Assembly (NCBI GenBank): GCA_963798485.1
Contig: CAWCTR010000021.1
Location: 32,001 to 96,000, forward strand
Source of the DNA: an uncultured delta proteobacterium
Lineage (GTDB): Bacteria; Desulfobacterota; Desulfomonilia; UBA1062
Reading direction: 5' to 3'
DNA length: 64,000 nt
In this document: positions 1 through 64,000 of the stretch, in pieces
Position numbering within the stretch: position 1 is the stretch's first letter
How the letters are laid out: each line of letters starts with the position of its first letter
Notes under the pieces: generated by a model
Seen by the model: the letters and a program-made list of their open reading frames with translations, nothing else
The model's database searches: none
What the model was told of the DNA's origin: nothing
Translations under genes and position numbers: made by a program

Positions 1-140
1 TGATCGAGTTGAGGGTTGCGAAATCGGATTTAGGCAAGGTAATCGGCAAGGAAGGCCGTACGGCACGCGCAATGCGGACACTGCTCACTGCGGCATCTAC
101 AAAGCTGAAAAAGAGGGCTATGCTGGAAATAATTGAATAA
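1..140 (+). CDS. khpA: KH-domain RNA-binding protein KhpA (3' part, truncated by window start)
   Basis: Frame from nt 3 reads [28 protein letters not shown]...LEIIE*, with the KH GKVIGKxG motif; directly upstream of rimM as in the rpsP-khpA-rimM-trmD operon. Confidence 0.9.
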
Positions 141-145
141 GTGCA

Positions 146-649
146 ATGACGGATCTTATCGAGATCGCACGGATCAGCGGTCCTCATGGCCTGAAAGGTA
201 AAATTAGAATAATCCCTTATGGTGATTCATTTAAGAGGTTTCTCAGATATACCCACCTGATAATAGGCGAAAACGGGTCACCCCTTGAAATCCTCAGCGC
301 ACAAAACCGGCGAAGCTTTTATATTATCGAACTCGCAGGCTTAACCCACATCTCCCAGGTGGAGCCTCTCAAAGGTGAGACACTTTATATAAAAAGAGAG
401 CAGCTCGAAGAGCCTGCGGAAGATGAATATTACTGGCGTGACCTTTTTGGCCTCAAGGTCATAGATACGCAAGGGGCAGTTCTTGGAGAAATTGTGGACA
501 TCTTCTCCACCGGGAGCAACGATGTGTATGTGGTAGACAAGTCAAAACAATATTTCATCCCTGCCACCAAAGACGTCATCAAGGAGATATCACTCGAAAA
601 GGGCTGCATTACCATTGATGCATCACTCTTGGAAGGTCTCCTTGATTAA
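146..649 (+). CDS. rimM: 16S rRNA processing protein RimM
   Basis: GPHGLKG, EYYWRDLFG, TGSNDVYVV motifs; operon context. Confidence 0.95.
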   Translation: MTDLIEIARISGPHGLKGKIRIIPYGDSFKRFLRYTHLIIGENGSPLEILSAQNRRSFYIIELAGLTHISQVEPLKGETLYIKREQLEEPAEDEYYWRDLFGLKVIDTQGAVLGEIVDIFSTGSNDVYVVDKSKQYFIPATKDVIKEISLEKGCITIDASLLEGLLD

Positions 650-661
650 AGACCTTAATAT

Positions 662-1378
662 ATGAACATCAACATTATCACCCTTTTCCCTGACATGTTT
701 TCAGGCGTCTTCAATGAAAGCATGATTTCCAGGGCCATAGGAAAAGAACTCATCACAATCCACATAGTTCAATTGAGAGATTACGGCCTTGGTCCTCACC
801 TGATAGTGGATGATACACCTTATGGCGGTGGTGGGGGCATGATCCTGAAGCCCGAACCCATCACCGCGGCCCTTGAGGGCCTTGAAGAACGAGGGAGGGT
901 AATCCTTACCACGCCAAGGGGGTGGTTGTTCTCACAGGAAGATGCCTTAAGGCTGAGCAGAGAGCAAACAATAACGATTATCTGTGGTCATTATGAGGGC
1001 GTTGATGAACGGGTATCAGGGCTTTTTGTAGACGAAGAACTCTCCATAGGCGATTATGTCCTCACCGGAGGAGAGATACCCGCCATGGTCATGACGGACG
1101 CCATTGTCAGGCTCATACCCGGTGTTCTCGGCCAGGATACCCTTCATACAGGAGACTCCCACTACCAAGGCATACTGGAGCACCCGCACTATACGAAACC
1201 AAGGGAATTCAGGGGTCTTGAGGTCCCTGATGTGCTTCTTTCCGGGAACCATGAAGAGATCAGGTTATGGCGTGAGAAGAAGGCCCTTGAAAAGACCCGT
1301 GAAGTCAGGCCCGATCTCATGAGAAAAACATCGCCTGCACAGGGCTCCATTCCAGGGAAAACCAAGGGACAGCCTTAA
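662..1378 (+). CDS. trmD: tRNA (guanine37-N1)-methyltransferase
   Basis: VDDTPYGGGGGM, CGHYEGVDER, SIGDYVLTGGE, LLSGNH motifs. Confidence 0.97.
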   Translation: MNINIITLFPDMFSGVFNESMISRAIGKELITIHIVQLRDYGLGPHLIVDDTPYGGGGGMILKPEPITAALEGLEERGRVILTTPRGWLFSQEDALRLSREQTITIICGHYEGVDERVSGLFVDEELSIGDYVLTGGEIPAMVMTDAIVRLIPGVLGQDTLHTGDSHYQGILEHPHYTKPREFRGLEVPDVLLSGNHEEIRLWREKKALEKTREVRPDLMRKTSPAQGSIPGKTKGQP

Positions 1379-1390
1379 AGGGCTTTATCT

Positions 1391-1912
1391 ATGCTCAGTA
1401 TCGGATTACTTCACTGGCCGTGCCTTGACAAGAATGGTCAAGAGATAGCTTCGGCAATCACCAATCTTGATTTACACGATTGTGCAAGAGTATGCTTGAC
1501 ATACGGCATCAATACGCTCTATATCGTTCACCCAAACCAGGGCCAACTGGATTTTGCTCAGAAGATCATTGACCACTGGCTTAAAGGTTTTGGTGGGCAG
1601 TATAATCCCTTAAGAAAAAGAGCATTAGGGATTATCCGGCTCGTTCGTGATATAGATGAGATAAAGCGGCAGACAGGTGCGTTTTTGGTAGGTACATCAG
1701 CCGCCTGGATAGAAGGATGCATATCCTGGGATGAGGCCCGAAGGCGTGCCTGTTCACAAGATATGTGCCTGTTGTTTGGTACAGGGTGGGGGATATCACC
1801 GCGTCTATTGAACACATTTGACGCCGTGATCGAACCTATTGCGGGAAGGGGAGACTATAATCATCTTTCCGTACGTTCTGCCGTCTCAATAGCAATAGAC
1901 AGGATCGCGTAG
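1391..1912 (+). CDS. SPOUT-class SAM-dependent RNA methyltransferase (TrmD-associated family)
   Basis: SAITNLDLHDCAR, LLFGTGWG, YNHLSVRSAVSI SPOUT knot motifs; lies between trmD and rplS. Confidence 0.85.
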   Translation: MLSIGLLHWPCLDKNGQEIASAITNLDLHDCARVCLTYGINTLYIVHPNQGQLDFAQKIIDHWLKGFGGQYNPLRKRALGIIRLVRDIDEIKRQTGAFLVGTSAAWIEGCISWDEARRRACSQDMCLLFGTGWGISPRLLNTFDAVIEPIAGRGDYNHLSVRSAVSIAIDRIA

Positions 1913-1922
1913 GAGGTAGCAA

Positions 1923-2267
1923 ATGAACATCATAGATGAATTTGAAAAGACACAGATGAAGGAAGAACTTCCCGAGATACGCATAGGAGACAAGGTCCGT
2001 GTATCCATGAAGATCGTGGAAGGAACACGTCAGCGCACACAGTTATTCGAAGGTGTTGTTGTCGCACGTCACAGAGGGAACAATCGGGCATCCATTACCG
2101 TGCGCAAACAGTCCTACTCCGTTGGCGTTGAAAGGGTATTTCCGCTTCATGCACCGAGTGTCGAGAAGATCGAAATAGTAGGGCATTCAAAAGTGAGGCG
2201 TGCGAAACTATACTACATGAGAGAATTAAGAGGGAAGGCGGCACGGCTCAAGGAGATCCGCATCTAG
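1923..2267 (+). CDS. rplS: 50S ribosomal protein L19
   Basis: RTQLFEGVV, VGVERVFPLH, VRRAKLYYMR; SD AGGAGG upstream. Confidence 0.98.
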   Translation: MNIIDEFEKTQMKEELPEIRIGDKVRVSMKIVEGTRQRTQLFEGVVVARHRGNNRASITVRKQSYSVGVERVFPLHAPSVEKIEIVGHSKVRRAKLYYMRELRGKAARLKEIRI

Positions 2268-2268
2268 C

Positions 2269-2859
2269 ATGCCCTTGGAAGAAGATCTCATTGCACAGGG
2301 TATATGGCCTTTGTGCGGTGTGGATGAGGCCGGCAGGGGCCCTCTGGCGGGCCCTGTCGTTGCTGCTGCGGTTATCATGGATCCTAAGTCCCCTTTACGG
2401 TCTCTAGTAAGGGATTCAAAACGTCTTTCAGAAACGCAAAGAGAAAAGATCTTTGGGATGCTCATATCCTCAGATAAGGTTTACATCGGCGTTTCCATGA
2501 TAGATGCTGCAACCATTGATGAAATCAATATCCTTAAGTCAACCTTGATGGCCATGGGTGAGGCTGTCAGTAAACTAGCCATCTCTCCTGCATGCGCCCT
2601 GGTGGATGGGAATGTGCCACCGCTCCTTGATTGCAGGTGTATCACCGTGGTCAAGGGTGATGCATCGGAGCCATCAATATCAGCTGCAAGCATCGTGGCA
2701 AAAGTAACCCGGGATAGATACATGGGAAAGCTGGATGAGCTGTATCCGGGCTACGGGTTCTCCGTGCATAAGGGGTATCCTACCAAGGCCCATATGGAGG
2801 CCATCTATAGACTTGGCCCAAGTCAGATCCACAGGAGATCCTTTAGAGGTGTGTCCTAG
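2269..2859 (+). CDS. rnhB: Ribonuclease HII
   Basis: GVDEAGRGPLAGPV, DSKRL, KGD, AASIVAKVTRD, HKGYPT, HRRSF. Confidence 0.97.
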   Translation: MPLEEDLIAQGIWPLCGVDEAGRGPLAGPVVAAAVIMDPKSPLRSLVRDSKRLSETQREKIFGMLISSDKVYIGVSMIDAATIDEINILKSTLMAMGEAVSKLAISPACALVDGNVPPLLDCRCITVVKGDASEPSISAASIVAKVTRDRYMGKLDELYPGYGFSVHKGYPTKAHMEAIYRLGPSQIHRRSFRGVS

Positions 2860-3226
2860 ATCGTCCCGAGAAAAAGGCGCTATCGGCGAAGAGATAGCCA
2901 GAAGATATTTAAAGCATGAGGGGTTCACAATCCTCAATGCCAACTTTCATGCATGTTCCGGTGAGATCGATATCATTGCAAAAGAAGACAAGATGATCGT
3001 CTTCGTTGAAGTGAAGTCAACAACAAAGGACACTCAGTTCGGAGACCCCCTCCAATGGATCCCGGTATGGAAGCAGCAAAGGATCATAAGGGCCTCCCTT
3101 GCTTATTTGAAGACAAAAGGTATGATAGAATCACCGATGCGTTTTGATGTGATCACTATTGATCAGAACAAGAAGGTATTCCATGTCAGGGATGCATTCA
3201 GGGCCACAAGTCCGTTTTCTGTGTGA
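2849..3226 (+). CDS. yraN: YraN family (UPF0102) endonuclease-like protein
   Basis: GEEIA, GEIDIIA, VFVEVK, RFDVI motifs; start moved to GTG 2849 overlapping rnhB end. Confidence 0.88.
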   Translation: MCPRSSREKGAIGEEIARRYLKHEGFTILNANFHACSGEIDIIAKEDKMIVFVEVKSTTKDTQFGDPLQWIPVWKQQRIIRASLAYLKTKGMIESPMRFDVITIDQNKKVFHVRDAFRATSPFSV

Positions 3227-3653
3227 TCAGAACCTGGGTAGACTCGCCAAATGGCTAAGGATACTCGGCTTTGATGCAGAATATATGTCCCACTGGGACG
3301 AAGATTTCATGAAGCAGGCTATACAAAGCGGCAGAATCGTACTGACAAGAAGAGGGGCTTTATCAGAGAAAAAAGGCATGATGTTTATCTCACATGACCA
3401 TGTCCAAGACCAGCTTCAGGAACTTATGGACGTTCTAGATCTCAAGGACATGAAAGAACCGTTTACCCGGTGCAGTCTCTGCAATGTAAGCCTGGAAAAT
3501 ACAACTCGCGATGAGGTCAAAGGGCTTATCCCTGATTATGTGTACAATTTGCATGATATCTTCGCCATATGCCCCTCATGCGGCCGGGTATATTGGAAAG
3601 GCACCCATATTCACCGTATGTATGGTATGATCCATTTCACCCGGAAGGATTAG
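3183..3653 (+). CDS. Mut7-C RNase (PIN-fold + Zn ribbon) domain protein
   Basis: FLCDQNLGRLAKWLRILGFD, RCSLCN, CPSCGRVYWKGTH. Confidence 0.88.
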   Translation: MSGMHSGPQVRFLCDQNLGRLAKWLRILGFDAEYMSHWDEDFMKQAIQSGRIVLTRRGALSEKKGMMFISHDHVQDQLQELMDVLDLKDMKEPFTRCSLCNVSLENTTRDEVKGLIPDYVYNLHDIFAICPSCGRVYWKGTHIHRMYGMIHFTRKD

Positions 3654-3656
3654 AAC

Positions 3657-4691
3657 ATGACCAGACAAGAGTTGGAAGAAAAACTGCTCATTCTCCTCAA
3701 GGGGAAACGCAAGGTGCTCATTGCCACCCACGAGAACCCCGATCCCGACAGTATTGCCGCTGCCTTCGGACTTAAACACCTTTTTCGGAAGGTCGCAGGC
3801 ATCACAAGCGTCATAGCGTACAGCGGGATTATCGGCAGGGCTGAAAACCGCGCCATGGTGAAGATTTTAGGTATAGACCTGGTTCCCCTGAATACTATCT
3901 CTACAAGGAACTTTTCAGTAATCGCCGTTGTGGACTGCCAGCCTAATACCGGCAACCTCAAGTTGCCTAAAGGGGTATTCCCCGGCATCATCATCGATCA
4001 CCATCCTTTACGAAAGACTTCACTTAAAGCCGATTACCTGGATATCCCTAAGGATGTAGGCAGCACATCCACCATTGTCACCCAGTACCTGCGTTCAAGT
4101 GGCGTCGAGGTGGACAGAAGGGTTGCCACAGCACTCTACTACGGGATCAAATCCGACACACGCGATCTGGGCAGACAATCCACCGATGCGGACATCCGAG
4201 CATCGATCCATCTCTTTCCCCACATACTTCAGAAAAAGCTCTCCCGTATCGAACATCCGGATAAACCTAGACAGTACTTTGAAGAACTCAATTCAGTCCT
4301 GAACAGCGCAAGGATATTCGGGGATGCCATCATAGCCAGGCTCGACGTCATCAGTTGGCCCGAGATGATAGGGGAATTTGCCGACGAACTGATCCAGTTG
4401 GAAGGCATACGATGGTGCATGTGCTACGGCAGGCATAACGGTTCTGTCCTCTTCTCGATCCGGGCCAAGAGGACGAACTATATGGCCGGGGTTCTTGCAC
4501 ACAAAATTGTCCTGGGCATCGGTAAGGGTGGAGGCCATGAGACCTTTTCCGCAGGCAAGATCGATGTCGCGCAAGCCCTCAAGAAAGTGAAGGACCCTGA
4601 AGAAATCCTGGTCAAGCGATTTCTCAAAGAGGTGAATCCCAAAGGGGTCGATGCGTCGCCCCTGGTCAACTCGGAGAGGAAACCTGCGTAG
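3657..4691 (+). CDS. DHH/DHHA1 family phosphoesterase (NrnA-like)
   Basis: THENPDPDS, IIIDHH, YGIKSDT, GGGH motifs. Confidence 0.88.
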   Translation: MTRQELEEKLLILLKGKRKVLIATHENPDPDSIAAAFGLKHLFRKVAGITSVIAYSGIIGRAENRAMVKILGIDLVPLNTISTRNFSVIAVVDCQPNTGNLKLPKGVFPGIIIDHHPLRKTSLKADYLDIPKDVGSTSTIVTQYLRSSGVEVDRRVATALYYGIKSDTRDLGRQSTDADIRASIHLFPHILQKKLSRIEHPDKPRQYFEELNSVLNSARIFGDAIIARLDVISWPEMIGEFADELIQLEGIRWCMCYGRHNGSVLFSIRAKRTNYMAGVLAHKIVLGIGKGGGHETFSAGKIDVAQALKKVKDPEEILVKRFLKEVNPKGVDASPLVNSERKPA

Positions 4692-4791
4692 AGAAAGGGC
4701 ATACCCGGGTATAACGATTTCCAGCAGGTTTCTTTTATTTTTTTAGATCCATGTTTCAGCGTGAATGGCAAATGCATGAAAAGGAGGCCCC

Positions 4792-6780
4792 ATGCCCAAA
4801 CGCGGCAGCATCCACCCCATGCTCTCCTCTTTACCGCCGTCCAGGATGAGGAAAGGTAAAATTGTTTCCGCCGAGGAGGCCATCCAGGTCATCCAGGATG
4901 GTGATACCATTGCAACAGGCGGGTTTGTCAGTATCGGGGTGCCTGAGGAGATCCTGCTGAAGATCGAGGAATACTTTCTGGCCACAGGCAGACCCAAAGA
5001 CCTCACTTTAGTGTATGCAGCAGGGCAGGGGGACGGAAAAGACAAAGGGCTCAACCACCTTGCCCATGAAGTGCTTGTAAGAAGGGTCATAGGCGGTCAT
5101 TGGGGGCTCGCCCCCAAACTTGGCAAATTGGCTATTGAAAACAAGATCGATGCCTACAACCTCCCCCAGGGCGTAATCTCTCATATGTTTCGAGACATCG
5201 CGGCCCATAAGCCACGCACCCTTACTAATGTGGGCATGTGGACCTACATCGACCCGCGTTTCGGCGGAGGAAAGATTAATGAGAGGACCACGGATGAGCT
5301 GGTGGAACTCGTGAGTTTTGATGGAAAGGAATACCTGGCCTACAAGACCTTTCCCATAAATGTAGCCATTCTCCGGGGCACCACTGCCGACACGGATGGG
5401 AATATCAGCATGGAGAAAGAGGCACTGACCATCGAGGCATTGGCCATAGCAATGGCTGCCAAGAACTCGGGAGGCTTCGTGATTGTCCAGGTGGAACGCA
5501 TTGCCGAGAGAGGGACGCTCGATGCCCGGCAGGTGAAGATCCCGGGCATTCTAGTGGACTGCGTAGTTGTATCGCGACCTGAAAACCATTTCATGACCTT
5601 TATCGAACGTTACAACCCTTCATACAGTTGCGAACTGAAGATCCCCGTGCAGTCTCTGCCTCCTATGGAGATGGGGGCGAGGAAAATAATAGCCCGAAGA
5701 GCCGCCCTTGAGCTTAAGGGCAACAGCATTATCAATCTCGGCATCGGTATGCCCGAGGGTGTATCAAAGGTTGCCAACGAAGAAAAGATCCTTGAGTATA
5801 TCACATTGACTGCCGAGCCCGGCACTATCGGCGGGATGCCGGCCGGCGGCCTGAGCTTCGGCGCTTCCACGAACCCGGATTGCGTCATTGACCAACCTTA
5901 CCAGTTCGACTTCTATGACGGCGGCGGGCTCGATTGCTGTTTCTTAGGGCTTGCCCAGGCAGACAGGGAAGGGAACACCAATGTGAGCAAGTTCGGCACC
6001 AGACTTGCAGGTTGCGGCGGTTTCATCAACATCAGCCAGAACGCCAGAAAGGTTGTCTTTGTAGGCACCTTCACCGCAGAAGGTCTCAAGGTATCCCTCA
6101 GAGACACAAGACTTATCATTGACCAGGAAGGAATTGAAAGGAAATTTCTGGAAAAGGTGGAACAGGTGACCTTCAGCGGACACTATGCCATCATGAAGGG
6201 ACAGCCTGTCTATTACATCACCGAACGGTGTGTGTTCTCGCTGACAAAAGAGGGCATGGAACTCATCGAGGTGGCACCGGGTATCGATATTGAAAAAGAT
6301 ATCTTTGGCTGCATGAATTTCGAACCCATCATGAAACATAAACCCCGCCTGATGGATGAAAGGATTTTTTCTCCGTTGCCCATGGGTCTGTTGAATGACC
6401 TCACAGAACTCTTACTTGAAGAGCGTCTGACTTATGATGCGGATGAGAACCTTTTCTTCGTCAATTTTGAAGGGCATAAGATCAGAAGCAGCAAAGACAT
6501 CCAGGCTATAGAGGAAATGGTCACCAGGATTTGTTCACCACTTGGGAAAAAGGTGTATACCATCGTCAATTACGACCATTTCGATATTATGCCTGAGCTT
6601 GTAGACGAGTACACCCACATGGTGAAAAGGGTGGTAAAGAAATACTATTCCGGGGTGACACGCTATACAACCAACACATTTTTACGGATGAAGCTAGGGG
6701 ATGCCCTTAAGAAGCGCAAATTGGCCCCTCATATCTATGAAACCAGGGAGGAGGCCAGAAAGGCGCTTGTGAGCGATTAA
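4792..6780 (+). CDS. Acyl-CoA:acetate/propionate CoA-transferase (YdiF/Pct type) with extra C-terminal domain
   Basis: GGHWG, NLPQG, NLGIGMPE, catalytic EPG, DFYDGGGLD, GCGGFINISQ, YITERCVF; SD AAGGAGG. Confidence 0.9.
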   Translation: MPKRGSIHPMLSSLPPSRMRKGKIVSAEEAIQVIQDGDTIATGGFVSIGVPEEILLKIEEYFLATGRPKDLTLVYAAGQGDGKDKGLNHLAHEVLVRRVIGGHWGLAPKLGKLAIENKIDAYNLPQGVISHMFRDIAAHKPRTLTNVGMWTYIDPRFGGGKINERTTDELVELVSFDGKEYLAYKTFPINVAILRGTTADTDGNISMEKEALTIEALAIAMAAKNSGGFVIVQVERIAERGTLDARQVKIPGILVDCVVVSRPENHFMTFIERYNPSYSCELKIPVQSLPPMEMGARKIIARRAALELKGNSIINLGIGMPEGVSKVANEEKILEYITLTAEPGTIGGMPAGGLSFGASTNPDCVIDQPYQFDFYDGGGLDCCFLGLAQADREGNTNVSKFGTRLAGCGGFINISQNARKVVFVGTFTAEGLKVSLRDTRLIIDQEGIERKFLEKVEQVTFSGHYAIMKGQPVYYITERCVFSLTKEGMELIEVAPGIDIEKDIFGCMNFEPIMKHKPRLMDERIFSPLPMGLLNDLTELLLEERLTYDADENLFFVNFEGHKIRSSKDIQAIEEMVTRICSPLGKKVYTIVNYDHFDIMPELVDEYTHMVKRVVKKYYSGVTRYTTNTFLRMKLGDALKKRKLAPHIYETREEARKALVSD

Positions 6781-6805
6781 CGACTAGATGATGAAGGCGG
6801 ACTTA

Positions 6806-7678
6806 TTAAGAAAGCAGTTTCATCTCAATAAGAACATCGCGTATCGGAGCAAAAGAGAAATCTTGTAGCAATGCAGTGAATCTCTGAAAGGAAGAATCTA
6901 TTCCCACATAGGTTCTGAAACGGGAGCGAACATCCATACCCGCTACCCGTGGGGTATCCGGATTCAATTCCCAGGGATGAATGTAAAAAACAAAGCGATT
7001 AGTACTATGCATCAGGACCTTCAGGGCGATTTTCGTAAAAAAGTAGGGGAGCAAACGGAAATAACCACCACCTGATATTGGGATATTTATCGGTCCCAAC
7101 TTGAGTGTGGATAGAGGAAACTCCACAAGGGTGCTCCCTGGCAATCGGTAGGGAAACCGAGGGGCATTAGGCATGCCATAGTTATCATGGTAGATGGGAA
7201 AGATGCTTGAATCATACCTGAAGCCGAGATCTTCCAGGATGGGTAGAGCCCATAAGGTCTTGTGTGTGATGGAATAGGTGGGGGCACGATACCCTATGAC
7301 AGGCTCTCCTATTACATCCTCAAGTATATCCCTGGCCCTTGAGACGTCATCACGGAACACAACCTTATCTTGCTGGTAGATGACCTGGTGGGCAAACCCA
7401 TGACATGCAATCTCATGGCCCTGGCGGTGAATACGTCTTATGAGTCCGCGGTGATGCTCGGCGATCCAACCGAGGCAGAAAAAGGTAGTCTTGATGCGAA
7501 ACTCTTCAAACAGGTCTAGGATCCTCACCGTATTGTCTTCAATTGAAGAAGGGAAGTCAGGCCACATATCAGGTTGAATCAATCCTGACAGCGCGTGAAT
7601 CTGAAAATATTCTTCAAGATCTATGCTCAAGGCATTATTCATCGCGGATACTATAGTCAATTTCAAAACCTCTGGCAA
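6806..7678 (-). CDS. Polysaccharide deacetylase, XrtA/PEP-CTERM-associated type (DUF3473)
   Basis: SIDLEEYF, TFFCLGWIAE, HEIACHG, GYRAPTYSI, YDSS, GGGYFRLLPY, FYIHPWE; start may be ATG 7642. Confidence 0.85.
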   Translation of the reverse strand: MPEVLKLTIVSAMNNALSIDLEEYFQIHALSGLIQPDMWPDFPSSIEDNTVRILDLFEEFRIKTTFFCLGWIAEHHRGLIRRIHRQGHEIACHGFAHQVIYQQDKVVFRDDVSRARDILEDVIGEPVIGYRAPTYSITHKTLWALPILEDLGFRYDSSIFPIYHDNYGMPNAPRFPYRLPGSTLVEFPLSTLKLGPINIPISGGGYFRLLPYFFTKIALKVLMHSTNRFVFYIHPWELNPDTPRVAGMDVRSRFRTYVGIDSSFQRFTALLQDFSFAPIRDVLIEMKLLS

Positions 7679-7803
7679 CCATTCTCCCGGAAGGGATGCT
7701 ATTCAGGTAAATACTAGTTGATCTATGAAGAATAATATATAAACATCGACTCATACATCAAGAGAAGCTTGTGTGCACCTTGAGAAATCCAAAGGAGGAG
7801 ATC

Positions 7804-9603
7804 ATGGGTTATTCTGAAAAAAACGTGGCCGGCATTTTCCACAACAGGGCGGATCGTTATCAGTATGAGACATGCGTGCGGTACAAAAAAGACGGCAGAT
7901 ACACACCCATCAGCTGGAACGAGATGCAGAATATGGTTACCAAGGTTGGGCTGGGCCTCATCTCCCTGGGGGTAAATTCGCAAGATAAGGTCGGTATCTT
8001 TTCTGAAAACTGTTGGCAGTGGATTGTTGCAGACCTTGCAACGCTGTCCATTGGGGCAACTGATGCCCCCATCTATGCTACAAACTCCGGCGCAGAGGCT
8101 GCTTACATTATCAACGATTCAGGTACCAAGGTGATCTTCGTGTCGGACAAAGAGCACCTGGACAGGATACTATCCATTAAAAACCTGATTCCTCATCTTA
8201 AATATATCATTACCTTCGATCCAATTAAAACATCCGATGATGACATCATCAGTCTTGATGGTCTTATGCATCGAGGTGAGGCCGTGAAAGACAAATCAAT
8301 CTTCGAGAAGCGGATGAACGCGATCAATCCGGATAATCTCGCCACCCTCATCTATACATCCGGAACAACCGGCCAACCGAAGGGGGTTATGCTCACCCAC
8401 GGTAACTTTCACGCTAATGTGCTTCAAGCCTATGCATCACATTCTATGATCAACCACCAGGATGAGTCTCTTGCCTTGCTGCCGCTGAGCCATTCCCTTG
8501 GCAGGACTGTTTCACTCTATCTCATGATTCATATAGGTGCGGTCATCAATCTTGCCGAGAGCTTTGCCACTGTGCTCGAGAACATGCACGAAACCAGGCC
8601 AACCTTGATGGTAAGTGTGCCCAGACTCTTCGAGAAACTCTACTCCGGTATAAAGACAAAAACCGACAAGGCAACTCCTCTGAAAAAGAAGCTCTTTGAA
8701 TGGGCAATAACGGTCTCAGAGCGGGCTGTGGATTACCTTGTTCAGCACAAGCCCATGCCTCCCACCATCAAAATACAGTATGACATCGCCGAGGCCGTGG
8801 TCTTTTCAAAATTGCGAGCAACGCTTGGTCTGGACCGTATAAAGGTATTCATAAGCGGTGGAGGTGCCCTTGCTACTGAGATCGACCGATTCTTTAACGG
8901 GATAGGTGTTTCGGTACACAATGGCTATGGACTCACAGAAACGACACCTGTCACCAATGTGAACCGGTTTGATGTCTTTGAATTCGGTTCAGTCGGCCCT
9001 GCATTGCCGGATACACATGTCATGATCGCCCAGGACGGGGAGATCCTTATCAAAGGTCCCCAGGTAATGAAGGGATATTACAACAAACCCGACGATACCA
9101 AGTCGGTCTTTACACAAGACGGTTGGTTCATGACTGGGGATATAGGAAGAATTGATGAGCGAGGTTGTCTTTATATTACCGACCGCAAGAAAGACATCAT
9201 AGTCACGGCAGGCGGAAAAAACATCGCCCCACAGAATATCGAGAACACCCTTGTATCGGACCTTTTTATCGAACAGTCAGTCATAATTGGTGAAGGCAAG
9301 AAGTACCTCAGTGCATTGATCGTTCCGAACTTCAAGGAACTGAGTAACTATGCCAAAAAGCAGGGTATTTCCTTCGACTCGCCTGAAGACCTCGTTAAAA
9401 AGCCTGGGATTGTCTCTTTCTATAATGATAAGCTTAACATGCTGATGAAGGATTATGCCAGGGTGGAACAGATCCGCAGGTTCACTATTCTTCCAAAGGA
9501 ATTCAGCATTGAGACCGGCGAACTCACTCCAACACTCAAGATCAAGCGAAAGGTAGTCTCTCAGAACTTTGCCCATGAGATCGAGGGGATGTACAAGGGA
9601 TAG
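7804..9603 (+). CDS. Long-chain fatty acid--CoA ligase
   Basis: YTSGTTGQPKG, GYGLTET, TGDIG, DRKKD, GELTPTLKIKR; ATG 7804 follows SD AAGGAGGAG. Confidence 0.92.
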   Translation: MGYSEKNVAGIFHNRADRYQYETCVRYKKDGRYTPISWNEMQNMVTKVGLGLISLGVNSQDKVGIFSENCWQWIVADLATLSIGATDAPIYATNSGAEAAYIINDSGTKVIFVSDKEHLDRILSIKNLIPHLKYIITFDPIKTSDDDIISLDGLMHRGEAVKDKSIFEKRMNAINPDNLATLIYTSGTTGQPKGVMLTHGNFHANVLQAYASHSMINHQDESLALLPLSHSLGRTVSLYLMIHIGAVINLAESFATVLENMHETRPTLMVSVPRLFEKLYSGIKTKTDKATPLKKKLFEWAITVSERAVDYLVQHKPMPPTIKIQYDIAEAVVFSKLRATLGLDRIKVFISGGGALATEIDRFFNGIGVSVHNGYGLTETTPVTNVNRFDVFEFGSVGPALPDTHVMIAQDGEILIKGPQVMKGYYNKPDDTKSVFTQDGWFMTGDIGRIDERGCLYITDRKKDIIVTAGGKNIAPQNIENTLVSDLFIEQSVIIGEGKKYLSALIVPNFKELSNYAKKQGISFDSPEDLVKKPGIVSFYNDKLNMLMKDYARVEQIRRFTILPKEFSIETGELTPTLKIKRKVVSQNFAHEIEGMYKG

Positions 9604-9636
9604 TGATTAATTTTCCCCTTGCAATTTCATACTAAT

Positions 9637-9683
9637 GTCCTATATATAGTATGCTGTTAATATGATAACACTATATATAGTAT
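9637..9683 (+). promoter_or_regulatory. Tandem NrdR boxes
   Basis: GTCCTATATATAGTAT (9637-9652) and ACACTATATATAGTAT (9668-9683), 31 bp apart, match acaCwAtATaTwGtg directly upstream of nrdD. Confidence 0.85.
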
Positions 9684-9730
9684 TTGGCGAATAATCAATG
9701 TGAGTTTTACAATCCAAGGGGGAGAATTGT

Positions 9731-11944
9731 ATGTTCACCACCATCAAGAAGAGAAACGGTCGGGTAGTCACCTTTGATGCCTCCAAGATCACAGCAGCAA
9801 TAGCCAAGGCCGGGAGTGCCACCGGAGAGTTTGACGACAGCACGGCACACAAGCTTATGGTCAAGGTCCTGTCCATTGCTGAGCAGACCGTAGCCGACAT
9901 ACCCACAGTTGAGGAGATACAGGACATCGTGGAGGAGGTGCTTCTCCAGTCCATGCTCAAAAAGACTGCCAAGGCATATATAATCTACCGTGACCAGCAC
10001 GCAAAAATTCGCGAGATCAAGGCCGGTATGGGGGTGGATCTTATAGACCAGTATCTCGATAAGCTCGACTGGCAGGTGAACGAAAACAGCAACATGGCCT
10101 TTTCTCTCCAGGGTCTGAACAACTACCTATCCTCTGAGATCAGCAAGATTTACTGGCTTAACAAGATCTATCCTCCTGAAGTAAGAAATGCCCACTCCGG
10201 CGGGGATTTCCATATACACGACCTCAACATCATCAGCGTCTATTGCGTTGGATGGGACCTCTACGATCTCCTCGTCCAGGGTTTCAAGGGCGCAGCAGGC
10301 AAGGTTGAAAGCAAACCGGCCAAGCATTTTCGCACCGCTTTAGGGCAGATCGTAAACTTTTTTTACACCCTCCAGGGAGAGGCGGCAGGGGCCCAGGCCT
10401 TTTCCAACTTCGACACCCTACTGGCGCCCTTTATCCGATTTGACGGACTCGATTATATTCAGGTCAAGCAGGCCCTCCAGGAATTCATCTTTAACATCAA
10501 CGTGCCCACAAGGGTAGGCTTCCAGACCCCGTTCACGAACGTGACATTGGACCTTGATGTCCCGGCGCATTACAAGGACCAGGGTGTGGTAATCGGCGGC
10601 AAGCTCCAGGAAGCAACATACGGGGAATTCCAGACGGAAATGGACATGTTCAACCGTGCCTTTGTTGATGTGATGGCTGCCGGTGATGCCAAGGGCAGGG
10701 TGTTTACGTTCCCTATACCCACCTATAACATTACATCTGATTTCAACTGGGATAATCCGAATCTTGCCGGCCTGTGGGAAATGACTGCAAAATACGGGGT
10801 TCCCTATTTCTCCAATTTCATCAATTCCGATATGGACCCGGGTGATGCAAGGAGTATGTGCTGCAGGCTCAGGATCGACAATCGGGAACTGGTCAAGAGG
10901 GGAGGGGGTCTTTTCGGATCAAACCCGCTCACCGGCTCCATAGGGGTTGTAACTATCAACCTGCCGAGACTCGGATATCTTAGCACAAGCGAGACGGATT
11001 TTATGAGCAGACTCGAGGCACTTATCGATATCGCCAGTACAAGCCTTGAAATAAAACGAAAGGTATTGGAGAGCTTTACCCAGAGTAATCTATACCCGTA
11101 TACAAAACATTATCTTATGGGGATGAAACAGAAATTTGGTGAGTACTGGAAAAACCACTTCTCAACTATCGGCATTCTGGGCATGAACGAGGCCTGTGTG
11201 AATCTTTTCGGAAAAGATATCGGTACCGATCAGGGTCGAACCTTTGCGCTGAGGGTTTCTGATTTTATCAGGCATAAGCTGCTCCTCCTCCAGGAGATGA
11301 CGGGCAACAACTACAACTTTGAGGCCACGCCGGCTGAAGGGACATCATATCGAATGGCCCGGATCGACAAGAAGACCTTCCCTGACATCATCTGTGCCAA
11401 TGAAGATGCATATAGACAGGGCCATGAACCATACTACACGAACTCCTCACAGCTCCCGGTGAATTACACCGACGACATATTCGAGGCCTTGGATCTCCAG
11501 GATGAGATCCAGACCAAGTATACCGGTGGGACAGTCATGCATCTTTTCGCAGGTGAGCGCGTGGATGACCCGGAGGTGATTAAGCTCCTTGTAAAGAAGA
11601 TCTGTCTTGGTTACAAGATTCCCTACTTCACTTTCAGCCCGACCTTCAGCGTATGCCCGGGCCATGGATACCTTACGGGCAATCATGCTCAGTGTCCTGA
11701 CTGTGGTGAGACTACCGAGGTTTATTCACGTGTCGTAGGATATCTGAGGCCTGTGGCCCAGTGGAATAACGGCAAGAAAGAAGAGTTCCTCCAAAGGAAG
11801 TCCTTCAAGGTCGATAGGGCTATCCATGCTGAAGAGTTGGTGGCAAGCCAGGTATATAAGATACAAGCCTCCCAGCCGCATACTACACACGAAGCCTTAA
11901 GACCTTTTCCTGAAAATGAAGTGGATATTTTGAATCATCCTTGA
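9731..11944 (+). CDS. nrdD: Anaerobic (class III) ribonucleoside-triphosphate reductase with N-terminal ATP cone
   Basis: ATP cone (IKKRNGRVVTFD), HIHDL, SMCCRL finger loop, EATPAEG, CPGHG/CPDCG, glycyl-radical motif RVVGY. Confidence 0.95.
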   Translation: MFTTIKKRNGRVVTFDASKITAAIAKAGSATGEFDDSTAHKLMVKVLSIAEQTVADIPTVEEIQDIVEEVLLQSMLKKTAKAYIIYRDQHAKIREIKAGMGVDLIDQYLDKLDWQVNENSNMAFSLQGLNNYLSSEISKIYWLNKIYPPEVRNAHSGGDFHIHDLNIISVYCVGWDLYDLLVQGFKGAAGKVESKPAKHFRTALGQIVNFFYTLQGEAAGAQAFSNFDTLLAPFIRFDGLDYIQVKQALQEFIFNINVPTRVGFQTPFTNVTLDLDVPAHYKDQGVVIGGKLQEATYGEFQTEMDMFNRAFVDVMAAGDAKGRVFTFPIPTYNITSDFNWDNPNLAGLWEMTAKYGVPYFSNFINSDMDPGDARSMCCRLRIDNRELVKRGGGLFGSNPLTGSIGVVTINLPRLGYLSTSETDFMSRLEALIDIASTSLEIKRKVLESFTQSNLYPYTKHYLMGMKQKFGEYWKNHFSTIGILGMNEACVNLFGKDIGTDQGRTFALRVSDFIRHKLLLLQEMTGNNYNFEATPAEGTSYRMARIDKKTFPDIICANEDAYRQGHEPYYTNSSQLPVNYTDDIFEALDLQDEIQTKYTGGTVMHLFAGERVDDPEVIKLLVKKICLGYKIPYFTFSPTFSVCPGHGYLTGNHAQCPDCGETTEVYSRVVGYLRPVAQWNNGKKEEFLQRKSFKVDRAIHAEELVASQVYKIQASQPHTTHEALRPFPENEVDILNHP

Positions 11945-12325
11945 TTATTTTAGGGTTTGCGCGATGACTTCGCTGAGTTCTTCCATCTTGAACGGCTTCT
12001 TGATGACACCCTTGAAGCCGTATTCACTACAGTTTGACATAATCGGATCATTAGAATATCCGCTCGACACAATTGCCCTCACCGCTGGGTCAAGTTTAAT
12101 GAAATCCTGGATCACATCTTTGCCCCCCCGGCTTCCTGGTATGGTGAGGTCCATGATTACTGCCCCAAATGGGTTTCCACCCTGTATGGCGGCACTGTAT
12201 TTTTCAAGTGCCTCCTGCCCGGTCCTTGATAGTTCTACCTCGTATCCCAGGTACTCGAGCATGCTGCTCACAACATCAAGAATAAGCTCTTCATCATCCA
12301 TTATTAAAATGCGTGCCTTTGCCAT
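11945..12325 (-). CDS. Single-domain response regulator (REC)
   Basis: ILIMDDEE, MDLTIPG, VSSGY, KKPF; likely start ATG 12325. Confidence 0.88.
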   Translation of the reverse strand: MAKARILIMDDEELILDVVSSMLEYLGYEVELSRTGQEALEKYSAAIQGGNPFGAVIMDLTIPGSRGGKDVIQDFIKLDPAVRAIVSSGYSNDPIMSNCSEYGFKGVIKKPFKMEELSEVIAQTLK

Positions 12326-12367
12326 GATAATAAAATCGTCCTTATGAAAAGATATCTTGAATGATAT

Positions 12368-13066
12368 ATGTATAACATGAAGATCGGTTATGTGCAAAAG
12401 ACATCATTTATCGACTATCCGGGTAAGATCAGTGCTGTCGTCTTCACTCAAGGCTGTAATTTTCAGTGCCCCTACTGCCATAACCCTGAGCTTGTAGACA
12501 CAGGCCGTTACGGTGATATCATCTTCATGGGGGATGTTTACACCTTTCTGGAAAGAAGGCGGGGAAAGCTCGATGCAGTAGTCATATCAGGCGGAGAACC
12601 CGCCTTACAACCAGACCTTATTGCCTTTTTGCAAAAGGTAAAATCAATGGGTTACCTGGTAAAACTTGATACCAATGGCTCAAGACCGAAAGTCATTCAA
12701 GAGGCCCTCAAGGAAAACGTTCTTGATTATATAGCAATGGACATCAAAGCACCTTGGGACAAGTATTCTCTTGTTGCGGGGTCTCTCGTGAATATAACAC
12801 ATATAAAGAAAAGCATTGCTTTGATTATGGCTTCGGGCATTGCTTACGAGTTCCGCACAACCATTGTTAATTCTCTGCTCCGCCCGGGAGATGTAATGAA
12901 CATAGCAAAGATGATCCAAGGTGCGCAATTATATGTACTCCAAAAATTTGTCCCTTCAAAGCATGTGGACCAGACATACATAAAGCAGTCATCTTTTACC
13001 GATAGAGAGATAGAAAATCTAATGTTAGAGCTTAGTCACCAGGTTAGAAGATGCATCTCCCGTTAA
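12368..13066 (+). CDS. nrdG: Anaerobic RNR activating radical SAM enzyme
   Basis: IDYPG, CNFQCPYCHN (CX3CX2C), SGGEP, KLDTNG, YEFRTT. Confidence 0.92.
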   Translation: MYNMKIGYVQKTSFIDYPGKISAVVFTQGCNFQCPYCHNPELVDTGRYGDIIFMGDVYTFLERRRGKLDAVVISGGEPALQPDLIAFLQKVKSMGYLVKLDTNGSRPKVIQEALKENVLDYIAMDIKAPWDKYSLVAGSLVNITHIKKSIALIMASGIAYEFRTTIVNSLLRPGDVMNIAKMIQGAQLYVLQKFVPSKHVDQTYIKQSSFTDREIENLMLELSHQVRRCISR

Positions 13067-13068
13067 TA

Positions 13069-14607
13069 TCATCCCTGAAATACTGACTTGACCTTATCAA
13101 TGAGGTCCTGTGGCAGGAAAGGCTTTGAGAGAAATACATACCCTTTAAGGTCGTCATCACTGATTACATCGCCTCCGTAACCGGACATGAGCATGATCTT
13201 GATGTGAGGCCAGATGGACCTTATCTTCCGGGAAAGCATTTTTCCATCAATTCTGCGCATGACCATGTCTGTGATGAGGAGGTCGATATGGCCTTCATAC
13301 TGACGTGCAAGTTGGAGTGCATCCCCACCGTTGCGGGCAGTCAAGATTACATGACCTTGCTGTTTGAGGATCTCACACACGAGGTCGCGAACCGTGTCAT
13401 CATCTTCGACAATAAGAATCGTCTTGAATTCTGAAGGGAATACTTCAGGTTTTGTCTGGCTTGTTTGAATATGAACGGCGCTGTCGGCCTCACGGGAAGA
13501 AAAGGGGAACAGTATGGAGAAGGTGGTGCCTGATCCAGGCTCAGTGTCTACTACAATAAACCCTCGTGCTGCACTGACAATGTTATGGGCTGTCCACAAG
13601 CCAATACCCTTGCCACACTCACGGGTCGAGAAGAAGGGGTCGAATATCTGACGTCTGACCTCTTCTGTCATACCTTCTCCTGTGTCCTTGACAGTGAGGC
13701 GCATGTAATCCCCATGGGGAACCTGATGGTATGCATGCTCATTTGCTGAATTGACGGTTATGCAGTCGGTTCCGATGGTAATTTCCCCGCCCTTTGGCAT
13801 AGCCTCCTTGGCATTGACGGTCAGGTTGATGAGCAGGTTGCTGAAAGTGGAAGGCTCTATCGTTACCGGTGCAAGATCTGCAGATATTTCAAAGTTCACT
13901 GTAATATTTTCCCCGATTACATGCCTAATAATGCTCTCTTGGTTTATGATTTCAGTATTGACATCAAGTGGCTTTGCCTCAGCCTTGTTCCTCCTACTGA
14001 AGTCCAGCATCCTGTTGGTAAGGACCGATGCCTGTTTGCCTGCTAAGCATATCTGGCTGACTTTGTGGTATAAAGGATTATGCTCGTCAATGGACATCTT
14101 CATGATCTCAGAATACCCATTTATAACAGTGAGCAGGTTGTTGAAGTCATGGGCGAATCCACCCGCAATCTGGGCAAGGATCTCAACGCTTGCAGAATGC
14201 AGCAAATTCTGCTCCTGGACCTTTTGATCGATCATATTAAGGGCCTGGTAATGGAACATGACAACCTTGCCATCTTTGATAATGGGCCGGCCGCTGATGA
14301 GGAAATACATTACATGACCTTCACTTGAGGTCATGCGAAGCTCATACCTTACTTCCTTTTTTTCCGATATACTCTGCTTCCAGAGTTCTAGTACCTTTAG
14401 CCTGTCATCCTTGTGTATGAATTCCAGGAAGTTTCTCCCAATCACAGAATTTTTATCGTGTGCCTGGCCGAAGAACATCTCGAGTGATCGCTTATTCACT
14501 TTCTTGAGTATACCGTTTTCATCGGTAACAGCCGATATTGCTGTTGAGTTCTCAAAAAGGTCCTCGAAGAAGGTGTCATTAAATTCATTGTTGTATGCCA
14601 TGTTCAT
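13069..14607 (-). CDS. Hybrid sensor histidine kinase (PAS-HisKA-HATPase-REC)
   Basis: AHDFNNLL H-box, NAKEAM, DTGEGM, FDPFFST, GIGL, C-terminal REC (VEDD..TDMVM..KPF). Confidence 0.92.
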   Translation of the reverse strand: MNMAYNNEFNDTFFEDLFENSTAISAVTDENGILKKVNKRSLEMFFGQAHDKNSVIGRNFLEFIHKDDRLKVLELWKQSISEKKEVRYELRMTSSEGHVMYFLISGRPIIKDGKVVMFHYQALNMIDQKVQEQNLLHSASVEILAQIAGGFAHDFNNLLTVINGYSEIMKMSIDEHNPLYHKVSQICLAGKQASVLTNRMLDFSRRNKAEAKPLDVNTEIINQESIIRHVIGENITVNFEISADLAPVTIEPSTFSNLLINLTVNAKEAMPKGGEITIGTDCITVNSANEHAYHQVPHGDYMRLTVKDTGEGMTEEVRRQIFDPFFSTRECGKGIGLWTAHNIVSAARGFIVVDTEPGSGTTFSILFPFSSREADSAVHIQTSQTKPEVFPSEFKTILIVEDDDTVRDLVCEILKQQGHVILTARNGGDALQLARQYEGHIDLLITDMVMRRIDGKMLSRKIRSIWPHIKIMLMSGYGGDVISDDDLKGYVFLSKPFLPQDLIDKVKSVFQG

Positions 14608-14700
14608 GTGCCCCCGAATTAGTTAATGGAGTTCCGGGCAGATTATTTCATATTTTGACCTAATGATAATATCGGCATGCCTCAGAGGGAAGATAAGATA

Positions 14701-16956
14701 TTATGAAAGGGCTTCCTCGAGGATCTGGGAAAGTTCGTTTAAGTTAAACGGCTTGTTCAATCTTGCTACAATCAAAGGGTTTGAGAAAAAATCTTGTTTT
14801 TCGTGCTCGAATGAGAAGCCCGATGAGATGATGACCCTTGTATCTATCTTGTGCTTCTCCATTTCCACAAGTGTGTGATAACCGTCAAGCCCGGGCATAA
14901 TCATGTCAAGGATGATGAGGTCAAATCCCTTTGTGTCATTTTTGAGGATCTCCATGCATTCGTACCCATTGCATGCAGTCTCAACAGAATGACCTAACAG
15001 ATTAAGCATATCTTTTCCAATGTCCCTGAGCATTTCCTCATCATCAACAATCAGAATCCTCGCTTGTTGTTTGGACATGCCTTGGGAAACCTTATACTCT
15101 GCAGGAAGAGCCTTTTCTTTCTGCTTGGATATCGGCAATAAGACGCTGAAAGTCGATCCCTTGCCCTCAGCAGAGCTCACCTGGATTCCCCCTCCGGAAT
15201 TTTTGATAATATTATAAGCGATAGAAAGACCAAGCCCAGTGCCCTTGTCCGGACCTTTCTGTTTGGTGCTGAAAAACGGATCGAAGATCTTGGATAGGAT
15301 CTCGTGATTCATGCCGATCCCGTTATCTTTAACTTCGATGTGTGCATACTTGCCGATGGAACCCAGGAGAAACTGTCTTTTGGAATCTTTATCTACATGG
15401 ATCTGACTCATAGATATCGCAATCAGACCCTCCTGATTATCACCGATGGCATCCTTGGCATTTACAATCAGATTGAGCAGCACCTGAGTAAGATGTGTAT
15501 GGTCTATAAATACGGCATAATCTTTTCCATTTGTCTTACAATCGATCTTGATGTTCTTGGGGATCGACTTTATTGACATATCAATGACTTCTCGGATAAC
15601 CTGGTTCAGAGAGATATGCTCAGGTTTGCCTTCATGCCTCTTGGTGAAGACAAGCATTTGCTGGGTGAGATCCCGGGCACGCTCGGCAATATTCTCCAGG
15701 GTATTGATGTAATGGCCCCTCTTTTTATCATCAGTAGTGTATTTCAGCATGGAGATATTGCCGGTAATCCCTGTCAGGATGTTGTTGAAGTCATGAGCCA
15801 CACCCCCTGCCAACTCGCCGATAGTCTCCATCTTCTGTGCATGGATGAGCTGAAGCTCCATGTGTTTTTTATCCGTGATATCAACAGCGGTAAATACAAT
15901 CCCACCCAGGGAAGGATTTGTCAGCGGATATATATTTATATCAAACACATCATTTGAATTATCAGAAAGTGTTTTTTCATGAAGAAACTGCGGTGTGCGT
16001 TCCTTCTGAACCTCATGGATAAGCCTCTGAAAGGATGCCATCTGAGGGCTCAGGGATGATAGATTATTACCGATCATGGCTGAGGCCGGCTTATGGAAGA
16101 TCCTCTCAGTAATGGGGTTGGCCATCTGGACCTTTCCCGTACAGTCAAGGCATATGATCATATTCGGGCTTGACTCGAAAATGCTGCTCAAGAGGTTCTT
16201 AAGGTCTTCAATAGTATGTTGTGCACTTTTAAGAGAAGAAATCTCTTGTGCATTATACTGCACCTCTTCGATTTTTCCACCTCTTCGCAACACACTCCCG
16301 CTTGCAAGGAGATATATGGTTATACCATCTTTTGTAAGTGCCCTGAGCTCTAATCTCGGTGTCTGGCCTTCCAGGAGATGTTGCCAGAATTGTATATAGG
16401 TGAGCCGGTCATCAGGGTGTGCAATGACCAGGATGCTTTTGCCGATGAGTTCGGTCCTTGAATAGCCTGAGATCTCTTCAACCTTTTTATTCAGCCTCTT
16501 GATATAACCATAAGCATCCGTGGTCAGGATAAGCTCATTTGCGTTTTCAAAAAGGGCCTCGAACCGCTCCCTGTTCTGGCGGAGCTGTTCTTCAAGCCTT
16601 TTCCTCTTGGTGATGTCGTTCACCAGCCCGCAAAACCCGATAATATTAAGGTCATTGTCACGAAGAAGGCTGATAGTATTTTCAATGACTTTCCTGGTAT
16701 TGTTTCTTAGAATGATCTCGTATTCTACCCTTTGGGGAATACCGGTCTGGTAAACCTTGTTGAAGGTCTTATAGACACGCCTTGAGGTGGCCTTGGTGGT
16801 GTAATCCATATAGTTCATCCCGATGATTTTGTCTTCGGGCAATTCGGCTATCTTGCAGACGATTTTGTTTACAAATTTGAAGGTTCCTGTAAGGTCAATC
16901 TCGTAGTAACCTTCCTCCATGTCTTCAAGGATCTGCCTGTATAGCATATCAGCCAT
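14701..16956 (-). CDS. Hybrid sensor histidine kinase (3xPAS-HisKA-HATPase-REC)
   Basis: Three PAS-like repeats, AHDFNNIL, NAKDAI, DNGIGM, GTGLGL, REC (VDDE..DMIMPG..KPF). Confidence 0.92.
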   Translation of the reverse strand: MADMLYRQILEDMEEGYYEIDLTGTFKFVNKIVCKIAELPEDKIIGMNYMDYTTKATSRRVYKTFNKVYQTGIPQRVEYEIILRNNTRKVIENTISLLRDNDLNIIGFCGLVNDITKRKRLEEQLRQNRERFEALFENANELILTTDAYGYIKRLNKKVEEISGYSRTELIGKSILVIAHPDDRLTYIQFWQHLLEGQTPRLELRALTKDGITIYLLASGSVLRRGGKIEEVQYNAQEISSLKSAQHTIEDLKNLLSSIFESSPNMIICLDCTGKVQMANPITERIFHKPASAMIGNNLSSLSPQMASFQRLIHEVQKERTPQFLHEKTLSDNSNDVFDINIYPLTNPSLGGIVFTAVDITDKKHMELQLIHAQKMETIGELAGGVAHDFNNILTGITGNISMLKYTTDDKKRGHYINTLENIAERARDLTQQMLVFTKRHEGKPEHISLNQVIREVIDMSIKSIPKNIKIDCKTNGKDYAVFIDHTHLTQVLLNLIVNAKDAIGDNQEGLIAISMSQIHVDKDSKRQFLLGSIGKYAHIEVKDNGIGMNHEILSKIFDPFFSTKQKGPDKGTGLGLSIAYNIIKNSGGGIQVSSAEGKGSTFSVLLPISKQKEKALPAEYKVSQGMSKQQARILIVDDEEMLRDIGKDMLNLLGHSVETACNGYECMEILKNDTKGFDLIILDMIMPGLDGYHTLVEMEKHKIDTRVIISSGFSFEHEKQDFFSNPLIVARLNKPFNLNELSQILEEALS

Positions 16957-17080
16957 GATGGTACCTTCGTGTTGAGTATCGGAGATTTCTGAATGAAACT
17001 TAACATATCAGATCCTTTATCAATATACCATATTTGATTTTCGATTCATGACCAAATGTGTTACATGCCGATAGAAAGCC

Positions 17081-18016
17081 ATGGGATTATCATTACAGCA
17101 CATGAACAGCAGACCGCTCATCCGAAAGATATTCCAGCACATGCATGGTGTCTTTCTTGGTCAGGACACAGTCTTGACCTGCGTCCTTTGTGCGCTTCTT
17201 TCAAAGGGACATGTGCTTCTGGAAGGTGTGCCGGGGGTTGGCAAGACCCTCATCGCCATTTCATTATCCCAGCTTCTCCATCTGAGCTTTAAACGCATTC
17301 AATTTACCAATGACATGCTCCCATCCGATGTCACGGGGTTCCATATGTTCAGAAACTGCTCAGAGGATCTCGATATGATAAAAGGCCCGATATTTGCCAG
17401 CATTGTCCTTGCTGATGAAATCAACAGGACTTCCCCAAAGACACAATCTGCACTCCTGGAGGCGATGCAGGAATCACAGGTGACCATTGATGGTATAACC
17501 TACACGCTTCCTGATCCGTTCATGGTAATAGCAACACAGAACCCTGCCGAGGTGGTCGGCACGTTCCCTTTGCCGGAAAGCCAGCTGGACAGGTTCCTTA
17601 TCAAGGCAAATGTCGGATATCCGCCCATAGAGTATGAGACAGAGATCCTTAGAAAAGATATTGATCATGCAGATGCATTGAAGTTGAGCCCCATTATGGA
17701 TCAGCAGGAAATACTGGCCATGATTGAAGCTGCTTCTCAAGTAAAGGTCCATGCAGATATCCTTTCCTACATCACGAAGTTGGTACGCGCCACCAGGGTA
17801 CACCCTGATGTGGAACTAGGGGTCTCCCCTCGGGGTGGCCTGGCACTGAAGCGGGCGTCCCAGGCCTGGGCCTTTATCGATGGCAGGGACTATGTGACCC
17901 CAGGTGATATAAGGAGTATTGCCCCCCATGTTCTTCAACACCGGATCGTCTCAAAGAACGGTGCAGCCGGGAACATTATTGAGAACGTACTCGATGAGGT
18001 TAAGATCCCTGTCTAA
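17081..18016 (+). CDS. MoxR family AAA+ ATPase
   Basis: EGVPGVGKT, RIQFTNDMLPSD, ADEINR, ATQNP, LPESQLDRF, GVSPRG. Confidence 0.93.
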   Translation: MGLSLQHMNSRPLIRKIFQHMHGVFLGQDTVLTCVLCALLSKGHVLLEGVPGVGKTLIAISLSQLLHLSFKRIQFTNDMLPSDVTGFHMFRNCSEDLDMIKGPIFASIVLADEINRTSPKTQSALLEAMQESQVTIDGITYTLPDPFMVIATQNPAEVVGTFPLPESQLDRFLIKANVGYPPIEYETEILRKDIDHADALKLSPIMDQQEILAMIEAASQVKVHADILSYITKLVRATRVHPDVELGVSPRGGLALKRASQAWAFIDGRDYVTPGDIRSIAPHVLQHRIVSKNGAAGNIIENVLDEVKIPV

Positions 18017-18917
18017 ATACCTGAGGCCTCCCCGGGGCTTCAGGCTCACGAAGCCGGGTAAGATCTTTTTCGGCTTTCTTTTCTGCCTTATCGTCATTGC
18101 CATGATAACCGGGAATAACCTCCTATACCTGGTGCTCGCCGGGATGATGGCGTTCATGATCGTCTCGGGTATCGAGTCCGAGATGAATCTTCGCTATCTT
18201 GAAATCAACAGGTCGCTGCCCTCAGAGATCTTTGCCGGTATACCATTTAAAATGGGATACCTGATAAGAAACCCGAGAAATGAGTCGAAGCGTCTTGTAT
18301 TGAAAGATATCTCTCAGGTCAGGGTCGAAAAGCTCCAACGCCGGGAGACACAGATCCTGCATGCGGATGTAACTCTCCACAAGAGGGGAAAGGTCCATCT
18401 GGGTACAATAACCATCTTTACCACATACCCCTATGGTCTCTTTGAAAAATCCATCACGTTCCCAACTGCAAGGGAGATATTCGTCTTCCCTGAGCCCCTG
18501 TTATACAACCCTTCGCTCACAACCGGGGCATACGATTCCGGGGGTGGCAAGTCCAAGGATTCCATCTCGCATGTACGTCCCTATGTGCCTGGTGACCCGC
18601 TCTCAATGGTTTTTTGGAAGAAACAGCACCATGGGCTTATATCACGGGTCTTTGAGGGCGGCGCAGGTATGAGCGGTGTCGTAGTCCTGATGCCCGGACA
18701 CGACCTGGAGCAGAAATTGTCTTGGGCCACCTACCTCATCACTGAACTGCACCGCATGGGCAATCCCTTTGGGATCGTCTTGAATGGATTGTACAGCGGC
18801 CTAGCATCTTCACGTGCCCACAAAATCGATATTTTCATGCATCTCGCCCTTGCACAGGAGATACATCAGCCATCCCCGGAGGTCATACCGAACGATGCCC
18901 GGATCATATACGTCTGA
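17994..18917 (+). CDS. DUF58 domain protein
   Basis: N-terminal TM pair with TGNNLLYL, YPYGLF, RPYVPGDP; between MoxR and transglutaminase; start uncertain. Confidence 0.82.
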   Translation: MRLRSLSKYLRPPRGFRLTKPGKIFFGFLFCLIVIAMITGNNLLYLVLAGMMAFMIVSGIESEMNLRYLEINRSLPSEIFAGIPFKMGYLIRNPRNESKRLVLKDISQVRVEKLQRRETQILHADVTLHKRGKVHLGTITIFTTYPYGLFEKSITFPTAREIFVFPEPLLYNPSLTTGAYDSGGGKSKDSISHVRPYVPGDPLSMVFWKKQHHGLISRVFEGGAGMSGVVVLMPGHDLEQKLSWATYLITELHRMGNPFGIVLNGLYSGLASSRAHKIDIFMHLALAQEIHQPSPEVIPNDARIIYV

Positions 18918-20796
18918 GAAGATCAAGCTCCTCACCATTGGAACTTCTGCGGCCGGGATGTTATGCCTGAGCCTTTCCGAGCTTCTGCCGTGGCCTGTTT
19001 TTATTATCCTTGCACTCGTGCATGTCATAATCCTTAGGAGGTATTTCGACCGTGAGCTGATCGGTCCCTGGAGTGCTTTAGCAATCATAACCGGTGTCTT
19101 TGCCTTTGACATATTCCAGATTGCCCTCATGGGAAGATCCGCTGTCGTTTCCACTGTCAGGGATATGATCCTTACGCTTGCCCTTATAAGGCTCCTCATG
19201 AAAAAGACACCGCGAGAGATCTATCAGATCGTCGGGATCTCCTTTGCCCAGTGTCTGCTGGCTACCATCTTCACCATAAGCCCCTTGTTCCTTGTCGGCC
19301 TCGTGCTCATGATATTCCTTATCCCTATGACCCTGTACGCCCTCGATGCCGAGTCTTTTTCCTTCACCCGGGCACTCAAGATCGAAAAGCTTCTGCACTG
19401 GGTCAAGGTCTCTATGGGTATCATCCTTACTTCCTGTCTTTTATTCTATCTCCTGCCAAGGCCGGCATCATCCCTTATCAAGCAAGGCCTGTCACACCGG
19501 GGAAGGATCTCTTTCACGGAAGATGTTGACCTGAAGGAATCCGGACGATCCGGCCAAGACCAGACGGTTGTGCTCAGGGTGGTGTGGTCTTCCGGAACGC
19601 CCCTGAAAAAGTTCTATCTCTCAGGCGCCAGGCTTGAGGGGATCTCCCCTGACGGTTTTTTCAAGCAGGAATCTCATGGATCAGTAGCCCCCATGTCCAG
19701 CAGCTTTACGGACAGGCTGACCATATACACAACATCACTGTACTCGGAAAATGTCTTGTTCCCGTTCTGGATACACGCTGTTCTTCCAAGGTTCTGTATT
19801 TTCAGAGGTACAAACCTATACTGGGCCGGGGAACCCCCTGCTGTGTACGATGTTTGGGTAAACCGTATGTCGGGGCTGGAAAACCCGGGCAGCATTGAAA
19901 TTCCCAATGAGCTCGCACAAGTCCGCGCACTTGCCGTTCGTGTTGCAGGCCAAGGAGATCCGGCTTTACGGGTACATCGAATTGCACGTTTCCTGATGAG
20001 GGCATGTGCGTATACACTCACTAAACAGACAATCCCTCCCGGTAGAAGAGGGATAGAGTGGTTTGTGCTGACCCATAGAAAAGGGAGCTGCGAGCATTTT
20101 GCATCGGCACTGGCTGCCATGATCCGCTCATGCGGCATACCTGCCCGGGTTGTCACGGGTTTTCTCGTGACCGAATACAATGAAAGCGGTGATTATTTCA
20201 TCGTCCGTGCTTGTGATGCCCATGCATGGGTAGAATACTTTGACAAAACCTGGGTCACTGTCGATGCAACCCCTACGGCCCGTCAGGCCCCAGGCATGCA
20301 ATTCCATATTATCGATGAGCTCCGTTTCCGCTGGATAAGATGGGTAATCCAGTACTCCCTTGAGGACCAGATAAACTTCACCGCCGGCATCTTCACCACT
20401 GCACCACGGATAGCTACACAGCTGGAATCCATGACAAAATATGCCCTCTTTGTGTTCTTTGCAGGATTGTGCAGCTGGATCCTGCACCGGATCTTCAGGG
20501 GCAGGAACGTTGTGCCATATGAAAGGATTCTCAGGCTTATGGCCGGGAAAGGGGTTGTTCTCCCAGAGAACAGCACACACCAAGAGCATCTCAAGATTAT
20601 TTCAGAGAACTGGCCTGCCATAGCACCCCACTTCGAGCACTACCTCACCATATATCTGGCATGGAGATTCGGTGATAATGAGATAGACATACAGGAGCAC
20701 ACAAGATTGATGCTCAGGAGAATCAGAAACACACCGGGTCCTTATAAAAGAATCCATCGCTTTCACATTACGAGAAGTGGCGGTCCGTCTGCTTGA
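18895..20796 (+). CDS. Membrane transglutaminase-like protein (DUF3488 + TGc, TgpA-like)
   Basis: Multiple TM helices, then catalytic triad GSCEHFA / HAWVEY / DATP. Confidence 0.88.
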   Translation: MPGSYTSEKIKLLTIGTSAAGMLCLSLSELLPWPVFIILALVHVIILRRYFDRELIGPWSALAIITGVFAFDIFQIALMGRSAVVSTVRDMILTLALIRLLMKKTPREIYQIVGISFAQCLLATIFTISPLFLVGLVLMIFLIPMTLYALDAESFSFTRALKIEKLLHWVKVSMGIILTSCLLFYLLPRPASSLIKQGLSHRGRISFTEDVDLKESGRSGQDQTVVLRVVWSSGTPLKKFYLSGARLEGISPDGFFKQESHGSVAPMSSSFTDRLTIYTTSLYSENVLFPFWIHAVLPRFCIFRGTNLYWAGEPPAVYDVWVNRMSGLENPGSIEIPNELAQVRALAVRVAGQGDPALRVHRIARFLMRACAYTLTKQTIPPGRRGIEWFVLTHRKGSCEHFASALAAMIRSCGIPARVVTGFLVTEYNESGDYFIVRACDAHAWVEYFDKTWVTVDATPTARQAPGMQFHIIDELRFRWIRWVIQYSLEDQINFTAGIFTTAPRIATQLESMTKYALFVFFAGLCSWILHRIFRGRNVVPYERILRLMAGKGVVLPENSTHQEHLKIISENWPAIAPHFEHYLTIYLAWRFGDNEIDIQEHTRLMLRRIRNTPGPYKRIHRFHITRSGGPSA

Positions 20797-21874
20797 AAGC
20801 CAGAAATTTGCTTCCCAGGAAATTTACCATCAATCCGCCCATTATGCCCATAAAGGCTGATAAAAGGTAATGTGATTTATAAAAGGTTACTTGTTCAAAT
20901 AGATAAACCGATATTGACCAGTTTATTGCAAAACCCAGAATGCATACCCCGAAAAAGGTTGCATACTGTCTGAAGAGATTACCATTCTGGGCATGTGAAA
21001 AGGTAAATCTGCGGTTCAAAAAGAAATTTGAGGTGAGGGCAAATATGAAACTCAGCACACGTGAAATCCGATATGGGATGGATAGGAGGCCGAAAGATAC
21101 AAAGAGACAGAACAGGTCGATAATCATGCCTGAAGCCCCTATGAGCGAGAACCTAATGAATTCAACCAGTGTCGGATATTTGTATTCAAATAACCGTCTA
21201 AGGTGCAGGAGATAGTATACCTGCTCCTTAAGATTGAGCTTGCTCTCTCCGTGGAGTCTCTCTTGGAACTGGATGGGTACTTCAATAATACTTACCGGTG
21301 AGGCCTTCACGATCAATTCCAGGCCTATCTTGAAGCCAAGCGGGTTAAGATGGATATGATCCTTTTGGATCAGGGATCTGGGAAAGGCGAAGAAACCGGC
21401 CATAGGGTCATTGACGCTGGTAAACGGACGTGCCAGCATTCTGGAAATCCAGGCATTGAGCTTTCTGAACCTGTTAAAATGTGGAGCACCTCCGTTTTTT
21501 ACAAATCGGCTACCAATTACAAAATCGGCCTGTCCCAGAACAATGGGGCCTACTAGTTCAGGGAGCTTTTCCGGGGGATGGCTGAGATCTGCATCCATAA
21601 CCACGATGATCTGCCCCTGACTACGGTTAAACCCTGCGATCACCGCCGAAGAGAGTCCTCTCTCCTCTTTCCGCACCAGGATCTTTATATTGTACTGTGT
21701 GCTTAAGTCATGGACGATGTCTTCTATACCATCATTCGAGTTATCATCAATGATGACAATCTCGTAAGCATGGTTTGCCATGGCTTTACCGATACGATCA
21801 ACCAAAGGCCGTATATTTGCTGCTTCCCTATAAGTGGGCACAATTAAAGATATACTATTGTCAGGCATGAACAC
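20768..21874 (-). CDS. Polyprenol-phosphate glycosyltransferase (GT2, DPM1-like) fused to GtrA-like domain
   Basis: VPTYREA, DDNSNDG, MDADLSHPP, GSRF, DPMAGFF; four C-terminal TM helices. Confidence 0.88.
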   Translation of the reverse strand: MFMPDNSISLIVPTYREAANIRPLVDRIGKAMANHAYEIVIIDDNSNDGIEDIVHDLSTQYNIKILVRKEERGLSSAVIAGFNRSQGQIIVVMDADLSHPPEKLPELVGPIVLGQADFVIGSRFVKNGGAPHFNRFRKLNAWISRMLARPFTSVNDPMAGFFAFPRSLIQKDHIHLNPLGFKIGLELIVKASPVSIIEVPIQFQERLHGESKLNLKEQVYYLLHLRRLFEYKYPTLVEFIRFSLIGASGMIIDLFCLFVSFGLLSIPYRISRVLSFIFALTSNFFLNRRFTFSHAQNGNLFRQYATFFGVCILGFAINWSISVYLFEQVTFYKSHYLLSAFMGIMGGLMVNFLGSKFLAFKQTDRHFS

Positions 21875-22009
21875 TCACCATCTGTGATATTTTTAAAGCT
21901 GCTTATTATGGAGCGAAGACAAAATAGAGTATTGGCCACGATAAGTCAATTGATGTGTACGAGGTGTTTTGATCTCCCCTAAAAAATATATCCTGTGCTG
22001 ATTGCAGCA

Positions 22010-23518
22010 TCATTGCGTTTGCCCAAATTTTTTACCGTTATAGCCCTGTCCCAGGAGAAGGTGTACACTCCTATCGCTGATATCGGTATTTCGGAAGGTG
22101 TAACCGTACTTTCCCAGGAGAAAGACCTTATCAAAGTAAGGTCGATATTTACTTAGAGAGTTGTCATTAAATCCGTATTCCAAAATAATGGCATTCTTGT
22201 TTTTCAGGTCTTTAAGATCAGGGAGGAATAAGAAGGATCTGGTGAACTTAACGCCTGGATACCGGGTACCGCTATAAAACACGGCCTCGGTCAGCCTCTG
22301 ATTATGATTCCCCAAGAGAAAATAACCTTGTTTGTGAGGGTTTTCAGAGATATAGGCGCTGATCTTTTCTCCAAGCTTCTGCCAGCCGTGGAATTGCACG
22401 GTGGTATCCTGATCAGGGGATAGCGGTAGTATGGGATGCAGCAGATGAACATGCAAAGCTATGTTCAAAATTATGGCGAGGATCACTGCCGCTGCAATGA
22501 ATACTCCATGGAATTTTTTTAATATATAATGTTCATGGTAGATACCGTACATCAGTATAAGGCCGGCTATATAGGCAGGGGCCGGCCAGTTGGCGGCAGC
22601 AACCTTACCCCTGACGGATGAGACTGCAAAGAAGAAAATAATAGGCCATGATAACATCATCAGATAAAGGTATTGAGATGTTGTTCTTTGATAGTTGAGT
22701 CTGAATGCCTTAATGGAATAGATAACAAAGGCGAGGAAGATAAGAGGTGTGATTACCCCTGCCTGTCCACCAAGATATGCCAGCAGCTTGGTAATGCCAC
22801 TGTGCTTACGGGGGTCGAATCCATGGTGCAGTTGAAATGCAAATGATAGCCAGTCGTGCTGAGCGTTCCAATAAATCACAGGTGAGAAGATTAACAAACC
22901 CAGTAGAAGAGCCAGATAGGGTTCTTTGCGCAGCAACCAGCGACGTTGGTTAGGATCGAGAAGGATAAAGGCGAACTGGCAAGGTACAATCAGGATCATG
23001 GTGTATTTACTTAAAAGACCCAGGCCCAGGGCGGCCCCCCATAGGTACCACCAGCGGGAGGCCGGGCGTTGAATGATCTGGGCGCCACAGTACAGGGCAA
23101 TGCTCCAGAAAAGCATCAGGGGTGTATCCGGCGTTTGGACTATACATGCGGTCGAAAAAAGTAATGTTATATTGGCGATAAAGAGCAGTTCCCAGGCCAT
23201 CTGCCGATGGCTGGGGAAGAGACTCCTGGCGGTCAAGAATATGAATACCTGAGTGATCACCGTGCAAAGCAGTCCCCCCAGACGTACAAAGAATTCGTTG
23301 TTCCCCCCCAGAAGGGTAAAAAAGGACATGATATAGGCAACCATGGGGGGGTGATCAAAATAGCTCCAGTCAAGATATTGGGACCAGTACCAATAATATG
23401 ACTCATCCGGTACCAGTTCCAGTCGACCTATGAAAAACATCCGGATGCAGTAGAAGATAATTAGGGAGAAGAGTATCAACTGGGAGCGCCTATTCATAAT
23501 CTCAGCAAAGTCAGTCAT
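22010..23518 (-). CDS. ArnT/PMT-like GT-C glycosyltransferase (GT39/GT83)
   Basis: DESYYWYWS, YFDHPP, TPDTPL, GLLSKYT; many TM helices. Confidence 0.87.
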   Translation of the reverse strand: MTDFAEIMNRRSQLILFSLIIFYCIRMFFIGRLELVPDESYYWYWSQYLDWSYFDHPPMVAYIMSFFTLLGGNNEFFVRLGGLLCTVITQVFIFLTARSLFPSHRQMAWELLFIANITLLFSTACIVQTPDTPLMLFWSIALYCGAQIIQRPASRWWYLWGAALGLGLLSKYTMILIVPCQFAFILLDPNQRRWLLRKEPYLALLLGLLIFSPVIYWNAQHDWLSFAFQLHHGFDPRKHSGITKLLAYLGGQAGVITPLIFLAFVIYSIKAFRLNYQRTTSQYLYLMMLSWPIIFFFAVSSVRGKVAAANWPAPAYIAGLILMYGIYHEHYILKKFHGVFIAAAVILAIILNIALHVHLLHPILPLSPDQDTTVQFHGWQKLGEKISAYISENPHKQGYFLLGNHNQRLTEAVFYSGTRYPGVKFTRSFLFLPDLKDLKNKNAIILEYGFNDNSLSKYRPYFDKVFLLGKYGYTFRNTDISDRSVHLLLGQGYNGKKFGQTQ

Positions 23519-23709
23519 TCGTATGAACCTCGGAGAAATCTTTGGACTCTTCTTTTAGCATGCTGCTAGGACTTTTGACTACCACAAGAAGAAGGAAGAC
23601 AGAGGGGAAGTGGACATATCAATTAATTCTATTGTTTTCTGCCCAATTCACAAGTAGAATTTAGCCGATTATGTCTGAGGCATCTAACGTTAGCTGATTC
23701 AGCAGGAGC

Positions 23710-25098
23710 ATGGGGGACCTAAATTTCATGAAATGGCGCTGGATAGTGCTCTTGCTCGTTATCGCACTCCCGTATCTCCACCTCAATGGGGCACACTTGG
23801 TGGATCTGACCGCTGGATCGCCGCCCGCAGGGGTGGCTCTGGAATACCATTATATCAGGCTTCTCCTTGAGCCCCTTGCCGGAGTTGCTGAGTATTTCTT
23901 CTCACATGAAGATCCCTGGAGGATGGTGAAAGCCTGGGTTTTCTGGATAGCAGTAATACCGGGACTCGTAGCCTTGTGGCGGAGCAGGAGATTGACAAGG
24001 GTACTTGGCGCAATACTGATCTCATGGCTGGCATTAATCACCTTCCTCGCCCTTCTTATAGTCCTGCCCTTGCCTACATTGTATCTCAAAGCCCCAGCGG
24101 ATTGGCTACGGGTTGACTTTCACTCACACACCTGGCACTCTTGGGACGGCATCGCTTCCCCGGAACAAAACCTGCTTTATCACAAGAGGTTGGGTTATGA
24201 TTGTTTTTTCATCACTGAACATGATATTACTGAAAGCTATCCTGAGTTTTCTAAAGAAGAGCGACTTCATATTGCATTTCCGGGTGTCGAGATGGTGAGC
24301 GCAGATGGCGTACGTTTTTTAATTCTCGCTGATCAAAAGTTTTCAATGTCTGAGTTCAACAACAAGAAAGCCAAAGAGATTATCAATAAAGCACATGAAA
24401 AGGGGTTCCTTGTTATTCATACGCATTCTTTTACAGGGCAGGATTGGAATTATCTTGCTAACCTAGGAGTCGATGGCTTTGAGATATACGATTCCGCTGA
24501 CCGTGGAATTACTCACGATGAGCGGATGAAGCTCATCCGTTTTTGCAAAGAGCGAAACCTGCCTATGGTCAGTGCCACGGACTATCATGGATGGTCTACC
24601 TTATCGGATGTCTGGACCCTTGTTAAAATACCGGGGAACATGAAGCCTACCGCTAAAATGCTGCTCGACCTTTTACGCAAGCGGACCGAAATCCGTGTTG
24701 TTGTCAACCAGCCGACAAGGGAGTATTTCGGTGCCGGATCTTTTTTTGAACCTTTTACAGGAACAATCCATTACTTCGGAAGCCTGAGCCACATAAAATC
24801 ATTAAGCTGGGCAGGATGGATTTTAACTTTAATGTTCTTACACAAGATTCTGGGCAAGAGAAGGTTTTTGCAATCCATCGCGATCTCCTTGTGCCTTTGT
24901 TTCCTCTCCTATTCTTTATTCATGGCTTATTGCTGGTATTTTATCCGTCCCGGCAGTGAGATCCTCGGATACCCCCGTGCTATGGCCTTAGCACTCCTTG
25001 CCTGTATGTGGTACATTGTGTGGCTATTTCTGCATACTCCGGCAAAAACATCGATTTTCCAGAGGCTTTTATCCTGGAAGAGACAGACAACCGTTTAA
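23710..25098 (+). CDS. Membrane-anchored PHP-domain metallophosphoesterase
   Basis: DFHSHTWHSWDG, ITEHD, GVE, ATDYHG metal-binding motifs flanked by TM helices. Confidence 0.75.
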   Translation: MGDLNFMKWRWIVLLLVIALPYLHLNGAHLVDLTAGSPPAGVALEYHYIRLLLEPLAGVAEYFFSHEDPWRMVKAWVFWIAVIPGLVALWRSRRLTRVLGAILISWLALITFLALLIVLPLPTLYLKAPADWLRVDFHSHTWHSWDGIASPEQNLLYHKRLGYDCFFITEHDITESYPEFSKEERLHIAFPGVEMVSADGVRFLILADQKFSMSEFNNKKAKEIINKAHEKGFLVIHTHSFTGQDWNYLANLGVDGFEIYDSADRGITHDERMKLIRFCKERNLPMVSATDYHGWSTLSDVWTLVKIPGNMKPTAKMLLDLLRKRTEIRVVVNQPTREYFGAGSFFEPFTGTIHYFGSLSHIKSLSWAGWILTLMFLHKILGKRRFLQSIAISLCLCFLSYSLFMAYCWYFIRPGSEILGYPRAMALALLACMWYIVWLFLHTPAKTSIFQRLLSWKRQTTV

Positions 25099-25103
25099 AT
25101 TAT

Positions 25104-25940
25104 TTATGGAGTAATTACTATCTCCACCCTTCTGTTCATCGCCCTGCCATCCTCTGATGTTGAATCAGCAATGGGCCGTGTATCACCATAGGAAACAGCA
25201 GAAAGCTTTTCTTTCTTGATATCCAGACTCTCTAGCACAAGCAGGACTGAAACAGCCCGAGCATGTGAAAGGTCCCACTGTGTGGGGTAAATCTTTAATA
25301 CCTGCTTCGGGATGGCAGTATTATCCGTGTGGCCGGCAACTTCGACATAGAGGGGTTTGAATTCATCCAGCCCTTTAGCAATCTTCTTAATAATGGATAT
25401 CCCCTTGGGCATCAGCCAAGCGCTGAAGGGAGATGGAAACAGGACCTTCTGAGGAATGATTATCTTTACTGCATCTTCCCCCTTGACAATATAGAGCTGG
25501 TCATTCATGCGCTCTGCTGCAAAAAAACTTGTCAGATAATTATAAGCCTTGTCCAGCCTCCACTGGGCATCCTTCTTTTCCTGGAGCAGGAGCTTGAATC
25601 GTGAGATCTGTTTGAGCAGCGCCTTGTTTTCCTCCATGCAATTGATGTTTTTATCAAGCAGCTCCTGCTTATTGGAATAACTTGACGTGATGTCTGCTGA
25701 TGCCTTTTCGAGATTCCTGCGGGCTTCATCAAGGTCCTTATCCAGACGTTTCTTGTCGGACTGACATGTCTCATACTGCTTCTTATCTGTATCCAGTTCA
25801 GATTGAAGGGCTGTATACTCTTGGGAGGTATGGCGGTGTGTACACCCTCCGACTATAAGAAACAAGGTGATAACGATAAAAAGGCTAAGTATTCTCTTCA
25901 TTTGTGGAAAGACCATACAATTTTCTTCCCATGGTGTCAA
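25104..25940 (-). CDS. OmpA/MotB-family peptidoglycan-binding lipoprotein with coiled coil
   Basis: Lipobox-like LIVGGC, coiled coil, VAGHTDN, WDLSHARA, YGDTRP, NRRVEI; no motA adjacent. Confidence 0.82.
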   Translation of the reverse strand: MTPWEENCMVFPQMKRILSLFIVITLFLIVGGCTHRHTSQEYTALQSELDTDKKQYETCQSDKKRLDKDLDEARRNLEKASADITSSYSNKQELLDKNINCMEENKALLKQISRFKLLLQEKKDAQWRLDKAYNYLTSFFAAERMNDQLYIVKGEDAVKIIIPQKVLFPSPFSAWLMPKGISIIKKIAKGLDEFKPLYVEVAGHTDNTAIPKQVLKIYPTQWDLSHARAVSVLLVLESLDIKKEKLSAVSYGDTRPIADSTSEDGRAMNRRVEIVITP

Positions 25941-26024
25941 TCATTTGGGCATGATGCAATTACTGTATTAATCTGCTGATGTAGACAACCGATGTCATCC
26001 ATGCGTATAATCTTAAAAAGAGTT

Positions 26025-27080
26025 ATGCGGATTAAACGATACATCTTTCTCTCTCTGGTTGAGGTGTTTAGCGGGACGATCGCTGTCTTGTTCGGCGTGA
26101 TGCTGATCATTCAATGGATCACATTCGGCAAGGCCCTTAGTATCAGGGATATCGACGTACTCCTGCTTGCAATGGTTCCCTTGTCGTCTTTAGTGATTCC
26201 AATGGGGCTTCTCTTCACCATCTTAATTGTCCTTGAAAGGTTATCAGTAGAATCCGAGATCATAGCAATGAAGGCATGCGGTGTGAAGTCACATACAATA
26301 TACTTACCTGTTATCTTCATGTCTTTTTCTGCCATGCTGCTCCATATGCTTATTTCTACAAACCTCGGTCCTATGGCTTTGAAAACAGTACAAACAAGAC
26401 TTTTGCAGGGTGCTTCACAAAAGATATTTTCCTTCCTAAGGGAACGCGAGTTTGATGATTCCTTCAAGGGTCTGATTGTGTATGTGGAGTCAGTGAACCC
26501 GAAAAAGAAGGAATTCAAGAATGTGTTCATCGAGACATCCGGCAACGAGAGATCGGTAATAACTGCAGAAAGAGGCACCATTGAGGTGAACAAGAGCTCC
26601 ATCATCATGAAGCTGAAAAACGGGAGCGTCTTCATGGACACAAAACTTGCCGACCGTTACCTGACGTTTGATGAATACAGGTTTTCTTTGGATGCTGATT
26701 TCAGCAGCCAACTACGGATAAAAACTTACGAATCAGCCACCCAGACCGAGTTCAGGAAGCTCATAAAGGAAAACCCGGACCCCCAAAAGATAAAGGAATA
26801 CTATAATCGGATTTCTTTCCCTATATTGAATCTGATCTTAGGTCTTGTCGGGATCAGTTTTGGCATCGTCAGACCTCGATCACCCAGATTCACCGGTTTC
26901 ATCATAGGGATCAGCACCATTATAGTTTATTACCTTCAGTTTTCCCTTGCTGATAGACTGGTCAGGGCTCAAATTATAGCGCCTCTCCTCGGGGCATGGC
27001 TTCCTGATATTGTTTTCACTTTATTGCTCTGCGTAGTCTTGCTTGCGAGAAAACTGCGGTTAAGCGAGGGGGGCATTTAA
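26025..27080 (+). CDS. lptF: LPS export ABC transporter permease LptF
   Basis: IKRYIF, ESEIIAMKACG, 3+3 TM arrangement around a periplasmic domain, AWLPD; paired with lptG. Confidence 0.85.
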   Translation: MRIKRYIFLSLVEVFSGTIAVLFGVMLIIQWITFGKALSIRDIDVLLLAMVPLSSLVIPMGLLFTILIVLERLSVESEIIAMKACGVKSHTIYLPVIFMSFSAMLLHMLISTNLGPMALKTVQTRLLQGASQKIFSFLREREFDDSFKGLIVYVESVNPKKKEFKNVFIETSGNERSVITAERGTIEVNKSSIIMKLKNGSVFMDTKLADRYLTFDEYRFSLDADFSSQLRIKTYESATQTEFRKLIKENPDPQKIKEYYNRISFPILNLILGLVGISFGIVRPRSPRFTGFIIGISTIIVYYLQFSLADRLVRAQIIAPLLGAWLPDIVFTLLLCVVLLARKLRLSEGGI

Positions 27081-28162
27081 TTATCAGTACGCTTAATAAA
27101 TATATTCTCATAAAGGCTTCATCCATGTGTTGTGCAGCATGTTTGAGTCTTACTCTTCTTGTTTTTCTCTCAACAATTTTCGGAAATTTAAGCGCCTTTT
27201 CCCAACGCGACACCTCCGGGGTTATAATTGTGCAGTATCTGTTTTTCTCTGTGCCTCAAATGATCTATTATGTACTGCCTTTCTCCATATGCATCGGTAT
27301 TGTTGCTACCCAGGCTCAGTTCTCCAGGCATTTAGAGACCATTGCAATGCAGTCATGCTCTGTCTCATTCCTCCGACTATCACTACCATATATCTTTGTA
27401 GGATTGGCATCGGTGTTCATCATGTCTATCCTTTCTTTCTCAGTATATCCACTATCTCAGCAACAGGCTGATAAGATAGATAATATATATATAAAAAAGC
27501 ATGATATAACAGGGTCTTTTTCGGTAAATGGGGGGAGGTTTAAAGTAGGTAACGATATATATTATGTTGAGCACCTGGACATCTTAAAAGGTATCATGCG
27601 CAATATCTTCTGTTACAGGACTAAGTCCGGCAAGCTCTATGCGATCCTCAGATCCGACCACGCAGCCTGGGATGGCAGGCAATGGAACACGAGTAAGATG
27701 GATACTATTGCGATGTCCACATCAGGGATTTCCTTCTCACAAGCTGCTTCATCGCTGCCACTTAAACAAGAACCTACCGATCTGGTAATGGCCGAACCAA
27801 ACCCTGAGGTTCTCTCTCTTTCCCAGTTGATGGAATACCGGGCACACCTCAGGGAAGACGGGATCAGATCAGTGAGCCTTGAAACCCAATTCCATAGCCG
27901 TATCAGTTTCACCATGGCCCCTCTTATTATGACCATGCTCGTCCTCCCTTTTGGGTTAAGGTTCCCAAGGGCGGGCGGCATTGCACGCGGTATATCCATA
28001 GGCATCATCCTTGGCCTCTTCTACTGGGCCCTTCATTCTGCTATGACAAATGCCGGTATTTCCGGATATGTGAACCCTGCATTAGCCGCCTGGTCTACCG
28101 AAATAGTTATGCTGAGCGCCGGAATACTTTTCATGATCAAGAGGAGGAAGACCTATGGCTGA
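27080..28162 (+). CDS. lptG: LPS export ABC transporter permease LptG (probable ATT start)
   Basis: ETIAMQSC, FHSRISF, PALAAW; in-frame N-terminal IISTLNKYIL upstream of first ATG (27125). Confidence 0.82.
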   Translation: MISTLNKYILIKASSMCCAACLSLTLLVFLSTIFGNLSAFSQRDTSGVIIVQYLFFSVPQMIYYVLPFSICIGIVATQAQFSRHLETIAMQSCSVSFLRLSLPYIFVGLASVFIMSILSFSVYPLSQQQADKIDNIYIKKHDITGSFSVNGGRFKVGNDIYYVEHLDILKGIMRNIFCYRTKSGKLYAILRSDHAAWDGRQWNTSKMDTIAMSTSGISFSQAASSLPLKQEPTDLVMAEPNPEVLSLSQLMEYRAHLREDGIRSVSLETQFHSRISFTMAPLIMTMLVLPFGLRFPRAGGIARGISIGIILGLFYWALHSAMTNAGISGYVNPALAAWSTEIVMLSAGILFMIKRRKTYG

Positions 28163-29510
28163 TGTGGTCATTATCGGTGCCGGACCTGCCGGGATATTTG
28201 CAGCACTCGAGCTTATAAGTGCAGATCCCTCTATGAAGATTGTCATCATAGAGCAGGGCAACGATATCCATAAAAGGACAAGAACCGGCAGAGAGATGCT
28301 TATCGGATGGGGAGGGGCAGGGGCATACAGCGATGGGAAGCTCACCATATCCACGGATGTGGGAGGCCAACTCTCAACCATCATCTCGGATGACGAACTG
28401 TTCAAGATGCTTGAGTACGTTGACGCACTGTATACCCGGTATGCACCTTCAAGTGATCTGTTTGCCTTGGAGAGTGATGAGGCAGGAAAGATCTCGGCCC
28501 AGGCCAGGCTTGCAGGCCTGGTATATATCCCCACAAAGATAAGGCACATCGGCACGGAAAACCTCCTGGTCACCCTTGAGAATCTCAGGCTATACCTCGA
28601 TGGCAAAGTCGATATGATATTCAATACGCACGTTGAAGAAATCCTTAATCAAGACCTTAGGGTTACCGGGGTGAGGTTGTCTGACGGAACAGTTATTGAT
28701 TCTCCTCGGGTCATTGCGGCGCCAGGCCGGGTGGGTTCGTCCTGGATGTCGAACCAGGCTAAGCGATTAGGGCTCGAAACACACCCGAACCCTGTAGACC
28801 TGGGGGTACGTGTAGAGCTTCCTGCCGTGATCATGGAGCATCTTACCTGCAGGGCCTATGAGACAAAATTCGTCTACTACTCCCGTACCTTCGACGATAA
28901 GGTAAGGACATTTTGCATGAATCCCTATGGAGAGGTCGTCATCGAGACCCTGGGTGATATCGTGACGGTCAACGGTCATTCTTGGGCCACAAAACGCACG
29001 GAAAACACGAACTTTGCCTTACTTGTGAGCGCTGATTTCACGGAACCATTCGACGACCCTATCGGGTATGGCGAATCAGTGGCCAAGCTCGCCAACATGC
29101 TCGGCAAGGGGGCAATCGTGCAAAGGCTGGGAGACCTCCTCGGCGGCAGGCGGACCACCCCCGAGAGGCTTCGGAAATGCTCCACCAGGCCCACCTTGAG
29201 GCAGGCCACACCAGGCGATCTGAGCTACTGCCTCCCCTATCGAATACTTACGGACATAGCCGAGATGCTCTCGAGCCTTGACCGTGTCGCCCCGGGGGTA
29301 AACTCTGCACACACCCTGCTCTATGGTATCGAGGTCAAGTTCTACTCCAACCGACCCAGGCTTGACGGCAACCTTATGTCCCAAATCGAAGGCCTCTATA
29401 TCATAGGCGATGGCGCGGGCATAACCAGGGGCCTCATCCAGGCGAGCTGCTCCGGGATTATAGCAGCGAGATCCGTGCTCAAGGAAAATCAATCACCTAT
29501 TCAAGAATGA
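28155..29510 (+). CDS. NAD(P)/FAD-dependent oxidoreductase (COG2509-like)
   Basis: IIGAGPAG, GWGGAGAYSDGKL, RHIGT, RTFCMNPYG, GDGAGITRG. Confidence 0.85.
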   Translation: MADVVIIGAGPAGIFAALELISADPSMKIVIIEQGNDIHKRTRTGREMLIGWGGAGAYSDGKLTISTDVGGQLSTIISDDELFKMLEYVDALYTRYAPSSDLFALESDEAGKISAQARLAGLVYIPTKIRHIGTENLLVTLENLRLYLDGKVDMIFNTHVEEILNQDLRVTGVRLSDGTVIDSPRVIAAPGRVGSSWMSNQAKRLGLETHPNPVDLGVRVELPAVIMEHLTCRAYETKFVYYSRTFDDKVRTFCMNPYGEVVIETLGDIVTVNGHSWATKRTENTNFALLVSADFTEPFDDPIGYGESVAKLANMLGKGAIVQRLGDLLGGRRTTPERLRKCSTRPTLRQATPGDLSYCLPYRILTDIAEMLSSLDRVAPGVNSAHTLLYGIEVKFYSNRPRLDGNLMSQIEGLYIIGDGAGITRGLIQASCSGIIAARSVLKENQSPIQE

Positions 29511-29562
29511 AATCAAAGAATGGGATCATGATCTGCACTCCACCCGAGCCACATCGGATTTA

Positions 29563-31468
29563 TCAGCCGATTATCGTCCTCAATCTTTTTATCACGCCCG
29601 GAAAATGATGCTGGTCGGTGTGCGGCAGGAAGAGCGCAGCCATATACTGATCCATATAACCCGGGAAGGTGCTCAGATCGATATAGGTCATCCGTTTGGT
29701 CAATACCATCTGGGCATCTCTGATTTCCTTGGATAGGAGGCAAAGGCCTGACCCCAACAGAGAGGCATTCCCGAGGTAATGGAACCTCTCAACAGGTATT
29801 TCAGGGAGCAGGCCGATGACTATGGCATTATCGAGGTTAAGGAACCGGCCGAATCCGCCTGCTATATAAAACATGGAAATATCGTGGTAGGTGATGCCGA
29901 CCTGCTTGAGCAGTAAAGAGGCGGCTGAATAGATGGCGGCCTTGGCGCGCATGAGATTATCGATGTCGTTTTCGCTGAGTATTATGGGTCTGCCGCTGCA
30001 TGAGTCCTGGGCCTCTGAGAGTGTATAATAAGCCCGTCTGCCGTTGATGTGTATGAACGGGCTTGGCCTGGTCCGGTCGAATTTCCCTGAAGGATCTATC
30101 CAGCCTGTCAGGAAGAGCCCGGCAATCAGATCTATCATGCCGGACCCACAAATGCCCGACGGATTACCCTTGCCGATGGTAGTGTACCGGGCCCTGCCGG
30201 TATCCGGATCGATACTCACCGAGTCTATGGCGCCAATGGTGGCCCGCATGCCGCAATCGATGCCGCTGCCTTCAAAGGCCGGTCCAGCAGAACAGGCGCA
30301 GGTCATGAGAAAATCCTTGTTGCCCACCACGATTTCACCATTGGTGCCGATATCCATGAAGAGGCAGATATTGTCGGTATTTTTTGCAAGGTCTGTCGTG
30401 AGGAGTCCTGCGGTGATGTCCCCACCCACATAGCTGCCCACACAGCCAGACAGGGTAACAAAGGCTTGCGCGTGGATGTCGAGCCCCAGTTCCGAGGCTT
30501 GTAATGGTGCCGTGTGCAGCATCGTTGGCGTATAGGGCTCCAGCCGCAGGTATTCCGGTTTGAGACCCAGGAACAGATGCGTCATGATGGTATTGCCCGA
30601 TATGCGGCAACAGGTGATTGCTTCCTTTCTGTGGTGGGAATCCGTGGTGGCCTCAACAATAAGACGGTTCACGGAATGCACGGCACGTGCCCGCAGGTCC
30701 TCCAGCCGCTCCTTGGTAGCGGCGTAATTGATCCTGCTTATGACATCGAGCCCGCAGTGGACCTGGTCGTTGTACCCGTTTCTGGTTGATACCACCTTGC
30801 CGCTTTCCAGGTCGATGAGCTGCACGGAGATGGTCGTGGTCCCGAGGTCAACGGCTATCCCAAGGTTCATGGAAGCATTTTCACCGCTTATGATATCAAT
30901 GACACGGGCCTGGTAGTCATTCGCGGCTACGGTCAGTGTCACCAGGCCGTCCTGTTCACGCAAGGCATCTGCGAGTTTCCGTACGACCGGTAAAGGGTAG
31001 GCGATATCCTGATCCGGGAAAAGTGCAATGAGGCTGCCATCAACCCTGTCAAGGTCCGACAGGCCGTCTTCCCGTCCGGGTTTGGGGATGGACAAGCTGA
31101 CTTTTTCCGTGAGGGGGGAAAGGTGGGGCAGGGGAGGAACAGTGTTCACAGATGGGATCGATGCTGTCATCCATACCCGCAGTCGTCGCATGGGCGGACT
31201 GATCAGGGATGTTGATGGTGACATCGGATGTAACTGATGACCGGCAGGCAATGACAAACCCGGATTCCCTCTCTTCATCGCTTGGTGCAATGCCCGATTT
31301 TTCAGCGATGGTTCCCTGGTCCACCCGGACAAGGCATTTCCCGCAGGTGCCTTTTCCCCCGCAGGGAAGGTCGATCATGACCCCTGCTACGAGTGCTGCA
31401 TCGGAAAGCAACGTGCCGGAAGGGACGTCTATGGTTTTCTTGCTGGGAAGAAAGGTTATTTCCGGCAT
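29563..31468 (-). pseudogene. ASKHA/DUF4445 RACo-like reductive activator of corrinoid proteins, frameshifted
   Basis: N-terminal 2Fe-2S domain (CGGKGTCGKC..ACR) in one frame; DLGTTT, DIGTNGE, CSAGPAFEG, GICGSG, AGGFG in the adjacent frame; switch near 31140. Confidence 0.82.
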
Positions 31469-31490
31469 ATTGATTTCAGTCTTACCTTTA

Positions 31491-31769
31491 TTAATGAACC
31501 CTTTTTAGAATCTGCTGATAGATCTTTTCCCTGTGTATGATGCCAAGAATCAGAATAGTATCACCCTTGATTTTGAATACGATCCTATATTCACCCACTC
31601 TCAGGCGCCAGTATCCCTTCAGCGATCTTTGCAACGGTTTGGCGAATTTTTCAGGTTGTATTGCCAGGCGATCTTCGATTGCCTTCCTGATGATTGCCTT
31701 GTTTCTTTCGTCTATCTCTTTCAGATCACTCTTCTTAACGTCGGCATGGTATACGAAGGTATATGCCAT
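31491..31769 (-). CDS. RelE/ParE family toxin
   Basis: 92 aa basic protein; LKGYWRLRVGEYRIVF, HREKIY. Confidence 0.9.
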   Translation of the reverse strand: MAYTFVYHADVKKSDLKEIDERNKAIIRKAIEDRLAIQPEKFAKPLQRSLKGYWRLRVGEYRIVFKIKGDTILILGIIHREKIYQQILKRVH

Positions 31770-31778
31770 CTGGACAAA

Positions 31779-32006
31779 TCAGGACCATACATCGTCGTGG
31801 GATAGGGGGGGCATATCATCCAGGGTCTTTTCCCTGTTCTCGGCGAGATCTGCAAGGATGAGATCTTCCTCTATTTCCAGCGCCTCTTTGATGAGATCGC
31901 TTGCCTTATTCGATATGGATACACCTTCTTTCTTGGCAAGAAAGCGCACTTTCAGATACACCTGCTCATTTAAAAGGACGTTGATTCTCGGATTCCTTGC
32001 CGGCAT
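31779..32006 (-). CDS. RHH-type antitoxin
   Basis: MPARNPRINV..LAKKEGVSIS..acidic C-terminus LSHDDVW, immediately upstream of relE. Confidence 0.82.
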   Translation of the reverse strand: MPARNPRINVLLNEQVYLKVRFLAKKEGVSISNKASDLIKEALEIEEDLILADLAENREKTLDDMPPLSHDDVWS

Positions 32007-32038
32007 GTTATCTTCTCCCCTTGAACATTCTCTCAATA

Positions 32039-32067
32039 AGTGTTGCACAAGTGGTGCACTTTGTCAA
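32039..32067 (-). promoter_or_regulatory. Sigma70 promoter and operator of the relE TA operon
   Basis: Minus strand TTGACA-17-AACACT, overlapped by imperfect palindrome ACAAGTG-GTG-CACTTTGT. Confidence 0.55.
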
Positions 32068-32324
32068 CTAAGTTTGCACATTAATATTTTAGAACCAACG
32101 CCCTCGTCATTGACAACTTTGGTTAGCGGTTCATGAATATGCACATGAACTGCATGGTGGGTGTTCAGGTTTCATGAAGGCGAGATGGGCTAGGATGGAT
32201 AGGAAAAATCGCTCCAGTTTTTGTATGTTGTAGAACGGGATCATGTAATGTATTGTTCAACCATTAGAATTTACAACTTAAGATCGACTTCTGAGATGAA
32301 ATGATTATGGGGTAAGGAGTTCTC

Positions 32325-33440
32325 TTGCCTGATATCGTCTTGAGAATCATGGTGGAGATAATCACCTTCGGCGTCGGGTTTTCCCTTGTTTTTGCGATTG
32401 CCCAAATCTGCAGAAAAGACCCGGACCTGTCGAACTATCTCAACTTCCTGGTTTTTCTGGGGAACAGCATCATCCAGCTGTTTGTAGTGCTGAAGGTGAA
32501 GAACGTCATCCAGGAATACCCCCTTGCTACCTTTCTTTCCCTGTCGGCGATTTTCTTTATCGGCCCTGCAAATTATCTGTATCATTATATTCTGCTGAAT
32601 CCGGCAAAGACGGTGTCGGTCAGGTTGAAGATTCAATTCGTCCCTGCAGCAGCCGCCCTCATCTGCGAGATTCTCTTCCAGCTCCTGCCGCTGGATCTGA
32701 AAAGACAATACCTGACCGAGCTGATCGACTCGCCGCTGTACCATTGGTTCACGCTCGTACTGGCGTCCGGTGCGATCTTTAACTTTGTCTATTTCCTGAT
32801 TATGTTCAGGCTGGGGCTCACAGTCCTGAAGAGTGAGAACATACGGACGCAGGTCCTTATGATACTGGCTGCCTTTTTCTCAACGCTGGTATCCATTATC
32901 CTTCTCTCCCTGGGTTTTCTGCTCGGTTCGGACCCCATGCTGCTCATGGGCGGGACGATTATAACTTTCATAAATATCTCTATGTTCCTGTCCAATATGA
33001 GGTATCCCAACTTCTACCGGCTCATCGAGAATGAGATCAAGAAGAACAGGTACGAAAGGTCTCTTCTCAAAGGGCTGGACACCGAGGTCGTCTTTGAGCG
33101 CCTGACCTATCTGATGGGTGTAGAAAATATCTATAAGGATTTTGACTTGAGCCTTGAAGGCCTTGCGCAGATGATGTCCATCACCCCCCACCAGCTGTCC
33201 CAGTTCATGAACGAGAGGCTGGGTACCAATTTTCGTAATTATATAAACTCGTACCGGATCGAGGAGGCGAAGAAGATACTCATCAGTGAGTCGGACAAGA
33301 ATATTCTCACGATCTGTTACGATGTCGGGTTCAACTCGAAATCTACCTTCAACCATTGTTTCAAAAAATATACGAACAAAACACCCTCCGAGTTCCGCCT
33401 GGAGTATCAGTCAGAGGATAAGAACGGACCGGATCTATAA
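32325..33440 (+). CDS. Membrane-anchored AraC family transcriptional regulator
   Basis: About 7 TM helices then AraC HTH (HQLSQFMN, RIEEAK, VGFNSKSTFN, TPSEFR). Confidence 0.9.
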   Translation: MPDIVLRIMVEIITFGVGFSLVFAIAQICRKDPDLSNYLNFLVFLGNSIIQLFVVLKVKNVIQEYPLATFLSLSAIFFIGPANYLYHYILLNPAKTVSVRLKIQFVPAAAALICEILFQLLPLDLKRQYLTELIDSPLYHWFTLVLASGAIFNFVYFLIMFRLGLTVLKSENIRTQVLMILAAFFSTLVSIILLSLGFLLGSDPMLLMGGTIITFINISMFLSNMRYPNFYRLIENEIKKNRYERSLLKGLDTEVVFERLTYLMGVENIYKDFDLSLEGLAQMMSITPHQLSQFMNERLGTNFRNYINSYRIEEAKKILISESDKNILTICYDVGFNSKSTFNHCFKKYTNKTPSEFRLEYQSEDKNGPDL

Positions 33441-33627
33441 ATCCGTCTGTCTGCACTGCCATTATCGACAGGTCTGGTGCAAGGCCATGAGCCGGTAAAC
33501 CACAAAATCATACAAAAATAATTATCCCGGAGTGCGGATTTATAAACCCAGGCGACAGGAGCCTTCCCAACGCCTAATCTTTGGAACAAAATTTAGAACT
33601 GAAATTATTTGAAAGGAGGTATTTATC

Positions 33628-35145
33628 ATGGGTTTAACCAGACCGGAGACATCCGGATATCCTTCGGCAAGCCTCGGCTTCATAGATACCCTGAACAGTC
33701 TTGAGGCACAGCATCGTCTTCCTGCACGGATCAAGGCGGATTTTCATGAGGCCATACGGTTGGCTAGGGAGTTCAATGACGAGGTCCTCCGCCCGGTCTA
33801 CTTAGGAGTAGACAGAAAGGTCATGGAAGACAACGAATACCTGCCCCTGGATTTCATCAGAGAGGCGAACGAATGGGGCCTGTACACCCTCTGGATACCC
33901 AAGATGTATGGCGGTCAGGGGATGAATATGCTTTCCCTGTATACCTTCATGGAGGAGCTGTCATCGGTCTGTGCGGGGCTGGCAAACCTCATCGGAGCCC
34001 ATTATCTGGGGGTTTCTGTGTTGTGCTCGTCGTGCAACATGAAGATCACCAACAGGATACTCCGTGATGTGGTGAGCGAGGCGAAAAAGGGAAACCCCTG
34101 CCTCATCTCGCTGGCCTGGACAGAGCCCGGTGCAGGGACCGACCAGGTGGAGGCCCCGCTTCTTGACAAGGCAAAGGTCAGGACGCAGGCCTCTAAAGTT
34201 GCAGGGGGCTATGTGGTTAACGGAAGCAAGGTGTTCATCTCTGCCGGACATCTGAGCACCTGGCACATGCTCATCTGCTATGAGGATGTAAAGAAGCCTG
34301 CAGATTCCCTGATCATGCTTGCCGTAAAGACCGGGATGAAGGGGTTCACCTTCGGCCATAAAGAGCACAAAATGGGGCAGAAGGCATGCGTGGCCAGCGA
34401 GCTGATCTTTGAAGACTGCTTTGTGCCGGATGAAAATGTCTGCTTTTCAAAGGATCAGGTCAGGCGTCTTAACATCACGGCAAAAGAGGCCGGCCTGAAA
34501 ATGATCGGCATGTTCCCTAGCGTGACCCAGCCCGGGGTCGCTTCCATTTCCACCGGCATTGCCCGCGCTGCCTGTGAGGCGGCCATAGAATATGCCGCGA
34601 AAAAGAAGGTCGCAGGCGAATTGCTGATCAACCAGGAATGGGTGCAGATGGTCATTGCGGACATGTATACGAATGTGGTGGCGGCACGGACCATATACAT
34701 GGAGGCTGCCTATGCCGCCGGGCTTATGAGCATGCTCCGGCTGCTTTTCAACAAGGCGTTGTTCTACCTCACGCTCTATACACCTGCCTGGGTCTTTACC
34801 CTGTTTGTTTCACCCTTGTTCAACCTGGAGATTGTCAATCATATCTACCGGAAGCTGAACTTCGAATGGACCAGCGCCGAGGATGAAAGGCACATGTCAG
34901 GGCTCGGCTCCCTGACGAAATTCTCGTGCAGCGACATGGCTGTGGCCAATTGCAACATGGCCCTGGATCTTATGGGTGCAGACGGAACAAGGCACGATGT
35001 CGGGGCGGAGAAGCTGCTCCGCGATGCAAAGCTGCTCCAGATCTATGAGGGGACGAACGAGGCCAACAGGATCAATCTCTTTTCCCAGCACATCGCACAT
35101 ACCATGCCCGGTGTCCGGGTATTCGAAGAAGGATTAAGGGGGTAG
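33628..35145 (+). CDS. Acyl-CoA dehydrogenase
   Basis: TEPGAGTD, NGSKVFIS, KMGQKA, MGADG, RDAKLLQIYEGT. Confidence 0.9.
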   Translation: MGLTRPETSGYPSASLGFIDTLNSLEAQHRLPARIKADFHEAIRLAREFNDEVLRPVYLGVDRKVMEDNEYLPLDFIREANEWGLYTLWIPKMYGGQGMNMLSLYTFMEELSSVCAGLANLIGAHYLGVSVLCSSCNMKITNRILRDVVSEAKKGNPCLISLAWTEPGAGTDQVEAPLLDKAKVRTQASKVAGGYVVNGSKVFISAGHLSTWHMLICYEDVKKPADSLIMLAVKTGMKGFTFGHKEHKMGQKACVASELIFEDCFVPDENVCFSKDQVRRLNITAKEAGLKMIGMFPSVTQPGVASISTGIARAACEAAIEYAAKKKVAGELLINQEWVQMVIADMYTNVVAARTIYMEAAYAAGLMSMLRLLFNKALFYLTLYTPAWVFTLFVSPLFNLEIVNHIYRKLNFEWTSAEDERHMSGLGSLTKFSCSDMAVANCNMALDLMGADGTRHDVGAEKLLRDAKLLQIYEGTNEANRINLFSQHIAHTMPGVRVFEEGLRG

Positions 35146-35148
35146 ACC

Positions 35149-36291
35149 ATGAACAATCCGGCATTTGCGGAACAAATTGAAGAGCTCAGGGCGTTCAATG
35201 ACATGGCGCACAGCTTTGCGAAAAAAGAGCTCTCTGCGCATGTTCACGAATATGAATTTCCCTATGAAATCGGGATAGCCGGTGTGATGGAGACAGCCAG
35301 GGAGGCCGGGCTGTTCGGCATCAACCTCCCCATGGAATGGGGCGGGACCGGGCTGAATGCATCTGCCCTTTCCGGCATCATGGAAGAGATCAGCGGCATA
35401 GATGCAGCCATGGCAGGGGTGCTCTTTACCCATGCAGCAGCACTGGAGGTCATATCCGTTGCCGCAGAGTCGGATAAAGGGAACTGCGGGTCCGTTTACA
35501 AGCCGGCAACAGGGCCGGATAGTGTCCCCCTGGCATTCCAGTCCTATGCATCTCCTGACGAAATCGATCTCCCCGAAGTTTCGGGAGAGGGCACACTGCT
35601 GTTGAACGGCAAGCTACCATTCCTCGCTCTCGGAGGCATTGCCCGCTATGCGGTCGCAGTCGGAGCCAGGAAGGGAGACAAGGCATTTTCCTACTATCTC
35701 ATCGATCTGTCGGAACACGGTGTGACGAAGTCAGAACCCATACTCACCCTGGGCTTTCAGGCCTGCCAGGCCGTCGACATCGACATGAAGGATGTGCCGG
35801 GTCTGCTGATCGGGTCTGAAGGCAAAGGAGAGATCTATTTTCATACCATGCTCTCACGCATGTCCCTGCCGGCTGCCGCAATTTCGCTGGGCATCATGGA
35901 GGGTTCATTCAAAGAGGCCATTGATTATGCCGGAGAGCGTTATCAGGGGGGGCGCAACATCGTGGACTGGTCAGCGGTCCGTATGAAACTCGCCGATATG
36001 GCAATCGGGGTAGAGGTGGGCATGAGCTGCCTCTTCGGAATCCGTTGCGCATGGGATGCGAACTCAACGAATGGAGACAGGTCTGCCCTTGCGGCGGCAA
36101 TCCACATCGGCGATCTGGCCTGCAGCATGGCTTCCGAGGGTGTCCAGCTGCTGGGGGGCAACGGGTACATGAAGGACTACGGCCAGGAAAAGAGGATGAG
36201 GGATGCCAGGCAGGCCAGATCCCTGCTGGGAATGAGCGGCTTGAAAAAGATGAAATATATCGAGAGAATCATCGAGGAGGCAAAGGTATGA
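35149..36291 (+). CDS. Acyl-CoA dehydrogenase-like subunit lacking catalytic Glu
   Basis: RYQGG, QLLGGNGYMKDY, RDARQARSLLG in place of IYEG. Confidence 0.85.
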   Translation: MNNPAFAEQIEELRAFNDMAHSFAKKELSAHVHEYEFPYEIGIAGVMETAREAGLFGINLPMEWGGTGLNASALSGIMEEISGIDAAMAGVLFTHAAALEVISVAAESDKGNCGSVYKPATGPDSVPLAFQSYASPDEIDLPEVSGEGTLLLNGKLPFLALGGIARYAVAVGARKGDKAFSYYLIDLSEHGVTKSEPILTLGFQACQAVDIDMKDVPGLLIGSEGKGEIYFHTMLSRMSLPAAAISLGIMEGSFKEAIDYAGERYQGGRNIVDWSAVRMKLADMAIGVEVGMSCLFGIRCAWDANSTNGDRSALAAAIHIGDLACSMASEGVQLLGGNGYMKDYGQEKRMRDARQARSLLGMSGLKKMKYIERIIEEAKV

Positions 36292-37068
36292 AAAAGGGCA
36301 TACTGGATAGAAACAATTTTTTTAATGGCCTGGACCAGATCGAGCACAAGGACTACGATGTCAAGCTGCCGATCTTCTATTATGACAACACTGCTATGAG
36401 CGCCATCTACACAGCCTCTACCAGGAAGGTGAGAAAGGAGCTCCCTTCAGCCGACATGCATCCTGTGGAGATGTTCCCGGGCAGGTGTCTGATGGTGTTT
36501 ACCGCCTTCGAGTACCGCAAGACGGATATCGACCCGTACAATGAATTCAGCATCGCAGCAGTCATATCCTATGGCAAGAGGGCCATCCCGGGATTGACCT
36601 CCCTTTCGTATATGCTCAAGGATTGTTTCACCGCCTACATACTCCACCTTCCCGTAACCTCCGAGAGGGCGCGCCGTGGAGGGGTCGAGATGGCGGGATA
36701 TCCGAAATTCCTGGCCGACATCTCCTTTGCCCAGGAGAAAGGATACACCACGTGCACGGTAGCGGAGAACGGTAAGAGGATCCTGTCGCTGAGGGGAAAG
36801 AATATAAAGACATCACGGGGCAGGCTTACGAAGTATATCATCCACACCATGAAGAATGGTATTCCGCTGAAGGCGAATCTCTATATAAACCCAAAACAGT
36901 ATTGCCAGACCATCGGATTTGGCGCCGCCAGGCTGGATATCGGAAGCGGCCACAGGATATGCACCGAACTGCAGTGACATGGGATTGAGCCGGCTGCCGG
37001 TCTTGTATCAGTACATGCCGTCTTATGAGGCAATCCTTTTCAATTCAAAAAATCTCATCGACGATTAG
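36288..37068 (+). pseudogene. Acetoacetate decarboxylase-like family protein, frameshift near 3' end
   Basis: FEYRKTDIDPYNEF, LPVTSE..GVEMAGYPK; TGA at 36975-36977, with C-terminus DMGLSRLPVLYQYMPSYEAILFNSKNLIDD* continuing in the +1 frame to 9 nt before the SDR. Confidence 0.72.
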
Positions 37069-37077
37069 GGGGGGGTC

Positions 37078-37929
37078 ATGGGCAAGAGAGACATCAGTGG
37101 AAAAACGGCGGTCATCACCGGGGCGGCCTCGGGAATAGGAAGAGGGCTGGCCCTTGCTTTGGCAAAAGAGCAATGCACCATTCTCCTGGCCGATATCAAT
37201 GAGGCAGGACTCAAGCAGACATGCGAGATGGTACGGCAGCAAGGGGGCAAACCAGAGGTGTTTCTCTGCGATGTATCCAAACTCGATGATGTCATAAGGA
37301 TGGCCGACCATTGCTTTCATGCATGGGGAAAGGTCGACCTCCTCATCAACAACGCAGGCGTAGCCTCAGTCGGATTCATGGGCGACATCCCGATCAAGGA
37401 TTGGGAGTGGATCGTTTCCATCAACTTCTGGGGCGTGGTGTACGGCTGTCATGCCTTTGTCCCGAGGATGAAGAAACAGGGGAGCGGGCATATCGTGAAC
37501 GTGGCCTCCGCTGCGGGCATCCTCTCTTCCTCTGAGATGGCCCCGTACAATGCGACAAAGGCCGCGGTCATCTCCATTTCAGAGACACTCAAGAGCGAGC
37601 TCGCCCCGTATAACATCGGGGTGACGGTGATCTGCCCCACATTCATCAAGACAAATCTCATGGAGAAGCTGAGATGCACGGACGAGTTCCAGAGGCAGTG
37701 CTCAACTACAGGCGTGGACAATGCGAGGTGGACACCGGAGATGATTGCCAATCAGGTGGTCGATGCCGTGAAAAAGGACAAGATGTATGTGGTTCCGCAG
37801 GCGGCAGCGAAGATATTATGGATATCCAAGCGCATATCCCCTTCTGGCTTCTTTGGATTCCAGGCATTTCTCATGCGTATGGGATGGGCGAGAAAACTCA
37901 TGTTCCATATGGCGAAGATGGGGTTCTGA
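37078..37929 (+). CDS. Short-chain dehydrogenase/reductase
   Basis: TGAASGIG, NNAG, VNVASAAG, YNATK. Confidence 0.93.
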   Translation: MGKRDISGKTAVITGAASGIGRGLALALAKEQCTILLADINEAGLKQTCEMVRQQGGKPEVFLCDVSKLDDVIRMADHCFHAWGKVDLLINNAGVASVGFMGDIPIKDWEWIVSINFWGVVYGCHAFVPRMKKQGSGHIVNVASAAGILSSSEMAPYNATKAAVISISETLKSELAPYNIGVTVICPTFIKTNLMEKLRCTDEFQRQCSTTGVDNARWTPEMIANQVVDAVKKDKMYVVPQAAAKILWISKRISPSGFFGFQAFLMRMGWARKLMFHMAKMGF

Positions 37930-37940
37930 AATCTTCCCCC

Positions 37941-37988
37941 TGGAGTCCCCTCTCCCCGTGCGGGAGAGGGACAGGGTGAGGGGTAAAT
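37941..37988 (+). repeat. REP-like hairpin repeat, family 1 copy 1
   Basis: TGGAGTCCCCTCTCCCCGTGCGGGAGAGGGACAGGGTGAGGGGTAAAT; 46/48 identical to 38628-38675. Confidence 0.88.
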
Positions 37989-38018
37989 CACCTTGTTCAT
38001 TGAAGGCTCTGAAGTTGA

Positions 38019-38083
38019 GGAAGAAATGGGAACGGGTTCATATTGAAGGTGTGAGAAATGTGAACCTGTTTCCAATTTCTTCC
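38019..38083. repeat. Long imperfect inverted repeat
   Basis: GGAAGAAATGGGAACGGGTTCA ... TGAACCTGTTTCCAATTTCTTCC; a related half-site TGAACCCGTCCCCCAATTCC lies at ~38604-38623. Confidence 0.7.
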
Positions 38084-38151
38084 ACTCACGGCACTTGATT
38101 TCCATTCGCAAACCCCTATGAAACTACCATCCGGTAGCAAGGAGGTGCCTC

Positions 38152-38451
38152 ATGAGCAGTGCTGAAGTATTCAATCGATCGTGGTTTTCACGATTCATCA
38201 ATAGCCGGGCAGGCCGCGTTTTTCGCCTGGTCGCCGGTACGCTGTTTCTCGTTGTCGGGTATCTGTATCGGGATCATACGCTAGGCGTTATCTCCATGGT
38301 GTGGAGCGTGGTCCCGTTGAGCGCCGGGGCGTTCGACATGTGCTTTATCAGTGCGATCCTGGGAGGCCCGTTGTTCGGGGCAAAGATCCGCGATTCACTA
38401 GATCAGCAGCACGACAATCAGCCCCACATGGCGGCCCAGAATACGAAGTAG
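38152..38451 (+). CDS. Small membrane protein, DUF2892/YgaP-like
   Basis: SD AAGGAGG; R..RLVAG, two TM helices, AGAFDMC..SAILG. Confidence 0.7.
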   Translation: MSSAEVFNRSWFSRFINSRAGRVFRLVAGTLFLVVGYLYRDHTLGVISMVWSVVPLSAGAFDMCFISAILGGPLFGAKIRDSLDQQHDNQPHMAAQNTK

Positions 38452-38517
38452 CCGTAGCGGTATTTCTGCCCCAAGTCGGCGAAGGAGTGGCCATGTCGGC
38501 CTTCGCGAAGAGGAAAT
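38445..38517 (+). repeat. ~73 bp structured direct repeat, copy A
   Basis: GAAGTAGCCGTAGCGGTATTTCTGCCCCAAGTCGGCGAAGGAG...AGAGGAAAT aligns to 39451-39522. Confidence 0.85.
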
Positions 38518-38627
38518 CTACACATTGGAACGAGATTCATAATCAAAAATAATTTCCGCATCTTTCTCTATCAAAATATACCTGCACGAAATGATCGAAA
38601 TGGTGAACCCGTCCCCCAATTCCTCCA

Positions 38628-38675
38628 TGGAGTCCCCTCTCCCCTTGCGGGAGAGGGACAGGGAGAGGGGTAAAT
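38628..38675 (+). repeat. REP-like hairpin repeat, family 1 copy 2
   Basis: TGGAGTCCCCTCTCCCCTTGCGGGAGAGGGACAGGGAGAGGGGTAAAT. Confidence 0.88.
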
Positions 38676-38740
38676 TATCTAATGCCCTAGTACCATCCTT
38701 ACATAAAGCCATTACTATTTTAATACTAACGCACTCATCA

Positions 38741-38769
38741 TTGACAGCCGATACCAATATTGATACTAT
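38741..38769 (+). promoter_or_regulatory. Sigma70 promoter of hicAB (leaderless transcript likely)
   Basis: TTGACA-17-TACTAT; ATG begins 6 nt after the -10 box with no SD. Confidence 0.7.
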
Positions 38770-38775
38770 AGAGTC

Positions 38776-39037
38776 ATGGGTGATATAAAAACCCTTATGG
38801 AGCAGATGAAGAATGCTCCGGCCAATGTTCGGTATACAGACCTGTGCAAGGTATGTGACCATTACTTTGGCAAGGCAAGGCAGGAGTCAAGCAGCCATAG
38901 GGTTTATAAAACGCCATGGCCGGGAGACCCGAGGGTGAACATTCTAAGGTGAAAAAGGGAAGGCCAAGGCATATCAAGTAAGGCAGGTATTGAAGGCAAT
39001 CGAGAAGATGGAGAGCAGACATGACTCTAAGGAATGA
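38776..39037 (+). pseudogene. HicA-like toxin, frameshifted
   Basis: MGDIKTL..NVRYTDLCKVCDHYFG..SSHRVYKTPWPGDPRVNI then TGA at 38950; deleting T38945 restores QGEKGKAKAYQVRQVLKAIEK. Confidence 0.8.
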
Positions 39038-39350
39038 TCACTATACCTATCGTGTTACCTGGCTTGAAGAAGACGGGGAATATGTCGGCCTGTGCGCTGA
39101 GTTCCCAAGTCTGAGCTGGCTTGCACAAACACCCGAGGCTGCTTTGAAGGGCATCCGTCAGGTTGTGGCAGATGTGGTTAAGGATATGAAAACATCCGGA
39201 GAGGAACCCCCGAAGGCACTGGCTTCTCGTCGATTCAGCGGTAAATTCTTGGTGCGCGTACCTCCAGAGGTTCACAAAAAACTCGCATTAGAAGCTGCCG
39301 AGAACGGCATAAGCCTTAACCGTCTGGCAAGTTTGAAACTCACCGGGTGA
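39021..39350 (+). CDS. HicB family antitoxin
   Basis: YTYRVTW..EYVGLCAEFPSLSW, C-terminal RHH SGKFLVRVPPEVH..ISLN. Confidence 0.88.
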   Translation: MTLRNDHYTYRVTWLEEDGEYVGLCAEFPSLSWLAQTPEAALKGIRQVVADVVKDMKTSGEEPPKALASRRFSGKFLVRVPPEVHKKLALEAAENGISLNRLASLKLTG

Positions 39351-39450
39351 TAGACAAGAAGGAAGAAGGTTAGAGGTAAATGGGATCATGATTGAACAAA
39401 ACTTCTAACCAAATTTTCTTATAAACTAGTATGGTGTCCTCAGATTTTCA

Positions 39451-39522
39451 GAAATAGCCGTAGCGGCATTTCTGCCCCAAGGTGGCGAAGGAGTTCCATA
39501 GCGGCCTTCTCATAGAGGAAAT
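39451..39522 (+). repeat. ~72 bp structured direct repeat, copy B
   Basis: GAAATAGCCGTAGCGGCATTTCTGCCCCAAGGTGGCGAAGGAG...AGAGGAAAT. Confidence 0.85.
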
Positions 39523-39565
39523 GCACGCGTAACTCCCCAATTTCCCTCCCACGAAGGTGCTCTTC

Positions 39566-40759
39566 CTAAAAAAAGGCGCTCCTGGTAGTGCCCATGAGCC
39601 CCCAGGCGATGTGGGGCCGGGCAAGCCGCCGGTAAAAGATGGAAAACGGCGTTGCCACTGTTTCACCCAGGGCCGAGAGCACGCCCTCAAGGAGATAGTG
39701 CGATCGATACCCGGGCTGGAAATAATGGTTCACGAGGTGGCATCCCGGGCAGTAGCTCACCACATGTTTTTTCCCGCTTGCTGAGAGTTCCTTGCGTTTG
39801 ATCCTGGCAACCTGTACGACCCTTGCTATCTTGCCGTCCGTGTATAATCCGCCGTATCCGCAGCACAGGGAGTTTTCCCGGTTGTGAGGCAGCTCGGATA
39901 CACTCATTCCAATAGCAGCTGCAATGCGGCGGACAGTGTCCAGGTAATCCGTACCATTCTCATATCCGAAACACGGGTCCGATATGGCCGCATCGATGTG
40001 CAAAGGGTTCGTGACCTGGGCGGAACCGGATTCGATCAGTTCCAGGAAGTAGTCATAGAGGCCTACGATCGGAAACGGCAGCTCTATGCCCAGAGTCTCG
40101 GGTATGATCCTGGTGAGCACTTTCTGGCAGTGCCCGCATCCCACCACCAGGCGCTCGAAACGGTTTTCAAGCAGGCGGTTCACCAGCCTCCTTGCAACCC
40201 GGTATCCTTCATCCAGCAGCCCGGCCTGAATCGCCCACACCCCGCAGCAGTCGTCAGGACCGCCGAACTTGGCGATATTCCGCAGCGCTGGCGATTCCTC
40301 CAGCGTGCGCGGCATCATCCGGTCGGTGCAACCCACCCAGAGGAGGTCCTTGCTCTTCTTGGGAGACGCCCAGTTACGCAGGATCATTCTCTCCGGTTTT
40401 CCAAAGCCCTTGTACACGTCCTTGAAGAAATTCGGTCCCCAGCCTTCCAGCCCCAGGCCGTTGATGCCGTATGACATGGAAGCGGGGTGCTCGGGCTCTG
40501 CACGCCGCTTGTGCTCGAGGCACTCACGCATCAGGCTGCTGGGGTGCGCATCGTTCGGGCAGCGATGGTCGCACTTGCCGCACCGGATGCAGGTGGCGAG
40601 CTCCGGATACCACAGTGGCCTGGCCGTGACCTTCTTCATTACATCCCGGGCCTGCTGCCTCGTGAGGTGCGCGTATTGGCAGCCGGCAAGGCATTCCCCA
40701 CATTGAACGCATTTCTCTGAAGAAAAACCCTTCGTATAGGTGCTCTGTTCAGTATGCAT
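39566..40759 (-). CDS. HdrD/GlpC-like Fe-S oxidoreductase (2x[4Fe-4S] + two CCG domains)
   Basis: CVQCGECLAGC, CIRCGKCDHRCP, DCCG..CGHC, LCCG..YCPGC. Confidence 0.85.
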   Translation of the reverse strand: MHTEQSTYTKGFSSEKCVQCGECLAGCQYAHLTRQQARDVMKKVTARPLWYPELATCIRCGKCDHRCPNDAHPSSLMRECLEHKRRAEPEHPASMSYGINGLGLEGWGPNFFKDVYKGFGKPERMILRNWASPKKSKDLLWVGCTDRMMPRTLEESPALRNIAKFGGPDDCCGVWAIQAGLLDEGYRVARRLVNRLLENRFERLVVGCGHCQKVLTRIIPETLGIELPFPIVGLYDYFLELIESGSAQVTNPLHIDAAISDPCFGYENGTDYLDTVRRIAAAIGMSVSELPHNRENSLCCGYGGLYTDGKIARVVQVARIKRKELSASGKKHVVSYCPGCHLVNHYFQPGYRSHYLLEGVLSALGETVATPFSIFYRRLARPHIAWGLMGTTRSAFF

Positions 40760-40946
40760 ACGTATGATCCGCCCTCTCTCTTACAGCATGTCGATCCCGG
40801 CAGATCTTATCATGAAGCTCTTTTGAAAAATATATCCATTCAGTGCAGGAAAATGCGCTCAGAGATGATTTTCACATTCACCTGAACTAACCCTAATGAA
40901 GAAAATGGTATCTGACCACATTTATACTGTGAATATGTGTGGAAAT

Positions 40947-41022
40947 GAGATTCTTCACTTCGTTCAGAATGACAATCGTTATTATGATAGAGAGTGTCAT
41001 CCTGAGCGTAGCGAAGGATCTC
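40947..41022. repeat. REP-like paired element, family 3
   Basis: GAGATTCTTCACTTCGTTCAGAATGACA and inverted partner TGTCATCCTGAGCGTAGCGAAGGATCTC. Confidence 0.78.
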
Positions 41023-41605
41023 ATAAGTCATTCTATGGTTTAGGCAAGAGCCCGACAAGACCTGGCCCTCTTTTTACCCCTATTCTCCGAAGACTCCGAA
41101 GATAGGGAATACTCCAGCCTTATAAAAATCAAATAGTTATACCTGAAATCTAAAATCTGATATGGAACTGATATAACGCTTATGATATAGTATTGAAATT
41201 AGGCAATTACCCACCTTTGATTCCACATCAAGAAATTGCCGGACATGTCCAAAGAGAAGAGGAGGTAATTCATTTAATCCATGTTAATGAGAACGAGAAA
41301 CCTGTCTGAGTCATTAAACACGTAAAGGACGTAAACGGGGTCGGACCAAGCTAACCATCTGATATCCATTATTTTATGCACCAGAATAAGCCGTTTTTAA
41401 GGCTTAGAATGTCCATTTTGGGGTAAAAAACAGAGCTATAAGATTCAGGAGGAACTGAGGTCAGAGACCATTTTCTTTCTTCTTCGGTCTCTCCTTTCTT
41501 CCAGGCCTTACCTTCCTCTTTAACATCTCCTCTATCTCTCCCCGAAACCTGTCCCCTCCCAATACGAGTCCATTCTGTTTAGTGCGCGAACGGATACGGG
41601 CATTG

Positions 41606-41621
41606 GGTAATAGATATTACC
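41606..41621. promoter_or_regulatory. Candidate operator palindrome upstream of Fe-ADH
   Basis: Perfect GGTAATA-GA-TATTACC, ~55 bp upstream of the start codon. Confidence 0.45.
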
Positions 41622-41675
41622 GTTATGTTGTGTTACAGTCGACAGAGAAATCAAACATCGGGGGAGGTAATCATC

Positions 41676-42911
41676 ATGTGGGCATTGAAGAAAGCGTATT
41701 ATCGTACGTATCAGTTCGTTCAGGGCTTTGGGATGAATTTTCTTCCCTGGATTGAACCCGAAATCATCCAAGGCGCTGGCAGCATACTAAAACTTCCCCT
41801 GGTCATCAGAAACAAAGGTATCAGGAGCGTTCTTATCGTTACCGACCCCGGCCTTATGGCACTACGCCTTCTCGATTCTCTCTTTGAGGCCCTCGATTCC
41901 GCAGGTATCACGTATTCACTCTATGACCAGGTACAACCCAACCCTACCATCGAGAACATCGAAGCGGCACTGAAAATTTATAATGAAAACCGTTGTCAGG
42001 CTATCATAGCTTTCGGCGGCGGTTCACCCATGGATTGTGCAAAGGTTACAGGCGCACGGGTTGCACGCCCGAACCGTTCGGTTACCAAGATGAGAGGTTT
42101 GTTCAAGGTAATACTGCCCGATATAAAAATGGGATCTCTTTTCCCCCCGGCCCTTTTCGCAGTTCCGACAACAGCAGGTACAGGTTCAGAAACCACCATA
42201 ACAGCCGTGGTATCGAACACCCAAACGCATGAAAAATATCCCATCAACGACCCTGTTATCCGCCCGAGATACGCGGTTCTTGACCCGGTACTAACCGTCG
42301 GTCTGCCGCCTCACATTACCGCAACAACAGGCATGGATGCCTTGACACATGCCGTCGAGTCCTACATCGGTAAATTCTATAACAGTGAAGCTACCCGTAT
42401 GAAGGCTATTCTGGCAGTCGGAATGATTTTCAACAATGTTGAAAAGGCTTACCATGACGGGAAAGACCTTGAAGCACGCGGGCAGATGCTCCTTGCTTCC
42501 TATTATGCAGGATATTCATTCACGCGCGGCGCAGTCGGCTATGTTCACGGGATCGGTCATAACCTCGGCGGTATGTACGGCGTTCCCCATGGTCTCGCAA
42601 TGTCTGTCATTATGCCTTATGTCCTTGAGTGGTACGGTGAAGCGGCGCACAAACCCCTGGCTGAACTTGCGGAGGTTGCCGGTGTTTCCAGGTTCGGCAT
42701 GAGCCGGGCTCAGAAGGCCAGGGCCTTTATCGAAGCCGTTAAAGCGCTGAACAGCAGATTGAACATTCCGAACAAGTTTGATTGCATTCAAGACAAAGAC
42801 ATCCCGACAATCGCAGAACGTGCATTGTATGAATGCAACCCTATGTATCCGGTTCCCAAGATCATGGGCAAAGAGGATTGCATGGCGGTTATTAGATCTC
42901 TTAAGGCATAA
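41676..42911 (+). CDS. Iron-containing alcohol dehydrogenase
   Basis: GGGSPMDCAK, PTTAGTGSE, GMDALTHAVE, HGIGH, PHG; ATG 41676 after GGGGAGG. Confidence 0.93.
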   Translation: MWALKKAYYRTYQFVQGFGMNFLPWIEPEIIQGAGSILKLPLVIRNKGIRSVLIVTDPGLMALRLLDSLFEALDSAGITYSLYDQVQPNPTIENIEAALKIYNENRCQAIIAFGGGSPMDCAKVTGARVARPNRSVTKMRGLFKVILPDIKMGSLFPPALFAVPTTAGTGSETTITAVVSNTQTHEKYPINDPVIRPRYAVLDPVLTVGLPPHITATTGMDALTHAVESYIGKFYNSEATRMKAILAVGMIFNNVEKAYHDGKDLEARGQMLLASYYAGYSFTRGAVGYVHGIGHNLGGMYGVPHGLAMSVIMPYVLEWYGEAAHKPLAELAEVAGVSRFGMSRAQKARAFIEAVKALNSRLNIPNKFDCIQDKDIPTIAERALYECNPMYPVPKIMGKEDCMAVIRSLKA

Positions 42912-42990
42912 GGTTGCCTCTCATAATTGATAAGTTTGCTTGAGGGTAAAGAAATCCAATCCCGGGCGTCATTCCTACGAAAATAAGGAA

Positions 42991-43031
42991 CCCCCTCACC
43001 GAAGTCCCTTTCCCGCGAGGGGAGAGGGGAC
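42991..43031 (-). repeat. REP-like hairpin repeat, family 1 copy 3 (inverted)
   Basis: Reverse complement GTCCCCTCTCCCCTCGCGGGAAAGGGACTTCGGTGAGGGGG. Confidence 0.8.
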
Positions 43032-43084
43032 ATAGCATGAAACGATACCGTCTTTTCATATTTCGGGGTGATCCCTTTTCATGC

Positions 43085-43152
43085 GTCATTCCCGCGGATG
43101 CGGGAATCCAGTATTTTGAACACTTCTGGCCCCCCGCCTTCGCGGGGGCGAC
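43085..43152. repeat. REP-like paired element, family 2
   Basis: GTCATTCCCGCGGATGCGGGAATCCAG and inverted partner CTGGCCCCCCGCCTTCGCGGGGGCGAC. Confidence 0.8.
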
Positions 43153-43181
43153 ACTCGTGAAAAAACATACCTAATCCCTGC

Positions 43182-43216
43182 TTGACCTTCAGGAAGGTAT
43201 GATTAAATATCATACC
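43182..43216 (+). promoter_or_regulatory. Promoter/operator of CopG antitoxin gene
   Basis: TTGACC -35 and perfect inverted repeat GGTATGAT-TAAAT-ATCATACC (43196-43216). Confidence 0.65.
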
Positions 43217-43227
43217 GGAGGTGGAAA

Positions 43228-43470
43228 ATGGGTTCATCCAAGGTGGCGATCACGATTGATGACGAAACTCTTCAAAGAATCGACCGTCTGGTAAAGGAGC
43301 ATGTCTTTCCAAATCGAAGCAAGGCGATACAAGAGGCCGTACTGGATAAAATCAAACGTCTTGAAAAATCCAGGCTCGCCCGGGAATGCGCAAAGCTTGA
43401 CCCTTTATATGAGCAGGCACTCGCTGACGAAGGAATTCCCGAGGATGTGAATGGATTGCCAGAATATTAA
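43228..43470 (+). CDS. CopG/RHH antitoxin (PemK/MazF partner type)
   Basis: [33 protein letters not shown]; SD GGAGG. Confidence 0.85.
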
Positions 43471-43505
43471 GGGGTGATGTCCGTTGGGCTGATTTAAGTC
43501 CCTAA
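43455..43505 (+). pseudogene. PemK/MazF toxin 5' remnant
   Basis: ATT GCC AGA ATA TTA AGG GGT GAT GTC CGT TGG GCT GAT TTA AGT CCC TAA = (I)[15 protein letters not shown], the typical MazF N-terminus overlapping the antitoxin end. Confidence 0.72.
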
Positions 43506-44058
43506 GTTTTCTGTATCTGCATTTTAATCACTTGAATCTAAGTTTTGTTTGCTGATTAGTATCATTAATAAAAGACATTAATGTTGAATATAATAATATA
43601 GGATCATTTTAGTTATTATTTAAATTGTCGAAACAAATATGTATCATATTAAACACTCGATATACCCATTAATAACGCATATGAACCTCCAGGATCTGCC
43701 CTCATGCATTATTTCCTTAAAAGATAACAAGCACAGGTGTATTGAACTCGTTGCCTGATATCCCGCAATTTAACATGATCATGGGTGGATTGAACACTGA
43801 AAGTGATTGTTACTTACACCAGGTCAATCTGGTAGATAGCCGGCTAATGTATCGACCTGCGATTTGAAGATATGTTCAATCAAGTTTCATATTGAGGATC
43901 CCATCCAAGATTATATTCTCATGATCCATTAATGTATGAATTTGCATGTCCCAAGAAAGCTCAATCGGCTTAAAAGAAGGTCAAAGCCATAGGTAATCGC
44001 CTTTAATAAATTGTATTAATTAACTAATTAAAGTCATCATGGAACTTATTCATTACAC

Positions 44059-44073
44059 TGGCATGCTACTTGC
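44059..44073 (+). promoter_or_regulatory. Sigma54 (-24/-12) promoter
   Basis: TGGCATGCTACTTGC matches TGGCAC-N5-TTGC with exact GG-N10-GC spacing, 46 bp before the SD-preceded ATG 44120; AT-rich upstream DNA. Confidence 0.78.
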
Positions 44074-44119
44074 CCTAGCTATTATCTATAATCGAGCTTG
44101 TGGAAAGGAGGTATTTACC

Positions 44120-46051
44120 ATGGCCCTAAAAAAAAGATTACCTTTAACCGAACCTACCCTTGAAGTGGTAAGCTCTGCCAAGACTGAAGTTAAAAATTCG
44201 CCGTTAGTCACGCCTACTCTCGGATTGCTCGGTGCAACCGTGAACGCCATGGCGTTAATAGCACCCGGGGCGTTTTTATGGATCACTTACCAGATGCAGG
44301 CAGCCGCTACAGCGCCAAGCGGGGCATCGGTTGCAGGCGATATATGGGCAGGGATTGTGGTTGCCTTGATAATCGCATTTCTCACAGCCCTTTCCTATTC
44401 TCAACTGGCGAAGATATATCCTGAAGCCGGCTTTGCCAGCGTGACCTATTTCGCGGAAAAGGCATTCCTCGACAACTCGGGCACGAAAAGGGCCGCACCG
44501 AATTCCATGGCCCGCATGTCAAAGCTTGCAACCGGCTGGGCCGCACATTTGTTCTACTGGGTATATCCGGGTGTCATGGTGGCCATGTTCGCTATCATGA
44601 TAGGTTACATCTATACGCAATTCACCGGTGGAACGTTATCCAATATAGCCCTGACGCTTATCGGGGTCATCATTGCGGCTGTAATCGGATATATTGCCTA
44701 TCGCGGCGTGAACGGCTCGACCAAAACCTCCATCTGGATCAATGTGATACAGCTCATAACCCTTGTTGTTTTCAGCGGCCTGGCCATATGGTACAGGCTG
44801 GGCAACCCTCAAGGGGCCGCTACATGGGCATCTAGCGGCGCATGGGATGTTATTCGTCCTCACACGTTTAGCGGGGTCCTGGTCCAATCAACGCTGGCCA
44901 TCCTGATATTGGTAGGTTTTGAGAGCTGCACTGCCTTGGCGGCTGAAACCAAGGAGCCGGAGAAGAATATTCCCAAGGCCATCATCATCTCACTGGTGAT
45001 TCAGGGGTTGTTCGCCTACCTTATCGAGTATTTTGCCACGGGCACCATGATCAGTGAAAAACTGACAAACGGCAGCGGCAAAACTCTTGTTACCGGAATG
45101 GCTGCCGCCGCTGCCTCTTCGGCACCGATCGGCGACCTGGCGAAGCTCATCGGCGACAACCTGCTTCACGGTGTCGGATTCGGCCTGATGATCACCATGG
45201 CGGTTACCGTGGTAATTGCGATCATAGGCACGACGCTCAGCTGCATGAACACCGCCATCAGGGTAAGCGCGGGCATGGCAGGGGATCGTGAACTGCCGAA
45301 CATGATGGGTTTCATCCATCAGAAATTCAGCACCCCGCATGTGGCAATCGGGGCCATGGTTATCGTCTCTGCGGTCATCGCTGCGATCGGTGTGAGGTCG
45401 GTGGTAGGCCTCACCGGCATCGCGCTGGCATCGAACTTCGGGACCTTCGTGCTCTACGGCCTGACCTGCGTGTGGACCATTATCGCCTTCAAGAACAGGG
45501 ACGACTTCAGCGTGCTCAAGCACGGCATTATCCCGGTGCTCGGCATCATCGGTAACGTGGTTATGGTTGTGGCCATCGTCTATCTGTACTCCATAGGCAA
45601 TGCCGACTCCAAGGCCGAAGCGGACATCTGCTTCCTTATCGCGGGAGCCTGGGCCTTGATCAGCCTTGCCTACGTTGCGTTAACGGGTGTGAAACGGTCG
45701 TACAGCTTGAAAATGATTTCCGCCATGATCCGTCCTGATATGCTCAATGTCCTGGTGGAGATCCTGAAAGATGAAGAGCTCATCCTGGGGATGACCGTGA
45801 CCAGAGTCAAGGGGTTCGGTAGGCAAAAAGGCCAAAAGGACAAAGATGCGGAGCCCATTAACGACAAGATTTCCTTTATTCCCAAGGTGAGGGTCGACCT
45901 CGTCGTGAATGACTGGGATGTCCCGGGTGTGATGGAAATCATGCGGGATGCCCTCTTTACCGGCAATGTAGGTGACGGCAAGATCTTTGTGCTGGATGCC
46001 AAAGACGCCATGAGGATTCGGACAGGTGAAAAAGGGGTATACGCCTTATAG
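44120..46051 (+). CDS. APC-superfamily amino acid/amine permease fused to C-terminal PII domain
   Basis: Many TM helices with LVGFE..LAAETKEPEKNIPKA APC motif, then in frame LKMISAMIRP..GMTVTRVKGFGRQKG..PKVRVDLVV..TGNVGDGKIFV..MRIRTGEKG; SD AAGGAGG. Confidence 0.92.
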   Translation: MALKKRLPLTEPTLEVVSSAKTEVKNSPLVTPTLGLLGATVNAMALIAPGAFLWITYQMQAAATAPSGASVAGDIWAGIVVALIIAFLTALSYSQLAKIYPEAGFASVTYFAEKAFLDNSGTKRAAPNSMARMSKLATGWAAHLFYWVYPGVMVAMFAIMIGYIYTQFTGGTLSNIALTLIGVIIAAVIGYIAYRGVNGSTKTSIWINVIQLITLVVFSGLAIWYRLGNPQGAATWASSGAWDVIRPHTFSGVLVQSTLAILILVGFESCTALAAETKEPEKNIPKAIIISLVIQGLFAYLIEYFATGTMISEKLTNGSGKTLVTGMAAAAASSAPIGDLAKLIGDNLLHGVGFGLMITMAVTVVIAIIGTTLSCMNTAIRVSAGMAGDRELPNMMGFIHQKFSTPHVAIGAMVIVSAVIAAIGVRSVVGLTGIALASNFGTFVLYGLTCVWTIIAFKNRDDFSVLKHGIIPVLGIIGNVVMVVAIVYLYSIGNADSKAEADICFLIAGAWALISLAYVALTGVKRSYSLKMISAMIRPDMLNVLVEILKDEELILGMTVTRVKGFGRQKGQKDKDAEPINDKISFIPKVRVDLVVNDWDVPGVMEIMRDALFTGNVGDGKIFVLDAKDAMRIRTGEKGVYAL

Positions 46052-46096
46052 GGTGATAATCCTCGGATTAAAATAATCAGACAAGGGAGATGCAAG

Positions 46097-46435
46097 ATGA
46101 AAAGGATTGAAGCGATTATTCGGCCGGACAAGGTGAGCGCAGTATTCAATGCATTGAAAAAATTAGGTCATCCCGGCGTGATGATCTCAGAGATTGAGGG
46201 CCATGGAAGCCAGGAAGGCATAAATATCCAGGTTCGCGGCAATACCTATAAAGTTGACTTGATCACCAAGGCCAGGGTTGAGGTGATCGTAAAAGAAAAT
46301 GAAATGGAACTGATCATCAAGGCAATCTGCGATGCGGCTTTCACCGGTAAGATAGGGGATGGGAAAATATTCATCCATCCAGTGGACGATGCCTTGAGGG
46401 TGCGTACCGGCGAACGGGGAGAAATAGCTGTCTAA
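46097..46435 (+). CDS. PII nitrogen regulatory protein (GlnB/GlnK family)
   Basis: 112 aa; IEAIIRP, GHGSQ39, RGNTY51, K58, TGKIGDGKIFI, RVRTGE. Confidence 0.95.
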   Translation: MKRIEAIIRPDKVSAVFNALKKLGHPGVMISEIEGHGSQEGINIQVRGNTYKVDLITKARVEVIVKENEMELIIKAICDAAFTGKIGDGKIFIHPVDDALRVRTGERGEIAV

Positions 46436-46473
46436 CCTTACATCGAACGTTAAGATAATTATGCGGTTAAGGT

Positions 46474-48012
46474 ATGGAACCTTTTACCTACAATGATCTC
46501 GATGTTCTCCATGATCTTGCAAAGATCCTGGCGTCGCCCCTCGACTTAAGGGACCAGCTTGAACAAGGTATCAACGAACTCTGTGCCCGCACCGGGATGA
46601 ATAGGGCTATGATCTCCATACTCGACCGGGACAGCGGGATTGCCATCCTTGATGTCACTCACGGCGTGGATATCAACAGCAGAGAGATTATCTACAAACC
46701 CGGAGAGGGAATCACCGGCCAAGTGGCACAGACCGGAAAACCTTTAGTCATTACCAACCTCGATGAGGAGAAGCGCTTCCTCGACAGGACCGAATCCAGG
46801 CGGTCGTTGAATCGGTCGGAGTTTGTGTTTTTCTGTGTTCCCATCATCCATGATGACAAGGTGGTGGGTGTTCTCTCGGCTGATAAGGCTGCCATTGAGA
46901 CGGTCAACCAGGAGTATGAGCTGAAGCTTCTTTGTGAGGTTGCTGAACTGATAGCCAATGCCGTACACATGAGAGTTCTCGAGGAAGAGAACATCATGTT
47001 GAAAAACGTTCTTGAAAAAAGCGGGCTACCTTCAAAGGATCTTATCGGCAACTCTAAGGTCATGAAAGACGTATCCGACCTCATCTTTCAGGTTTCCGGA
47101 TCCGATGCTACTGTGCTTATCCATGGGGAGACAGGGACTGGGAAAGAACTTGTTGCCAGGGCCATCCATATGAATAGTCCCAGGGTTAATAACCCGTTTA
47201 TTGAGGTGAACTGCGCCGCCATTCCGGATACCCTTATAGAAAGCGTGCTATTCGGACATGAGAGAGGGGCCTTTACCGGCGCTGACAAGAGGAAGAAAGG
47301 AAGGTTCGAGGAGGCAAACCACGGGACCCTGTTTCTCGATGAAGTAGGGGAGCTCTCTTCCCTTGCACAAGCCAAGCTTCTGAAGGTGATCGAGCAGCGT
47401 AATTTCCAACCCCTGGGATCGAACACTATTGTGAAGGTCAATGTGCGTATCATTGCCGCCACCAACCGCGACCTTGAACAGGATGTGGCCGCCGACGAGT
47501 TCAGAGCGGACTTATACTACAGGCTCAATGTGTTCCCTATTTACATGCCTCCATTGCGGGATCGCGGTGGAGATATCATACTGCTTGCAAATTACTTTGT
47601 GGAGAAATATTCCAGGAAGTTCAGAAGATCCATTCATTACATCTCCACACCGGCCATTGATCTCCTGATTGCACACCATTGGCCCGGCAACGTGCGCGAG
47701 CTTGAGAATTGCATCGAAAGGGCCGTTCTGCTCACAAGAGGTGATACTATCGATGGTATGCATCTGCCCATCTCGATGCAGAAACAAATGGCAAGCACGG
47801 AGGAAAATCAGTACAGGAGACTGGAAAGCCTCATAGCAGCCTATGAGCGCTCAATAATCATGGATGCCATGAAAGCCGCCAGGGGTAACCAAAGCAAGGC
47901 AGCTCAACTCCTTGGAACCACCAAGCGCATCATGCAGTACAAGGTAGGGAAACATAATATCGACAGAAACCTTTTTAAGATAATAAAACCGAGGGCGACG
48001 AACCGGCATTGA
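46474..48012 (+). CDS. NifA-like sigma54 enhancer-binding protein (GAF-AAA+-HTH)
   Basis: GAF (YKPGEGITGQV, CVPI), GETGTGKE, GAFTGA, FLDEVGE, WPGNVRELEN, NQSKAAQLLG. Confidence 0.92.
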   Translation: MEPFTYNDLDVLHDLAKILASPLDLRDQLEQGINELCARTGMNRAMISILDRDSGIAILDVTHGVDINSREIIYKPGEGITGQVAQTGKPLVITNLDEEKRFLDRTESRRSLNRSEFVFFCVPIIHDDKVVGVLSADKAAIETVNQEYELKLLCEVAELIANAVHMRVLEEENIMLKNVLEKSGLPSKDLIGNSKVMKDVSDLIFQVSGSDATVLIHGETGTGKELVARAIHMNSPRVNNPFIEVNCAAIPDTLIESVLFGHERGAFTGADKRKKGRFEEANHGTLFLDEVGELSSLAQAKLLKVIEQRNFQPLGSNTIVKVNVRIIAATNRDLEQDVAADEFRADLYYRLNVFPIYMPPLRDRGGDIILLANYFVEKYSRKFRRSIHYISTPAIDLLIAHHWPGNVRELENCIERAVLLTRGDTIDGMHLPISMQKQMASTEENQYRRLESLIAAYERSIIMDAMKAARGNQSKAAQLLGTTKRIMQYKVGKHNIDRNLFKIIKPRATNRH

Positions 48013-48063
48013 TTTCTGCAGAAGCTTGGCCCCGACAATTCTATGACAACACCATAATACGTG

Positions 48064-48732
48064 TTACACCCGGTGGTCTTCACGGATGATGGTGCGGCAG
48101 CCTCCGGACAGGCTTGGACGCCAGTTCTTGGGCGGCCTGATCTCGTTGAGCCGGTCCAGCTGCCCAATATCTTTGAGCCGTTTGTAAATGAGCTGCCAGG
48201 CGCAGGGAAGGCTGGGGTTGACTTCGCACCGGTCTTCACGCGAGCCGCTGCACGGGCCGTTCATCATGTGCTTCGCGCAGCGGGTGACCGGGCAAATGCC
48301 GCCGTAAAGATGGAGCACACACGCGCCGCAGGCCGCACATTTTTCCGTCCAGATACCTCGTTCTTCCAGAATGCCGATGAAGGCGGTATCGAGGCCCGCG
48401 TAAACCGGTTTGTCTGCAAAACGTTCGGCCAGTGCCTGAACGCCGGCACCGCAGCCCAGGGACAGCACGGCGTCGACCTTCATGGCCGCCTCGGCGGCCT
48501 GTTCGAGGAAAACGTTGTCGCACTGGCGTTCTATGGTGAGTTCCTCGACGTCCAGGGGAAGATCATTCAATTTGGCCGCCATGCGTAGCGCCGAGGCGAT
48601 GATGCTGACTTCGCGCTGGCCGCCGGCGAGGCAGACCGTGACGCAGGTGCCGCAGCCGAGTACGAGCACCTTGCGGTGCTTTTCAACGATGGACAATAAG
48701 TCGGGAATGCTTTTTCTTTGAGCAACGATCAT
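48064..48732 (-). CDS. metV: Methylene-THF reductase subunit MetV (MTHFR C-terminal-domain protein)
   Basis: GCGTCVTVCLAGG, ERQC, GCGAGVQ, CAACGAC, GICPVTRCAK, NGPC, CAW; ATGA-coupled to mvhD. Confidence 0.88.
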   Translation of the reverse strand: MIVAQRKSIPDLLSIVEKHRKVLVLGCGTCVTVCLAGGQREVSIIASALRMAAKLNDLPLDVEELTIERQCDNVFLEQAAEAAMKVDAVLSLGCGAGVQALAERFADKPVYAGLDTAFIGILEERGIWTEKCAACGACVLHLYGGICPVTRCAKHMMNGPCSGSREDRCEVNPSLPCAWQLIYKRLKDIGQLDRLNEIRPPKNWRPSLSGGCRTIIREDHRV

Positions 48733-49175
48733 GAGCGACACTCCTGTTTTAATTTGCCGGTGGATTGTATCGGGCTGGGGCCCAGTTTGCGGACCGTTTC
48801 CACCATGTCGATGATGATATCCGCCAGGGGCCGCGCCATGGCGGCGGAAACGTTGACCATGCGGAGGCGTTCCTTTTCCATACCGATCTCATCGAGCATG
48901 TCCCGGATGTAGTTTACCCGGCGTTTGGCGCAGAGGTTGCCTTCGATGAAATGACAGCCCCCTTCGAGACAGCCTGCCACCAGCACGCCGTCCGCGCCGT
49001 TTTCAAATGCCTTCATGAAGTATTCGGTTTCCAGCCGTCCCGTACAGGGGGTGCGGATGATGAGCACGTTTGGCGGGTACTGGATGCGCATGGACCCCGC
49101 CAGATCGGCCGAGGAATAGGCGCAGTAGTGGCAGCAGAAGGCCACGATCTTGGGTTCAAATATGTCGGATTTCAT
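48729..49175 (-). CDS. mvhD: MvhD/FlpD [2Fe-2S] subunit
   Basis: AFCCHYCAYSSADLAG, PCTGR, GADGV, GCLEGGCH; start ATG 49175. Confidence 0.92.
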   Translation of the reverse strand: MKSDIFEPKIVAFCCHYCAYSSADLAGSMRIQYPPNVLIIRTPCTGRLETEYFMKAFENGADGVLVAGCLEGGCHFIEGNLCAKRRVNYIRDMLDEIGMEKERLRMVNVSAAMARPLADIIIDMVETVRKLGPSPIQSTGKLKQECRS

Positions 49176-49186
49176 GGATTGAGCTT

Positions 49187-52100
49187 TTACCTCCCACCAA
49201 TTGCCGAGCAGGCCGTGATTGTACTGTCTTCCCGGTCTTCTCCGAGGTTGCCGGCGAACAGTTCCTTGATCATCACCACAAACTGGTCTGTCTCGAAATG
49301 ATGCAGCTCTATGGCGCAGGCAGGACATTCGGCCGCGCAGATGCCGCAGCCCATACACTTGGCTGCCTCGATCTGCCCCTTGCCGTCCTTGTTGCAGTAG
49401 GGCGCGGAATACGGGCAGACCGTTACGCAGGTCATGCAGGAGATGCACTTTTGCTGGTCCACGTATGAGATCTGGGCGCTGACGTCGAGATGCGTCTTGG
49501 ATAGCACCGTGGCCGCACGCGATGCTGCTGCGCGCGCCTGCGAAATGTTTTCGTCAATGAACTTAGGCGAATGGGCCATGCCGCAGAGGAAAACGCCCTC
49601 GGTCGTAAAATCCACCGGCCGCAGCTTCATGTGCGCTTCCACATAGAAACCGTCGGTGTTGAGCGGCACCTTGAGCATGTCGGATATGCGCTTGTTGTTC
49701 TTAAAGTCCACTTCCACGCCCGTGCTGAGCACGACATTGTCGGCTTCGATCGCGAGCGGTTCGGCGAAGTCCGGGCTCTTGAGCGTGACGACCAAACCGC
49801 CTTCTTCTTTCACCGTCGGCGGCGCCTCGGGCGTGTACCGGATAAAGACCACGCCGGCCTCGCGCGCCTGCTGATAGTAGATTTCCCGGAAACCGTAGGT
49901 CCTCACATCACGGTAGAGAACATATACATTGGCTTGGGGGTCCTCCTTTTTGATGGCCAGCGCGTTTTTAACGGCCATGGAGCAGCAGATGCGGCTGCAA
50001 TAGGGATGCTTTTCGTCGCGCGAACCGACGCACTGGATCATGACGATGTTCTGTCCCAGGGCAGGCCACGACTTCTCATGCAGCCGCTTCTCAAGTTCGA
50101 CCTGCGTCAGAACTTTCTCGGAGCGGCCGTATAGATATTCGCCGGTCCTGGCCGCCTGCGCGCCCGTGGCAACAATGATGGTGCCACCGGTGACCTCCTG
50201 AATTTTGCCACCCTGGTCAAACGACACGTGGAACTTTCCGATGTGGCCTTTGATGCCTGCGACCTCGGCCTGGAGATACGTCTTGATATGGGAATGGTTC
50301 CTGACCTGGTCGATGAGACCGGTGGCGAAGGCGGCGATGTCCGCTTGCTCCAAGGTCCGGTATATATCGTGCAGGGTACCTCCCAGACGATTAGCCTGTT
50401 CGATCAAGTGGACGTCAAACCCCTGGTCGGCGAGCGCCAGCGCGGCTGTCATGCCGGAGAGGCCTCCGCCGATGACGATGCCGGTTTGGTCCACCGTGAG
50501 CGTTCCGCCTTCTAACGGCAAGAGCCTGCGGGCCCGGGCGATTGACATCTTCACGAGCTCAGCCGCCTTAACGGTAGCAGGTTCCGGCTCGGTAGAATGC
50601 ACCCAGGAGCACTGGTCGCGGATGTTTGTCATTTCGAACAGATAAGGGTTCAGGCCTGCTTCGCGGAGCGTCTCGCGGAACAGAGGCTCGTGCGTCCGCG
50701 GGGTGCACGAGGCCACCACGATGCGATTGAGCCGGTGCTGATGGATCATGTCCTTGATGTTCGACAGGCTCGTGTCGGAACAGGTGAACATGGTGTGCGT
50801 CGCTAAAACCACATTCGGCTCATGTTCCACGCGCTTGACCACTTCCTCGACGTCCACCACCGACCCGATGTTCATGCCGCAGTGGCAGACAAACACACCG
50901 AGGCGCGGTTCTTCATCGGTGACATCGTGCTCGATGGGATAGCTCTTTTTGGTGACCAGCGAATTACGGGCCGGCGCGAGCAGTTCCATGGCCATGGACG
51001 CCGCGGCGCTGGCCTGGGTCACGGTCTCGGGAATGTCCTTAGGCTCCTGGAAGGCGCCTCCCACGAACACGCCGGGCCGGGAAGTGCACAACGGCTGGAG
51101 CCGGTCGGTGTCGCAGAAACCGAACTCGTTGAGCTTGATGTTCATACCGGCGGCCATCTCCGCCATGCTGTGCGGCGGCTCCATGCCCACGGACAACACG
51201 ACCAGGTCGAACTCCTTGTGCGAAAGCCCGCCGTTTTCGTCGAAATATGTAAGCTGAAGGTCCTTGCTGCCGGGCAGCTGGACGATCCGCGAGGGGATGC
51301 TCTTGATGTATTGGATGTTGTCCTTGGCCCTGGCGCGCTCGTAATACTGATCGAAATCCTTGCCGTGGGCGCGGATGTCCATGTAGAAAATCGTGGCATC
51401 CAGGCTCTCGACGTGGTCGCCCGTGACGAGCGCCTGCTTGGTGGCCATCATGCAGCAGATGGATGAGCAGTATTCGTTGTTGCACGCCTTGTCGCGCGAA
51501 CCCACGCATTGGATCCAGGCGATGCGCCGGGCCTCGCGCCTGTCCGACAGGCGGATCACATGCCCTTCAAACGGCCCTGCGGCGGACAGCATCCGTTCAT
51601 ACTGGACGGAGGTGACCACGTTGGGATAGCGGCCGTAGCCGAACTCACCTTTAAGCGATGCATCGAACTCGTCAAAGCCCGGGGTCAGGATGACCGAGCC
51701 AACTTCGAGGGTGATTGTCCGTTCTTGCATGGCGTGGTCAATGGCGTTCTGCTTGCAGGTATCGACGCACCGGTTGCATTCCGAGCACAGGGCGCAATTG
51801 AGACACCGCTCGGCCTCAGAAAGGGCCTGCTCTTCGGTGAGCCCTTTCTCAACCTCGTCGAAATTCCTTAGACGGATGGAGGGCGAGAGCTCTTCCGGGC
51901 GAGGACGTGATCTTTTCTCGACCTTGTCGAGTTCAGGCAGGAGTTCTTCGGGAAGAGGGCTTAAGCTTTCCTCAAACCGGCCGCCGAGCAGATCCGTGCC
52001 CTTCAGATACCTCTCGATGGACTCGGCCACCCGTTTACCCGCGGCCACGGCATCGATCACGGAAGCTGGACCGCTCGTATTGTCGCCGCCTGCAAAAATG

Positions 52101-53686
52101 CTCTCAATGGACGTCTGCCCGGTCACCGGATCGGCCTTGAAACAGCCGCGCTCGGTCTGGACGCTGATGTGACTCACGGTCTGCTCGTCCACCATCTGTC
52201 CGATGGCCACGATGATCTGGTCGGCATCGATGGTGGTGAGAGCGTTTTCGTCAAAGGCCGGGCTGAAGCGTTTTTTCTCGTCGAAGACCCGGGTGCAGCG
52301 TTTGAGCTCGATGCCGGTGACTTTTCCGTTGCCGAGGATGCGCTTTGGGCCCCAGCCGTTACGGATCTTGATGTTTTCCGCGAGGGTGGCCTCGATCTCC
52401 TCTTCGTAGGCGGGCATCTCGTGGGGTCCTTCGAGGCAGACCATCTCGACATTTCTTGCGCCCAGGCGTAGCGCGGTACGGGCCACGTCGATGGCCACGT
52501 TGCCGCCGCCGATGACCAGCACCCGTTCCTTCACCTCGGGTTTATTGGCCGAAGCCGCTTCTCTTAAGAATTCTACGCCGTGCAGGACGCCCTCGATGTC
52601 CTCGCCTTGAACGCCGAGTTTGCGGCTCTTCTGGGCGCCGGCCGAAATGAAGATGGCTGCATAATCATTGCGCAGCGTCTGGAAGGTGACGTCCTGGCCG
52701 ATGCGGCAGCCATAGATGAACCTGACGCCCTTGCGGCGGATGATTTCGATCTCGTGGTCGAGCACCTTCTTGGGCAGGCGATACTCTGGGATCCCGTATC
52801 GGAGCATGCCGCCGGCTGCGGGCATGGCTTCGTAAACCGTGACGGCAAACCCTGCGTCAGCAAGATCATTGGCTGCTGTAAGCCCGGCCGGGCCGCCACC
52901 GATGATCGCGACCTTCTTGGCATCGGGTGCGATTACCTTTTCCTCCGGCAGAGCCAGATCGCCCGCCGCGAGCATCTCCATTTCCCTGTCCGATGCGAAG
53001 CGCTTCAACAGCCGGATGGCGATAGGGGCGTCGGCACCCGCCCTCGTGCATTCACTCTCGCAGGGATGGGTGCAGATGCGGCCGCAGATGGCCGAAAGCG
53101 GGTTCCTCTGACGGATGAGCTCTACCGCCTTGACATATTCCTTCTGCTTGATGAGCTGGACGTAGCCCTGGACGTTCACCCTGGCCGGGCATGTCATTTT
53201 GCAGGGAGAATGGCCGTTTTTAAGGATGCCGAAAATGTTCGGGGTGGCCTGGGCGTAAAGCTTTGCAATGCCCTTGCGGGTTCCCAGGCAGCGGTTGAAC
53301 TCGTCCGGGATGTCTACGGGGCAGACTAAAGTGCATTCGCTGCATCCGGTGCATTTGTCCTCGTACACAAACCGCGGATACCGCTTGACTCTTGCCCTGA
53401 AACGGCCCGGCCCGCCTTCGAGGCCCACCAGTTCGGAAAGCGTCAGAATCTCTATATTCAGGTTCCGCGCGCATTCGACGAGCTTGGGCGAGACGATGCA
53501 GGTGGCGCAGTCGCCGGTCGGGAAGGTCTTGTCCAGATGCGCCATCATACCCCCGATGGCTGCGTCGCGCTCGACGAGATACACCTTGAAGCCACTGTTT
53601 GCCAGATCGAGCGATGCCTGTACGCCGGCAATGCCGCCGCCCTGCACCAGCACCGCGCCGATTTTCTTGTCGTCCGATCTACTCAT
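49187..53686 (-). CDS. hdrA: Large HdrA-like flavoprotein with inserted GltD/NfnB-like pyridine-nucleotide module (HdrL type)
   Basis: GGGIAG..LDKTFPTGDC, two QCVGSR..CS..CCM HdrA repeats, ferredoxin motifs; insert PCKMTCP, ICGRICTHPCE, GGGPAG, GGMLRYGIPEYRLP, GGGNVA. Confidence 0.92.
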   Translation of the reverse strand: MSRSDDKKIGAVLVQGGGIAGVQASLDLANSGFKVYLVERDAAIGGMMAHLDKTFPTGDCATCIVSPKLVECARNLNIEILTLSELVGLEGGPGRFRARVKRYPRFVYEDKCTGCSECTLVCPVDIPDEFNRCLGTRKGIAKLYAQATPNIFGILKNGHSPCKMTCPARVNVQGYVQLIKQKEYVKAVELIRQRNPLSAICGRICTHPCESECTRAGADAPIAIRLLKRFASDREMEMLAAGDLALPEEKVIAPDAKKVAIIGGGPAGLTAANDLADAGFAVTVYEAMPAAGGMLRYGIPEYRLPKKVLDHEIEIIRRKGVRFIYGCRIGQDVTFQTLRNDYAAIFISAGAQKSRKLGVQGEDIEGVLHGVEFLREAASANKPEVKERVLVIGGGNVAIDVARTALRLGARNVEMVCLEGPHEMPAYEEEIEATLAENIKIRNGWGPKRILGNGKVTGIELKRCTRVFDEKKRFSPAFDENALTTIDADQIIVAIGQMVDEQTVSHISVQTERGCFKADPVTGQTSIESIFAGGDNTSGPASVIDAVAAGKRVAESIERYLKGTDLLGGRFEESLSPLPEELLPELDKVEKRSRPRPEELSPSIRLRNFDEVEKGLTEEQALSEAERCLNCALCSECNRCVDTCKQNAIDHAMQERTITLEVGSVILTPGFDEFDASLKGEFGYGRYPNVVTSVQYERMLSAAGPFEGHVIRLSDRREARRIAWIQCVGSRDKACNNEYCSSICCMMATKQALVTGDHVESLDATIFYMDIRAHGKDFDQYYERARAKDNIQYIKSIPSRIVQLPGSKDLQLTYFDENGGLSHKEFDLVVLSVGMEPPHSMAEMAAGMNIKLNEFGFCDTDRLQPLCTSRPGVFVGGAFQEPKDIPETVTQASAAASMAMELLAPARNSLVTKKSYPIEHDVTDEEPRLGVFVCHCGMNIGSVVDVEEVVKRVEHEPNVVLATHTMFTCSDTSLSNIKDMIHQHRLNRIVVASCTPRTHEPLFRETLREAGLNPYLFEMTNIRDQCSWVHSTEPEPATVKAAELVKMSIARARRLLPLEGGTLTVDQTGIVIGGGLSGMTAALALADQGFDVHLIEQANRLGGTLHDIYRTLEQADIAAFATGLIDQVRNHSHIKTYLQAEVAGIKGHIGKFHVSFDQGGKIQEVTGGTIIVATGAQAARTGEYLYGRSEKVLTQVELEKRLHEKSWPALGQNIVMIQCVGSRDEKHPYCSRICCSMAVKNALAIKKEDPQANVYVLYRDVRTYGFREIYYQQAREAGVVFIRYTPEAPPTVKEEGGLVVTLKSPDFAEPLAIEADNVVLSTGVEVDFKNNKRISDMLKVPLNTDGFYVEAHMKLRPVDFTTEGVFLCGMAHSPKFIDENISQARAAASRAATVLSKTHLDVSAQISYVDQQKCISCMTCVTVCPYSAPYCNKDGKGQIEAAKCMGCGICAAECPACAIELHHFETDQFVVMIKELFAGNLGEDREDSTITACSAIGGR

Positions 53687-54557
53687 GGCTGTTTACTTCC
53701 ATTTTATTTAAGACGTTTTCAGCGGGGACCATCAGCTTTTCAAACCCGAGCTCGCTCGCGTCAAGTCCCAGGCAAAGCCCGAGGAGCTGGGTGATGTAAA
53801 TCACCGGCATACGGTAGTTCCTGCCCATCTCTTTGTTGATGTCCTGCTGCCGCACATCGAGGTTGATCTGGCACATGGGGCAGCTGACCGCGATGCACTC
53901 CGCGCCCACCTGGACGGCCATGTCGATAATGGACTCGGTGAGCCTGAGCACCACGTCGGTCCGTGACAGCGACAAACTGCCGCCGCAGCAATCGACCTTG
54001 CAGGGCCATTCGAGGCTGAGGCCGCCCATAGCGGTCACCAGACGGTCGAGCGACTTCGGATTTTCCGCATCATCGAACCTGAGAATCTCCGGCGGCCGGA
54101 CCAGAAGGCAGCCGTAGTAGCAGGCAACCTTGAGGCCGTTAAGCGTTCTTTTGAGGGACTTGGTGATGGTCGGCAGGCCGACATCTTCGAGGAGCACCTC
54201 AAGGAGGTGGCGGACCTTGACGGAGCCGTCGTAATCCCTATCGAGCGCGTCACGTACATCCCTGCGGACCTCGGCGTGGGTGGAAATCTCGTGGTTGGCC
54301 ACCTTCATCCTATTGTAGCAGGCGGCACAGTTGACGACCATGTCCAGGTTCATGTCCTGGACCTTGGTCAGGTTGGCGGCGGGCAGTGCAACGGCGAGCA
54401 GGCGGTCGGTCTGGTGGCCGGCGGTGGCGCCGCAGCAGGTCCAGCCTTTGGGTTCCTCGAAATCGAGCTTAAGCGCCCGTGCGACCGCATACGTGGACTG
54501 GTTCATGTCGCGGGCCGTGGATTCTGCCGAGCATCCGGGATAGTAGGCGTATTTCAT
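53679..54557 (-). CDS. hdrB: Heterodisulfide reductase subunit B
   Basis: YYPGC, WTCCG, CAACY, YYGCLL, DCCG, CPMCQ. Confidence 0.93.
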   Translation of the reverse strand: MKYAYYPGCSAESTARDMNQSTYAVARALKLDFEEPKGWTCCGATAGHQTDRLLAVALPAANLTKVQDMNLDMVVNCAACYNRMKVANHEISTHAEVRRDVRDALDRDYDGSVKVRHLLEVLLEDVGLPTITKSLKRTLNGLKVACYYGCLLVRPPEILRFDDAENPKSLDRLVTAMGGLSLEWPCKVDCCGGSLSLSRTDVVLRLTESIIDMAVQVGAECIAVSCPMCQINLDVRQQDINKEMGRNYRMPVIYITQLLGLCLGLDASELGFEKLMVPAENVLNKMEVNSHE

Positions 54558-55120
54558 GCTCGGGTTCCTCGTTTTTGTTTTGCGTTCTTGAAAATGCGTC
54601 TCACGGTTTTCCTGTCGCCTTCCATGGGAGGCAGCAGCGCAATTTTTCCCTTCTTCAGCATGGCCGGGAATTTTTCCGTATCTTCCATCAGTTTGCCCGT
54701 GCCGATCTTGTAGGCTGTGATCATGGCGATATCGTAGGGGCGGCCGAAGATCTCGACCGTCTTCAAGAATGCGCGGTTGAACAGCGGCATATCGCCTTGA
54801 GGTTTCGGCGCGCCCCGATCTAAGGCCAGAGAGCGCAGCGAGTCCATGACAGAAGCCACGTCAATACCCATGGGGCAGCGGGCCGAGCAGGTTTCGCACG
54901 AGGCGCACAGCCAGATGAGGTCGCACTCGAGCAGTTCCTCACCGGCGCTGAGGTGCAGCATCCGCATGATTTCCGACGGCCTGGTTGTGGCCAGCTTTGC
55001 CACCGGACAGCCGCTCGAGCATTTCTTGCACTGTAAACAGACGCTCAGGTTCACGCCGGCCAGCTTCTCGACGGCATTCTTCAGACCATGGCCTATCCTT
55101 GCTTTTTTGATGGTTAGCAC
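54554..55120 (-). CDS. hdrC: Heterodisulfide reductase subunit C
   Basis: CLQCKKCSSGCP, IWLCASCETCSARCP. Confidence 0.92.
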   Translation of the reverse strand: MLTIKKARIGHGLKNAVEKLAGVNLSVCLQCKKCSSGCPVAKLATTRPSEIMRMLHLSAGEELLECDLIWLCASCETCSARCPMGIDVASVMDSLRSLALDRGAPKPQGDMPLFNRAFLKTVEIFGRPYDIAMITAYKIGTGKLMEDTEKFPAMLKKGKIALLPPMEGDRKTVRRIFKNAKQKRGTRA

Positions 55121-55139
55121 GATAATGTTCTCCAGCTAT

Positions 55140-57797
55140 TCATGCCAGTTCTTCAACTGTTTCTTCAGCCCGGACATCGTCGGTGTCCTCCAGGACAATA
55201 TCCTTGATGTTGCCGGGGACAACCTTGCGATACACCCGGCACGGTTTGAGCTGCTTGCCGTTCACGGTTAAAAGTTCCTTGACGGTTATCCCGAAATGTT
55301 TCTGGTTTTCCTCCAAAAACGGCAGGATCAGCTCCCAGTCGGCGTCGGTCACCTTGGCAAACTGGCCGCTGTTCAACTGCTGGTCCACCAGGGTCTTTCC
55401 CGGGTCACGGACAAAAATGGCGCCGCCCGAAGCCAGCGAAAACAGGTTGCTGCCCGGGTAAGGATCAACAAGCGGAACAGGTTTCCCTTCGTCGTCGAGC
55501 TTGACGCCGTTCAGGATCACGAAGCCGCCGCCGTTAAGCGGGTCGCCGGCCATGAAGGACTCGGCGAGAAAGTCGAGGCAGGTGCCGTTGATGACTACCT
55601 TGGGCCGTCCCACGGAGTTTATGAGCGGTCGTCCCGCTGCGTTGCCGAGCACATAGACCTCGCCGCCCTTGGCGCCGTACATGAAGGTCTGGCCCACGTC
55701 GCCATGAATGACCATTTTCCCCTGCTTGACGATCTGACCCAACTGGTCCTGGGCGTTGCCGTGCACCGTGATCGTCAGCCCGTCAATGCCCGAACCGAGA
55801 TAGTCGCCGCTGCTGCCGTACACGTCGATGAGAACACCCTCGGTTTCCGGACCGAGGCCGCAGCCGGTGTACCGCTGGCCGATGCAATTGAAGCAGATGA
55901 AACGGCGCCAGCCTAACATAAAAGCGTCAACCAGCAGCGCGGCGTCACAGTCATCTCCTTCTGGTGGAAACTGGGCAGCGTCGATCACCAGCGTGGTTTC
56001 CATGCCTTGCGGCCCTCGAAGGTGTCCGCGCGACATGAAATCAACCAGGCGATACGCGCCCTTTGCGGCATCCTTGTCGCTTATTTTGGGGAGGCTCGAG
56101 AAAAGCCGGCTCAGCGCGGTGCGCACGATGTGGAGCACATGGCTGCGTCTCTTCGCGCCGGTCGAGTAACGCCGGTCATTGAGCAGCGTCAGGACTTCTA
56201 TCGACGTGGCCGTCTTGGAAGGGTCCTTCGCCTGATTGATGATCTGCCGGCACGCCAGATCGATCTCGTCAAACGTCGATTCGGGTATGAGGTCGCGTAT
56301 CATTTCAAAAATCGTGACGCTGTTGCCGGGCACAAATCTCTCGCTGATTATTGTCTGTATAGTCTCCCTCGATTCGGAGGATACTGAAAATTCCTTGGAA
56401 AAATCGAACGACTCGGTGCCGCCAGGCATAGCGACCTGCGTACCGAATTTGTCCGTGCAAGTGATCCGGATTTTGCCGGCCGGATCTTTTTTCAGGTTGA
56501 AAATGAACGCCCCGCCGTCGTCATAGCTGCCACCGCGCGCGTTCCAGTAGCGGTCCGCAACGGGGCAGATCCGTTTATCATCCTTTGACAGGCTCATGAG
56601 TGTGGCATCAATGGCCTGTTTTTCCGAGGCGATCAGCCCCACCTGGACAACGCCATCGGTAAAGGCGAACACTTGGGGTCGCAGCATGGCGGTGTCGGTG
56701 ATGCCCATCAACTGGAACTGCCGCTGGCGGGCGAGGCTGCGGGCTATGATGAAGAACCAGGGGCCGTCGGGCGAGCCGTGCATGTGGGTGGCCTGGATGG
56801 CCCGGTAAACCTTCTGCTTTTCAAGGCCGAGCCGGTCGAAGTCAAGTTCCGTGGTCGGCGCCAGGGCTTCGATGATGTATTCCAGCGGGTAGTGGTAGGT
56901 CCTGCTGAGCAGGTCGAACAGCTGCGCGGACACTTCCGTATCGGTGAGAAACTGGGGATAGATATGGCGCTGTTTGAGATATTCGGTAACCGAATGGTAG
57001 TTGGCAAAGTCGCCGTTGTGCACCAGCGCCATGTCAATGGCAGCGAACGGATGGGCGCCGCCGGGGTGCCAGACACGACCCTTGGTGGGGAAACGCTGGT
57101 GGGCGATCCAAACGTGGGCGCACAGGTCCTCGATCTTGTAATACTTCACGATGGCCTCGGCATAGCCGACCACCTTGAGGATCATGATGTCCCTGCCGTG
57201 CGAGAGCACGAAGGCGCGTTTTTCGCCCAGGGACGCGTAATACTTCTGATTGAGGCTGAAGCTGTTCTGGCTGACGAATTCGTCCTCCGCCGCATCGCTC
57301 TCGAGCGCCTGCAGATTGTTCTTTTCGATGAACTCGCCCAGCACTTCCGGCTTGACGCGGACAAAGTATCGGCAAACATCCGGGGGGAGCACCTCGAGGC
57401 CCGGCACGGTCTTCCAATCCTCCATCTTGTCGAACTGCGCGGAGGCGGCAACGTCGAAGAAAGGCTTGATGAACTCCTCCTCGATTTCCGGACGCAAAGA
57501 AGTGTCGATGAAGGCTACATTCAGCAGGTAATAGTTGTCGAGCACCTCTCTGCTGACGCCGAGTTGCTCCGGGACGAGCCCCACCGCGGCGATTCCGCCT
57601 CCCTTGCCGTTCCCACGGTTGTGCATCTGGCGCGACGGCTCGTAAATGTGCCGGCCCGCCACCGGCTCGCTGCAGCAGAAACCGACCACGCCGCAGCCGC
57701 CTTCCTCCGCCTCCTTCCGAAGGATCGGGGGTAACCTGAGACTCTCAGCGAGCCTTTTTCTTGAACCGGTCAGCTTCTGGATCAATTCAGTGTTCAT
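55140..57797 (-). CDS. Glutamate synthase-like GATase-II domain fused to GXGXG domain (GltB1+GltB3)
   Basis: EEGGCGVVG Ntn cysteine, RGNGKGGG, HQRFPT, AHPF, VHNGD, TDTE; C-terminal GSSGDYLG, GNAQDQ, GNAAGR, ASGG repeats. Confidence 0.88.
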   Translation of the reverse strand: MNTELIQKLTGSRKRLAESLRLPPILRKEAEEGGCGVVGFCCSEPVAGRHIYEPSRQMHNRGNGKGGGIAAVGLVPEQLGVSREVLDNYYLLNVAFIDTSLRPEIEEEFIKPFFDVAASAQFDKMEDWKTVPGLEVLPPDVCRYFVRVKPEVLGEFIEKNNLQALESDAAEDEFVSQNSFSLNQKYYASLGEKRAFVLSHGRDIMILKVVGYAEAIVKYYKIEDLCAHVWIAHQRFPTKGRVWHPGGAHPFAAIDMALVHNGDFANYHSVTEYLKQRHIYPQFLTDTEVSAQLFDLLSRTYHYPLEYIIEALAPTTELDFDRLGLEKQKVYRAIQATHMHGSPDGPWFFIIARSLARQRQFQLMGITDTAMLRPQVFAFTDGVVQVGLIASEKQAIDATLMSLSKDDKRICPVADRYWNARGGSYDDGGAFIFNLKKDPAGKIRITCTDKFGTQVAMPGGTESFDFSKEFSVSSESRETIQTIISERFVPGNSVTIFEMIRDLIPESTFDEIDLACRQIINQAKDPSKTATSIEVLTLLNDRRYSTGAKRRSHVLHIVRTALSRLFSSLPKISDKDAAKGAYRLVDFMSRGHLRGPQGMETTLVIDAAQFPPEGDDCDAALLVDAFMLGWRRFICFNCIGQRYTGCGLGPETEGVLIDVYGSSGDYLGSGIDGLTITVHGNAQDQLGQIVKQGKMVIHGDVGQTFMYGAKGGEVYVLGNAAGRPLINSVGRPKVVINGTCLDFLAESFMAGDPLNGGGFVILNGVKLDDEGKPVPLVDPYPGSNLFSLASGGAIFVRDPGKTLVDQQLNSGQFAKVTDADWELILPFLEENQKHFGITVKELLTVNGKQLKPCRVYRKVVPGNIKDIVLEDTDDVRAEETVEELA

Positions 57798-59362
57798 TTT
57801 TCTGTCGTTCCCTCGTTGGTGTAATCCAAATGTATCATGAGGTCGGTGCGTCCGCGCAGCTCGCTCACGCTCTTGAGGCCGAGGCGCTTAAGAATTTTGA
57901 TCAGCGTTTTCTGCCAGGCGCTGTAAAGGTTGATGAGACGCTGGGCGCCCCATTCAGTAGTCATTTTGGCGGCAAGCACGGGGTCGGTCGTGGCGATGCC
58001 ACGCGGGCAGCCCCGCCCGCTCTCGCAGCGGCTGCAACGAACACAGCCCAGCGCCACCATTTCCGCGGTCCCGATGACCACCCCGTCCGCGCCCAAGGCG
58101 ATGGCCTTGGCGATGTCGTGGGCCGTGCGGATCCCGCCGCTGGCGATCAGCGTCACCTTGTCGCGGACGCCCTCGTCTGTAAGGAAATTGTGCACCTTGC
58201 CGATGGCGTATTCGATGGGCATGGCGATGTTCTTCTTGGCGATGTCCGGCGCCGCGCCGGTCCCGCCATAACCGCCGTCGATGTGGACGATGTGCGTGCC
58301 GGCGGAATAGCTCCCCACAGCCACCATGTCCACGTCCGTCGGGGTTGAAACCTTCGTCGAGATCAAGGCGCGCCGGTTCACGTGCTTGATCCATTCAATG
58401 TGCTTGGCGTGGTCTTCGATGGAATAGACGCTGTGGAACGGGAACGGGGAGAACAGGGAGATGCCGAGCACCGCCTCGCGCATGCGGGCCACGACGACGG
58501 TGTTTTTGTCGCCGAGCAGATGGCCGCCCAGGCCGGGCTTGGCGCCCTGGGCATACTTGAATTCCACGATGGGTACCCGCTGGATGGTTTCCTCGCGCAC
58601 GCCGAACAGGCCTGTGGCGACCTGTGTGATGACGTGGTCGTCATACGGTCGCATGCGTTCCATGTAGCCGCCCTCTCCTGTGCAGGTAAACGTGTTGAAC
58701 GCCACGCACGCCCGGGCCTTTGAAAGCTGGGTTACGTTGCTCACCGAGCCGAACGACATTCCGCCGCCGTACCAGGGAACGTCAATTTTGATTTCGGGTC
58801 GGCCGTCGCCGCGCTTGTTCAGCGAGATGCTCGTGTCGATCTCGCTCTCGTCGAGCAGGGCGGGCGGTTTGTCCGGGAATTTGAACCGGAGCCGGTCAAA
58901 GCCGCCGCCGGAATTGCCGCATTCGTAGTTGTAATCGTAGGCCTCATCCGGCACATCTCCGGTCTCGGCCATCTTCCATGTGGCCAAGATCAGATCCGCG
59001 GTCCAGCGATAATCGCCGAGCGCGGTGAACATGGGATTTTCCCGGATCGACAAGGCCCCTTGAGGGCAATGGGCCACGCAATACTTATCCGTCTTTTCGC
59101 AGGAAGGCCCGATGCACAGGTGATGCTCGGGCTCGCCGAAATATTTAAACCCGGGTTTGTGGACGTGGACGCCGTAGGAGCAGACCTCCACGCACTTGCC
59201 GCAACGTTTGCAATCCAAACTGCGGTGGACGATGTACTTGGCAATTTCGTTGCGATAGCGGGACGGCGCTGGTTTGACGAGGCGCTGCACCTGCTCCTGC
59301 GGCACGCGCGTCTTCAGCGTGTTCTCAGGCAGAATGTCCTCAAGACGGCTTTCTTTTTCCAT
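57794..59362 (-). CDS. Glutamate synthase FMN-binding subunit with N-terminal ferredoxin (GltB2)
   Basis: CKRCGKCVEVC, GGMSFGS, TGEGG, EFKYAQGAKPGLGGHL, GGTGAAP, ASGGIR, CVRCSRC..CPRGIAT; start ATG 59362. Confidence 0.92.
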   Translation of the reverse strand: MEKESRLEDILPENTLKTRVPQEQVQRLVKPAPSRYRNEIAKYIVHRSLDCKRCGKCVEVCSYGVHVHKPGFKYFGEPEHHLCIGPSCEKTDKYCVAHCPQGALSIRENPMFTALGDYRWTADLILATWKMAETGDVPDEAYDYNYECGNSGGGFDRLRFKFPDKPPALLDESEIDTSISLNKRGDGRPEIKIDVPWYGGGMSFGSVSNVTQLSKARACVAFNTFTCTGEGGYMERMRPYDDHVITQVATGLFGVREETIQRVPIVEFKYAQGAKPGLGGHLLGDKNTVVVARMREAVLGISLFSPFPFHSVYSIEDHAKHIEWIKHVNRRALISTKVSTPTDVDMVAVGSYSAGTHIVHIDGGYGGTGAAPDIAKKNIAMPIEYAIGKVHNFLTDEGVRDKVTLIASGGIRTAHDIAKAIALGADGVVIGTAEMVALGCVRCSRCESGRGCPRGIATTDPVLAAKMTTEWGAQRLINLYSAWQKTLIKILKRLGLKSVSELRGRTDLMIHLDYTNEGTTEK

Positions 59363-60734
59363 AGAGCCTGCCAAAGGTCTCCTCCTCGAGGTTCTCGAAA
59401 AACATGGCGCGGCCGACCTCGCCCCGCAGGCGACGGGCCTCGCGCATGCCCATGGCACCCATCAGTTCGATCAACTGGTCGTGCCATGCCGCGATCAGGT
59501 TCGTCATCCGGCCCACACCGTAGTTGAAATCGATTTCCTGAAGCCTGGCCGGACACGGCGACCCGGGCTCGCAACTGTTACACAGATGACATTCAAGCGC
59601 GATCATAAGCGGCAGGTTGATGGTAACCAGGTCGGCACCGCAGATGATGGCCTTGGCCATGTGCTCCGGCAGCGCGATACCGCCTCCGGCCATGAGCGTG
59701 ATTTCATCCCGGATGCCCCTCTCGATGAGCGCGGTATGAATCTGACGGATCATGTCCTTTATAAACCGCGGCTTTTTCGCCAAGAGTTCATTGCCGTCGG
59801 CATCGGAAACGAGGTGGATCACTTCAATCTCTTCCAGAGCGGCCAGATCTATGGCGCGGCCGATTCCCGCATCGGTCAGTTCCATCCGGATGGCTACGAC
59901 AATTTCCGGGTGGATTTTTTTGATTTCCCTGATGCGCTCCGCCACGGCGGGGCTGTCGGCGATTTCCACCAGGCGGGTTTTTTTCAGCAACGCATCCGGC
60001 ACGCTCGGGCTATCCGGGCCAAGATAAAACGCGATGTTCTCCAGGTGGGCGTCACTGGACGGCCGGTATTTTGAGTCCATAAGGGCGATCAGGCCGGTGT
60101 CGGCGGCGGTCTGTTCGATGATCGGGTCAAGCTTCGGCAGCGTGTGCGCTGGCGAACTCAAATCAAGGATCAACGGCATCGGAAGCGAGACCAGCGGCGG
60201 CAAGGCCGTTGATTTGTTTCCATTCACCACCAGAAACGGCGGCTTGCGGCCGATGTCGACCGAAGTGCTGATGTATTCCCGCCCGTGAATGCCGTCGCGG
60301 GTCGGGCGGACAATCTCCGACATGTCCGTCCACATGGAATCGAAGCCCTGGCCGGAAAACGGCCCCCGGTAGCCTGCGCCGGAAACCGGAATTTTTGCGG
60401 TTTCGGCCTGAAGCCATGTCGTTTTGATGATATCGGGTTTCCAATAACTGTTCCCGAGCTTTTCATACTCCGGGTTTACTGAAAGGCGCAAGATGCCTTT
60501 GGTGCAGTCCTGCACGCAGGAAAAACAACCCATGCAGTCAAAAAACAATGCCTCTACATCGCTTAAGTTGCGGATGTATTCCGCCTCCTGTCTGTAGCGG
60601 TCATAGACACAGGCCTTTTTAACGCAGTTATGACACCGGGCGCAGTCTTCCCGCCAGTCCACCACTCCATGTTTGCCTATGCGCGGCCGCAACGGCGGAA
60701 CCGGCTGGGTCTTGATGTGATATTTCTCCGGCAT
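59340..60734 (-). CDS. Degenerate glutamate synthase FMN-domain paralog with ferredoxin domain
   Basis: CARCHNCVKKAC, CMGCFSCVQDC, AGGGI, GAD, CHLCNSC..CP; lacks MSFG, TGEGG and QGAKPG. Confidence 0.78.
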   Translation of the reverse strand: MPEKYHIKTQPVPPLRPRIGKHGVVDWREDCARCHNCVKKACVYDRYRQEAEYIRNLSDVEALFFDCMGCFSCVQDCTKGILRLSVNPEYEKLGNSYWKPDIIKTTWLQAETAKIPVSGAGYRGPFSGQGFDSMWTDMSEIVRPTRDGIHGREYISTSVDIGRKPPFLVVNGNKSTALPPLVSLPMPLILDLSSPAHTLPKLDPIIEQTAADTGLIALMDSKYRPSSDAHLENIAFYLGPDSPSVPDALLKKTRLVEIADSPAVAERIREIKKIHPEIVVAIRMELTDAGIGRAIDLAALEEIEVIHLVSDADGNELLAKKPRFIKDMIRQIHTALIERGIRDEITLMAGGGIALPEHMAKAIICGADLVTINLPLMIALECHLCNSCEPGSPCPARLQEIDFNYGVGRMTNLIAAWHDQLIELMGAMGMREARRLRGEVGRAMFFENLEEETFGRLYGKRKPS

Positions 60735-60749
60735 AATCTCTCCAAGCGC

Positions 60750-61649
60750 CTACAGTCCGGAAGCGGCGACCAATTCGGGCACAATTGCTTCCTTGCCGCC
60801 CGAAAGGATGTGTATTCCGCGCAAACCAGTAAGCGCCTTGAGCTGCTTGATGGTTTCAGCGCAAATAGCCAAGCCTTCCTTCTTACCGGCATCGCCTGCT
60901 TTTTCCAGCCGTTCAATGACTTCGTCCGGAATACGGAATTCGGCATACGTATTGCGGAGTTTTTGGGCTTCCGTTACACTTTCCAAGGGATATACACCGG
61001 CCAAGATGGCGGCCTTTTTGGTGATGCCTTCCTTGCGGGCGGCGTCGAGCCAAAGGCCAAAGGACTGGATGTCAAACACCGCATGAGTCTGAATGAACCT
61101 GGCGCCGGCTTCGACTTTTTTACCCAGCCTGAACAGGTTAAGTTCCAGCGGTTTCATGAATGGATTTACCACCGCACCCACCAGCATCGAAAACTGCCCG
61201 TCTATGCCGGTTCCGTCGGCCAGCACGCCGTTTTCGGTCATCCGGTTGGCCAACTCGATTAACTGAATGGAATCGATATCATATACATTAACTGATTCCG
61301 GACATCCGATCAGTGTCTGATGATAACCGGACATGCAGAGCACATTCTTGATTCCCAGGCTGGCGGCCCCCAGCAGATCGGACTGTAACGCGATGCGATT
61401 CCGGTCGCGGGTGACCATTTGAAGGACCGGTTCAACACCCAATCTCATCGCTGCCGCGGATGCGGCCATCGACGACAGCGCCACGCCGTGTGAATTGTCA
61501 GCCATGCCCACGGCCACCGGTTTGCCGCCAAAATACTTCAAAGCCGCTTCAACGGTTGCGCCTGATGCAGTGGCGCCGGGCGCACACTCAGCGGTGACGA
61601 TAAAATCTCCCGTCTCGATTTTTTTTGCGAGTTTGCTGTCGACTTTCAT
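60750..61649 (-). CDS. metF: MetF-like flavoprotein (methylene-THF reductase family, atypical active site)
   Basis: VTAE, RDRNRIALQSDLLGA, KKVEAGA, GIHI; SGYH and QTH in place of SGDH and QTQ. Confidence 0.85.
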   Translation of the reverse strand: MKVDSKLAKKIETGDFIVTAECAPGATASGATVEAALKYFGGKPVAVGMADNSHGVALSSMAASAAAMRLGVEPVLQMVTRDRNRIALQSDLLGAASLGIKNVLCMSGYHQTLIGCPESVNVYDIDSIQLIELANRMTENGVLADGTGIDGQFSMLVGAVVNPFMKPLELNLFRLGKKVEAGARFIQTHAVFDIQSFGLWLDAARKEGITKKAAILAGVYPLESVTEAQKLRNTYAEFRIPDEVIERLEKAGDAGKKEGLAICAETIKQLKALTGLRGIHILSGGKEAIVPELVAASGL

Positions 61650-61663
61650 GCTACCGTGCTCTC

Positions 61664-62086
61664 CTATTTGTTGGCGGCGCCGCTTCGAGCATACGTCGGG
61701 GGTAGAGTTCTTAGGCGTTCAATGAACTGTTTGATTTCGCCGAGGACTTCTCCGGCGTCGGGTTTCCCGCACTCAAAAACGGCCATCCGGCCCGCGGCCA
61801 CGCCGATTTCATCCAGCAGCGCTTCAACGGCCTCGGCGCGTTTGCGCGCCCGCAGATTGCCCTCGAAGTGGCGACACTCGTTCTTTTTGCAGGTCACAAT
61901 CGCCACACCGTCCGCACCTGTTTCAAAGGATTTAATCAAATAAGGGATATCCACCTTTCCGGAACAGGGCAGACTGATGATCTTGATCGTATCGCCATCG
62001 TGTATAGTGCATAAACCCGAAAACTGGCTTGCTTCAAGATTGTTTGAGCAATAAAAAATATAAGTTTTCAACGCCTGATTGTTCAT
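61664..62086 (-). CDS. Second MvhD/FlpD-like [2Fe-2S] protein
   Basis: FYC, LPCSGKV, GADGV, TCKKNECRH; four Cys at MvhD-like spacing. Confidence 0.85.
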   Translation of the reverse strand: MNNQALKTYIFYCSNNLEASQFSGLCTIHDGDTIKIISLPCSGKVDIPYLIKSFETGADGVAIVTCKKNECRHFEGNLRARKRAEAVEALLDEIGVAAGRMAVFECGKPDAGEVLGEIKQFIERLRTLPPTYARSGAANK

Positions 62087-62352
62087 AAATCTTGTTTCCT
62101 TTGGTGAAAAAAATCAATCAAGCCAGTTGGGCCGTTCACACTCTTCACCGGCGCAAGGCAGGCCATATGCCTTTCAAGGTCCCAGCACCATCGTGGTTGA
62201 TCGTCGCCTGCATAAAACATGAGACATATAAAAGAACATGACAGCGAAGTCCATAACTTTCTTAATAACATGGGTATACCCAACATTTTATTACGATTAT
62301 TACGAATTATTACGGATCTCACCCCCTGCTCGTAGCAGTAAAGAAAGCTGGC

Positions 62353-64000
62353 CTACTTATAGCTGTCTTTATGCACATCCTTGACCGCCCGGCCTGACGG
62401 GTCGATCATATTGGCAAACTGGGCATCCCACTTGATGGCCGTAGGTGTGGAACAGGCTACCGAAGGCCCTTCAGGTACGCAGCGGGCGGCACTGTCCAGT
62501 GGAAAGAATTCCTGGAAGATTGACCGGTAATAATATCCCTCTTTGGTGACGGGTGTATTGATGGGGAAACGGAAACGGGCGTTTTCCATCTGCGTATCGC
62601 TGACCATTTTCTCAGCCACCTCGCGAAGGGTATCGATCCAGTTGTAACCCACGCCGTCGGAAAACTGTTCTTTCTGGCGCCAGGCAACCTCGGATGGCAG
62701 ATAATCCTCGAATGCCTTTCTTAAGATATGTTTCTCCATACGGCCATCCTTGCACATCTTGTCTTCCGGGTTGAGGCGCATGGCAACGTCCATGAATTCT
62801 TTGTCCAGGAAAGGTACCCTGCCTTCCACACCCCAGGCGGCCAGAGACTTGTTGGCGCGCAGACAGTCATATTTGCTGAGCATGGAGAGTTTGCGCACGG
62901 TTTCTTCGTGAAGCTCTTTAGCATCGGGCGCCTTGTGGAAATACAGATAACCGCCGAAGATTTCGTCTGCCCCTTCACCGGAGAGCACCATCTTGACCCC
63001 CATGGACTTGATCTTGCGGGACATCAGATACATGGGAGTGGAAGCCCTGATCGTGGTAACATCGTAGGTTTCTATGTGGTATATCACGTCGCGCACGGCA
63101 TCCAGGCCTTCCTGGATGGTGAAGGTGAAATTATGGTGAATGGAGCCGATATGGTCGGCCACCTTCTGGGCTGCCGCCAGATCCGGTGAACCGTCCAGGC
63201 CGATGGCAAAGGAGTGCAGCTGGGGCCACCAGGCATCCTTCAAGCCGCTGGTCTCAACGCGCTTGGCCGAATACTTCTTTGCAACGGCCGCAGTAATCGA
63301 ACTGTCCAAACCGCCTGAAAGCAGCACACCGTACGGCACGTCGGACATCAGTTGGCGTTCCACCGCCTCTTCCAGCGCCCGTCTGAGATCTTTTATGCTG
63401 CTTTTGTTGTCTTTGACATTGTCATATTCCATCCAGTCCCGCTTGTAATATTCCTTTGGGGAGCCGTCTTTGCTGTAGAGATAATGCCCGGGAGGAAATT
63501 CGCTTACCGTGTTGCACACCCCAATCAGGCCCTTCATTTCAGAAGCCACATAGAAATTGCCGTGCTCGTCGTAACCGGTATACAAGGGACAAATTCCGAT
63601 ATGGTCGCGGCCGATCATGTAGACATCGTTCTGGCTGTCATAGAGAGCAAAGGCAAAGATTCCGTTCAGGTCTTCCAGAAAATCAATGCCCTTCTGGCAA
63701 TAAAGGGCCAGAATGATCTCACAGTCCGATTCGGTCAGAAAATTATAAGGTTCTCTCAAGGTCTTCTTGAGATCCTTATGATTATAGATCTCACCGTTGA
63801 CCGCCAAGGCTACCTTGCCGTCAGGGGTGTAAAGCGGCTGGGCTCCCTTGTTGACATCAACAATTGAAAGCCGCTCATGGGCCAGAATGGCCTTTTCATT
63901 TACATAGATGCCGCTCCAGTCCGGTCCGCGATGCCGCATCGTGCGACTCATCTCCAGGGCCTGGGACCGGAGTTCCTTCACATCTGTCTTGATATCAAAA
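62353..64000 (-). CDS. asnB: Asparagine synthetase B (glutamine-hydrolysing), start beyond window end
   Basis: HRGPDWSG, HERLSIVD, NGEIYNH, LLSGGLDSS, SGEGADEIFGGY, RVPFLD, WRQKEQFSDG; frame open to window edge and N-terminal Cys not seen. Confidence 0.96.
   Translation of the reverse strand, partial: FDIKTDVKELRSQALEMSRTMRHRGPDWSGIYVNEKAILAHERLSIVDVNKGAQPLYTPDGKVALAVNGEIYNHKDLKKTLREPYNFLTESDCEIILALYCQKGIDFLEDLNGIFAFALYDSQNDVYMIGRDHIGICPLYTGYDEHGNFYVASEMKGLIGVCNTVSEFPPGHYLYSKDGSPKEYYKRDWMEYDNVKDNKSSIKDLRRALEEAVERQLMSDVPYGVLLSGGLDSSITAAVAKKYSAKRVETSGLKDAWWPQLHSFAIGLDGSPDLAAAQKVADHIGSIHHNFTFTIQEGLDAVRDVIYHIETYDVTTIRASTPMYLMSRKIKSMGVKMVLSGEGADEIFGGYLYFHKAPDAKELHEETVRKLSMLSKYDCLRANKSLAAWGVEGRVPFLDKEFMDVAMRLNPEDKMCKDGRMEKHILRKAFEDYLPSEVAWRQKEQFSDGVGYNWIDTLREVAEKMVSDTQMENARFRFPINTPVTKEGYYYRSIFQEFFPLDSAARCVPEGPSVACSTPTAIKWDAQFANMIDPSGRAVKDVHKDSYK

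What the first reader, a model, noticed from the sequence alone, without database searches (positions are those of the whole stretch)
48064..62086. Split glutamate synthase embedded in an HdrABC-MvhD-MetFV module
Seen: ten tightly coupled genes (overlaps or gaps of about 20 bp or less): mvhD', metF*, gltB2', gltB2, gltB1/3, hdrC, hdrB, hdrA(L), mvhD, metV. There is no gltD, but HdrA carries an internal GltD/NfnB-like module. Established: HdrABC-MvhD-MetFV forms a complex in Moorella thermoacetica, HdrA is a flavin-based electron-bifurcating subunit, and domain-split GltB occurs in archaea and some anaerobes. Inference: a complex feeding NADH-derived, possibly bifurcated, electrons into glutamate synthesis, linking N assimilation to energy conservation. 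Flanking asnB and the PII operon support a nitrogen role.
Basis: partly seen in the sequence, partly recalled or inferred. Interest (0 to 1): 0.88.

Follow-up and report, generated by a model that had tools for sequence, protein, structure and literature searches.

The report
Glutamate synthase wired to Hdr-MetFV module
A ten-gene operon, conserved and horizontally spread among anaerobic bacteria of many phyla, joins a split glutamate synthase to heterodisulfide-reductase-like and methylene-tetrahydrofolate-reductase-like electron-transfer proteins, pointing to an undescribed way of powering nitrogen assimilation.

Summary
The arrangement is not a local accident. The GltB1/3 fusion has relatives in at least 577 species genomes. 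Of 44 loci with enough flank, 42 keep MetF, MetV and MvhD beside it, 33 keep HdrBC and HdrL, and 21 show the identical ten-gene order. The Glt proteins keep the glutaminase and 2-oxoglutarate/FMN-site residues. GltB2' is a non-catalytic paralogue that is fused to GltB2 in other organisms. Recurrent neighbours are glnA, amt, PII and carAB, never Wood-Ljungdahl genes. Seven of 10 other carrier genomes show no acetyl-CoA synthase.

Caveats: this genome has a second, conventional split GOGAT with a GltD fusion 10 kb away, and a canonical MetF. In this clade MetF has lost the folate-binding Asp. Complex formation, co-transcription, the electron donor and bifurcation are all unshown. I found no description in print (eight searches). 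This is a new variant of known kinds; interest 0.72.

The parts
61664..62086 (-). g1, MvhD-like small iron-sulfur protein (MvhD'), 140 aa
   Evidence: Pfam FlpD 90.7 bits. Four Cys (C13, C41, C66, C71) are invariant in 13 orthologues. It is 30% identical to g9.
60750..61649 (-). g2, divergent MetF-like flavoprotein (MetF*), 299 aa
   Evidence: Pfam MTHFR 92.2 bits. A profile aligns end to end with human MTHFR, E 5e-20. The catalytic-Glu equivalent E21 is kept in 44 of 45. The position aligned to the folate-binding Asp is Tyr here, and Y/H/F in 26 of 26 clade-I sequences.
59340..60734 (-). g3, GltB2', a non-catalytic paralogue of the GOGAT FMN domain with an N-terminal ferredoxin-like domain, 464 aa
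   Evidence: Pfam matches only the last third of Glu_synthase. It lacks the segment holding the 2-oxoglutarate-binding Lys/Arg/Glu and the GGTGA motif, but keeps three 4-Cys motifs. The AlphaFold model (pLDDT 75) shows a beta/alpha barrel resembling IMPDH, flavocytochrome b2 and GltS. It is fused to GltB2 in other organisms.
57794..59362 (-). g4, GltB2, the synthase (FMN / 2-oxoglutarate) subunit with an N-terminal ferredoxin-like domain, 522 aa
   Evidence: Pfam Glu_synthase 303.3 bits. It scores 182.5 bits to Azospirillum GltS alpha residues 857-1169. The QGAKPG Lys, ARxR Arg, YSIED Glu, GGTGA and GGIR motifs and the Cys cluster motif are kept.
55140..57797 (-). g5, GltB1/3 fusion: a class-II (Ntn) glutaminase domain behind a 34-aa leader, plus a GXGXG beta-helix domain, 885 aa
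   Evidence: Pfam GATase_6 and GXGXG. Cys35 is conserved in 11 of 12. The R-x-x-T-x-G, HNG and TDTE motifs are conserved. It has 7652 homologues, the best 120 being 75-92% identical.
54554..55120 (-). g6, HdrC-like protein with two [4Fe-4S] clusters, 188 aa
   Evidence: NCBIfam CoB_CoM_SS_C 61.3 bits, below that model's cut-off. Eight Cys are invariant in 31 sequences.
53679..54557 (-). g7, HdrB-like protein with two CCG domains, 292 aa
   Evidence: Pfam CCG in two stretches. TIGR03288 197.4 bits, below cut-off. All ten Cys of the two CCG motifs are invariant in 35 sequences.
49187..53686 (-). g8, HdrL: an HdrA-like module split by a GltD/NfnB-like NAD(P)H module (about 157-663), then a second HdrA-like module (about 1070-1408) and a C-terminal 2x[4Fe-4S] domain; 1499 aa
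   Evidence: In the PDB it scores 576 bits to HdrA 5odc_A in four stretches, 258 bits to NfnB 4ylf_B and 147 bits to GltD 2vdc_G. The internal repeat pairs 1070-1153 with 13-97 and 1168-1408 with 663-916. Dinucleotide motifs lie at 16, 263, 393 and 1073.
48729..49175 (-). g9, MvhD, 148 aa
   Evidence: Pfam FlpD 161.9 bits. The ATG start is preceded by GGGAGG.
48064..48732 (-). g10, MetV, 222 aa
   Evidence: Pfam DUF5981, the MTHFR C-terminal partner, 125.2 bits. Thirteen Cys are invariant in 32 sequences. It is the only MetV homologue found in this genome.
62087..62352 (-). 266-bp intergenic region upstream of g1, the presumed promoter region
   Evidence: Sequence read. It holds no sigma-54 consensus. 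Sigma-70-like hits over the region are at chance level.
62353..63981 (-). Context: asnB, glutamine-dependent asparagine synthase, on the same strand just upstream
   Evidence: Pfam Asn_synthase 307.8 bits plus GATase_7.
44039..48012 (+). Context: a permease-PII fusion, PII, and a GAF/sigma-54 activator, convergent with the operon's end
   Evidence: Pfam.

Best explanation
The ten genes encode one modular iron-sulfur flavoprotein system whose catalytic output is glutamate synthesis. It is an alternative GOGAT that uses no classical GltD subunit.

Shown by sequence:
- g5 supplies an Ntn glutaminase (Cys35, exposed only if the 34-aa leader is removed) and the GXGXG beta-helix.
- g4 supplies the FMN / 2-oxoglutarate synthase site.
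- g3 is a catalytically dead paralogue that keeps its Fe-S motifs. It acts with g4, and the two are one polypeptide in many organisms.

Inferred:
- Electrons reach g3/g4 through a chain of small redox proteins that always travel with them: MvhD ([2Fe-2S]), MetV (Fe-S) and a MetF-like flavoprotein.
- In the window's clade, HdrB, HdrC and the 1499-aa HdrL are added. HdrL has two HdrA-like flavin modules and a GltD/NfnB-like NAD(P)H module.
- NAD(P)H is then oxidised on HdrL. The large free-energy drop of glutamine-dependent reductive amination is probably used for flavin-based bifurcation, with ferredoxin, or the unknown substrate of the intact HdrB site, as the low-potential partner.
- In this clade MetF has lost the folate-binding Asp, so it more likely serves as a flavin relay or pyridine-nucleotide site than as a true methylene-THF reductase.

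The operon is an accessory enzyme acquired by horizontal transfer, working beside a conventional GOGAT.
For: 1. Gene identities and tight coupling.

2. Conservation.
- 577 of 596 candidate stretches in species genomes encode a relative of g5.
- Among the 44 of the 80 fetched loci that have at least 4.4 kb upstream and 7.4 kb downstream, 42 carry MetF, MetV and MvhD, 33 carry HdrBC and HdrL, and 21 have the identical order.
- Three same-class relatives carry the six-gene Hdr-less form.

3. Catalytic competence.
- The Cys35 context is conserved in 11 of 12, and class-II glutaminase motifs are present.
- g4 keeps the residues that align with the 2-oxoglutarate-binding Lys and Arg and the loop-4 Glu of solved GltS (the residue roles are recalled).

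4. g3 and g4 act together. 980 longer proteins match g3 at E <= 1e-20. One of them, P0282, was checked and is g3-like at 1-460 and g4-like at 490-982.

5. Nitrogen context.
- Unbiased clustering of flanking ORFs gives glnA (9 loci), amt (8), PII (6), carA and carB (5 each) and GAF-ANTAR (4).
- 18 of 80 loci have at least one such neighbour, against 4.0% of equal-sized windows in this genome.
- glnA-glnE lies directly upstream in L056 and nrfA upstream in L081.
- In this genome the cluster lies between PII genes and asnB-glnD-glnK-amt-GOGAT-glnA-carA.

6. Not tied to the Wood-Ljungdahl pathway. CdhC was found in only 3 of 10 other carrier genomes. One of the genomes without it is a complete chromosome.

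7. HdrB, HdrC, MetV and HdrL cysteines are invariant. HdrL has an NAD(P)H-type module.

8. Modularity of donors. Giant proteins fuse a GlcD-like FAD dehydrogenase and ferredoxin domains to the same GltB2/GltB1-3 type.

9. In the Moorella enzyme HdrA is the site of NADH oxidation and a second acceptor is unknown (passages of PMC8760232).
Against: - No experiment or transcript data. No RNA run was listed.
- No physical link between the MetFV/MvhD/Hdr proteins and the Glt proteins is shown. None of the 120 listed longer homologues of MetF* carries a Glu_synthase domain. They are MetF-MetV or MetF-CdhD fusions, that is, genuine folate or Wood-Ljungdahl enzymes about 40% identical to MetF*.
- Clade-II MetF keeps the folate-binding Asp (16 of 19), so a real folate reaction may be part of the ancestral system.
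- All six genomes examined also hold another GOGAT-type FMN domain and another MTHFR, so the physiological need is unclear.
- Both 2-iminoglutarate and methylene-THF are high-potential acceptors. The low-potential partner needed for bifurcation is unidentified.
- The glutaminase needs removal of a 34-aa leader, which cannot be tested here.
- HdrB, HdrC and HdrA score below NCBIfam's equivalog cut-offs.
Confidence: 0.55

Rival explanations
1. Two separate enzymes share one operon. One is a Moorella-type (type IV) methylene-THF reductase, MetFV-HdrABC-MvhD, working in C1 metabolism. The other is an independent ferredoxin-dependent split glutamate synthase. They are co-regulated but not electronically coupled.
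For: - All six Moorella-type subunits are present (subunit list from PMC8760232 and PMC6085437).
- MetF* is about 40% identical to MetF-MetV and MetF-CdhD fusion proteins of Wood-Ljungdahl organisms.
- This genome has acetyl-CoA synthase. It has no other MetV, HdrB, HdrC or HdrL, and its other MetF sits in a housekeeping context.
- Archaeal-type GltB2 carries its own ferredoxin-like domain.
Against: - MetF and MetV lie at opposite ends of the operon with the glt and hdr genes between them.
- MetF, MetV and MvhD stay with the glt genes where Hdr is absent (8 informative loci; three relatives).
- Seven of 10 other carriers show no acetyl-CoA synthase.
- No Wood-Ljungdahl gene recurs in the flanks.
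- The folate-binding Asp is replaced in 26 of 26 clade-I MetF sequences.
- A second MvhD is present, which the Moorella enzyme is not described as having.
Confidence: 0.2
2. The Glt-like trio is not a glutamate synthase. It is an amidotransferase / imine-reducing enzyme for another amine or keto acid, chemistry like N-methylglutamate synthase, which is also built from GltB1-, GltB2- and GltB3-like parts (recalled). The C1 or redox product would be handled by the folate enzyme MetF and MetV.
For: - The tight, ancient association of a folate-type flavoprotein (MetF with Asp in clade II) with GltB-like proteins has no role in a plain GOGAT.
- g5 is only remotely similar to characterised GltS (E about 0.007 for the GXGXG part).
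- g3 carries a 20-residue invariant motif of unknown function.
Against: - g4 keeps every residue that aligns with the 2-oxoglutarate and FMN site of solved GltS.
- Recurrent neighbours are general ammonium-assimilation genes, including glnE, glnD, amt, PII and carAB, not methylamine genes.
- No sarcosine-oxidase-type dehydrogenase was among the ten recurrent flank families that I annotated. I made no targeted search for one.
Confidence: 0.1
3. The Hdr part has its own thiol/disulfide substrate, a DsrC-like protein or a low-molecular-weight disulfide. The complex's main job would be NAD(P)H-dependent disulfide reduction, with GOGAT only one of several sinks.
For: Both CCG motifs of HdrB (ten Cys) are invariant in 35 sequences. 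This is the signature of the disulfide-reducing site in methanogen HdrB (recalled).
Against: - HdrBC is dispensable for the conserved core (11 of 44 informative loci lack it).
- No candidate thiol carrier gene recurs in the flanks.
- Carriers include fermenters of phyla not known for sulfur respiration.
Confidence: 0.08

Closest known systems
Type IV methylene-THF reductase MetFV-HdrABC-MvhD of Moorella thermoacetica (Mock et al. 2014; seen only as described in passages of PMC8760232, and PMC6085437)
   Same: It has the same six subunit types. HdrA is the NADH site. A second electron acceptor is postulated but unknown. MetF is of the acetogen/Wood-Ljungdahl type (about 40% identity to Wood-Ljungdahl-linked MetF fusions).
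   Different: - Three GOGAT-type genes and a second MvhD are inserted here.
- MetF and MetV are separated.
- HdrA is a 1499-aa HdrL with two HdrA-like modules.
- MetF lacks the folate-binding Asp.
- There is no link to acetyl-CoA synthase in 7 of 10 other carriers.
- Distribution is far wider: PMC6085437 counted 25 'Bf Met' homologues, against at least 577 species genomes here.
Archaeal-type split glutamate synthase (GltB1, GltB2, GltB3), as in this genome's own second cluster at L005:6232-11355 beside glnA
   Same: Separate glutaminase, FMN (with an N-terminal ferredoxin-like domain) and GXGXG parts. Catalytic residues are conserved. It has nitrogen-assimilation neighbours.
   Different: - GltB1 and GltB3 are fused and carry a 34-aa leader.
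- There is an extra dead paralogue, GltB2'.
- There is no GltD: the housekeeping copy has a GltB3-GltD fusion.
- g4 is only 32% identical to the housekeeping GltB2.
Bacterial NADPH-GltS (GltBD; PDB 1ea0, 2vdc, 6s6s)
   Same: The FMN domain aligns over 310 residues (182.5 bits). The GltD-like module of HdrL aligns with GltD (147 bits).
   Different: The GltD-like module is an insert inside an HdrA-like protein, not a subunit bound to GltB. There is no central domain (g3 may stand in for it; inference).
[quoted passage not shown]
   Same: The architecture is HdrA plus a GltD-like NAD(P)H module, followed by mvhD.
   Different: Those papers place HdrL beside dsrABC, fdh or other genes, not beside GltB-type or MetFV genes. 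Sequence relatedness to those HdrL proteins was not tested here. The pyridine-nucleotide motif here reads GxGxxA, whereas the archaeal type III is reported as GxGxxG.
Putative F420-dependent glutamate synthases (FrhB-like module with GltB parts; passages of PMC9012536)
   Same: A precedent for archaeal-type GltB parts that take electrons from a non-GltD input module.
   Different: The input module is different (an FrhB-type F420 module versus MetFV/MvhD/Hdr), and it is archaeal.

Membership tests
Glutamate synthase (GOGAT), split archaeal type | Class-II (Ntn) glutaminase domain with an N-terminal nucleophile Cys and the Arg / Asn-Gly / Asp set | tested here: met
   The Cys35 context is conserved in 11 of 12 sequences. 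The RxxTxG, HNG and TDTE motifs are conserved. Cys35 becomes N-terminal only if the 34-aa leader is cleaved, which cannot be tested. The residue roles are recalled.
Glutamate synthase (GOGAT), split archaeal type | FMN/synthase domain with 2-oxoglutarate-binding residues and an Fe-S cluster motif | tested here: met
   g4: Pfam 303.3 bits. In the alignment to 1ea0/2vdc the QGAKPG Lys, ARxR Arg, YSIED Glu, GGTGA and GGIR motifs and the Cys motif are kept. g3 fails this feature.
Glutamate synthase (GOGAT), split archaeal type | GXGXG beta-helix domain | tested here: met
   Pfam GXGXG 56.8 bits at 638-810 of g5.
Glutamate synthase (GOGAT), split archaeal type | A dedicated reductase partner (GltD) or ferredoxin as donor | tested here: inconclusive
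   The operon has no gltD. The GltD-like module is embedded in HdrL. A GltB3-GltD fusion lies 10 kb away.
Glutamate synthase (GOGAT), split archaeal type | Glutamine + 2-oxoglutarate + 2 e- gives 2 glutamate | not testable with these tools
   Needs an enzyme assay.
Type IV MTHFR (MetFV-HdrABC-MvhD) | Co-located metF, metV, mvhD, hdrA, hdrB and hdrC | tested here: met
Type IV MTHFR (MetFV-HdrABC-MvhD) | MetF with a catalytic Glu and a folate-binding Asp (E. coli Glu28 and Asp120; roles recalled) | tested here: not met
   The Glu equivalent is kept (44 of 45). The Asp equivalent is Tyr in the window, and Y/H/F in 26 of 26 clade-I sequences.
Type IV MTHFR (MetFV-HdrABC-MvhD) | Works in the Wood-Ljungdahl pathway | tested here: not met
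   CdhC was found in this genome but in only 3 of 10 other carrier genomes. No Wood-Ljungdahl genes recur in the flanks. MAG incompleteness applies, but one of the genomes without CdhC is a complete chromosome.
HdrABC-type flavin-based bifurcating module | HdrB with two CCG motifs, HdrC with two 4-Cys motifs, HdrA with FAD and Fe-S sites | tested here: met
   Ten HdrB Cys and eight HdrC Cys are invariant. HdrL scores 576 bits to HdrA 5odc_A. Scores are below NCBIfam's equivalog cut-offs.
HdrABC-type flavin-based bifurcating module | Bifurcation, with a defined high-potential and a defined low-potential acceptor | not testable with these tools
   Needs biochemistry.
N-methylglutamate synthase (MgsABC-like; considered) | Neighbouring gmaS and N-methylglutamate dehydrogenase genes | tested here: inconclusive
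   Of the ten recurrent flank families I annotated, none is a sarcosine-oxidase-type dehydrogenase. The GlnA-type neighbours come with glnE, amt and PII. I made no targeted search.

The most novel reading that the evidence does not exclude
This is a previously unrecognised class of glutamate synthase. The six-protein core is GltB1/3, GltB2, GltB2', MetF, MetV and MvhD. In the ten-gene form it docks onto an HdrL-HdrBC module and performs flavin-based electron bifurcation. NAD(P)H electrons are split between the strongly exergonic glutamine-dependent amination of 2-oxoglutarate and the reduction of ferredoxin, or of another low-potential or disulfide acceptor. Nitrogen assimilation would then itself conserve energy. 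The operon has spread by horizontal transfer through anaerobes of at least ten labelled phyla. It may also show what kind of second acceptor site Moorella-type MetFV-Hdr complexes are built to serve.
Probability: 0.3. Interest if true: 0.9.

Novelty: new variant of a known kind. Interest (0 to 1): 0.72.

Why it matters
GOGAT is the main entry of ammonium into biomass at low ammonium. Three electron-donor types are textbook knowledge: NADPH via GltD, NADH, and ferredoxin. This is a fourth architecture. It is conserved at 57-93% identity in hundreds of species of peat, sediment, groundwater and digester anaerobes: Verrucomicrobiota, Planctomycetota, Thermodesulfobacteriota, Chloroflexota, Bacteroidota, Ignavibacteriota, Spirochaetota, Armatimonadota, Latescibacterota and Myxococcota by record labels.

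If the Hdr part bifurcates, organisms living near the thermodynamic limit would recover energy from an anabolic reaction that is otherwise wasteful.

It also gives a function-linked context for two long-standing puzzles. One is what bacterial HdrABC and HdrL complexes reduce. [quoted passage not shown]

Finally, it warns annotators that 'MetF/MetV/HdrABC' in a genome is not evidence of a Wood-Ljungdahl methyl branch.

Tried and rejected
- Sigma-54 promoter. The consensus, with up to 2 mismatches, gave 53 window-wide hits against 61.7 expected, and none in 62087-62352. There is no evidence for sigma-54 control, despite the GAF/sigma-54 activator next door.
- Sigma-70 and terminator scans over 47800-62500 were at chance level. 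The operon boundaries rest on gene spacing alone.
- Expression. The look-up of sequencing runs listed no RNA holder, so read laying was not used and co-transcription is untested.
- Complex prediction. The job used GltB2' as partner, with MetF* and MvhD'. It returned 'no answer': score 0.55, and a control with MetF* replaced scored 0.52. This is neither support nor evidence against.
- Rosetta-stone search for MetF*-Glt fusions. None of the 120 listed longer homologues (of 259 with E <= 1e-25) carries PF01645.
- Plasmid carriage. tblastn of g5 against 72,556 plasmid records gave no match.
- Idea rejected: 'g5 has an internal, hence dead, glutaminase domain'. Pfam matched only 228-295, but the alignment shows the domain starts at Cys35 behind a short leader.
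- Idea rejected: 'this is the organism's only GOGAT or only MTHFR'.
- Idea rejected: the high-GC cluster is a mis-binned contig piece. It lies inside a 271-kb contig with typical flanks, and three same-genus genomes carry it at 85-93% identity.
- Literature. Eight full-text searches found no paper describing GltB-type genes together with MetFV and Hdr genes. Subscription journals are not searched, and supplements were closed. Fig. S3 of PMC2702500 and the supplementary tables of PMC6085437 could bear on this.
- The Mock et al. 2014 paper itself is not held. What I say about it comes from passages of PMC8760232 and PMC6085437.
The organism's name therefore remains unknown to me, and I did not try to work it out otherwise.

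Full report
**What is there.**

On the minus strand between 48064 and 62086 lie ten ORFs. After choosing starts the successive junctions are +14, +15, -23, -4, +19, -4, -8, +11 and -4 bp. Starts were chosen by the RBS for g9, an ATGA overlap for g10, and an ATG shared with orthologues for g4.

Pfam and NCBIfam give, in transcription order:
- MvhD-like (140 aa)
- a divergent MTHFR (299 aa; 92 bits, against 301 bits for the genome's other MetF)
- a ferredoxin-domain protein matching only the last third of the GOGAT FMN domain (464 aa)
- a full ferredoxin-domain plus FMN-domain GltB2 (522 aa, 303 bits)
- a fusion of a class-II glutaminase domain and the GXGXG domain (885 aa)
- HdrC-like (188 aa)
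- HdrB-like, with two CCG domains (292 aa)
- a 1499-aa HdrA-like protein
- MvhD (148 aa)
- MetV (222 aa)

**The large HdrA ('HdrL').**
- It matches methanogen HdrA (5odc_A, 576 bits) in four stretches.
- Between residues 157 and 663 it matches NfnB and GltD-type proteins: 4ylf_B at 258 bits, 2vdc_G at 147 bits, NF009410 at 552 bits.
- A self-comparison shows a second HdrA-like module: 1070-1153 pairs with 13-97, and 1168-1408 pairs with 663-916. It is followed by two 4-Cys motifs.
- Dinucleotide-binding motifs lie at 16, 263, 393 (GxGxxA) and 1073.
- This architecture was named HdrL in Desulfobacterium autotrophicum (passages of PMC2702500). In archaea it is called 'type III HdrA with inserted GltD domain' (passages of PMC12054007).
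- Neither paper, in the passages I saw, links it to GltB-type or MetFV genes.

**Are the Glt proteins competent?**
- In g5 the glutaminase domain starts at Cys35 behind a 34-residue leader. The 'EEGGCGV' context is conserved in 11 of 12 diverse homologues, as are the RxxTxG, HNG and TDTE motifs typical of class-II amidotransferases (motif roles recalled). Canonical GltB and PurF are known to be made with propeptides (recalled), so the leader is compatible with activity. Its cleavage is untested.
- g4 aligns over 310 residues with Azospirillum GltS alpha. It keeps the Lys of QGAKPG, the Arg of ARxR and the Glu of YSIED. By my recollection of the Synechocystis structure these bind 2-oxoglutarate and couple the two sites. 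It also keeps the GGTGA, GGIR and Cys-cluster motifs.
- g3 lacks that whole substrate segment and GGTGA. It keeps three invariant 4-Cys motifs and an invariant 20-residue motif of unknown role.
- The g3 AlphaFold model (mean pLDDT 75; the barrel above 90, the first 160 residues poor) is a beta/alpha barrel. It resembles IMPDH and flavocytochrome b2, and GltS at rank 47.
- Among longer proteins, 980 match g3 at E <= 1e-20, with lengths near 980 aa. The one I checked, P0282, is g3-like at 1-460 (52% identity) and g4-like at 490-982 (65% identity). g3 and g4 therefore function as one unit.

**Conservation.**
- g5 has 7652 database homologues at E <= 1e-10 among the 8000 candidates scored. The best 120 are 75-92% identical.
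The best 80 loci were fetched.
- tblastn with the ten window proteins was evaluated on the 44 loci with at least 4.4 kb upstream and 7.4 kb downstream. The other 36 were dropped as too short.

| Content of the locus | Loci (of 44) |
|---|---|
| All gene types | 28 |
| ...of which in the identical ten-gene order | 21 |
| All but GltB2 (locus ends just after GltB2'), plus L045 | 4 + 1 |
| MetF, MetV, MvhD, GltB2', GltB2 and GltB1/3, without Hdr | 8 |
| As the previous row, with an HdrA-like gene but no HdrBC (L089) | 1 |
| No MetFV (L070, L077) | 2 |

- The '4 + 1' loci show a circularly permuted order in Desulfobacterales.
- Thus MetF, MetV and MvhD accompany the glt genes in 42 of 44 loci. HdrBC and HdrL do so in 33 of 44.
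- Three same-class relatives have the six-gene form, and a same-genus genome has the ten-gene form at 85-94% identity.

**Context.**
- An unbiased all-against-all clustering of 1104 ORFs from the 80 loci recovered the ten cluster families. Beyond them it gave glutamine synthetase (9 loci), ammonium transporter (8), PII (6), carbamoyl-phosphate synthase small and large chains (5 each), a class-I GATase (5), a GAF-ANTAR regulator (4) and a class-II GATase (3).
- No Wood-Ljungdahl gene family recurred.
- In L056 glnA-glnE lie directly upstream. In L081 nrfA does.
- With a fixed panel (GlnA, PII, Amt, GlnD, GlnE, AsnB, CarA), 18 of 80 loci have at least one neighbour. The figure is 4.0% for equal-sized windows in this genome. 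Related genomes are not independent, so this is a rough enrichment.
- In this genome the operon sits between two PII genes and asnB, glnD, glnK, amt, a sigma-54 activator, a complete split GOGAT (GltB1, GltB2, GltB3-GltD), glnA and carA.

**What argues against a simple reading.**
- The housekeeping-looking GOGAT 10 kb away means the operon is not the only route to glutamate.
- Five of 5 other carrier genomes also have a better-scoring GOGAT FMN domain elsewhere, and another MTHFR.
- MetF* belongs to the acetogen/Wood-Ljungdahl type. Its nearest longer homologues, at 37-45% identity, are MetF-MetV and MetF-CdhD fusions. None of the 120 listed carries a GOGAT domain.
- The catalytic-Glu equivalent is kept in 44 of 45. 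The residue aligned with the folate-binding Asp of human and E. coli MTHFR is Tyr, His or Phe in 26 of 26 clade-I sequences, the window's included, and Asp in 16 of 19 clade-II sequences. Three clade-I assignments were made by identity rather than from the tree.
- Acetyl-CoA synthase is present in this genome but was found in only 3 of 10 other carriers.
- In this genome the operon holds the only MetV, HdrB, HdrC and HdrL.

**Horizontal transfer.**
- The cluster has 58.9% G+C against 50.6% for the genome. Only 1.8% of 14-kb windows reach that value.
- Of 14 other species of the genus, 4 have g5. Three are at 85-93% identity and one is a remnant with six stops. Elsewhere in the family 2 of 10 have it.
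- All 16 genomes of a sister family have a copy 55-60% identical, and the three I examined are the six-gene form.
- A FastTree of 75 g5 sequences splits into two starred clades. The window falls inside a group labelled Verrucomicrobiota (support 99), next to Planctomycetota (support 100). Phylum labels need 24 changes where 10 is the minimum.
- No plasmid copy was found.

**Mechanism proposed.**

Shown: a competent-looking glutaminase, synthase site and beta-helix; a dead but Fe-S-bearing partner fused to the synthase elsewhere; invariant cluster ligands in MvhD', MetV, HdrB, HdrC and HdrL; and an NAD(P)H-type module in HdrL.

Inferred:
- MvhD, MetV and MetF* form the electron path into GltB2'/GltB2. 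This defines a six-protein GOGAT whose donor is probably reduced ferredoxin, as reported in vitro for MetVF enzymes (passages of PMC8760232), or a pyridine nucleotide bound at the MetF flavin.
- In the ten-gene form NAD(P)H enters at HdrL, and an HdrA flavin splits the pair between the Glt branch and a low-potential or disulfide branch.
- Giant natural fusions join a GlcD-like FAD dehydrogenase and ferredoxin domains to the same GltB type. This shows that this GOGAT core accepts different donor modules.

I put 0.55 on this reading and 0.2 on two uncoupled enzymes. I put 0.1 on a non-GOGAT amidotransferase chemistry and 0.08 on a disulfide-centred function.

**Known or new.**

The parts are known families. 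The combination, and the finding that MetFV and MvhD rather than Hdr are the constant partners of this GOGAT type, did not turn up in eight full-text searches or in the passages read. I rate it a new variant of known kinds. It is of real interest to people working on flavin-based bifurcation, anaerobe nitrogen assimilation and the annotation of Wood-Ljungdahl genes.

Noticed in passing
L005:6232-11355 (G000:C21, about 102.2-107.4 kb, 6-11 kb beyond the window's end): A second, conventional split GOGAT lies between a sigma-54 activator and glnA-carA, with glnD, glnK and amt just before. It comprises GltB1 (376 aa, starting Met-Cys), GltB2 (544 aa) and a GltB3-GltD fusion (778 aa).
   Followed up: partly
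window 44039-46051 (+): A 670-aa protein fuses an amino-acid-permease-type membrane domain (residues about 100-520) to a C-terminal PII domain (558-664). A free PII gene and a GAF/sigma-54 activator follow it. A transporter with a built-in PII sensor is unusual.
   Followed up: no
Proteins P0149 (3016 aa), P0177 (3152 aa), P0211 (2526 aa): Giant single polypeptides join a GlcD-like FAD-linked oxidase (FAD_binding_4 plus FAD-oxidase_C), ferredoxin domains, a GOGAT FMN domain and the g5-type glutaminase/GXGXG part. This may be a 2-hydroxyacid-driven glutamate synthase.
   Followed up: no
G017:C7:196884-198401 (same genus): A decayed copy of g5: 49% identity over residues 70-569, with six in-frame stops. 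This suggests loss in progress in some relatives.
   Followed up: no
Proteins P0404-P0518: Many Thermodesulfobacteriota (Desulfobulbia, Thermodesulfatator, Thermosulfurimonas, cable bacteria by source names) encode MetF fused to the acetyl-CoA synthase delta subunit (PF02219 plus PF03599), some with TPR repeats.
   Followed up: no
L096 (G012:C3:48000-67900): In the same-genus genome that carries the ten-gene operon at 85-94% identity, no asnB or PII was detected in the 6.5 kb upstream. The insertion site may therefore differ from the window's.
   Followed up: no
G001 (genome of L045), C1:1511109-1512987: In this complete Desulfobacterales chromosome the permuted cluster at about 2.51-2.53 Mb has no GltB2 hit next to it. 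A GltB2'/GltB2-like pair lies about 1 Mb away. The core may be split over two loci there.
   Followed up: no
window 33628-42911: Upstream region with two acyl-CoA dehydrogenases, an SDR, an HdrD-like CCG/4Fe-4S protein (39566-40759, minus strand) and an iron alcohol dehydrogenase. It is unrelated to the finding.
   Followed up: no
g3 residues 136-155 (window about 60270-60329, minus strand): A run of 20 invariant residues in the otherwise non-catalytic GltB2' across 26 orthologues down to 42% identity. It falls in a low-confidence part of the model. It may be a docking or cofactor site.
   Followed up: no

Follow-up and report, generated by a model that had tools for sequence, protein, structure and literature searches.

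The 64,000-nt stretch of DNA analyzed here (the window) contains a ten-gene operon that appears to join heterodisulfide reductase (Hdr)-type genes to a split glutamate synthase, and its second gene, metF*, encodes a paralog of methylenetetrahydrofolate reductase (MTHFR) with tyrosine and histidine at the two positions that contact the folate pterin ring in Escherichia coli MetF. These substitutions are real. We give an even chance to the reading, drawn from sequence comparison, that MetF* is a flavoprotein without methylene-THF reduction that serves as an electron-transfer flavin or a scaffold in an Hdr-wired glutamate synthase. An earlier note on this DNA had proposed that the protein is no canonical MTHFR but either a flavin relay or an enzyme for another substrate, and the alignments, the phylogeny and a canonical metF in the same genome argue for that proposal. 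Between its two options, we lean toward a relay or scaffold, given that the Tyr109 and His189 positions are occupied by different residues in sister lineages that share the operon. The gene and its three key codons are as follows.

60750..61649, minus strand: metF*, 299-aa MTHFR-family paralog with Glu21, Tyr109 and His189 (ORF, translation; Pfam PF02219, E = 4.9e-26)
61587..61589, minus strand: Glu21 codon GAG, retained, aligned with Glu28, the catalytic acid of E. coli MetF (DNA and MAFFT alignment)
61323..61325, minus strand: Tyr109 codon TAT, at the E. coli Asp120 position (DNA and MAFFT alignment)
61083..61085, minus strand: His189 codon CAT, at the E. coli Gln183 position (DNA; phmmer and MAFFT alignments)

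The metF* frame is open, with an ATG start, and its translation contains the four motifs quoted in the earlier note: TAE (residues 19–21), RDRNR (81–85; a putative flavin motif, conserved at 90% or more across the MetVF-type family), CMSGYH (105–110) and FIQTH (185–189). PF02219 matched over residues 7–296 with 92.2 bits against a cutoff of 24, and none of the NCBIfam MTHFR equivalog cutoffs was reached (best score 157.8 versus 453). The AF2 model (pLDDT 95.5, pTM 0.93) is an intact (βα)8 barrel like those of solved MTHFRs, and the best Foldseek matches listed from the PDB were all MTHFRs (E down to 2e-16, TMq 0.70–0.75). That the protein is a paralog was also borne out, as a search for a canonical metF elsewhere in the genome found one (C10) on another contig (GC 0.494 versus 0.496 for the metF* contig). 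It is the only other PF02219 match, scores 301 bits compared with 90 for metF* and carries FEFFP, ALRGD and IITQ motifs.

Using phmmer, MAFFT and a family profile, we found the two folate-binding positions occupied by Tyr and His instead of Asp and Gln, in agreement with what had been claimed from a by-eye alignment. Against PDB chains, phmmer aligned MetF* residues 154–281 with E. coli MetF 148–274, ungapped around TQ/TH, which places His189 on Gln183; it also aligned ...CMSG with ...ALRG of the human enzyme, ending at the residue before Asp. MAFFT with E. coli K-12 MetF (from L083) paired E28 with E21, D120 with Y109 and Q183 with H189, and set Leu231 on Phe223, the residue that stacks on the p-aminobenzoate ring, in a gapped stretch. 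In the 93-sequence profile, the family consensus 'cltGdhq' and 'FiqTq' fell on human 'ALRGDP' and 'FIITQ'. By alignment, MetF* lacks equivalents of the Asp120 and Gln183 of competent MTHFRs and keeps that of Glu28. The pterin contacts that the note had attributed to Asp120 and Gln183 are the same in the available excerpts of PMC11094777, which describe bidentate contacts of Asp120 to N3 and the exocyclic NH2 and of Gln183 to N8-H and N1. According to these excerpts, E. coli D120N retains 0.3% of kcat with Km increased >40-fold, Q183A/E increase Km >250-fold, and the unrelated reductases Mfr and Mer also have an acid and Gln at these positions. Among the 120 closest proteins in a collection of 5.8 billion (all at least 77% identical), 117 carry Y+H, one carries Y+Q and two carry Y with a second motif not matched by the regex used. 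Because 117 of 120 share the pair, it is not due to chance or sequencing error.

The operon order is mvhD1-metF*-gltX1-gltX2-gltX3-hdrC-hdrB-hdrL-mvhD2-metV, with 14 nt between mvhD1 and metF* and 15 nt between metF* and gltX1. The other members are listed below, with the name HdrL taken after PMC2702500.

61664..62086, minus strand: mvhD1, divergent FlpD/MvhD, 140 aa, upstream of metF* (Pfam FlpD, E = 9e-26)
59340..60734, minus strand: gltX1, 464 aa, ferredoxin-like N terminus, with the glutamate-synthase FMN domain present only in its C-terminal part (Pfam Glu_synthase, E = 1.8e-13 over 329–430; Fer4_9)
57794..59458, minus strand: gltX2, Fer4 and full glutamate-synthase FMN domain (Pfam Glu_synthase, E = 3.5e-90)
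55140..57797, minus strand: gltX3, 885 aa, weak class-II amidotransferase match and GXGXG beta-helix (GXGXG, E = 2.8e-15; GATase_6, E = 6.9e-7)
54554..55120, minus strand: hdrC (NCBIfam CoB-CoM heterodisulfide reductase subunit C, E = 9.8e-17, under the curated cutoff; Pfam Fer4_17)
53679..54557, minus strand: hdrB (Pfam CCG, two stretches; NCBIfam HdrB, E = 2.9e-58, under the cutoff)
49187..53686, minus strand: hdrL, HdrA-type protein of 1,499 aa into which a GltD-like NAD(P)H/FAD module is inserted (NCBIfam HdrA2, E = 4.8e-289; several GltD families)
48729..49166, minus strand: mvhD2, typical FlpD/MvhD (Pfam FlpD, E = 2e-48)
48064..48732, minus strand: metV, MetV-type Fe-S partner of MetF, last operon gene (PF12225, E = 8.4e-37)

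Pfam and NCBIfam identified all parts of a glutamate synthase, including the FMN/synthase domain, the weakly matched amidotransferase, GXGXG and a GltD-like reductase, from which the activity is predicted. GltX2 is 38% identical to residues 907–1173 of E. coli GltB, including QGAKPGxGG and a Cys-rich stretch, and residues 155–562 of HdrL are 30% identical to E. coli GltD. The listed GTG start of gltX2 overlaps gltX1 by 119 nt, and the true start is therefore probably further down. A first reading of the abutting mvhD1 and metF* as an operon without MetV was discarded, because PF12225 identifies metV at the operon end, eight genes from metF* rather than adjoining it, and in five of five other genomes tested metV likewise follows hdrL-mvhD2. 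This MetV is 76–85% identical to six counterparts. All six gene kinds of the type IV MTHFR complex are found in this one cluster and, judged by gene content, the operon combines a MetFV-HdrABC-MvhD set of the Moorella type with a split glutamate synthase. The synteny suggests that the ten proteins associate physically.

The operon is conserved across phyla. In 21 close loci, whose MetF* proteins are 56–88% identical, metF* is followed by gltX1 in 21, gltX2 in 19 and gltX3 in 17, with hdrB and hdrL present in 17 and hdrC in 16. Of the four loci without hdrB and hdrL, three stop at a contig end (L011, L012, L014) and one at the end of the fetched stretch (L007); a further locus, L020, lacks only gltX3 and hdrC. 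The same ten genes occur in rotated order in L147, L152 and L155, as do the parts contained in the shorter L020 and L156; L155, from a MAG assigned to Desulfosudis oleivorans, has the His/Gln form. GltX1 is 62–89% identical across all 21 close loci, and Cys13, 41, 66 and 71 of MvhD1 are kept in 20–21 of them. Carriers of close homologs include Verrucomicrobiota, Planctomycetota, Chloroflexota and Desulfobacterota, from peat, wetland and sediment MAGs. In phylogenies, the Y/H variants formed a clade apart from Wood–Ljungdahl-type MetF. IQ-TREE placed two Asp-bearing sequences (P0126 and P0130) as sister to this clade (UFBoot 100) and P0127/L111 elsewhere; FastTree placed P0127/L111 next to it with a support of only 0.175, and we discarded the idea that P0127/L111 is a direct sister sharing a single Asp-to-Tyr event. 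Based on these trees, Tyr may have arisen once or twice.

Loss of the catalytic triad tracks gene context. We grouped relatives by gene context alone and read the residues at the E. coli E28/D120/Q183 positions. With MetV directly upstream of MetF, the triad was E/D/Q in 83 of 83 proteins, whereas with GltX1 downstream and no MetV directly upstream (Hdr-Glt type; MvhD directly upstream seen in 32) it was E/D/Q in only 1 of 34. The other 33 comprised 19 EYH, one YH with a cut N terminus, five EHQ, two EEQ and one each of EYQ, EYN, EDD, ENE, QDQ and AMD. Triad loss thus goes with an MvhD gene standing where MetV would otherwise directly precede MetF, and Glu at the Glu21 position was kept in 31 of 33 readable triads, with L145 and L148 lacking it. 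The expectation that GY/TH variants co-occur with glt genes was met in part: all Y/H variants with readable flanks precede glt, but the association is not specific, since 23 canonical MetFs also precede gltX1-3. These belong to a sister architecture (mvhD-metV-metF-gltX1-3, beside glnA) in which MetF is E/D/Q in 23 of 23 loci, and they therefore point to a real link between folate and glutamate synthase in the relatives.

The divergence of Hdr-Glt-type MetF extends beyond the triad. The 74 canonical MetFs compared share 80 positions that are at least 97% invariant; in 33 Hdr-Glt-type proteins, 40 of these were kept at ≥90%, 21 were intermediate and 19 fell below 50%. Conserved blocks (≥90% with canonical relatives) include D51, RDRNR, G108, P163, K178 and T188; losses include D120, Q183 and the beta8 motif IMAIEWE, which is conserved in the canonical MetFs displayed and replaced in the Hdr-Glt type. 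Another 18 positions were at least 85% conserved within both the core and the canonical clade yet different between them, including Y109, H189, A190, E227, L282, S283, G284, K286 and N171. The divergent positions other than D120, Q183 and F223 are presumed to line the pocket, as in the E. coli structure. The median ratio of MetF to MetV divergence was 1.76 for the Hdr-Glt type (IQR 1.66–1.90; 55 pairs from only 11 genomes, which are related) compared to 0.85 for MetV-adjacent pairs (0.76–0.95; 150 random pairs of 73 loci), indicating from these sequences that, measured against MetV, MetF* changes more quickly than canonical MetF.

The operon lies in a nitrogen-assimilation context, with the following neighbors in the window.

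62353..63981, minus strand: asnB, glutamine-hydrolysing asparagine synthase, upstream neighbor (Pfam Asn_synthase, E = 1.9e-91)
46474..48012, plus strand: GAF/sigma-54 activator with NifA-like domain order, convergent with the operon end (Pfam GAF, Sigma54_activat, HTH_8)
46097..46435, plus strand: P-II protein, after the permease–P-II fusion (Pfam P-II)
44039..46051, plus strand: amino-acid permease–P-II fusion (Pfam AA_permease and P-II)

GlnD, Amt, a second split GOGAT, GlnA and CarA follow 0–18 kb past the window end. A sigma-54 promoter for the operon was considered and dropped: the pattern TGGC-N8-TGC had no match upstream at 62087–62352, and the window contains 13 matches compared to 11.5 expected. 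A look for expression listed 21 runs, none of them RNA. The operon does not appear to be tied to the Wood–Ljungdahl pathway, given that CdhC/AcsB was found in none of five other carrier genomes (completeness not given) and that each of the five has another MTHFR-family gene. Against this, the host genome, unlike the other five, carries CdhC/AcsB. We therefore considered metF* as the host's Wood–Ljungdahl MTHFR, a candidate weakened by those five carriers, by the canonical metF and by the finding that just 4 of the 15 genomes in the genus, the host's own among them, carry a tier-1-type MetF*.

In the mechanism we propose, NAD(P)H would be oxidized at the GltD-like insert of HdrL and electrons would pass via the HdrA-type flavin and then a chain of Fe-S proteins (MvhD1/2, MetV and the Fer4 domains of GltX1 and GltX2) to the FMN of GltX2, where 2-iminoglutarate, formed from 2-oxoglutarate and ammonia freed from glutamine by GltX3, would be reduced to glutamate. 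MetF*, with its former folate pocket remodeled by Tyr109, His189 and further changes, would keep its flavin as an internal electron-transfer or two-electron/one-electron buffering cofactor, or may merely scaffold MetV. A second acceptor, such as ferredoxin or an HdrBC substrate, is possible, in which case a flavin would bifurcate electrons. A more tentative version, which we think less likely than not, makes the ten-gene unit an electron-bifurcating glutamate synthase that would spend the large drop in free energy between NAD(P)H and 2-oxoglutarate plus glutamine on reducing a low-potential acceptor; MetF* would be its non-folate flavin site (a two-electron/one-electron converter or the site of the second half-reaction), and the six-gene canonical relatives would be glutamate synthases linked to methyl-THF/methylene-THF.

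Two features sit awkwardly with a flavin relay or scaffold and favor an active enzyme. Glu21, the catalytic acid, is kept, although a pure relay would not obviously need it, and the strong conservation of Tyr/His in the core clade also fits a new specific function. MetF* might then transfer hydride over its flavin to or from a non-folate partner as a second catalytic site of the Hdr-Glt complex, using a pocket of Tyr109, His189, Ala190, Glu227, Leu282-Ser283-Gly284 and Lys286 and acting, for example, on the second acceptor or the donor of a bifurcation. This would account for the 18 clade-specific positions and for Tyr in the separate lineage P0127/L111 with the same MvhD-MetF-GltX context, and available excerpts of PMC8760232 give type IV MTHFR complexes a second acceptor of unknown identity. 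We nevertheless consider such an enzyme unlikely. Lineages with the same operon have H/Q, D/Q, D/D, E/Q or N/E, and two have lost the Glu, so the MetF* family has no common new motif; such varied residues in one architecture argue for loss of the old site rather than for one new substrate. In addition, MetF* outpaces MetV in divergence, unlike canonical MetF, the data yield no candidate substrate, and most of the pocket lining is presumed, as noted above.

That MetF* still reduces methylene-THF, with folate redox coupled to glutamate synthesis and Hdr-type bifurcation, we judge improbable. Tyr-OH and His could hydrogen-bond a pterin, which counts against our main reading, as do the 23 loci in which a canonical MetFV is linked to this glt trio; the above-cutoff Pfam match, intact fold, retained Glu21, 40 of 80 kept invariants, MetV in the operon and host CdhC/AcsB are likewise consistent with activity. 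Opposed to this are the severe E. coli D120N and Q183 phenotypes (excerpts of PMC11094777), the single E/D/Q triad among 34 proteins, the replaced beta8 motif, the five carriers without detected CdhC and the canonical metF of the host. A methylene-H4MPT reductase was also considered, an activity that would call for no alteration of the contacts to the pterin ring, as was an N-methylglutamate-synthase-like enzyme for the glt trio, which fits less well than GOGAT given that GltX2 is closer to GltB and that glnA and GlnD are neighbors. A decaying remnant carried along without a role would explain why half of the canonical invariants are no longer invariant and why divergence outpaces MetV, but it is very hard to reconcile with a reading frame that is unbroken in every one of the 21 close loci and in the 120 nearest proteins of the database, identities of 56–88% across phyla, 40 kept invariants, a confident AF2 model and tight spacing to both neighbors. 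The flavin-relay or scaffold reading is the one we retain.

Full-text searches, which covered neither subscription journals nor supplements, found no paper on a MetF–glutamate synthase–Hdr cluster or on Tyr/His MetF variants; the link between triad degeneracy and gene context is new here. MetF* is probably mis-annotated and does a different job in a widespread, uncharacterized operon: close homologs, where named by their source, are called 'methylenetetrahydrofolate reductase', mostly with '(NADPH)'. If they do not turn over folate, one-carbon and Wood–Ljungdahl inferences are wrong for many peat, wetland and sediment MAGs. The noncanonical form can be recognized by a simple rule, MvhD replacing MetV directly upstream plus gltX1 downstream (33 of 34 without E/D/Q, versus 0 of 83 with MetV upstream). 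Energy-limited anaerobes may use the operon to drive nitrogen assimilation in a manner not described before; it also touches on the long-standing question of what the second acceptor of type IV MTHFR/Hdr complexes is and offers a natural experiment on the role of the MetF barrel once its folate site is given up.

Finally, we compared MetF* and its operon to known systems. The type IV MTHFR is MetFV-HdrCBA-MvhD of Moorella thermoacetica (Mock et al. 2014, as cited in excerpts of PMC8760232 and PMC5736913). As there, MetF, MetV, HdrA-type, HdrB, HdrC and MvhD proteins are encoded together, the HdrA-type protein has an NAD(P)H-binding part, and neither system has a known second electron acceptor; the operon described here adds three glutamate-synthase genes and a second MvhD, MetF is apart from MetV, Tyr/His replace Asp/Gln, and CdhC was found in none of five other carriers. 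The Moorella-type operon relatives compared, from Desulfofundulus and Desulfovirgula (L149–L151, L170), all have SGDHQ and IQTQ. With E. coli MetF (type I, FAD, NADH-dependent; PDB 1ZP4, 3FST), MetF* shares the (βα)8 fold (TMq 0.70–0.73) and the Glu28 equivalent at 16–18% identity in Foldseek alignments, but differs by Asp120 to Tyr, Gln183 to His and, in a gapped stretch, Phe223 to Leu, and belongs to the MetV-dependent branch. Characterized MetV-dependent MetFs contain FMN and are not NAD(P)H-dependent, according to excerpts of PMC8760232, and we infer that MetF* has also retained a flavin. The type II MetVF of Clostridium ljungdahlii and other acetogens (excerpts of PMC8760232; see also PMC8515935) similarly pairs a ~300-aa MetF with MetV, and MetF* has the RDRNR block in common with MetV-adjacent relatives, along with 40 of the 80 family invariants; here, in contrast, metV lies apart from metF, both the triad and the beta8 motif have been lost and the gene lies inside an Hdr–glutamate synthase operon. 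The flavin-free Mfr and F420-dependent Mer are likewise TIM barrels with Glu at position A, and in excerpts of PMC11094777 both keep the acid and Gln that MetF* lacks. Compared with bacterial GltBD and the split archaeal-type glutamate synthase, the GltB-like FMN domain of GltX2, the GltD-like insert of HdrL, the GATase-like and GXGXG domains and the nitrogen-assimilation neighborhood are alike, whereas the amidotransferase is matched only weakly (E = 6.9e-7), an HdrA protein contains GltD as an insert, a degenerate FMN-domain protein (GltX1) is added and MetF*, MetV, two MvhD proteins and HdrBC are encoded in the same operon.

The MTHFR-family gene metF* stands second in a densely packed minus-strand unit that combines split glutamate synthase genes (gltX1-3) with hdr, mvhD and metV genes.

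Genes of the ten-gene operon and the two substituted codons of metF* (window coordinates)
61664-62086, minus strand: mvhD1, a divergent FlpD (91 bits versus 164 bits for mvhD2)
60750..61649, minus strand: metF*, open frame with ATG start, 299 residues
61323-61325, minus strand: TAT codon of Tyr109 in the DNA
61083-61085, minus strand: CAT codon of His189 in the DNA
59340-60734, minus strand: gltX1, Fer4 and a partial FMN domain
57794-59458, minus strand: gltX2, Fer4 and a full glutamate-synthase FMN domain (E 3.5e-90)
55140-57797, minus strand: gltX3, weak amidotransferase match and GXGXG
between gltX3 and hdrL, minus strand: hdrC and hdrB, Pfam/NCBIfam-type domain assignment
49187-53686, minus strand: hdrL, HdrA-type, 1499 aa, with a GltD-like insert
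48729-49166, minus strand: mvhD2, FlpD (164 bits)
48064-48732, minus strand: metV, PF12225 (E 8e-37)

GltX2 is 38% identical to residues 907-1173 of E. coli GltB, and residues 155-562 of HdrL are 30% identical to E. coli GltD. The longest gltX2 frame has a GTG start and overlaps gltX1 by 119 nt, with its first ~30 residues unlike protein; an internal Met (MEKESRLED...) appears the likelier true start. The CCxxC stretch found at the mvhD2 start is missing from mvhD1, in which Cys 13, 41, 66 and 71 are kept in 20-21 of 21 close loci.

All motifs reported in the earlier note were present in the translation of metF* (TAE 19-21, RDRNR 81-85, CMSGYH 105-110 and FIQTH 185-189). Pfam places residues 7-296 of the protein in family MTHFR PF02219 (E 4.9e-26; score 92 bits, cut-off 24), whereas the protein stays below every NCBIfam MTHFR equivalog cut-off. 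The by-eye placement of residues other than Asp and Gln at the folate positions was upheld using phmmer, MAFFT and a 93-sequence profile. Against PDB chains, phmmer paired MetF* 154-281 with E. coli MetF 148-274, placing His189 opposite Gln183, and aligned ...CMSG with human ...ALRG, that is, up to the residue preceding the Asp. MAFFT with E. coli K-12 MetF (L083) gave E28=E21, D120=Y109, Q183=H189 and F223=L231, while the profile consensus equated ‘cltGdhq’ with human ‘ALRGDP’ and ‘FiqTq’ with human ‘FIITQ’. The Tyr109 and His189 codons each lie a single base from an Asp or Gln codon. According to PMC11094777, E. coli MetF Asp120 is bidentate to pterin N3 and the exocyclic NH2 (D120N: kcat down to 0.3%, Km up >40-fold), Gln183 contacts pterin N8-H and N1 (Q183A/E: Km up >250-fold) and Glu28Gln leaves 0.01%; PMC11868366 lists Glu28, Asp120, Gln183 and Phe223 as the four catalytically essential residues. 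The AlphaFold model of MetF* was confident (pLDDT 95.5, pTM 0.93), and among the Foldseek PDB matches listed, the best were without exception MTHFRs (TMq 0.70-0.75, E-values as low as 2e-16); the PDB chains searched by phmmer and profile included no MetVF-type structure.

The gene had been called a paralog, and a second, canonical metF does exist: PF02219 matches twice in the genome, and the match outside this operon lies on contig C10 (301 bits; FEFFP, ALRGD and IITQ motifs), whose GC content equals that of the contig carrying metF*. Nor is the Tyr/His form peculiar to this genome. Among the 120 closest proteins of a large collection (77-100% identical), 117 carry Y and H, one carries Y and Q, and in the last two, both with Y, the regular expression failed to pick up the second motif. 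In protein clusters at 50% the Tyr/His clade collapses; beyond the query's own cluster, P0121 (63%) is, besides short fragments, the sole full-length protein above 50% identity among the matches listed, the remaining full-length ones being at most 45% identical to MetF*.

Using MetF* (P0001) as query, we kept 80 loci, 21 at 56-88% and 59 at 40-46% identity. The closer set (L003-L023), from MAGs of Verrucomicrobiota, Planctomycetota, Leptospirales and ‘delta proteobacterium’, has an unchanged gene order: after metF* comes gltX1 in 21/21 and gltX2 in 19, while gltX3, hdrB and hdrL are found in 17 each and hdrC in 16. The four loci without hdrB and hdrL stop at a contig end (L011, L012, L014) or at the end of the fetched stretch (L007). 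In L020 only gltX3 and hdrC are missing, an arrangement resembling a rotated order described below. MetV stood right behind hdrL-mvhD2 in all five close-form genomes tested. SGDHQ- and QTQ-type motifs occur in every one of the 59 more distant loci (from Desulfobacterales, Dehalococcoidia, Atribacterota and further groups), and nearly all have metV immediately 5' of metF. Scanning with P0127 yielded MvhD-MetF(Tyr/Asn)-GltX1-3 (L111). Scanning with P0126 yielded the identical operon order in L141-L146 and L148, with Asp/Asp, Asp/Gln, Glu/Gln, Asn/Glu or Met/Asp and with Glu28 absent in two, and a His/Gln form in L147, L152, L155 and L156. The first three of these carry all ten genes of the operon, with the order rotated (gltX3-hdrC-hdrB-hdrL-mvhD2-metV-mvhD1-metF-gltX1-gltX2), and L156, a 9-kb contig, shows this order from hdrC through gltX1. 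Desulfofundulus and Desulfovirgula relatives (hdr-mvhD-metV-metF order) stood in for Moorella and Acetobacterium MetF in comparisons.

We sorted loci by gene context only, ignoring residues and counting the window's locus in the second group.

State of the folate triad (E. coli Glu28/Asp120/Gln183, E/D/Q) by gene context
MetV as immediate upstream neighbor (gltX1 downstream in 23, not in 60), n=83: E/D/Q 83/83
gltX1 downstream without MetV as immediate upstream neighbor (MvhD observed in that place in 32), n=34: E/D/Q 1/34 (L142)
other contexts, n=68: E/D/Q 37, E/D/N 30, cut 1

The 33 non-canonical members of the second group comprise EYH (19), YH with a cut N-terminus (1), EHQ (5), EEQ (2) and single cases of EYQ, EYN, EDD, ENE, QDQ and AMD. 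The pair Tyr/His is thus a single variant within a wider phenomenon. Where MvhD lies between MetV and MetF and the operon includes Hdr and Glt genes, the folate triad is evidently no longer held. The proposed co-occurrence of GY/TH variants with glt genes holds for all Y/H variants whose flanks could be read, but the linkage is not exclusive to them: 23 six-gene loci (mvhD-metV-metF-gltX1-3, including L028 8886-17262) all encode an E/D/Q MetF and have no Hdr genes within 10 kb, so glt linkage by itself is insufficient for triad loss. Eight of the 23 (L028, L045, L046, L049, L058, L060, L064, L071) adjoin glnA, carA, amt/glnD or a second GOGAT, the L028 set coming after carAB, argS, an amino-acid kinase and glnA. 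These loci suggest a genuine methylene/methyl-THF enzyme directly linked to glutamate synthase. Separately, the 30 E/D/N relatives (L169-L217), with Asn at the Gln183 position and neither glt genes nor MetV directly upstream, come chiefly from Alphaproteobacteria, Rhodobacterales included (for example Leisingera, Ruegeria, Defluviimonas and Albidovulum).

Phylogeny placed the Tyr/His MetFs apart from Wood-Ljungdahl-type MetF, in a core clade with FastTree support of 1.0 (23 sequences). IQ-TREE (LG+G4, 83 sequences) supports 22 core sequences at UFBoot 86, and their union with P0126 and P0130, both of which keep Asp, at UFBoot 100; P0127/L111 is a separate lineage inside a wider clade (UFBoot 88). 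We then scored the 80 positions at least 97% invariant across 74 canonical MetFs in 33 proteins of the Hdr-Glt type (gltX1 downstream, MetV not directly upstream). Forty are kept at ≥90%, including Glu21, Asp51, RDRNR, Gly108, Pro163, Lys178 and Thr188; 19 drop under 50%, with the remaining 21 in between, and among the losses are Asp120, Gln183 and the beta8 stretch (IMAIEWE versus ILSGGKE). Comparing the core clade with the 40-46% tier, we found 18 positions that each set conserves but with a different residue, among them Y109, H189, A190, E227, L282, S283, G284, K286 and N171; those other than D120, Q183 and F223 presumably line the folate pocket, going by E. coli structures. The MetF/MetV divergence ratio was 1.76 in the Hdr-Glt type (IQR 1.66-1.90; 55 pairs, 11 genomes) and 0.85 in MetV-adjacent loci (0.76-0.95; 150 random pairs, 73 loci), a contrast that is a trend and not a test because kin are not independent.

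To judge from sequence, the best-supported reading is that MetF* would be a subunit of an Hdr-wired glutamate synthase, its role as methylene-THF reductase gone. The earlier note had proposed that this is not a canonical MTHFR but either a flavin relay or an enzyme for another substrate; the replacement of Asp120 and Gln183 supports the first part, and of the two options we favor the relay, giving an electron-transfer or scaffolding flavoprotein about an even chance and regarding an enzyme for a new substrate as unlikely. The strict conservation of Tyr and His within the core clade speaks for a new substrate and against a relay or scaffold, and Glu21, kept in 31 of 33 readable triads, counts against the latter as well. 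Sister lineages, however, carry differing triad residues under the same operon, the Glu is missing from two of them, and MetF* outpaces MetV in its rate of change, all of which points to loss of the old catalytic constraint and not to one new specificity. On these grounds we prefer the electron-transfer or scaffolding reading both to a new-substrate enzyme and to a still-active MTHFR, the latter being about as unlikely as the former.

Going by domain content and the published properties of type IV MTHFR and MetVF, NAD(P)H would deliver electrons to the GltD-like insert of HdrL; they would then pass to the HdrA flavin and then to the MvhD, MetV and Fer4 clusters, and end at the GltX2 FMN; a second acceptor may also take part. 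According to PMC8760232, MetVF has FMN in MetF and two [4Fe-4S] clusters in MetV and does not use NAD(P)H, and the second electron acceptor of type IV MTHFR is given as unknown.

The operon's neighbors within the window are asnB, a GAF-sigma54 activator, a P-II protein and a fusion of a permease with P-II. A second nitrogen-assimilation cluster lies 0-18 kb past the window's end (L091, G000:C21:96001-114000), in the order ACT-domain protein, GlnD, Amt, second GAF-sigma54 activator, complete split glutamate synthase, GlnA and CarA. This synthase has its own GltD, fused to GXGXG in a 778-aa protein, beside a Fer4-FMN subunit of 544 aa and a 376-aa protein that matches no Pfam family; the genome therefore has two glutamate synthase systems, each adjoining its own activator. 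Upstream of the nitrogen genes, an HdrD-like protein (Fer4 and CCG) is grouped with two acyl-CoA dehydrogenase-family genes, a short-chain dehydrogenase and an iron-containing alcohol dehydrogenase (39566-40759, minus strand; 33628-36291 and 41625-42911, plus strand).

The ten-gene unit looks like a mobile accessory module. Its GC content (48064-62086) is 58.8% (GC3 0.59-0.80) compared to 48.9% for the rest of the window, a value reached by 1.8% of 14-kb genome windows (mean 50.7%, sd 3.6); within the genus, 4 of 15 genomes (this one counted) encode a protein with 78% identity or more; and the window's copy is nested among Verrucomicrobiota copies in both trees. Together these fit horizontal transfer of the whole unit. 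CdhC/AcsB was found in the window's genome and in 0/5 other carrier genomes, whose completeness is not given. All five have a further MTHFR-family gene, canonical in three (~295-303 bits) and a longer frame of 636 or 661 aa in two. In two carrier genomes, moreover, a single open frame of 519 or 823 aa matches the MetV domain and, in part, MTHFR (L097/L110, G001:C2:575963-577279; L098/L109, G005:C3:38020-39186), which may be fused MetF-MetV proteins.

Searches of open-access full texts turned up neither a MetF-glutamate synthase-Hdr cluster nor Tyr/His variants of MetF, and neither is described in passages of PMC2702500, PMC5736913, PMC7325909, PMC9012536 and PMC12054007. HdrA-GltD fusions such as the one in this operon are already known, as ‘HdrL’ in PMC2702500 and as type III HdrA in PMC12054007.
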